Source: Ascidiella aspersa
Lineage: Eukaryota
Assembly (NCBI GenBank): GCA_963924565.1
Contig: OZ004611.1
Coordinates: 22,754,001 to 22,818,000 of the forward strand
Length of the DNA stretch: 64,000 nt
Direction of reading: 5' to 3'
In this document: positions 1 to 64,000 of the stretch, in pieces
Position numbering within the stretch: the stretch's first letter is position 1
How the letters are laid out: each line of letters opens with the position of its first letter
Translations under genes and position numbers: made by a program
The notes under the pieces: model-generated
The model's input: the letters and a program-made list of their open reading frames with translations, nothing else
Databases searched by the model: none
What the model was told of the DNA's origin: nothing

Positions 1-174
1 AAACGTTATCGGGTGGTTATTTTACAGAAGAGTTGCAATGATTTTTAACTATAACACAAATAATTTTTCGATAGATGAAAAATCGACCGGTAAATGTGCT
101 GGTAGAACTCACATCGACGGTCGCTCTCTGGGCAGAATACGAGGAATATCTACGTTCGCAAGGTAGGCTACTGA

Positions 175-480
175 CAGTGTTATAAGTCCAAGTCAAGTCA
201 TTCATTAATCAACTTACGTTCAAGTCCAGTCTTTTCGAATGAATAACAAGTCACGTCCTAGCTAGTTCTAGACATCGGTTGTCCAAGTCAAGTCATAATT
301 AGAGCAAGTCACTTCAAGTCACGTCCTTGTCTTAAAAATAAAACTTTAAACTATTAAAACTGATAAACTCGTCCGATTGTTATCAAGCAATTTTGCTCAT
401 AAGACTTAAGTCAATTAAGTCATTCGAAAACTGTGACTTTAGTGCCAGTCAAGTCTTCGACTTAGGTCGTTACAACAGTG
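175..480. mobile_element. GACTT-repeat MITE copy (AAGTC orientation)
   Basis: CAGTGTTATAA...TTACAACAGTG with CAAGTCAAGTC arrays. Confidence 0.65.
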
Positions 481-1167
481 ACTGCTGGCGAAATGGGTTT
501 ATTGGATTACTCACGGTCTTGTATCATCTAATATCGCAACATAAGGAAAAATTATCGTAACATATTCGCATAAAATTGCTTACCACTTGGTTGGTTAAAG
601 TTCTTTGTTTTTATCGCTCAATTACCCAAGTATGGCGGCTTTTCGTTAAAAAATAACAGACACACATGCTTTCCCCTTTTTCCGTTCTATGTTTAAACTA
701 TGAACTTAGTCACTTTAAAATAATGTGTAATAGGGTTGCATAGCTGTACCGATCGTTTGAAATAGCAGTATCACAATGCGAAACATAGCCTATAGCGGTG
801 ATTGTCAACCTTTTATGGCTTATGGCACCCCTCAAACATAATAAATAGATTTTCGGCACCCCGACTGGCGCTTTCGTTCTGTATTTTTACTGAAATGTCA
901 CTACAAACGGAACTGGGACAACACAGTCAACTTAAAACATGTGGGAAAGTGTCATTTGACATAATGGTCTCTTATTGTACACAAATAGTTATATCAAGAG
1001 GCTTACACATTGAGCAAAAATCAGATTCTTCAAAATTTTCAAATACCCATTGGCACCATTGTGCATTAGAAATCAAACACCAGAGCGCCACGGCACCCTG
1101 GTGTAGAACCATTTGCCTATAGTATAGGTTTCCAACTGATCGAACCAGTGCTGTTGCCTGCTTGCAG

Positions 1168-4100
1168 AAATTCTGGATCCTGAGCATCCGCCGCCTCCAC
1201 CCAAGCAAAGAGACAACTCCGTGTCGCTCAAACTTCGCGGCACCGCTGCCTTCCTCAAGAGCTGGAACGCCGTGATCTTCATGTGCACTCCCGTGTAAGA
1301 TGTGGTTGCTTTTAAACTAAGACCACAATGTCTGTTCTGTTATGACTGTTTCCAGTGTTGTAAACCAGAAATTTTGAAATGACTTAATTAAGTCCAAGTC
1401 AAGTCATTTTGAATAAATGACAAGTCAAGTCCCAGTCAAGTCGTAATTAAATAAGAGCAAGTCAATTTCACGTCAAGTCCCTTTCTCTGCGGCGTAGTGC
1501 ACAAGTCATTGACTTAAGTCATTACAAAACTTCTAGAAAATGTTACTCATTTACCTGTGTCTATCTACATTAACTCAAGTGTTATGCTCCTCAGTCTTGT
1601 ATTACCAATATTAGGTATCTATCGCAAAAATAACGCGATTTTGCTCACCTTTTTGCCTACAACCGCCGATTAAAAATATCTTTACCAATTTTTTTTTTAA
1701 AGCGGACCATAACTGACTTGTCTGTTTTGTGTTTGTCGCGATCAGGTTTGAAAAGATGAGCGTGATGAAAGATGTGGGACTCTACATCAGCGATCTTAGT
1801 TTCCAAGACTCGTTGCAGATGTTCCTCATGGCAGGGCCGCAGCAGTCCGCTGAGTTAAAGATGGCTTTTGACATGGTAATTTAACTCTTTTCAACGTCTG
1901 GATCGGTTTGTTCGACTATTTTGCCAAACTTTGGTTAGTATTCACCGAATTTTGCCTAGCCCATGTTTTTCGTAACCTGCTTTGCTCATTTGCTAGACTT
2001 TTGCAACAATACATGCAGAGGTCAATGACCTGGTGTAATTCTTGACATTTTTAGGAGTCAATTACCTTGTGTAACCTTTTAACACCAGGTCATTGACCCC
2101 TAACAAATGTATAATACAATCAACACCGTTTCAGGAGCAAGCCAAGACGTCTAAGATGGAAGAGACACTGATGGAGTTAGAGCGTGAAGGCCAGAAGACA
2201 GACGCCCTTCTCTACTCCATGATACCAAAGGAAATCGCCAAGCGATTGAAGAAAAGAGATCACGGACACAACATAGCTGAGGTGAAGGATAAGCATTCTT
2301 TTCATTAGACTTGTTTTTGTAAAATTCGGGCATTTATTGGGTGTCAAGGATAAGCATTCTTTTCATTAGGCTTTTTTTTTGTAAAATTCGGGCATTTATT
2401 GTAACTTTTGCGCATAAAACAATTTCCTTGCTATATGACGCGTTTCTGTTTTTATTTAGTTAAGTTATTACTCATAATCGGCGATTAAGCTTAGGGTTAA
2501 ATTTTTGCCCTAATTATGACCTGACTTATTTTTTTAATATTCTTTTTCCGGCGTGCCACGGATAAACACGCTTAATGTCCGCTATTACGATTGCGTTGTT
2601 ACGCTGCTTTACCTACCACTCGTATAAAGACTTAACTGAAACCGAAAAAGTAGTTTAGAGCTCGTAGTTTGCTTTCTTTAACTTAAGAATGCTTATGTAT
2701 CACGGTTAGGAATACCACACCGTTGAACAGAAAAGTTAAATGTTTAAAAATATAGTGATCAAAACAATGCCACAAAAAAAATATTAGCACAAGTTATTAG
2801 ACGATTTTCAAGATATTCTGTCGAAAAGACGATCATTTATTATATTTGTGAACTTAACACGAAGAAGAGGCTGAAATAAATGTACTCTGTGCCGCTGTTC
2901 ATTTTTTTTTCTATTTTCCGTTTTTTTTATTTCAGATGTTTCCCGACGTCACGGTACTTTTCAGTGACGTGGTCGGTTTCACAAACATCTGCACTCGTAT
3001 CACTCCGATGGAAGTGGTCGCTCTCCTCAACACTATTTACACTGTCTTCGATTCGCTCAGTGAAAGGTATAAATGGAAATGGCTAACTGTACACGTTTTT
3101 TTCTTTGATGGGCAGGGATCCTTGTTGTTGAACAACATTTCGTTTATTTCAGTCCAAAGATTTTTTTTGTAAATGGCCGTTTTTGTGTAATTCTAAATAG
3201 AGGAACCAGGTGGCACTGTGTAAAGACTAATTGTATTGAATTCTCGACAAGCTTTCGCACAACCCAACAGGTCAAAGTATATAGGAAAACAATTAAAAAG
3301 CACGTAAAAGCACAAGTGCGAGTAAAAGGCGATAAGAATGGTGACGTCTAACATATCCATAGGCACATTCGGCACATTTCATGTATACTTTGACCTGATG
3401 AACCACGGTTATGCGAAAGCTTGTCGAGAATTCAATACAATTTATCTTTATACAGTGCCACCTGATTCCTCTATCTCTAATAATTCGTTCACTTAACCAG
3501 CTTGCTAAATTTAATTTAAATTATTCTAACCCAGTGTTTCTTAACCTTTTTTACTTGGTGGCGCACCTATAAAGACGTATAAAAACGTGGCGGCGCACCT
3601 TGCGAGCGAAGCAAGCGTGAAATTTTTAAGGTGTACCGATATTTCTCTTACATTGTCTTCTTTTTAATTTTAATGGGTTTTATAGTTGCATATCTTTAAA
3701 GGGACTTCCAGCCTTTGAGACTAAAAACGTTATTTTGTACATTAAAGTCGTATTCCGATTAATTTTGGACTTATTTCGACATGTTTTTTCCTTTCGTTCG
3801 CGGCGCACCTAGCAGCCTTCCATGGCGCACCGGTTGAGAAACGCTGTTCTAACCCCAAGACGCAAATAAAAAAATTATGTTAAACAGCGGCCAAAATACA
3901 ATGGCTGTTTTTTTGAAAGGCTAATTTGCTAAATACGCGAAATAACGCAGGAGAACCACGTTTATCTATAAAAAAATCAAATAATCATCCAGCTTATATT
4001 TTTAATTTCCCAGATACGCGGTGTTCAAGGTGGAGACCATAGGCGACGGCTACATGGCGGCGTCTGGCACTCCCGTGCGGACGAAGGAGCACGCACAGAG

Positions 4101-7100
4101 GATCTGCGACATGGCGCTAGAGATGCAGGCGGGCATTTGTCACGTGAAAGAGCCGTCCGGTGGAAACCGCATAAGGATTAGAATCGGTAAGTCAAATCAC
4201 ATGTACCCGGTCCTAAGCTGACTTGTTCACATTAAATTGTCAAATGGGTACACTCTGTACGGATCTGTAATGTAACTTGAAATAAATTGCATAGTCAAAA
4301 AGGTCGAATAGATCGACTTCATCTTGATTAAGACGTTTCGGTACAAGCTTGTATCATCTTCAGTTAATCTGACCGAGAAGTAATTCAAGCATCACTTATA
4401 AAAGGTGGGACGCAATTGTTATCAGTCTAAGTTTCTATAGTTAGAGCAATATTTAGCACCTTCAGATTGTCAAACTTTTGTGTGTTTTGTCCATTCTCGA
4501 AAACAAAACAGAACAAATTTCAGTTGCTTAGAAAAATTCTTAACAAAATTTGGTTACAATCGTCGCATTACATAGTTTCTAGGTAAATAGAGGTGCCTTT
4601 AATAAACAGCCTAGATTGTCCGATACATTGTGTTTTAGTTCCATACTGAAATCATATAATCGAAAAGGCAAACCGAACGCATGTACCCCTTAATACGAAA
4701 ACGGGTGAAAATAAAAATCGAAATTAAGGCATATATAAATCACTTTACCAACTGCGTAAATTCCATTTTTTTTTCTTGCAATAGTAGTTAAAATGACAAG
4801 ATGACAAATTGCTAAAAAAATCGACAAGATCGCAACTGCGGAATCCAATTACAGGCTTCCATTTTGCAAAAAGATATCAACCTTTTTTGTCGGAAAAATT
4901 CCACTTCAACAAACTTGTCCTTCAGTCCAACATTCGCGAACATTTCGAATCAGAAGCAGTGTGCTTTGCGCTTAAATCACCAGCAGCGTATTTTGTTCTT
5001 TTTATATTTTGTATTTTATTCCCTTAGGTATCCATTCTGGAGGCGTGGTTGCCGGCGTGGTGGGCCGCAAAATGGTGCGCTACTGTCTGTTTGGCGACAC
5101 TGTGAACACGGCCTCGCGCATGGAAAGCACGGGCAAGGGCGGCGAAATCCACATCAGCAAGACCGTACGAGATCAGCTGATCGGCACCGATGACTACATC
5201 GTCAAAGACCGCGGGATAATGTACTTCAAGGTAAAACCGGAAATCTGCTTGACTTTTGGGGCTATAGGGGAATGTCCGACAATGTAGAAAGGCGATGCCT
5301 CTCAAATCGCCGTATCGGTACTCGTTCGATACTCGGCTGGTATCGATTCATTTGTGCAATAAATACATGTTTTAAGATCCAGCATAGACTTTGCTACTTT
5401 AAAAGGTGAATTTTTGACACAAACACTAAAACCCGAAGATAAATAGTCCTACGAACTCAAATTTAGGCCTTCTGCATAAATTTTGCATATTTGACCATAG
5501 AGATGACGTCATTTAGTATCGCATTGGATCACGATAATCTTGGCCAATATTATCGGGTATCGGAATAACATACCTGGTATCAGACATTCCTACTTATGAC
5601 TAAGGTGTCGCCTGGGTTAAGGTCAAGTTTCGTGGCACACTTGCCAGCCCAGATTAGTTAGACGCAAATTTTTGGTCGGTTATATATACGAGAATTGGGA
5701 CCACAGAAAAAGTCCTGTGGGGCCCGCATGTCTTCCTACCACTTTTTCGGAAAAATTCATTACATTTATTGGAGATTAATTAACTATATATACTCTCTAT
5801 GTTCGGCGCTTTATAAATTCGTATTGTTTGCTCGTATATGACAAAATTAAAATGTGTTAAGGACCACACATTTTGAAATAATCAATTTGTTTTACTTAAA
5901 TTTCACCCTGCATGCAATATTTCAGTAAGCAAACTTGGGAATTTGTTTTACAAAGTAAACTATAAAATTTGCGCTTTTGGTCGCTTCAGGGTAAAGGTCA
6001 GATGAGGACTTACTGGCTTATCGGAAAAAAGGGAAAGTTCATTGCGATTCCCGGATCACAGTGAGTGAGATTTTCTTTTTTAAAGAATATGTTTTATATT
6101 AAACCTAAGCAAAACAATGATTCTTGAATTCTTACAACAAACTTAACTTTTGCGTCTGCCTCTACAAAAGTTAAAGCATACACTTTTTCGAGTATTTCGC
6201 GTTTTTTTTAATATATTAAAAACACTTAAGCCCATCACTCAAGTGCGACTCCTTTTGCTTTTGCGTTCCGCTTTCCAGTCTCTATTTTAAAAAGGTTTAT
6301 CGACGCGAGCAGCAACGCAGCCGGAATGGTGTCGACCAACAACCACTTGGTGGAAGGCACAGCGACAACCAGCAACAGCGAACCGCAAAAACCCAACAAC
6401 GACTCGAACGATATACTGGTAAACGACTCTACCTATTTGGATGGATAGCGAACTAACTTTAAAGCCAGGAAACTAACTTTAAAGCCAGGAAAGCGCATTG
6501 GCAGTGTTGTAATGATTTGACTTAAGTGCCCTTGAGTCATTATTTTTATTTCACTTCACTTAAGCATTTTGGGCAAAATGACTTGATTTGACTTAGGTCT
6601 TTTGGAGAAATGACTACACTTAAACTTTTTTGAAAAATAACTAGTTTAAGGTTTAAATTTGAAGGTTTTTTTTAACAAATGGCTTGACTGGTTTGCAACA
6701 CTTGCATTTGTAACTGGAAGCAGTGCGACTAAAAAATCATGATGTGTCCCCGAATTTTGAGGGTCTTAAGGTCAAATCTCTCCTTGTAAAACGAACGTTG
6801 AAAGCGAGTTTAGCATAAACGGTAATACCGCGTATGCAGTTGTATGTAAATTTTTAACTGTTTACAGCGAACATTACAGAAGGGATCAGGGTGCAAAAGT
6901 TACGAATAATTAAAAAAATCCGTTTATTTTGAATGTAACGTCCCTGTGTTGTATAGCTGGCTAGAAAAGGCACTTTAAAACTTGTATGCGCGCTAAAATA
7001 GGGCTAACCACAGGCGAATGCTGTCCTTTCGGTGAAAAGTGCAATTGAAAAAAAACTGACGCTTTTTACTTTTCAGAACTTCCGTGAAACCCTGGAAAAG

Positions 7101-9835
7101 ATTTTGACGATCCAGAACAAAAACATGAAGGATTACAAAGAACAGGAACAAAACACTGCTGAAAAAGACTCGGGTAATTAAAGATTACCGGTTATTGGTC
7201 GATTCGAAATCGCACAAGGTATAGATTGCGATAGCCGATATACCACGTGCAAAACTTTTTTCTATTTTTTTACAATATTGTGAAACGCTGCCGGCGTGCT
7301 ACCTTTAAAAGCTCTTGGGCACCACTAGTGGTAAGCGTACTACACGGGGAAAACCCATTAACCTCGATCTAATCGAACTCTCAAAGTAGTACAGTTGTTT
7401 TGACGTTGGTAAAATGGCCTGACATGAAAAATAAACTTAAGACAGGCCGTCAATAATAATCTCTTTGTACCGCAGAATCGCAGATTAGCAGGGAATGTAG
7501 CAACGTGACCTTACCGTGCAACAGCTCTTCAGGTAAACGGCCTTTTGGTCATTTGTTTTTTTGTCGCAATAAGGCGAGGGCTTTGGATCAAGTTTTTATA
7601 TATTGGGATTTATTTAGGAAGTTGAAAATTTGGTTGTCATTTCTATAAACAAATCTCCACTTCCCGCTTTTTCGTTAGTAGGGTATGAATATTGTTTAAA
7701 TGTCGAATCTAATTTGGCTAAAGTGTTAAGTTCGTATTACTGTCATATGCGTTATAACAGCATAACCTGGAAATAAAAGCGCACTGAAAGTAAGTGTTTG
7801 AATCATCTAATTGCAATAGTTCTTTTATAATTAAGCAATATCGTAGCACACAAGATCGCGACTTTTAAGCAATACTAAAAAAAAAGAGTTAAGCATTTAT
7901 ACAGCAGTTGCACTTTAAAGCCACGAAAACAAAAGGCTGGCCGTTTCGGGGTAAACTGGCCTCCCGCAACCGCCATATAACTTTCACGTCAATTTTCGCA
8001 GACGAGAAGTACTCGGCCATCAATATCCTTGAGGAAATGGTGAGCAGCCGAGCCATGATCTACTGTGAGTATACATAACAAACCTTATGTGCTTTTTTTT
8101 CGTTTGTCTGATTAACAAATAGTATAAAACCCCTACAATCACGACACTGATTAGCATTTTCAGCAAATTGTCACGCTATACAAATAAAGGCCTGTGTTGC
8201 GGGAATCCGTCAAAAAGGTTTTTTGAGGTCACGACAATTGTTGCCCCTAGTTGTATACCCCACGACCCCAAAGGTCCCCGACTAACAAGGAAAAAAGTCG
8301 CTATTAAAAGTATCGCCCTTCCCTTATGCAAACACGGCATGGGAACATTTAACTTTCATTCAATTTTTGTCATAATTAAATTGAATCATAGTTTAAACGC
8401 TTTTAAAAAGAAACTACAGCGATGACTTTTATATCAGATTGTTTAGATTCCCGTTCAGGTTATATTCTTCCAAAAATACCATCGACGGAAGCTATTAGTT
8501 AAACTGAACGACTGAACGTAAACCTAACGGACATTAATTCTTAAAACAGCAAATCGCAGTCGCGGCGAAACTGTTTTTCTTAACTAAAATAAATCCGGTA
8601 TCTTTAAAATCAATTTCAACAAGCACTCCAACTTCTTGCACCACACCGCTCTTTGCAATTTGCATACACACATAAGTAACATTTACTCCGAATCAAAAGG
8701 GGAAAAGCTGTCCAAACTAAACCGAAACACGAATATTTAAAATTAAACCAATTAGCCGCTAAACACGCTAAATTGATATCACAAGTCGAACGAAAAACTA
8801 AACAACTTATCAAAACCCTTGCATACATCTATAGGTTACGACATTTACTCCGAATTAAAAGGGGAAAAACCGTGCAAACTAAACATGAATGTTTAAAACA
8901 AAAGCCATTCGCCGCAAAACACGTTTCCTTGATATCGCAAGTCAAACGAAAAAAATGAACAACTTTGAAGTCCCTTGCTGACAACTAAGTTACGACATTT
9001 ACTCCGAGTCAAAAAGGGAAAATCTGTCCAAACTAAACCAAAACACTATGTTCAAAAAAACATAGGCAATTCGCCGCTAAACACGCTAAATCGATATCGC
9101 AAGTCGAACGAAAAAACTGAACAACTTCAAAACCCTTGCATACATCTATAAGTTACGACATTTACTCCGAATTGAAAGGGGCAGTCGCTAAAGCTAAGCC
9201 AAAACAAGCATGTTTAAAACGAAAGCATTTCGCCGCAAAACACGCTTTCTTAAAATCACAAGTCGAACGAAAAACTGGACAAATTTAAAGCCCCTTGCAT
9301 ACATCTGACATTTACCCCGATCAAAAGGGGAAAGCTGTCTAATTAAACCAAAACACGTATGTTTAAAATGAAATCAGTTCGCCGCAAAACACGCTCCGTT
9401 GATATCGCAAGTCGAACAAAAAACTGAACAACTTTAAAGCCCCTTGTGTTGGACTTTTAAAACAAATCCGGCGCTCATCGCAGTCGCTAGCTTTCAAACC
9501 TTAACGGAAGCGCGCTTCTTCCCCCAACAGCTGGTGCATCGAGCAGGAGCACCAGCACCAGCATGTACCGCCAGCCGCAGCGGCCCATGTTGGAGGCGAG
9601 TGGCAACTGTGGAGGCGGCGGTAGCGGAGGCGAGAGTTCCTTCTCGCAGTTGTCGGACAACAACAACCCCGGTGAGCGAGCGAGCGAAGGCGACGACATC
9701 GACATGCAGACCAACTACGAGGGCAGCGACCTGGAAATGGACGGCGACGGATGCAAGTCAAAAAGCGGCGGCAACCCGTTCTTGCGCGCCAAGGCGATCC
9801 GCGACAAGGGATCCAAGTTCTGCGCCCTTCTGTGA
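1168..9835 (+). CDS. Gyc88E: Atypical soluble guanylyl cyclase (Gyc88E/GUCY1B2-like), 5'-partial; PAS/HNOBA, coiled coil, cyclase domain and long C-terminal tail with CaaX
   Basis: Phase-consistent GT-AG exons: 1168-1294 ([16 protein letters not shown]), 1746-1875 ([20 protein letters not shown]), 2135-2281 ([18 protein letters not shown]), 2936-3066 ([12 protein letters not shown]), 4014-4186 ([10 protein letters not shown]), 5028-5230 ([22 protein letters not shown]), 5990-6060 ([10 protein letters not shown]), 6295-6418, 7077-7173, 7476-7532, 8002-8064, 9531-9835 (..KGSKFCALL*). The H-NOX exons lie upstream of the window. Family is certain; exact orthology is inferred. Confidence 0.9.
2285..2401. 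repeat. Tandem duplication, about 61-bp unit, next to a splice donor
   Basis: AAGGATAAGCATTCTTTTCATTAG..GTAAAATTCGGGCATTTATTG twice. Confidence 0.8.
3197..3474. mobile_element. Degenerate inverted-repeat element with a damaged hammerhead motif
   Basis: About 85-90-bp arms at 3197-3281 and 3384-3474 are reverse complements. The right arm has TTTGAC-CTGATGA-accacggttatgc-GAAA-GCTT-GTCGAG. Confidence 0.6.
3532..3846. mobile_element. hAT-type MITE
   Basis: TIRs CAGTGTTTCTTAACC / GGTTGAGAAACGCTG; perfect 8-bp TSD TTCTAACC. Confidence 0.85.
4326..4369 (-). ncRNA. Minimal type-I hammerhead ribozyme motif (Penelope-type)
   Basis: The minus strand reads GATTAA-CTGAAGA-T-GATACAAGCTTGTACC-GAAA-C-GTC-TTAATC. 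This gives a perfect 6-bp helix I, a palindromic helix II, a loopless helix III and a GUC cleavage triplet. Confidence 0.7.
5265..5592. mobile_element. CCGATAC/TATCGG-motif MITE family
   Basis: Ends TAGGGGAATGTCCGA / TCAGACATTCCTA with repeated ATCGG/CCGATA motifs. Related fragments at about 28120-28370, 29088-29152, 30325-30650, 33749-33800, 55745-55970 and 57920-58000. Confidence 0.55.
8660..9445. repeat. Minisatellite, about 5 units of 150-163 bp, in the last guanylyl cyclase intron
   Basis: The unit ACATTTACTCCGA..AAAGGGG..CAAACTAAACC..TTCGCCGC.AAACACG..CAAGTCGAACGAAAAA starts at about 8679, 8841, 8995, 9158 and 9308. Confidence 0.85.
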
Positions 9836-9924
9836 TCTTCAATTTCCCTCTGCCCTCGATTTATTTCCTTGTTGTGCGTCCTTGTGTTTCGGTGTGCCGT
9901 TGTAGCGGCTCGGTGTGCGTAATT

Positions 9925-9930
9925 AATAAA
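9925..9930 (+). promoter_or_regulatory. Candidate polyadenylation signal of the guanylyl cyclase
   Basis: AATAAA about 90 nt after the stop codon, followed by GT/T-rich sequence. Confidence 0.4.
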
Positions 9931-12346
9931 AGTCTAGGGATAACCGATACCTGTGTGTTTTATGTTGTGAGCCGATATTTGTGGCACACAAAGTATAGCC
10001 TTCCTCCGTCTGACTCAATACCTTATCTTATAAGGTCATCACTATGGTCAAGTAAAAAACAAATGCGAACTAAAACTCGCAAAGATAATGTTGTCCAGGT
10101 TACATTGCAAAAAATAGTTTAGCGTTTTAGGACTACTATAAGTTCAATTTTTTGAAACATAATAGCCATGAAGCTGTTGTTAGACCTAAAAAAGTTTAAC
10201 AAGACATAGGCTACTGAACTAAGTATCATATTTAAACCTTAGGTTAAAAATGGATTAAGATTTGTTCAAAAATTTCAAAACATGCCACTGTATTATATGG
10301 GCTTTGATATTCATTCTGCGTACTTTTATTTCCTAATTGACTTGTTTAAAAAAGTGTTCCTTTAGGTTAAAAAAATATGTTTAATCGCATGTCTGAAATG
10401 TCCAAATTAGATTGGTTTCGGATCGGCAATGATCCAACTACTAACTCATAGTGACGAACGAGTACCGATCGTTCATCATGGCTTAGGGTTTGGGCTCTTA
10501 CTTGATGATTTTGGGCATCCGTGCATAAACTCTAGTCTAAAGCGGATATACTTATCGGTTAATTGTTGTACAAAGCAAGTTATTTGCCACGGTTTAATCT
10601 TCGCGCGGAATGTAGCAAACGACTCTAAATCTGAGGGGTTGATATTTTTTCGGGGTGTTTTATCTGCCCGGTGACTATTATTTCTAAGCTTGCGGCTACT
10701 GTGCCTCTTGATAATGCACTAACCGTTTAATAATGGCCGTTAAGACTCTGCATTGCACAAAAGTAGTTCATTTTTGGATACTTAAACCTAGGCCTAACAA
10801 AAAGTCGGTCAAATAACTAAATACCTGACTACAGAAGTTGGTAACATAACAGTAGCCTGTTTTTGGCAGCGGTCTTGGCGCCCCTTAAGCTCTTGAAGAA
10901 AAGTTTGGCCTTTGAGTGCCAACTATCGTTCGGAAAATAAAGCAGTCTGGTTTAAGAGTGCTTGCTGTAAATATGCATGCACAGCAGTTTCCCATGTCAA
11001 TTTTGCCTAGTATTACGAATAAACTAATTCTGTCTGAAACTCTGCTCAGTGATCCAGCTAAGACCTAAACAAAATCTTTTCCTGCGTCGCGATTCGTTGT
11101 TTTTAGTGCAATTGTATAACGAGTAGACAGGGCGACACAGAACAAGGACATTTTTGAAAATATTCTTCTACACGCACCAGGTATCTGTCGCTCACACTTC
11201 ACTCTAAAAATTCGAAAAGAATATTTTCAGGTGCGTGTAGTAGAATTGTGTAAAAATGTGGAAGTGTTTTGCACAATAACATTTCAGAATATTGCCCCCG
11301 TGCATATTACTTTCCCCTGTTAGAGCCGAGGGTTCTCCCTTCTCGAAGTAACTCTTTTCTATTGCTTTAAAAGCCAGAAGAGGTTTCGAAATAGCTTCTA
11401 TTTCTCACTGAAATAGCATCAAACTTATGAACACTTCAGCAAGCAAAGAAATAGTGTAAAAAATGTTTAATCATTTAACAATTCTGAGGAATCTTGGAAA
11501 GTTGTAGACAGGGTAACACTCGTGTCATCTTCATGGTTGGTTTTTAGTCAAATTGTCTGTCAAACCTATCTTGTAATAACACGTCGTACTAAAACACACA
11601 TTTGTTAGTTACAAAACTTAGGCTATTTCCAAGTAAAGTCAGGTATACCCTCCATGGTTAAGTTGACTTAAGTCGATCTTCATTAGATATTGCTGTACAG
11701 TTGCGGAACTGTAAGCACACTAAAACGAGGGTGCAAAGTAAGCTGAATTTGTATGCAAGCTATGGCCATAATATTATAGCCGTTTTTGCAGGTTATGTAA
11801 TCCATTTGCAGGAGCGTATACAATGCCCGTTTCTGACAACGTACATCCTTCAGCGCGTGTAATTCGAAATATTAGGATTTTGGTCATATCGTGAAAAAAA
11901 GTCTTTCAGTTGTTGTGCTCACAGAAGCGCACTTCATGACAATTCGTTTGTGGATAACAGAGATTTGGACTATGTTTGGTGGCGAGACCGCACTGCGCAG
12001 AATAAAAATAACCGGAATTGACATTGGAATAATATCTTTTGAAACTGGCTTACAAGGCTGTGAAGCATGAGGTGCGTGATGTGCCTTTGTTTATGTGTTT
12101 AGTACCTATCAATCGCTTCATAGATAAGCTAACCCAATCTGAGACAAGTGAAGAAACATATTGGTTTGGTCAGCAACAGTTCGTTTTTTACTCAGGCCGC
12201 CACCTAAACCACTGTCGAATATTCATAAAAATAAATATTTTCTAATATAACTCCATGTGAGAACGAAACCTTGAAAATGTAATCATTGTTTTTGCAGTGA
12301 AGCCGTTGTATAGGTGGTGTATAACACTATGGGATCGCATCTAAAA

Positions 12347-12677
12347 CAGGGATTATCTGGGGTCCACGGGGGAACGTGAACTCTTATTAGGCGGTCCATG
12401 TATGCCCAATTGAAGGATTGGTGTGTATCTAAGAAGTAATCCAATTTCCAAAGAAAAGAGTTGAATTAAAAAATAAAACATTTTTGCACTGAATGTATTC
12501 AGACTTCATTTCACTTTCACATTTTTGGACCGAAAACAGCAGATTTCTAAAGTTCATTTGTATTGTGACGTAACTGTATGACGTCTTTTCTAAAAATTTC
12601 TTTCCTTATGTGGTCCATGCTCCATGCATAACAAAAAAATTTTAGGAGCCCGTGGTAAAAAAGTTTAAGAAACCCTG
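12347..12677. mobile_element. hAT-type MITE just 3' of the SCO1 stop codon
   Basis: CAGGG...AAGAAACCCTG ends; TSD ATCTAAAA/ATCTAAAG. Confidence 0.7.
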
Positions 12678-12699
12678 ATCTAAAGAGATGAGTTCTTCA

Positions 12700-15600
12700 T
12701 CAACCATGCAACCGCTTGTAGTTCAACATACTCTTCTTGATGCCAGAGGCGATATCGTCTTTTGACACGGACCTCGATCCGAAATAATCAACGAAATTGC
12801 CTTGCGGGTTCATGAGGTACATCACGATCGTGTGATCAACCTAAACACATATTTATCAAATGACATCACGAATCTGAAAACTTTACAAGCTATACTTTAC
12901 GCCAGGGGTCCGCAAATAGGGGGTCGCGGGACCATTCAGTTTGAGTCGCAAAAGCCTTATTTATAGCTGCCTATATTTGGTAAGTTTTTTAATTGTTTCC
13001 ATTAGTACACTGAATTATATACAAGAGAGTCGTCTTACTTTGAGCGCGACTAGAATTGTCACGCGAAGTATATACATTAAGCCCCGTAAAATGTCGCGAG
13101 ACCTTCGTTCGATCCAGGTGATGGGAAAGAGCGATTGAACCAACACTATTTTGGCGATTACCAAACCAAACTGACCTACTTACCGCAATCTGGGTTTACT
13201 TCCTAGTATGTGTTTTTAAAACACTTTCTTTCCGGTTTATGTAACCAAAATGTTGTTCTCGTAAAATTTAAATATGCAAATTTAAATCGAATAAATATTT
13301 TTTTGCGTAACGCGAAATGTAATGAGCATTATTGTCTCTATTAATATTAACATTTTTGCTAACATAAACTGCTTAACCAGGTTATGCATTTTTTTCACGA
13401 ACTTTAACGATATAAACAAGCTATTATAAGACGCTTTATGCGAATCTTTATGTTTGCGGAAATATTTTTGTGTGGTCAAGCGTCGTCCACCCTCTTAAAT
13501 GGAAAGTTTTGCCAATCTGGTTGCGTTTGGCGCATTGAGTTAGGCTGGACAAAGCAGGGTATTTAACGTCCTTGTGTTAAAATATCGCGTTTTGGTTTAA
13601 ATTTGTTACATCATGTCTTGAAACAGAGGTCGGCAACATACGGCCCGCAGGCTGAAACCGAGTGAAAATCATCTAGCCCGCAAACTCTTTTACAAACTGT
13701 ACACAAGGCGATGCTCAAAATTTTTAACAGTTTTAACTATACGAAAATGCACAAAAAAAAAACATTTCGTGACCCGCGCGTATCTAATTTGACTTTGAAT
13801 TATATTTGCGTTTTGATGGAATCTTCTTAAACCAAAGGTGACGTGCGCACGACAACTATATAAGGAAATTTTTCGTAGCATGAAACCCTCTAAAATCCAT
13901 TTTTTTCCAAATTAATTGGCTGATGTTATTTTTTTATGATATGTTCATATTTTATTTTGTGTGCGGCAAATGCGTCACGTCTCCTTGTATATTAAAAGGG
14001 GAATTGGTTGGGATGCAACCCCGGGAACCCATATTGGGTGCGTAATCATATTTGTCATCCTAACAATACATCACAAGTAGTAAAAGTCAAGGCTTCTTTA
14101 TAGTTGTGTTACAGAACACTCTCTCTTTAAAAATGAACAAACCGCATCACACAGATTTGTCTTAATAAATAGAAACACAATAGGTTATTAAAAACAACTC
14201 GAAGTATTTGGGTCGCGAGACCTCAGTACTAGTAATTCTGGGTCGCGCTTAAAAGTATTTGCGGACCCGTACTTTACGCGACTTTACAACCGATAAATTA
14301 AATAGGTTTCATATTAACCAGTTGGTATCTGGTTGTTTAATACCTTTTTTATTACACCATTTGGTCAGTAAATAGAAAAGGTTGGATACTTGGTTTTTTT
14401 TTGATACAGTCTCATCGGATACTAAATGACTTAAATTAGCAAAATGGATCAAATTTAAGTCTTACGCAATTAGCAGGGCCGACTCCCTAATCTGACTCCG
14501 GCCAAAAAAATAAACCCCAGTCAGCTCCCGAGTCCCAAATCATAATACATGATTGGAAATATTCACCATGCTATTCCACCTTTACAATTTGCAGCTTGCG
14601 GTAATATCAGTTCCAAAAGTCAGACTCGGGTAGTTTTACATGGTCTTACTCCAGCAAAAATAAACCGACTCCGATGAGTCCCGAGTCCGACTTCGCAGCC
14701 CTAGCCATCAGGGCCTTGTACAAGTACTAATACTATGCCAACTGCTAGGGACTGGATTACAGCAAAAATATACTAACAATATAATCGTTGTCGTCGTCTT
14801 TAGGTCCAGCGCTGAAATAAACGCGGAAAGCCTTGGTGGCTTGCTTTATGTTCTGCTTGGTTCCAGTCAATCCTACAAACTTCGGATGGAACTCTTTCAC
14901 ATAACTTTTCACAGCCTCCGGCGTGTCACGCTCTGGGTCAACCGTAATAAACAAGGGCAACAGATCCGGAATGCTTTTGTCTGCATCTGTTAAAAAAAAC
15001 TTGAATTAAGGTTGGCATTAAATTAAAATTTACACTTTTTGGCGGTCTGGCGAGTGCTTACCAAGTAACACTGGCCAAAAATATCGGCATGTCGTCTTCG
15101 AATTTCGGTCCGCCAAAATTGCTTTTTTATTTAACCTGCCTTAATACTATTTCGGTGCGATACACAGTTCTTAAAGACAAATCAGCAAGTTATTTCGCGC
15201 ATAGAAATACAAACAGAAAGTTATATGCTAACACTAACTAACGTTTTTTATCGGAAACCCACACGCCCACAACTGCACAAGTTGACTAATACACGATATT
15301 TTGACTATTGATCAATCCTTGAACAGACTCGTGGATTTATAGTCATTACAAACGTCCTACGCAAAGTAATAAAAATTGATTTTCTCTTTGACAGTTCGAG
15401 TCAAGTAGTTCTACCGTAATACCATAAACACTCAAACAGGGCGACTTTTAAAACGTTTCTTTTTTATCGGTCTTGGTAAACCATTATTATTTCGTGAGCT
15501 TTTGTTATGATTTCCGCTGCGCAAAATCTCTTCCTGGGAAATATTATTAAACAAATCAGATGCTCAGTAAACTAACTAGTCCTACACTACGAGACTGTTT

Positions 15601-18600
15601 CGTGTGTTTATAAAAATATTTGATGCGTAGCACTTTTTACGACATGCGATGCGTTCGGTTAATTTCTTGTTGTAGTTGAACAAAAGTACATCTTAAGCGA
15701 CTAAATGAATCATTTGGTTTTCAGTCTCTAAAGTTGAATATAATTTGTTACATATCAATAAATTTAAACCTTCAGTAGGACTAATTTTTTGGTTATCAAC
15801 TAATTTTTTGTTAAGGGCCCTCGGGCGAGCCAGTCGGACTAATGGGTGTCTATCAGTACTACTACATTTCATCAAACGTATTCTTGTTTAATGATTACAA
15901 CAAAATATTTGACCAGATAAATAAAATGTAAGCTTTTTAAGGTTTTATCAAAATTTTAACCACACCTACCGATTGTGTCAATGATTTCAGCCATTTTTTC
16001 CAGTTCTTCGGGGCAAATATCCGGGCAATGTGTAAAGCCGAAATACAATAGCAACCATTGGCCCATGAAGTCCTGTTTGCTGACAGTTTTGCCTGTTTAA
16101 AATATTTTTAGAATGTAAACAAAGTTGATTGTATTGCATTAAATTATTTCTTGTTTGACCCGTTCAACCAATTTTAAGTTTAAAGCAGTGGTTCTCAACC
16201 TTTTTTTCACCGCGTACCACCTCGAGCTTCTATGATCTTGTTACGTACCAACAAATTGTTGACAAACTCAACTTTACTCAAAATGTATATAGGATTGTTA
16301 ACAAGGGTGGATTAGACAATTAGTTAGCCCGGAAATCTCAAAACAAATGCGGCCCACCTCAAAAAAAAAAAAACATACTGCGTACAGCGTACCACCCAAA
16401 ATGACTTCGCGTACCACTAGTGGTACGCGTACCACAGGTTGAGAACCACTGGTTTAAAGGTTGTCAATTTGGTATCGTCAATAAATCGTCAAAATTTAAC
16501 AACATTTATTGACATGTCAATGGTTAATCCGGATACCAAAATTCATGAATTTTATTTCTTTGGAAATCAATTTACCTTCCAATATGAGAATGTTTTTTGG
16601 ATATTACTGTTTTGTGGACATTAATTTGTCCATGGCAATTATCAACTAATCAGAGTCATTTAACAGAAATACATTCTAGTTGTCTTAAATTAATGTTTTT
16701 ATGTCAAGCCTTATTTTATATTAATACTGTTACAAACATTATTCATGAAAGGTCATTGCATAATTAAGTCGTAATAAAAATGAATGTATCCAGTCTTCAC
16801 CAAAACAGGGTTGATTATTACCACATTTACAAAATCAAATTACTGATAAATAGTATAAATCAAAAACAGCTTCTCTGGTAATTGTAATTGTTAACCAACG
16901 TTTCGGCAACCTATACAAGCCGCCTTCGTCAGGGTGATTGACACTGAACATAGGTTTCATAGTTCAGTGTCAATCACCCTGATGAAGGCGGCTTGTATAG
17001 GTTGCCGAAACGTTGGTTAACAATTACAATTACCAGAGGAGCTGTTTTTGATTTATATTATCATGCCTGGTAGCAACACTTTATATACTGATAAATAGAT
17101 AGCATAAAACATTAGTGTAAAATTAAAATACCTGTGTGGTCAATAAGCTGATAATCATCAGCACCGATGTCAACTTTACTTAGTTGCTCTTCCCTTTGAA
17201 CAGCTTTTTCTTAGAAAAGAAATTGTGTTTAATATAATTATTGTCAGGTTCTACCATTATAAATTTTAATTATGTGAAATGTTTACATGGTTACTTACTA
17301 TCTTTTTTAATTTTGTTCGCACAAAAGTAGATTATTCCCCAAACTGCAAGAATTGCAGATATGATGGCGACTCTCTTTGCAATAGGCATACTGGGTTCTG
17401 CTTTCTTTGCTTCTTCAAACACTTTCTCTGCATTTTCATTTTTTGAGTGATTATCGCTATTTTTAGAGTCTGATAGGTTAAGTCCCGTAGTGGTGATTTG
17501 CCTTTGCTGAAACACTGTGCTTCCTGCAAAATGTTGGTTTGTGTCAGTTGCAAACACACTAAAAAGTCTTCCACAAGCACAACTGGGCGCAATGGGTGGC
17601 TTCCGATAAACCTGGAAAATGAAACTGTTGATTCACTTCACATTGATAAACTATTGACACACATATACCATATTGTAAAGTTTGGCAAAACCTTAAACCA
17701 CCAAAAATGGTTAATTCTTTAATGTAGGAGCAGTGTCTCAAGTAAAAAAATATCAAAAACACAATCCATGGCAAGCAAATTTGTGTTACAAACAAAAACT
17801 TAGTTTACCGCAATTCTATTAAAACAATTAATGACAACAGTTAATTTCAAACCAAGTTATTTCATCCAACTGGACTTGAGTCATACTTGAGTTATTTGTC
17901 CAAAGGATCTTTAAAAGTCAAAGTCAAGTTATCGTTCCAAAAAGACTTTTCAAGTCAAGTCAAGTCATTTAAAAACAGTGCCTTATGTGTATTTAAGTAA
18001 GTCATTACAACACTGCGCTGGTATAGTACTTTGCAAGTTTTAGAAAATCATGTTATTTCAGCTACGCAATTCCAAAGTAATTTTATTTTAGCTGTGCGAT
18101 TTTAAGATGCATAACCTGAACATAGATCTTGCCGTTTGCCAATATTTATCCCATCTGCCACATATACACAAAGCTTTACTTGGGCAAATTTATTGTAAAA
18201 CAGGAATTCTTAACAAGTGCAAAGACACAATTGGGAGTTGGAACTGTCAAAAGATAGGCAAAAATCAGTCATTTTCGGGGACTTTGTGAAATCAACTACA
18301 AAAAGTATATAAAAATATATTGTGCTGGCCTATAATCCAACCACAATGCAGATTATTTGGGTTAGGTTGTGGGTTAACTTTTGGGTAGGTTAAGCAATAT
18401 TATTAAATAATAAATACGGTATAACATTTCTTGGCCCACCCTCACCCAAACGCTAATTGACATCCTAACCCAAATACTGTGCGTTGCTTTAATAATTGCT
18501 TCAACACTGTGGCAGGATTCTAGACCATCATCAAATAGCTATGCACAAATAAGGGTAAAGTATTTTTAGGTGACTATTTATGTTGAAACAACAACAATTA

Positions 18601-18692
18601 GTCTTAAATATTTGATTTAATGTAACAATCCACTTCACCTGGTGAAAAGCTTGGCGCCATACAAACTTTCGAATAGTCGTGCTACGAAACAT
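12700..18692 (-). CDS. SCO1: SCO1/SCO2-family mitochondrial copper chaperone for cytochrome c oxidase (305 aa)
   Basis: Exons 18692-18639 ([18 protein letters not shown], mitochondrial presequence-like), 17611-17299 (includes TM helix [16 protein letters not shown]), 17209-17132, 16092-15970 ([18 protein letters not shown], CxxxC copper site), 14986-14778 ([15 protein letters not shown]), 12840-12700 (VDHTIVMYL, conserved His ligand; stop TGA). Total 918 nt, all phases consistent. Confidence 0.95.
12903..14271. mobile_element. 1.37-kb non-autonomous hAT element in the last SCO1 intron
   Basis: TIRs CAGGGGTCCGCAAA / TTTGCGGACCCGTA; perfect TSD CTTTACGC; GGGTCGCG subterminal motifs; a second element end (CAGAGGTCGGCAAC..GGCCCGC) nested at about 13624. 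Confidence 0.75.
14474..14703. mobile_element. GACTCCG-motif MITE
   Basis: CAGGGCC..GACTCC repeats..CGCAGCCCTA; related copy at about 22915-23178. Confidence 0.5.
16186..16451. mobile_element. hAT-type MITE (young)
   Basis: Perfect 15-bp TIRs CAGTGGTTCTCAACC; perfect 8-bp TSD GTTTAAAG; internal CGTACCA repeats. Confidence 0.9.
16854..17085. mobile_element. Penelope/retrozyme-like insertion: inverted pair of hammerhead-bearing repeats with a 13-bp TSD
   Basis: Arms 16854-16949 and 16962-17057 are reverse complements (2 mismatches in 96 bp) around a 12-nt spacer. The right arm has a 28-nt extension. Direct repeat TACTGATAAATAG at 16841-16853 and 17086-17098. Confidence 0.8.
16970..17022 (+). 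ncRNA. Minimal type-I hammerhead ribozyme motif (mirror copy on the minus strand at about 16889-16941)
   Basis: CTGATGA (16979-16985), extra A, helix II GGCGGCTT/gtat/AGGTTGCC, GAAA (17007-17010), loopless palindromic helix III (AACGTT), NUH site GUU, short helix I ACC/GGT. Confidence 0.6.
18325..18529. mobile_element. Small TIR element with GGTTAGG/CCTAACC motifs in SCO1 intron 1
   Basis: GCTGGCCTATAATCCAACCACA is the approximate reverse complement of TGTGGCAGGATTCTAGACCA. The same right end occurs at about 53037-53059. Confidence 0.5.
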
Positions 18693-20972
18693 GTTTTTAG
18701 CAAACCATCAAAAACAATGTTGGTTAACACTATCAGAAGGGTCAAAATTATCAATTTACTGTAATAAAAGTTGTGTTTACATTTTGTTTTCAATATCAAT
18801 CAACCTTCTCACGTTTCACGCTTACTTTAATCCAAGGCGACAGAGTGGTTAAGATTTCGATTTTTAAATTTAATCTTTAAAAATAGTGTTTTGGGTGGAA
18901 GTCCTAAGGAGAGATTGACGGAGCCGGGGAATTAACGCAAGGGCTAGAGTCTTTGGAAGATCCGAGCATATTAGGGAAGTAGGATTGATTGAAATTTAAG
19001 TAATTTCATGTGCCTGGATCAAGGATCTAAAGTAGCTGGAACCGTTGATATAACTTGAGCGAAGTAGCGGTGCGCACGGCGCAACAGGCGGCCGTTAATA
19101 TAACTTGTGCACTTCTTTAAAAAAACGCAACTGTTAGCGGCTGTATGTCAAAACAAACTTCAACTTGATGCGGGAATTTGTCTCGACATGGTAAAAAACA
19201 ACATTGGAAAAGAGAATCAGATAAACATCATGAAACAAAATCAATTGCTAGCTACTAAAAAAATATTCTAGTTGTCTAAAGTTATTTTTTCAGAAGATGG
19301 TTAAAAGTTATGAATTTCAAAGTCGTTGATTAAAGCAAAGTTTAAATTTCAAACCCGTAGTTTGAACCTGTTTTTGCACAATGTCACCTGTCGTAACTGA
19401 AGTCTCAGGCAAAAAGTGCAAATCGACAATCCCCGCTGTCCGGCTTTTGTTTGAACATAAATCGAATATTTTCAACAGCTTGCGAAAGAAAGACTGCTAG
19501 ATCATTTGTCTGTAGATGCATTCAACTTAAATTACTTGGTTAGTTAGACAACCATGTAAAAGAGTACAATTGCACGTATTATATTATTTGGGTCAAAGCA
19601 CAGCACGCAATGAGCACAGCAAATCAATAGAAAAACGTGAACTGTATTGAAAGTCAAGGTCAATAAAGCATTCTTCATTACGGAATTCGATTGGAACCAA
19701 TAATAAGCAATTTGCTACATACAAAAATGGTAAAATTCAGCTCTAAATGCCGAGGTGTATTAACTATCACGATTAAGAGCAAGAAAGTCGTTTGAAAACA
19801 CAAGAAGCACTTTTGTTTGCCAGAAAGTTTTGCGTGGTTTCACATTGCGAACTGTTGAAACATATAAATGGATTTTTTTAAGAGAATTTGCGCGGGACTT
19901 ATTAATTGCTGTGGAGTGTATAGGCTTTACAAGATTGTAAGCTACAATATTAGCAATTGGGTACGATGTGACAGTTGTGACACCAATGAAAAAGGTGAAA
20001 AGAATACGTATATTTTACATACTGGATAGGAGACGTATATCTTGCATAATCGAAGGCTTCGTTATAGCAACGAGGGATAATGCAAAAATCGCGTACAACT
20101 GGAAGTGCGAGAAAATAAATAGGGAGAAAAAGAATACTTGATACAAAGCCTCAAATATGACAATAACGATTTTATAATAAGGAAAAGTGCATAGAAAGGA
20201 CCTGCAAAGGGATAAAAACTATTTGCTTACAGCGCTTTTGGAAATAAACTTGTAGGGAAGCCAAGCCTAAGGAAAATACATAGTAGATGCTTTTGCTGAA
20301 AGGAAGGTACATTATCTGTATAACTATATAGTGCAATACGAAACGGCGATAATCGTAGAATATTCAGTCGAATCGCTATATAAGCCCTACATAGTAATCT
20401 GCTTTCAATGACGCTTTGCAACCCATGAAAATCGACGCCATCAATACATTACTTTATAGTATAGGGAGAAACACATAAGTTGGTTGCAGCGGTGCCGCCC
20501 AATTCCAGACCGGTATTATGTTGTCGTAATGTGATCTAACTATGTTTTTAAAGAAATTTCTTCAGTCACATATTATTAAACTGAAAACCAATTAGACTTG
20601 TCCCACAACCAATAGGTATAAAGCCTTAAGATTTGAGGCGACGTTTCTATTTTGTAGGTTTACGCGTAACTATTTCCCCTTTTTCACTGTTGTTTTTGTT
20701 GCTAAAAGGACCGCTTTTAGACCAGCTTTGCTAAATAACTTGTGTCGTATAAAAAGTTTTTTTTTTCACATTTGAAGGCCAGCCAATAGAGTTGCATGGC
20801 ACAGCACAAAACACATAGAGCGTAGTCAAAACAAATTTGCAGTAAAATTGAAAGAAAATTGCCGCAACGCAAAATTTCCAATACAGCTCTTCAGTTAAAG
20901 TCGAGAATTGGCCCATGCTACCGCTTGTTATGTAGCCAAGCCGTTAACTTACGAGGCAAAGTTCTCTTCGTA

Positions 20973-51734
<30,762 letters not shown>

Positions 51735-52759
51735 TGGATTGCATATTCCATGTTTTGTATCTGTAAAAAACAAGAGTGGTGCAGAAACTAACAAATATAA
51801 CAATTGGTTTGGAAGCGGGCAATAATTCATAATTAATTATTATGTAAATGCAACAATTGTTTTTAGTTTTCCAGCAATTTACTGCTTGCGCTGATAAAAC
51901 CGAGTTATTTTAAATTATTTTTTTAGAACTTTTTTTTAAAATTATTTTTTTTAAGAACAAATGACAAAAGAAATATGATTTTTTGTGGAGACTCAAGATT
52001 GCAAAGTTTAGCCTTGAGCCCCACGACACTTTTAATAGAAAAAACATCATCAAAAATTTTTATATGCATGTATCAGCATATTAAAACCTTAAAAAACAGA
52101 CTGGTCAGTCCGTCAGTGGGAATGAGATTAAGCAAAACAAGAGCTGCAAGGCCTAACCTTTTAAAGTTTGAGACCTCTTCATACTTTGCATTGCTTCTTC
52201 TTCCATGTTAAGGGCAGTTTTATAATCTGCCATTTTTACTGAAATTCAATGCCCTATTTCGACATTTAAATCATTAGGAAGAACAGAAAACAAAAACAAC
52301 TATCTTTTTCATACATGCGTTTTAAGTTTTTAGACACTTGTTGTTTACAATATATTTCGACCAAACAAATCAGGAAAAAGCCAGGTACCACAATCTCATA
52401 TAAGGTAATCGAATTGAAGAAAAAATATTGCTTACATTACAAACAAATATTTAAAACTTACTAAATATGAATTAAATGGTTATATTCATTCAGTTCGTAT
52501 TATTATTATGTTATTTAATGTTTTGATTTTTTAATGTGGTATCTGGTTGTCCTATTTATTTGAGACATTAGCATTTGTTTTTATTTATTTATTTTTTTTT
52601 TCGCTAAATAGAATTTGCCACTTTTTTCAATAAATTTGCGTCGCATATAAACTTGGTATGTATTCTTTACTGAAAATACATTTACGTAACAAAAAATAAA
52701 TAAAACCATTTTTATATATTCTTATGTGCAGTTTTTAATTTTTTTCATGTGGCGTTAAA

Positions 52760-52850
52760 AAAAGATTTCCCGCGCGGTGGAGGACGCCATTTTTATTTTA
52801 TGTTCCACATGGTAATAGGACCGGTGATTGTTCGCCAGAAAAGGATGTGA
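52760..52850. promoter_or_regulatory. Probable bidirectional promoter between PI3K-C2 (-) and the Boule-like gene (+)
   Basis: Small CpG-containing patch in otherwise AT-rich DNA between divergent genes; CGCCATTTT (YY1-type AAAATGGCG on the minus strand) at about 52785-52793. Confidence 0.4.
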
Positions 52851-54334
52851 ATAGCTTTAAATGTATTAATTTCAGAATAGTAAAGGCTGTTAAACCAGCC
52901 TTAACACTTAATCCATATTTTTGGTTACAGTAATGAAGCGAGTCGTCAAAGTTTAATTTGAAGGAAGAAATAAAAATGAGAATTAATATAATAATAACAC
53001 TCGACCTACCCTAACCATAATAATGTTAAACAAATATGTGGTAGGATTCTAGACCAGCGCCATTGTTTGACATTATAATTATGTCGATAATAAAATATTA
53101 GTTTTTGTTAGGTTTGTTCTTTTTTTCTGGAATATGCTGTTTGCCCAATGTGTGATTATACCACTGAGTCTTGTTTGGATAAATTATTTTCGTTGATATT
53201 GTCGGAGATATGTATTCACTCTAAAAAACCATAAATCATTCTTATGTTTTTGCACTTTATCCCCCCCAAAAACAGACCTCAAAGTTTATGTTTTTTAATT
53301 GTAACAATCTTTCTGGACTAAAAACTATATTCCATGTCTAAAGTAATCCAAGATAGACTAAAATATGGGTGTTATAGAAATGAAAAAAATGTTTGGTGCG
53401 ATAGCTTAGAGTGGCAGCAGGCATAGAAATGGCAACTTCTTTATTGTAATAATCTTACGTAGGAGGTAGGACTCTTTATTGAAAACAAATTATTGTGCCT
53501 TTGTAATAAGAAAGATGGTGTGTGTACATGCAGCACAGTTTGTTATACCAAAATGCAGTAGGAGATGGCCTTTTAGTGGTGTTCAATCCTGTGGTAGATG
53601 TTAAAGCCAAGCTATACTGTTTAGCAGTGGTTCGTAATCTTTTTTCAAAAAGACCTAAAATTTATTAAAATATCCATCTGGTGTATCTTGTGACCCAAAA
53701 TTACATTATAAATAATGCATAGCAAAAAAAACAATTTGTATTTTAATACATTTTATGTGGTGCCTAACTTTTTACTACACAACAAACAAGCAAAAAATAA
53801 ATCAACTAAAATGGATGCCAATTTTGCAAACTAGAGACAACCTCCATCAGCACTAAAAATAACAAGCATGTCTTATTTTATAACAAAACAAAAAACCAAA
53901 GAAAGAGGCTATTAACCCGGACACCAAAGTAGGGCATAAATCACTAACAGGTTGCAATTTCTGTGATGCCCATTTTTGTGGACCTTTTTTTGTTTACTCT
54001 GTCTGTAAATTCAATTATTGGGCAACCCATACAGTGGAAAACACTGCTGAATAGTGTGTACTAGTGAATGTTGGACAACATTTTTATGATTATGTGATTC
54101 TTGATCAATTTTAATAACCTGCTGATGTAAAACATTTCAATTTAAAAATAACTAGTAAATTCAACTATGGATTTAAGACTTTAGTGTCCTGCAGTAAACC
54201 ACTTTAAAATTTTTAAATATCCACTCATACCATTGTACATTTTGTTAATAAATTTGAAAGAAATTGAATTTATTTTTAGATATTTTAAAGATTTTAGCCT
54301 GTCGAAAACTATTGTGTTTTGCTCGACCAGCAAC

Positions 54335-55186
54335 ATGGAAAAAGATAAAAGTGAAGAAGCAATGTTCAGCCTTTGCTTGCAAGAAACTCCCAGCTCTGTT
54401 ACGTCTATTTCTACCCCAACTTATGTTCCGCAGCCCATCAATCAAAAGTCTCACTTCATTCAGAATCGAATTTTTGTTGGCAACATCCCAGCCACGGTAA
54501 CTCAGCGCCGCATGACCAATATGTTCCGACGCTTTGGCGAGATTATTCAGATCAATATCATCGAGGACGGCCCAAGCTTTTACGCCTTTGTTACTTTTAG
54601 TAGCATCGATGCAGCAAATGCAGTGCTCAGTTTGTATCAGCGAGGCAGGGAATTTACAATGGACGGTTATGAGTTAAAGATCAATAGAGCATATTTCAGG
54701 CCCAAAAAGCTGAACAGTGTTTCCAAATATGACCAAAGAGTGCCAGTAGTTGTTCCCCAGAAAAGAGTAATAGAAAGATTTTGCCAGGGCACTACTTATT
54801 TCCAGCCAATGCCCTTGCCATTCACTGTCCCACTGCCACAATCAAACCTGTTTGAGGCCCACCAACGATATGCAAGTATGCCCCAACTCTCTGTAATTCC
54901 ACAGACAAAACATAACATCCTGCAGCCAGCTATGCCATTTGGCACCACCACTTCAAATAAAATCCCAATGCCTCCTATGTTTAACAAAGGCTATCAAGGA
55001 CAGAAGAATACAGTGCGGAATGAGCCCTTCAAAGGTGTGGATTATTCCCATATGCAGTTTGACAATGTCAAAACAACTCAAAACCCTCCTGAGACAGTTC
55101 TGCATCCCTTTGCTGGAGATTTGCATGCTGGCAATCATCTGAAAATTGGCAGTGTTTTGTGTTTTAACCCCAACTGTAAGTTTTAA
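54335..55186 (+). CDS. BOLL: Single-RRM RNA-binding protein, divergent Boule/DAZ-like, 283 aa, uninterrupted coding exon
   Basis: ATG in aacATGg context. RNP2-like QNRIFVGNI (Boule PNRIFVGGI), RNP1-like FYAFVTF, LKINRAYFRPKK after the RRM, GTTYFQP (cf. Boule GVAYFH), then a P/Q-rich tail. The RRM is certain; Boule orthology is inferred from motif recall. Confidence 0.7.
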   Translation: MEKDKSEEAMFSLCLQETPSSVTSISTPTYVPQPINQKSHFIQNRIFVGNIPATVTQRRMTNMFRRFGEIIQINIIEDGPSFYAFVTFSSIDAANAVLSLYQRGREFTMDGYELKINRAYFRPKKLNSVSKYDQRVPVVVPQKRVIERFCQGTTYFQPMPLPFTVPLPQSNLFEAHQRYASMPQLSVIPQTKHNILQPAMPFGTTTSNKIPMPPMFNKGYQGQKNTVRNEPFKGVDYSHMQFDNVKTTQNPPETVLHPFAGDLHAGNHLKIGSVLCFNPNCKF

Positions 55187-56754
55187 TCATGAACCTGGAT
55201 TGTCGAGAATCTTGTATATATGTTTTTATTCAGCATTCTGTTTGAACTTCGATTGTGTTACCAGGTTTTTAATCATGCAGCTCTGTGAAGCTTTTCGTTT
55301 TTATTTTTCCTCTACTTTTTTCAGGTTAATTTTGTATTTCCACAAGTTCTCAAGAAATTGTGCATTGCCTTGTTTTCACTACTTGCTGTGATTAAGTTCA
55401 ATTTAATTCTTCACTTTGTTTTAAAACTTTTTATGTTTTCCCACTGTTTTGCATATAAACTGTGTATTGATTTTACTGTGTTTTTACCGTTTTAATACAA
55501 CTTCGTTCCTTTGCTTATTTTCAGACTTTATATAATGAGCAAGATTCGTTTGCAAGAACATTATTCTTCATAGCCTATGTTAAAACATGTAAAAAACTGC
55601 TCCTATTTTAGATGGTTTTACATTTCCTGAACTAATATTGTCGTCAGGGTGAAAATCCATTTTTTCAAGCTCCATTTATCTGCAACTAGCAATTTACGAT
55701 ACGTGGGATTTATTTGTACAACCTATATGACATGTTTTGGAAAACGTCCGGCTGTCCGTACCGATACCAAATGGCGTCTTTTCCAGGTTTATTAAACCAA
55801 CAATTTAGTTTGGCATGAAGACAATAATTTTCTTCAGTTGTTTAAGCTTTGCGAAAAGAAATCGCCGTGTTCGCCGCAAATACCGCTAGAATACCTACGT
55901 TTTATCAATTTGGTGCCAGATCGGCAACGATACATACCATTTTAGGTTTAGTATCAGGCGATTACCGTTACTACACGATCTTATAATATTATAAAACATG
56001 CTAATATCTAACTATCATAAAGCCAAATGGAGACAGTGTCAAACAAACACTTAAAATTTATAAAATACAGACCGAACCGGTGTTAACCAGACGGTTGACG
56101 AAGAGCACAAAAGTGAAAAATAAGAAAACTAATATGGCCGAGGTTTCTTAATTTTCAACTTAGCTTAGCAACGTAATTTTTAAAAAATATCATCGTTCCA
56201 GTGATAAAATTATTCTACTTACATTCCTGTATTCGGATGTAGGCTATAACTTTACCCCTAAAATAACAATTAACTTGTTTTGTCTGCATTCGAAAGAGCA
56301 TGTATGACAAAATTAGGTCATTTCGGCAATATTCTCAGTGCTAATTAGTTTACTTTTGTGTTGAATAAGTGTTGGCAAAATTCAGGTTTGTGTTCGCACA
56401 AGTCCCATATTTCTAATTTGACCTAACACTAGGCCTACACGTACAGGCCTATGCTGTATATACAACGAAAGATGTGCACACATATATGTGTGTTAACAAC
56501 TGAGAGATTGCCCTTCGCTTCTTTTTGGCCAACGATTAGGGCTTATGTATCATTAGTACCGTACACCGAAAGCCATTGCAGACTCACCGAATCTGTTGAT
56601 CAATGATGCAAGCAGGGCAGGCTAGAAAAACAACTAGCTTGCAGTAAGAAAAGCAGCTTTAGAATGGCTAGATCTCAGTTGTTAACACATTTATGTACGT
56701 GCAAATTGTGCATCTTTTATTGTATGGCACTGCGGTGGAACCCTTCAATACGAA

Positions 56755-56922
56755 GTGTAGATCAGTTAGTAGAGCGACGGCCCCGGTATGAGTGGAGGTC
56801 GAGTTCGAACCTCAGTGCAGGCTAGTTGTTTTTCTAGCCTACCCTGCTTGCACCATTGATCGTCAGATTCGGCGAGTCTGCAATGGCTTTTTTATGTACT
56901 ATACTGCATATATTAATAAAAT
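56755..56922 (+). mobile_element. tRNA-derived SINE-like element
   Basis: A-box-like TAGATCAGTTAG (56758-56769) and B-box GTTCGAACC (56803-56811), followed by a body and an A/T-rich tail. An inverted copy of the body lies at 56561-56643. Confidence 0.55.
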
Positions 56923-58462
56923 CTTCCATGAGTTAGGCTGAATCCCCACCGGTTAGACAAAAACGCTTTAAAGCAGTCTGATCGCGACTAATGAGATGGA
57001 ACGCTATTTCTTTTGTTGTCGCGTCCCCAACGACCAGACTTGACGCAAATCTTACGCACAGCAGACAGACACGACTAAACGCGTTTTTAGCGGGATAGCG
57101 CGTGCACTACTTTTTTACCGTGTCTGAAGATGCTTTTTGATAGAAACCATTAGTTTTTTACGGGTTTTTGTAGGTTTTATATTACGAATGTTATTTTAAA
57201 AGGTTAGGCAGGTTATTTTTTTTAAATCCAATAAAATTATATTCCTGGAACGGTCGAAAAGTCTTTTAATTCATATCTTTCTTTTCCATGTATGATTTTA
57301 CTTCTCAATGCAGCGGTGACAACTATAGTGTCAAAATCACAACTGCACCGTACACCACATTTTACACTGGATAACTATCGACAAGTTTTTTAATTAGCCA
57401 CTGATGAAAAAATAAACAAACTTTATGAAAACTAAGTAGTTCGAAACACCAGCAGAAAATACTCGTACTAGACTAGAAGCGCGCAAATCTCCTCATGAGG
57501 TGTATTGTTAAATTGCACAATTGCGTTTACGATTACACAAACGGTGGCACAGGAATTGTTGCAACATATTAAAACAAGTGAACAAGACGTTATATTAAAT
57601 AAAGTTGGAATCTCACGCATTATAAGTCTAACAAGAGGTGGAAAACGATTTTCTTTTATTAAGGAGCGTAATTTTATTATTTATCGTTATATTTGCAGGC
57701 AAAACCCGATGAAATCTCACAGAAATGTAGTTCGGTAAAGGGGTAGTGTTATCAATTACATGGTAGTTTTAGCTTAAAGTAAATGCGTTAGCTTAAATAG
57801 TACGTCAAAAATCGAAGGTAGCTAAGTTTCCCAGCGCTGAAGCAACATTTGACGAATAACCTTAAAAGCATTTCGTTTGCACGTTTATTTTTCTTTAATT
57901 TTCATCGTTTGACTATAGTAATGACGTCATTGGCATAATATCGGACGAATGTAAGTAACGGGTATCTGTAACGGAATAAAAACAAGTATTGGGCGTTCCT
58001 AAACACAGAAGCGTCGGTTAAAAGCAGTAAGGGCATAATTAGGAAACTAAACGCATTTTAAAAATTACAAAATTAAAACGACGGATAAAAAACACGTTAA
58101 GGAACGCAATTAACCTTTGTTTCAAAACTGCATCAAAAAAGAAAAAAATGGAGGACGTCATAATCTTTAGAGCTTGCCTTAATGTACGGGGATAGGTAAA
58201 AGGTTGTTTAGATCTTTTTCTGGCAGTTTGAGGTTTATTCTGAAGGGTTTAGGACTTATTCCGACGTTGTACTGAATTTAGTCCTAATTTGACGTTGATG
58301 TTTTTGTAATTTTCGGTCCGACCCCCGGCCTGTAAAAGTCATCCAACGCAGCAATACTAATCAATGACAATATTGTTGAGGTCCAAATGAAATACGCTCG
58401 CTGAACTTGTGACAGAAAGTCATTCACTATTCAAAGCTATATTTAGCTGAAACAATTATAAA

Positions 58463-58651
58463 CTTGATAATGAATTGCAAAGCCAAAGAGGTCGAGTAGA
58501 TCGACAGCATCTTGATTAAGACTCTAACCGAAGATGATACAAGCTGAATAGTAAATATTATACAAATCAATTGAAGCTGATACAAGCTCTAATCGAATCA
58601 AGATTATGTCAATCTACTCGACCTTTTATGACTTTGCAATTCATTACCAAG
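58463..58651. mobile_element. Inverted pair of the same element family as 4276-4369, hammerhead cores decayed
   Basis: CTTGATAATGAATTGCAAAGCC..GGTCGAGTAGATCGAC..ATCTTGATTAAGAC matches 4276-4334. Its reverse complement lies at about 58596-58651, with decayed cores (CCGAAGATGATACAAGC, TTGAAGCTGATACAAGC) between the arms. Confidence 0.6.
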
Positions 58652-58910
58652 CAACAGATTTGTGCAAACTGCATAATGTACCCAATTTATAAACTTCCTC
58701 GTCCATCTGACAGTTGTCGAGCAAACACGTTTATAATAATTGATACCAGCAGCAACATAATTTCAGCTGTAAATTATAAATTAGTCACCCCTCGAAAATC
58801 ATACAATTACAACAACAACGGATAAAAACACGTTTAGGACTCGAATATATCGTAATTAACAATCGTTCGACTGCCAAAAATCTAAAAAAAATAAAAAGCC
58901 ACCGAGATCT

Positions 58911-61900
58911 TTAGAGCTTGCTTTCGTTTATGTGGCGAAACATTTCCAGAACGTCGCACAGCGCCCTTTTCACGTGGTCGGCGAAAACGTGGAGGTTGGT
59001 CTCTTTCGAGTGGCGCCAAGAGGTCATTGTCAGTATGATGCTTTCGTCCGCGATGCGATAGAAGACGCCGTAGCCGTCGGCCAGCATCGGTGCAACGACT
59101 CCGCTAGACTGCAAGAGCAAAACTTGCAATGAATTTGTTTGTAGTCAATGCGTGTTTAACAGGGTGTCAATGTGACGGACATATGCTGGAGTGAACGAAG
59201 GGAATGAAATAAATTACGCCTATATAGTTTAAATAACAAATTGTGGAGTAAACGCCAACGTTGGGCATTGAAACTTCACTTTTGATTGAACCGGTCGGTT
59301 TTAGCAAGTATACTTTGTTGATATCTAATTCTGCATGAATCGAACCGCGAAATAAACGAATTTGTAATAGAAGTGGAGAAAGTTTGTGTGACAAGCACAA
59401 GCATTGGCATTGAGATTTGTTCTTAAAAGAATTATTGTCGAGGATGAAAAATAGGACAACTTCTCACGAAAACCGACCCCCAAAAAACAGATGTTTTTAA
59501 AATTAATTGTTTTAAGAGCATAACTTGTAATGAATTCGTTTGCAGTTCGCATTTAACAGGGTTGTCAATGTGACTGGCACAGAATAGAGTTCAAGGGTTC
59601 TTTAACTGAGGCAGATGAAACCCTTGGGGTACGTAAACTAGTTTAATGGGGGTCCATGAAGTCCTAATTAAAATATCAATGTATTGTTTAAAAACGGATA
59701 AATTTTATAAAAAAAAGTTTAATATAAATATCCCTTTTTAACCGAAAACAGAAGGTTTCTCAGATCTACTTGCTTTATAATGACTTCTATGGTTCACAGA
59801 CCTAAGTAATTCTCCAGTAACTGTTAACATGCCATTCATCGGTTTATTACAATATAAAAAAACATCAAATAGCAAAGGATGTCTCCTTTTTTAAAAAGCA
59901 AGTATTACGCCTAATAAAACTCGTAAAAGATTCACTCGCTTACTCACGTTAAAAAATCCGACAAAGCTGGTTGAAAGCACGAAGTTCCCGCCGCCACCGC
60001 TCTTGGTGTACATCGGATCCCTGAACAGCTCTGGAAGAGGGGTTCCGGTTTTCTGTTAAATAAGGAAGGCACTTTTGAAAACAGGTTTTTCGAATCGCAG
60101 CCGTGAAAACCCAAAATCCACCATGTTTAATTCTCGTTAAACATAAACAAAAAATCTCTTGTTTCGGATTTTATTTGAGCAAATCAGCAAAACTCGACTT
60201 GACTCCCAAAACAAAAGCCTGTTTTTAAGTCTGAAAAGAGACGCGGATTTAAAATATCTTTCCCGAGATATCTTAAAGACTATAGGCCCAAGTCTAAGAT
60301 GTTGGCTCTGGCCAATTAGACACCATTTTGTAAAGCACGTTGACGTAAACCTCCTAAAACAGTGTTTTTGAATTGAAGCCGTCACAACGAACAATCCACC
60401 ATGTTTAATTGTCGTTTAAAACAAAACTAGATTTTATTTCTCGAGTGTTAAGACCAGATGCAAATCAGCTAAAATCGACTTGACGGGAGTACCCCAAAAC
60501 TAACGCCTGTTTAAGCCTGAAAACAAATGCAAATTTAAAATGTCTTTCCTGAACTATAAGATTTAGTGTCGGGGTCTTTGTGTAAAAAACTGGGCTATAG
60601 TCTAAGATGTTGTTTCTAGACACCGCTTAAGGAAAGCGCGATGACGCAGAATTGCTGGAAAAAGGCTGTTCTGTTTTACAGTATGCCGTAAATGTGGGTT
60701 GTATAAAGTTATATTGAACAAGTTCTCCAAAACAGAGATTAACAAGTCTCCCAAACACGATCGTTCTGGTAATGTATCTGGCCAGGCTTTTAAACTTTTG
60801 CCCTATCGTGAGGCCCTTATCATAATAATCTTAAGGTGACTTTTTATAAAAGTGTAATAAGTTTTCAATATTCATTCTATTGACAATAAAGAACGTCTAG
60901 ATTTGCGGTTAGTTGACAAATTGCCAAAAAAAATCACAAAAAGAGAAAAATTGCCACAAAAAGATTAATTTATTGTACCAGCATACCCACTTACTGCATT
61001 TTTTTATTTATTTTAGGTAAAAACATAGGCTTGTTAGAGTTTGTAGTTTTTTTGTTTGAGGTAAATTTGGCTTTTTTATTTCAGCCTACTGTCAACCCTG
61101 CTTAAAATTAGCAGACGGTCTCACCTCGGCGGCAATAGATAGGCCGAAGAGATGCCGATCGCATCCCCGATTGTTCCTACACTCGTCCATGAGGTAGGCA
61201 AATTTGTCAGATGCCGCTTTGAGCAGCGAGCAAGTGTTGGAGTCAGGCTTGCCACCGGCGTCAATAGCCGCCCTACAGAAGGCCACCGTCTCGGGCGTGC
61301 AAGTCCGGCAGGTCTCGGTACGGCCGTGGTAAAATCTAGAAAGAAGAAGTTACGTTTCTGTTAGATTTTTGCAGTGTTGTAATGACTTAAGTCAATTACA
61401 AACTTAAGTCAGTGTTTTCAAATGACTTGACTTTACTTAAATTCGTTTGGGCAAAATGACTTGACTTGACTTAAGTCTTTCCAACTAATGATTTGACCTA
61501 AGTGCACTTACATTACTGTTTTCAAATGACTTGACTTGACTTGACTTGAGTCTTTTGGGCAAAATGACTTGGGTTGAAAAGAATGACTAAACTTGACTTA
61601 AGTCTTCCAACAAATGACTTGACTTGACTTAAGTCTTTTGAACAAATGACTTGGGTTAGAAAGAATGACTTTACTTGACTTAAGCCTTTCCAACTAATGA
61701 CTTGACTTGACTAAGTCTTCCAACTACTTACTTGAATTGACTCAAGTTTTTTGGACAAATGACTTTGGTTAAAATGAAGCGTTTTCCACTTTTTTATACA
61801 ATTGAGCTATTTATCCTAATTTTATTGCATAAAATACTTTGCTTGCTATATGTTGCGTTTTTCTTATTTTTACTTAGGTTTTTGTTAATTATCGTACAAC

Positions 61901-63929
61901 ATTTAACGATTCAAATTGTTCAACGTTTCTTTTTTATGACAAGGACGTGACTCGAAAATGACTTGCTTAAATTATGACTTCACTTGACTTGGGCAATTGA
62001 TGACAATGACTCTGGGATTTATTCAAAAAGAATTGACTTTGACTTTATTTTACAAATGACTTGACTGAGAATTCGTTTTAAAATAACTTGTTTACAACAC
62101 TGTTTTTTTTTTGCTCGTGAGAAATGGTACAAAAATATTTCGTGCAGGCGTTCAATTTTTTTCAAGCCAAATCTGGTAATAGGATCGAATGTATTTTTAT
62201 CTCGTAATTATAGTATCGTTTATGTTTTAACCTGCCTTCTATTTAATAAACAGTCTGAGATTAAACATAAACAACAGAGATAGCATCAATATTTCTTCTT
62301 TCAATAATGCAGGAAGCAACTAGTTCCGAAAGTCTTTGTATATATGTTTTCTTTTTTCAGTACTTTTTCAGTTTCGGTAAATATGATTGCACCTGAGGTA
62401 AAAAATCGCGGTGAAATACAGCATTAAAGCGATTTAGCTTGTTTAGGAGAGAATTGGTGATTAAAACATATTTGCGAAAACTAAAATTCGGTTTCTGCAA
62501 ACAAACATCAATGAAAGGACAACTTTGGCCAAAAAACGAAAAAACACCTTTTTAAGAGCGCACGCGGTTCCAATGAAGAAAATTACACTTACTGCCTGGT
62601 GGTGGCGGTTTCGTATGTCGGAGCCGGTTTTCCGTGCATCGTCATGTACGCCAGCTGGAAGCTGATTTGCATAATGGCGTCGGGGTATATCTGTGTGTTA
62701 AGATTAACAGTGAGCTTGCTAAACCGCATTTTTATTTAAGTACTTTATGACCTATTTAATTATGTGATCATTGTATGACTTGCGGTCAAAGGTCACTGAG
62801 CACATGGTGCCTTGACATTGTAGTTGTCCTTACGGCATTTGGTGTTACTACCTTGTCGCGGTAGGAGCTCAATTTGTTAGTTACTTGTAAGTGTTTCGCA
62901 ATGATGTTTAACTTACTGATTCTGTTTCTGTTTAATTAACATTGTTTTGTATTGATTCATTCGAATTAAGGAATCCACTTGTTTAAGCCTTTTCGTGTTT
63001 TAATAAATTCCTGTACGTGTACACTGATAAAGACTTCAGTATCGGATCGGATCCATTAGTTTTCATGTGGATGCAAAGTAAGTTTAAAATTGTCGCACAA
63101 CCGGAAGTGTAGGCTTCGCTCCGTTTAATTCGGGGGTTCATAACCTTTATATCATGGTGCACTAACTTCTCACGTTTCTTAAAAAATACGCCCAAGGAAG
63201 GTCTCTGAAGTCCTTATGAAAAGCGCAGATTCGAGTGACGAAAACAAACTGTTTGTGACTCATCAGGGGGGGGGGGGGCGGCCGTTAAAAAACATGCTAA
63301 CTTGTTTTAAAAAAAATCCAATGTACTGCTCTACAGCAGATATTTTAATTTGAAAAGATAAACAAAGCAAAGCATTTTTTAATAGAATGAATGCGCAGCA
63401 GCATTAGCGCAAAGCAAATGGTTAGACGTGAAAGGATTTAAAAGGCAAAATTACGTAAGCCAATACAGTTCGAAAGCGAATTTAACAAGTTTCGTTTAAA
63501 CACGACAATCTATTTCTATTTCTGCTCTGTGCCCTGGCCATGCCTATAAGGGACGTTTATTTTTAGATAAATAGGCATGTTTAGGACAAAAGTTTTGCCT
63601 TCCAAAAATCGATGGACGTCATTCCTGTGGTCAAAACGAGTCGAATGACAAACCATAGCTAGAAAGCCTAGGTCACTTTGCTATCGTATCGCCTGCGCCA
63701 GCTTTATTAGACATCCCATGCATAGTTCACAAACATTGACTTAAAATGGTAATTAGCGAAAAAATTGCCTTAAGTCGTTTCATCTCTTTTTTGCCAAACT
63801 TGGGTAAATCGAAGTGGGTTAACCACAGGTCGTCAGTAAACTTTGCAGTCACTTTTTTTCCCTCTTCGATCGATGCGGCGATTTTCTCATCGACAACGAA
63901 TTCCATCTCTTCGATTTTGCTGATTTCGT
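58911..63929 (-). CDS. CROT: Peroxisomal carnitine O-octanoyltransferase, 5'-partial
   Basis: Exons 63929-63769 (..FGKKEMKRLK, GC donor), 62690-62593 (IYPDAIMQISFQLAY..TYETATTR), 61335-61125 (FYHGRTET..GCDRHLFGL), 60052-59948 (SGGGGNFVLSTS, CROT-specific signature), 59108-58911 (GVVAPMLADGYGVFY..ESKL*). C-terminal PTS1 SKL. Confidence 0.92.
60110..60620. repeat. Degenerate tandem duplication (period about 277 bp) in a CROT intron
   Basis: AATCCACCATGTTTAATT at about 60115 and 60392; GCAAATCAGC..TCGACTTGAC and GTCTAAGATGTTG each twice. Confidence 0.7.
61372..62102. mobile_element. GACTT-repeat MITE with an expanded internal array
   Basis: Same TIRs as 35229-35716; the AATGACTTGACTTGACTTAAGTC unit is amplified over about 61380-61770. 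Confidence 0.8.
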
Positions 63930-64000
63930 CTGAAACATAATTTAAACCAATGGAGTGTACGGGTCTGAATTAGCTGAGTTTTGGACTCACATGAAATTAC

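Follow-up and report, generated by a model that had tools for sequence, protein, structure and literature searches.

Hammerhead loci of Ascidiella aspersa as probable truncated ends of three families of Penelope-like elements

The short hammerhead loci in a 64-kb stretch of Ascidiella aspersa DNA (contig OZ004611.1, 64,000 nucleotides; here called the window) are, with a probability of about 0.93, the 5'-truncated, non-coding pLTR ends of three different EN-bearing families of Penelope-like elements (PLEs), and their inverted pairs are likely to derive from reverse transcription primed on both strands of a cut target. An earlier note on this DNA took the loci for separate short non-autonomous elements and for a possible undescribed system. 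Neither proposal is supported. The arms are the collinear 3' ends of elements encoding RT and GIY-YIG, 37 of 194 sampled insertions reach the ORF, and lengths vary. Truncated PLEs with opposite-strand hammerhead pairs and one-sided tails are already described in the main texts of PMC4209133, PMC8557442 and PMC3846280. As a system, the loci, assigned to families A, B and C, are ordinary mobile DNA and represent three new sequence families of a known PLE type.

A descriptor scan of the whole window for minimal type-I hammerheads with a loopless palindromic helix III matched four cores, at 16979-17014 (+), 16932-16897 (-), 4363-4332 (-) and 3395-3422 (+), the last two under the loose rule only because their helix II has decayed. 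Across 200 Markov resamplings of the window, such cores averaged 0.02 and never exceeded 1. An Rfam search of the window gave no match at E<=1. Read by eye, helix II varies in sequence and keeps its pairing in A, B, C and the related L121, L124 and L125. Judged by sequence, the hammerheads of A, B and C are predicted ribozyme motifs; PMC4209133 reports that minimal motifs on their own did not cleave in vitro. The features of the window are as follows.

3166..3368, minus strand: family C inverted arm with tail, from the 3' UTR/pLTR of a PLE whose linker is of the Neptune type; core destroyed; 88% to the L118 copy
3377..3474, plus strand: family C direct arm, tail-less, starting at an initiator-like TCAT motif; core 3395-3422, helix II decayed
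4245..4475, minus strand: family B single 5'-truncated copy with ORF stop, 3' UTR, core 4363-4332 and tail
16841..16853, plus strand: target-site duplication, 13 bp, left copy, TACTGATAAATAG
16851..16949, minus strand: family A inverted arm, tail-less, core 16932-16897 intact; 5' end lies 4 nt before the initiator-like A
16950..16961, no strand: spacer between the two A arms, 12 nt
16962..17087, plus strand: family A direct arm, core 16979-17014 intact; tail about 17061-17087 with the ORF start (ATG at 17063, MPGSNTLY)
17086..17098, plus strand: target-site duplication, 13 bp, right copy
38356..38438, plus strand: extra family B fragment, decayed, 78%
39780..39921, minus strand: relic of a further, fourth PLE family, matching the pLTR and ORF start of the L122 family at 87%
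58463..58522, minus strand: family B inverted arm, tail-less, cut off just 5' of the cleavage site, core absent
58521..58543: short extra piece ahead of the family B direct arm
58560..58671, plus strand: decayed direct arm of family B with a deletion of the GAAA box and a decayed tail; inner boundary approximate

Much of the earlier description of these loci holds. Inverted arms are present at three of the four loci, as proposed, namely A (100 nt, 97%), C (75 nt, 89%) and 58463-58671, and the high density of hammerhead element loci is upheld, with two further PLE remnants (38356-38438 and 39780-39921) beyond those first listed. The limits of the units were drawn too short: the left C arm spans 3166-3368, the single B copy spans 4245-4475 and includes the ORF stop, and the right A arm runs to 17087. 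Hammerhead cores, reported for all four loci, are found at A, in the single B copy and in the direct C arm, and neither arm at 58463-58651 has an intact one; in the left C arm, CTGTTG and a 6-nt deletion have destroyed the core. The inverted loci were also said to lack an ORF, which is true locally, but the A arm carries the ATG of the element's ORF together with the 7 codons that follow it. The families, described as unrelated, are so at the DNA level, but are homologous at the protein level.

In longer genomic copies the sequence upstream of the arms encodes PLE proteins (RT, GIY-YIG), so that the linkage suspected earlier is borne out by arms collinear with RT and GIY-YIG ORFs. In family C, copy L116 contains both domains in a single frame (RVT_1, E=3e-10; GIY-YIG, E=2e-7). 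In family B, L112 matches RVT_1 at E=1e-7, and the order of RT followed by GIY-YIG is obtained across two copies. In family A the same order includes a GIY-YIG match in L109 that is below the Pfam cutoff (E=0.001), and RT motifs are visible in the alignment. The pLTR overlaps the start of the ORF both in A, where the pLTR of L128 continues into the ORF, and in B, where the translated end of the arm, MLSIYSTFLALQFIIKLHYRSVHSV, is similar to the N-terminus encoded by the intact L121 ORF. In the genome, the copies of each family number at least 200-300. Among the copies examined none of A, B or C is an intact full-length or partial-tandem master, the longest having stops, frameshifts or a 5' truncation; the sister families L121-L124 and L126 retain intact frames of 815-880 aa. 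The copies in the window were likely dead on arrival. The RT-EN linker of L116 contains CGKSRCELC, which is the CX2-5CxxC motif that marks the Neptune and Nematis clades (PMC8557442, main text). This motif is absent from A and B, and on that basis the two families are tentatively placed in the Penelope/Poseidon clade. A PDB sequence search with the L121 ORF gave no match.

The architecture of the insertions was analyzed in a sample of 194, taken in position order. Two-armed inverted pairs account for 100 of the 194, a share that is biased upward, and inverted pairs are a common insertion product, as had been proposed; single arms make up about 40% of loci. Exactly one tail is present in 93 of the 100 pairs (p about 1e-20 against 0.5), the remaining 7 breaking the rule. 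The tail is 30-44 nt long, and the 3' ends fall at two fixed start points about 30 nt apart. Target-site duplications of at least 8 nt flank 77 of 110 pairs, 34 of 75 singles and 0 of 185 controls, and range from 8 to 17 bp. A minimal hammerhead in the pLTR, a tail on one side of inverted units and a target-site duplication are shared with EN+ PLEs, in which the tail is optional and 30-40 bp long. Arms are between about 30 nt and more than 1 kb long, with medians of 98-124 nt, and junctions frequently contain 5-20 filler bases. Within a pair, the arms match at 24 of 28 diagnostic sites, and their likeness is 1-2 points higher than that between arms from different loci, a similarity that could alternatively stem from conversion after insertion.

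The 5' ends of the B and C arms accumulate just upstream of the hammerhead. In a 15-nt window around TCAGTC/TCATTT, picked after inspection of the data, 34 of 53 at-risk arms end in B (15% expected) and 33 of 61 in C (8% expected); family A shows the accumulation weakly (12 of 56; p=0.03, rising to 0.10 with the conservative background). Loose contig ends in two public runs fall on the same hotspot letters. Because over half of the at-risk B and C arms end near the initiator-like motif, the hotspot suggests the run-off end of cDNA at the 5' end of the RNA. It is possible to describe the insertion process in these terms. The enzyme would make a staggered cut in the target; one 3' end would prime at the distal site and yield the tail, the other would prime at the proximal site and yield a tail-less arm. 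Both primings would usually occur on RNA of the same source element, and the two short cDNAs would then be joined end to end, head to head. Priming close to the 5' end of the transcript, followed by run-off at a transcription start that would lie about 11-14 nt ahead of the hammerhead, is a slightly favored account of how the typical 90-130-nt "tiny hammerhead element" may arise. A broader scheme is put forward tentatively: a PLE enzyme dimer might prime both strands at two different sites near the transcript 5' end and copy to the cap, so that the genome would record both the transcription start and the priming asymmetry, and the hairpins might supply ADAR-edited dsRNA against their own family.

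The hotspot might instead mark places where RT stalls at the folded hammerhead, or joining through microhomology within an AT-rich patch; either would leave the PLE identity unchanged. This is a possible though somewhat doubtful explanation. No extra cap-derived G was seen at the hotspot ends and read starts and ends form no pile-up in the RNA reads, the A hotspot is weak and filler bases are frequent at junctions. However, the ends accumulate after RT has cleared the whole motif and not ahead of the hairpin, and the AT-rich stretch of C continues for about 20 nt further upstream with no pile-up (2 of 28 at -91..-100). Family B also contains TATAAG, a TATA-like sequence, about 26 nt ahead of the initiator-like A, and TATA plus Inr inside the pLTR is known for Adineta Pen2a (PMC3846280, main text). 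The pairs themselves could have formed by self-priming or fold-back on a single antisense template, as PMC3846280 proposes for the Adineta Penelopes. The common diagnostic variants of the arms (24 of 28) and two B loci joined at a GTTAAC palindrome agree with such a process, but it seems unlikely since 5' ends are usually unequal, with spacer or filler, and perfect palindromes are not the norm; among 112 inverted pieces there are 12 non-overlapping internal segments, and a subfamily site differs in 4 of 28 pairs. As a separate candidate, short copies templated by ribozyme-cleaved RNA were considered for A, where 18 of 89 arms have their ends in the bin -31..-40, immediately 3' of the cleavage position (-41). 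This candidate is not supported: the A ends are spread out, the bin adjoins the anchor that selects the sample, the junctions do not coincide with a single palindrome, and B and C have no such peak.

The view of the earlier note, that dedicated retrozyme- or SINE-like retroelements move as units or hairpins of about 100 nt with PLE proteins supplied in trans, is very improbable and largely refuted. The frequent fixed 5' ends in B and C and the short median arm length are in its favor, as is the junction shared by L248 and L251 with different flanks and the tail on opposite arms, because of which a hairpin may occasionally be re-copied. Against this, the arms have no private sequence and follow the autonomous 3' UTR and ORF start in collinear order, and the L248/L251 junction is found at only 2 places in the genome, so that re-mobilization of hairpins as a subfamily was also rejected; repeated junctions whose flanks were compared mostly share those flanks and look like segmental copies. 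The cores decay at a rate close to that of their neighbors (mismatch 1.6-3.6% versus 2.2-4.9%). Tandem arrays, as in retrozymes, were found at none of 135 mapped loci, a handful of which carry a second same-strand copy. An origin of the arms as terminal inverted repeats of DNA transposons (MITEs), one of the outcomes that would have overturned the earlier proposal, can practically be dismissed. MITEs would share the inverted arms and target-site duplications, but single arms are common, inner ends vary, outer ends differ by a tail and duplications range over 8-17 bp, so that symmetric terminal repeats, fixed length and fixed duplications are all missing; the continuation of the arms into RT ORFs refutes it.

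The reading of the loci as truncated PLE ends agrees closely with known systems, as described in the main texts of the papers cited. Canonical PLEs with a C-terminal EN (Penelope/Poseidon, Neptune) have the same RT and C-terminal GIY-YIG, the ORF start in the pLTR, the same inverted head-to-head copy that is 5'-truncated and adjoins the pLTR, an optional 30-40-bp tail on one arm and duplications of about 8-17 bp (PMC8557442, PMC3846280); the same architecture is reported in PMC11167929 and PMC4209133. What is added here is the count for the one-tail rule and the hotspot at the initiator-like motif. The latter was not found in the papers searched; the supplements of the cited papers may hold it or the families. 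The minimal hammerheads of metazoan PLE pLTRs share with these loci the CUGANGA/GAAA core, an unpaired base on the 5' side of helix II and the loopless palindromic 15.2-16.2 pair, and in both cases the motifs are mostly dispersed and single; the three new sequence families are the only difference found (PMC4209133). The authors of that paper, Cervera and De la Pena (2014), report pairs of minimal hammerheads that lie 100-700 bp from each other on opposite strands, as some do here, and link the dispersed motifs to truncated PLEs. Non-LTR retrozymes (bioRxiv 10.64898/2026.07.22.740005) are likewise non-coding and pLTR-related with a type-I hammerhead, but form tandem arrays with a hammerhead per unit, whereas the copies here are dispersed, single or inverted, and collinear with coding elements. 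In Poseidon of Anolis (PAc), where RT initiates internally at two sites, the tail is likewise delimited by two fixed 3' start points, which lie within the ORF start and downstream of the hammerhead (PMC11167929). In vitro, the anole enzyme uses the same start sites on both strands, whereas the two arms of genomic pairs here almost always differ; the one-sided tail is thus unexplained by that assay.

The loci are of value as a natural record of the PLE priming mechanism. Second-strand priming and formation of the inverted end are left open in the main text of PMC11167929, and the one-tail rule (93 of 100) together with the 5'-end hotspot provides two sharp predictions for in vitro assays and start-site mapping. 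If the run-off reading is true, the genome keeps a record of PLE transcription starts.

Silencing of the ribozyme by hairpin formation, as suggested earlier, is supported for A by a predicted hairpin (-180.7 kcal/mol) that would sequester the two cores; in pairs the hammerhead would be buried. RNA data came from one raw mRNA-type run selected by species label, 6% of which was read, and no back-joint support for circular RNA was listed in these reads. At 2600-8400 of the window, unique flanks and host exon bins have no or almost no reads, so the run tells nothing about expression of these loci. RNA reads of family C contain clustered A>G changes, which are consistent with dsRNA editing.

The hammerhead-bearing loci of the window are real features of a known kind: they are truncated copies of the pseudo-LTR (pLTR) ends of three new Penelope-like element (PLE) families, A, B and C, rather than the undescribed non-autonomous retroelements proposed in the earlier note. 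When the loci were read directly (G000:C5:22754001-22818000, within a 309-Mb genome), a descriptor scan of the window turned up four hammerhead cores of the minimal type-I class, each with a palindromic helix III that lacks a loop, against a mean chance expectation of 0.02 in 200 Markov resamplings. The B and C cores meet only the loose rule of the scan because their helix II has decayed. An Rfam search gave no match to these hammerhead loci.

Features in the window: position, strand, feature and basis
16979-17014, + strand, hammerhead core, family A (descriptor scan)
16932-16897, - strand, hammerhead core, family A (descriptor scan)
4363-4332, - strand, hammerhead core, family B (descriptor scan, loose rule only)
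3395-3422, + strand, hammerhead core, family C (descriptor scan, loose rule only)
~2960, 4027 and 5027-5078, overall ~2940-5150, + strand, exon pieces with nucleotide-cyclase motifs (motifs)

Inverted arms are indeed present at A, C and 58463-58671, and the cores assigned to them are in part missing: none is intact at 58463-58671, and that of the left C arm is gone. The C pair and a single B copy (4245-4475) lie in introns between exon pieces whose motifs mark them as those of a putative nucleotide (guanylate-type) cyclase. An extra decayed family B fragment at 38356-38438 (+) had been overlooked. The window also holds a remnant of a fourth PLE family at 39780-39921 (-), whose intact relative (L122:2860-3000) has TTGAAAA at the position expected for CUGANGA, in agreement with the U3-A8 core variant in the available text of PMC4209133.

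Exact 26-30-mers occur 203 (A), 218 (B) and 307 (C) times in the genome and their reversed controls not at all; the 1531, 1899 and 1666 initial candidates, 40 of each scored, are not copy numbers. The 3' ends of the copies are fixed and their upstream reach varies. In longer copies the arms are preceded by a 3' UTR of ~100-180 nt and, before it, by GIY-YIG and reverse transcriptase (RT) coding sequence. Pfam recognized RVT_1 and GIY-YIG in a single frame in a C copy (L116), RVT_1 in a B copy (L112) and, below its cutoff, GIY-YIG in an A copy (L109); two of eight scanned proteins had no match. In a protein alignment, RT motifs and a C-terminal endonuclease are visible in all three families, B and C are 26-29% identical to A, and C alone has a CX4CxxC linker, of a type assigned to Neptune/Nematis in the accessible part of PMC8557442. 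In another A copy (L128) the pLTR runs on into the ORF, and the tail, a 30-44-nt extension at the 3' end of an arm, holds the first ORF codons; in B, the end of the arm is similar to the N-terminus of the complete L121 ORF, L121 being a sister PLE family. No intact master copy of A, B or C was among the copies fetched. Intact frames of 815-880 aa are present in the sister families L121, L122, L123, L124 and L126, some of which form near-identical tandem or inverted arrays (in L123, 2.67-kb units 99.9% alike). These arrays suggest recent activity.

Insertions were sampled by taking 75 A, 70 B and 70 C loci, ordered by genome position, from the lists of exact matches. Leaving out 14 second arms of counted pairs and 7 loci sharing flanks with another gave 194 (68 A, 66 B, 60 C), with partners assigned by hand at two loci (L176, L223). 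An adjacent inverted piece accompanies 112 of the 194; of these, 100 extend to the 3' end on both arms. As the anchor can match either arm, pairs are over-sampled; the inverted pair, earlier held to be the usual insertion product, is thus frequent and makes up about half at most. The tail is on exactly one arm in 93 of the 100 pairs, on both in 1 and on neither in 6, and all three window pairs have the tail on one arm only. Duplications of at least 8 nt flank 77/110 pairs, 34/75 singles and 0/185 controls; a 13-bp target-site duplication flanks the window A pair, and none is recognisable at the window C or B loci. The ORF is reached by 37/194 insertions, and the two arms of a pair match at 24 of 28 diagnostic sites. 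An inverted truncated copy, a one-sided tail and duplications are described for PLEs in the portions available of PMC8557442 and PMC3846280.

Two B hairpins, L248 and L251/L252 (G000:C1:30436366 and C1:33239145), have an identical complex junction, found nowhere else in the genome, with different flanks and duplications and with the tail on opposite arms; they were possibly copied from one source hairpin. A C-family hairpin with internal 46-nt repeats is duplicated with its flanks at four places on contig C2 (L311, L327, L333, L334), probably carried by a larger repeat.

In B and C, the 5' ends of the arms cluster at a motif, TCAGTC or TCATTT, 11-14 nt ahead of CUGANGA. Within a 15-nt window picked after data inspection, 34 of 53 at-risk B arms stop (15% predicted by the background rate), as do 33 of 61 in C (8%); in A the hotspot is weak (12/56, p 0.03-0.10). 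In B, TATAAG lies ~26 nt upstream. As far as the sources were available, a pLTR with TATA and Inr (PMC3846280), an internal promoter (PMC2377424) and internal RT initiation within the ORF start (PMC11167929) are on record. Together with such initiation, the hotspot is most simply read as cDNA run-off at the RNA 5' end. Loose contig ends from the public runs X1 and X3 are listed at 4420-4425 of another genomic locus, L118, where the motif A is 4420, and X1, possibly the source data of the assembly itself, has others at window 3386 and 4368. The run-off reading is tentative, as no cap G was seen at hotspot ends and the RNA reads examined have no peak of starts. Searches of the available literature did not bring up the hotspot; with the one-tail data it offers a modest mechanistic clue.

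Among arms spanning the motif, cores are intact in 29/44 (A), 22/33 (B) and 39/47 (C). They appear only slightly less mutated than neighbouring bases, as expected for young dead copies; compared by eye across families, the core is retained and the helix II sequence differs. For the A pair, folding predicts a single hairpin (-180.7 kcal/mol) with both cores buried. In 6% of the RNA run X4, 11 of 16 A's in L118 4302-4399 appear as G in 29-60% of reads; these G's are almost absent from contigs, with at most one per hit across 84 genomic hits. This looks like possible ADAR hyper-editing of some C-family hairpin, and in animals inverted repeats are edited as a general phenomenon (PMC5625713). However, the RNA donor was a different individual, overall A>G exceeds G>A only slightly (25 against 18 places, counted without strand assignment), and the cluster may stem from a single transcript. 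The flanks of the window's own loci have no coverage in the RNA reads examined.

According to PMC4209133, most minimal hammerheads are dispersed as lone motifs and some are paired on opposite strands at distances of 100-700 bp; a relation to truncated PLEs is considered probable there, and the monomers were inactive in vitro. Retrozymes, as defined in the available part of bioRxiv 10.64898/2026.07.22.740005, are tandem arrays, whereas none of the 135 loci mapped here is so arranged.

Other repeats in the window are an 80-nt inverted pair at 56569-56890 with no match to the A, B or C references, a dispersed GACTT-rich family (6510-6630, 35246-35716, 40418-41347, 61385-62102) and a ~160-nt unit in five tandem copies at 8670-9464.

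Follow-up and report, generated by a model that had tools for sequence, protein, structure and literature searches.

Inverted pseudo-LTRs, one-sided tails, and minimal hammerheads on opposite strands have all already been published for Penelope-like elements (PLEs). Parts of PMC8557442, PMC3846280, and PMC2377424 describe truncated copies that are inverted and carry a tail on one side only. In EN+ PLEs with inverted pseudo-LTRs, exemplified by D. virilis Penelope and by Pen2/Pen2a of Adineta vaga, a 5'-truncated inverted copy lies beside a direct copy, a tail of 30–40 bp is confined to one side and encodes the start of the ORF, the target-site duplication (TSD) is ~10 bp, and reverse-transcriptase (RT) motifs precede a GIY-YIG domain (PMC3846280 and PMC8557442, both in part). 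According to sections of PMC4209133, minimal hammerheads of metazoan PLEs have an 8-bp helix II preceded by a bulged base, a helix I of 4–5 bp, and, instead of helix III, a palindrome; the same sections report opposite-strand pairs with a spacing of ~100–700 bp and cleavage that was undetectable for a single minimal hammerhead and low for dimers. For PAc, the Poseidon element of Anolis carolinensis, portions of PMC11167929 describe a PLE protein that cuts and extends both strands in vitro, using two start sites that lie on either side of the tail, an AT-rich target, a ribozyme that required the PLE protein, and a lack of RNA ends at the ribozyme cut site. Animal non-LTR retrozymes are short, non-coding elements with a PLE-related type I hammerhead, arranged in head-to-tail arrays (bioRxiv 10.64898/2026.07.22.740005, in part).

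Here, we analysed a 64,000-nucleotide window (the whole stretch of DNA examined) of contig OZ004611.1 of Ascidiella aspersa, where a hairpin at 16841–17098 represents a copy of a young PLE, truncated and inverted at its 5' end. A 13-bp TSD at 16841–16853, with edges ambiguous by 1–3 nt of microhomology with the element, is followed by an inverted, tail-less pseudo-LTR arm on the minus strand (16854–16949; family positions 29–124 counted from the 3' end), a 12-nt joint of filler sequence that has no match to the parent at that position (16950–16961), a 5'-truncated forward pseudo-LTR arm on the plus strand (16962–17057), a 28-nt plus-strand tail found on the right side alone (17058–17085), and the exact second copy of the TSD (17086–17098). 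The tail holds the start codon of the parent ORF (17063–17065) and its first 7–8 codons; beyond these, the 232-bp head-to-head element has no ORF and is non-coding. Of the 96 arm positions, 94 are complementary; the arms differ at 16872/17039 and 16928/16983, the latter corresponding to hammerhead position N7, which is T on the plus strand and C on the minus strand. Arm alignment thus confirmed the original prediction of 96-bp arms with two differences, one at N7, and the predicted 28-nt asymmetric tail, exact 13-bp duplication, and hammerhead-like core on each strand were likewise present. Unlike the EN+ PLEs named above, this copy consists of pseudo-LTR and tail only. It differs from the family majority at just 2 of 188 arm positions and 2 tail positions. 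A short-read contig from run X2, which may be the assembled sample, spans 16520–16892 without a difference, a stretch that takes in the TSD and the private base 16872.

The hairpin lies in the GT-AG intron (16093–17131, minus strand; 1,039 nt) of a SCO1-like gene, 46 nt from the splice donor measured from the element end and 33 nt measured from the TSD end. The proposed location in SCO1 stood, as two of the three exon pieces scanned match Pfam SCO1-SenC and one exon piece scored 99 bits on human SCO1 versus 85 bits on SCO2. Another gene of the SCO1-SenC family lies elsewhere on this contig (G000:C5:5676670-5678140); its Pfam score is higher, and its domain is split by fewer introns. The same SCO1 intron carries another small insertion (16179–16458) with 23-nt inverted ends 234 nt apart and flanking 8-bp direct repeats, which we take to resemble hAT-type MITEs. 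In a SCO1 exon, a C/T difference at 17416, seen in 13 of 27 RNA reads of run X13 and absent from X12 and X2, is probably an allele.

Multiple observations place the hairpin in a large family. A search of the 308.6-Mb genome with the right arm plus tail produced 1,530 first-look candidates, of which 40 were scored, and the 25-nt majority tail had 159 exact matches versus none for the reversed control, so the family is not a product of chance. DNA read depth was ~2,550 on the element end versus 1–8 in the flanks, which by depth arithmetic at ~6.3-fold coverage corresponds to ~400 copies at ≥90% identity. The copies have a common fixed end and a variable other end, and longer ones carry a single ORF with RT motifs and then a C-terminal GIY-YIG domain: one (L131) has 377 aa open from the RT motifs to GIY-YIG, and in another (L132) the same pseudo-LTR precedes the ORF, the tail supplies the ATG, and the frame stays open for 292 aa from that codon. 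Pfam matches on the copies themselves were weak and below cut-off (GIY-YIG, E 0.001; RVT_1, E 0.01–0.04), and none of the seven long loci examined was an intact full-length copy. Among 1,997 candidates, 112 relatives of the ORF reached E ≤ 1e-20, and two of three that were rescanned passed both the RVT_1 and GIY-YIG cut-offs. A PDB sequence search with the ORF returned no matches. The nearest named protein, from Phallusia mammillata, is 70% identical over half of the query, and the family may be unnamed. A piece of the RT had 150 matches ranging from 95% to 31% identity, some with open frames of more than 800 aa; many PLE families coexist in this genome, and some of them may be intact.

The assignment to PLEs thus draws on family membership, a fixed 3' end, variable 5' truncation, the TSD, a tail that is the ORF start, and the combination of RT and GIY-YIG. 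As in EN+ PLEs, the pseudo-LTR overlaps the ORF start, and truncation at the 5' end is accompanied by TSDs of variable length; the one-end tail is present but, at 25–31 nt, is slightly shorter than the published 30–40 bp. No zinc-finger-like cysteines were seen between the RT thumb and the endonuclease, which, by the description in parts of PMC8557442, points to the Penelope/Poseidon clade.

To characterize insertions, we started with the first 100 exact-tail matches out of 159, left out four of five tandem copies, and entered the remaining 96 plus the window copy; merging entries with identical 3' flanks yielded 85 independent insertions, a sample that favours young copies. Divergence from the majority had a median of 2.1% in 69 insertions, so that "young", as originally predicted for the hairpin, holds for the family. 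An inverted piece was present in 59 of the 85 insertions, although a few short ones may be chance, and a terminal inverted arm was present in 51, of which 39 start 25–31 nt from the 3' end. Forward arms ranged from 25 to more than 930 nt. In 33 of 59 cases, the inverted piece exceeded the forward arm in length, at most by 894 versus 129; in 18 it fell short of the forward arm, and in 8 the two were roughly equal. Adjacent exact TSDs of 9–16 bp were found in 40 insertions, 33 of them 11–14 bp and 16 exactly 13 bp, which is the mode and differs from the ~10 bp of the described EN+ PLEs; the other 45 lacked an adjacent exact TSD of at least 9 bp. AC precedes the TSD in 24 of 40 cases, a strong preference (background 20%), and the mirror GT follows it in 14 of 40, which is not significant (p 0.06). 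Among 55 joints, 26 had overlap, 25 had filler, and 4 had neither. The layout of the window copy is therefore the commonest in its family and no rarity.

Some repeated matches reflected spread of host DNA. One inverted insertion of 401 bp, with the same TSD and flanks, recurs on contigs C1–C4 within a ~2 kb repeated host unit (L037, L038, L039, L042, L046, L049, L060, L072, L091, L107, L108, and L061). This unit is tandem at 3.8 kb on C3, where the tail matches (L061/L062) proved to be 3.8-kb host units carrying a stub rather than full-length elements; the stub thus marks when this host repeat spread.

Both hammerhead motifs of the hairpin are minimal: helix III is missing, helix II has 8 bp, and helix I has 3 bp. 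In the plus-strand copy, which is in PLE sense (16976–17017), helix I is followed by the core (16979–16985; N7 = T, a minority base), a bulged A, helix II (16987–17006), GAAA (17007–17010), and a palindromic ACGU that replaces helix III, with a predicted cut at 17014/17015. The minus-strand copy, which is in SCO1 sense (16894–16935), has the family-majority C at N7. The conserved core, the long helix II of 8 bp with a 5' bulge, and the palindrome match the minimal PLE hammerheads in the sections of PMC4209133 cited above; unlike those, helix I here consists of three contiguous pairs and then a mismatch rather than 4–5 bp, the cut triplet is GUU, and the two cores lie only ~45 nt apart. At its gathering score, Rfam gave no match anywhere in the window. 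In PAc, by the portions of PMC11167929 cited, the ORF starts at ribozyme helix II, whereas the ATG here is 49 nt past the predicted cut.

Do the paired motifs reflect selection for a working ribozyme? The original prediction took the N7 difference as a sign that both cores had been kept valid. That argument is not supported, because two random differences in 96 positions leave the 12 invariant positions untouched with a probability of 0.76, and because core positions mutate like others. Across the family, 66 of 72 arms have C at N7 and 4 have T, further core positions vary too, and there is no sign of selection on the core. Decay at CpG as the cause of the C-to-T change at N7, which does fall on a CpG, was rejected, since CpG sites vary at 3.7% versus 3.0% elsewhere, no clear excess. 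The two hammerheads probably mirror each other only by double copying of the pseudo-LTR. Truncations also show no pile-up at the predicted ribozyme cut, 71 nt from the end, as only 1 of 85 forward arms stops at 70–72; this result agrees with the missing RNA ends at the cut site of the anole element in the available text of PMC11167929. Twenty of the 85 forward arms end at 54–69, in a stretch that is 88% AT. Three other candidate footprints were discarded. A seeming peak at 78 came from a single insertion within the repeated host unit (12 entries merged), and another at 73 was traced to a variant in the reference copy used for alignment. Run-off at a transcription start near 117–128, where the motif is presumably Inr-like, was suggested by 14 ends in that interval, double the rate at neighbouring positions (p 0.02), but the p value became 0.4 after allowing for window choice, and no RNA starts were listed there.

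Two further motifs of this kind occur elsewhere in the window. An older inverted repeat at 3197–3474 (98 nt, 86%) includes a motif resembling a minimal hammerhead at 3395 on the plus strand and probably represents the head-to-head stub of a different PLE family. At ~4320–4372 on the minus strand, a well-formed minimal hammerhead has a 6-bp helix I, a core at 4363, a palindromic helix III, and a GUC cut triplet; its sequence is unrelated to the hairpin in the SCO1 intron.

How did the hairpin form? In L1 twin priming, an inverted 5' part is flanked by one TSD and joints show microhomology or filler, features that resemble the PLE copies here, and the two parts are different stretches of one RNA. 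Unlike those of L1, the PLE arms cover the same stretch, which requires two templates or two pseudo-LTR copies. Both outer ends of the element are extended by sequence complementary to element RNA, from two fixed start sites. We propose that the GIY-YIG endonuclease would nick both strands of AT-rich DNA ~13 nt apart, that one 3' end would be extended from the start site at the tail end and the other from a second start ~26–29 nt inside, and that both extensions would be templated by RNA of the same source element. At the SCO1 locus, both cDNAs may have stopped at position 124 and then been joined with 12 nt of filler. Two end points that bracket the tail, an AT-rich target, and the lack of a cleavage footprint are properties in common with PAc as presented in portions of PMC11167929. 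Overall, we consider it highly probable that the window copy is a young PLE end fragment whose likely origin is twin priming at a staggered cut and which is likely inert within its SCO1 intron. Points that weigh against this reading include the 45 insertions that lack an adjacent exact TSD of at least 9 bp, the weak GT mirror after the TSD, and the absence of an intact element among the seven long loci.

The main competing account keeps the same PLE stub but has the hairpin arise by fold-back or self-priming, with integration afterward; copying would have used the first cDNA or, as argued in parts of PMC3846280 from junction palindromes, an antisense template. It would explain why both arms of the window copy stop at position 124, and near-symmetric ends are indeed more frequent than expected (8 of 59 versus 4.1; p 0.04), but seven of these eight symmetric cases turn within an 88% AT, self-complementary stretch. 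Fold-back also predicts that variants of the source are common to both arms, as we found: the arms agree in 31 of 34 comparisons at polymorphic sites versus 19.3 expected, although sites of one locus are not independent, they agree in 10 of 11 cases at the main subfamily site, and the arms of L002 and those of L020 have private variants in common. Gene conversion or one dominant source could produce such agreement as well. The sole exception (L015/L023; G000:C2:5625287-5625918) is a head-to-head pair in which both members have a tail, differ at the subfamily site, and lack a TSD. We found no arm-agreement count of this kind in the literature searched, which comprised parts of main texts and few subscription papers. 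Copying of the first cDNA cannot yield an inverted arm longer than the forward one, as seen in more than half of the pairs, unless a deletion came after, and later deletions at the centre of the palindrome could indeed make arms unequal. In addition, the fixed stop at 25–31 nt matches the second RT start seen in vitro in the available parts of PMC11167929. We therefore regard fold-back as rather unlikely and twin priming on RNA from the same source as the best reading, because the arms have subfamily variants in common, because the inverted arm is often the longer one, and because a PLE protein can cut and extend both strands from two starts that bracket the tail, as portions of PMC11167929 report. 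Explanations outside PLE biology merit almost no credence. The element is short, non-coding, and built on a long inverted repeat, as expected for a MITE or foldback DNA transposon or for an assembly artefact, but one end is fixed and one variable, TSDs range from 9 to 16 bp, and the sequence continues into RT and GIY-YIG, which supports the Penelope-like, target-primed origin originally favoured over a MITE; the symmetric fixed ends and fixed short TSDs of TIR DNA transposons were not seen in other copies. An assembly fold-back is refuted by the presence of the junction in short-read contigs and would give neither a TSD nor a one-sided tail. A non-LTR retrozyme, with its head-to-tail tandem units each bearing a hammerhead, was also rejected, as the element is a single head-to-head unit with its own TSD.

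An effect of the insertion on SCO1 is very unlikely. Such an effect could arise if the hairpin disturbed splicing, was edited or diced, or contained a hammerhead that cut the pre-mRNA, and a near-perfect 96-bp duplex close to the donor with one hammerhead in SCO1 sense gives this idea its appeal. In RNA-seq run X13 (~6% of the run; the animal may or may not carry the insertion), 14 reads join the exon at 17132 to the exon at 16092, exons have a one-strand depth of 13–37, and no reads fall in the unique intron bins at 16520–16839. In the predicted pre-mRNA fold, 10 of 11 core bases are paired at >0.98, the hammerhead fold has an energy of −11.5 versus −191.9 kcal/mol for the region, and the drawn hammerhead dimer has −21.3 versus −42.6 kcal/mol for the best co-fold. 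The antisense arm would be transcribed first and is predicted to pair with the sense hammerhead, which would need a partner molecule anyway, and splicing would therefore remove the intron intact. The absence of cleavage by monomeric minimal hammerheads (PMC4209133, in part), the protein requirement of the anole ribozyme (PMC11167929, in part), the lack of any sign of selection on the core, and the second SCO-family gene all argue in the same direction, and the original suggestion of a potential self-cleaving motif in the pre-mRNA of an essential gene is, as a meaningful one, not supported by the predicted pairing or by the behaviour of monomers. The idea of a Dicer or ADAR substrate is plausible but fits any 96-bp intronic hairpin; A>G and T>C counts were equal in RNA and DNA runs (5 and 8), in reads that pool hundreds of copies. 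No empty site was seen among 15 of 86 joints, at a DNA flank depth of 1–8 and with a second organism's run that covers one exon and repeat copies only.

The SCO1-intron locus itself is ordinary mobile DNA, one of many short intronic hairpins of a common sequence carried by this genome. The family is young and has hundreds of copies, most with readable joints and TSDs, which makes it a good natural data set for studying the origin of PLE inverted repeats and tails. One speculative extension of twin priming, which we think quite unlikely, is that a single complex holds two RNAs from the same locus and primes one per strand at a cut staggered by 13 nt, using the two fixed starts, with the palindromic, dimer-only hammerhead serving as a clamp and not as a cutter. 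If two RNAs of the same source were primed at once in this way, then the tail and the inversion would be explained, as might, possibly, the retention of a barely active ribozyme that works only as a dimer.
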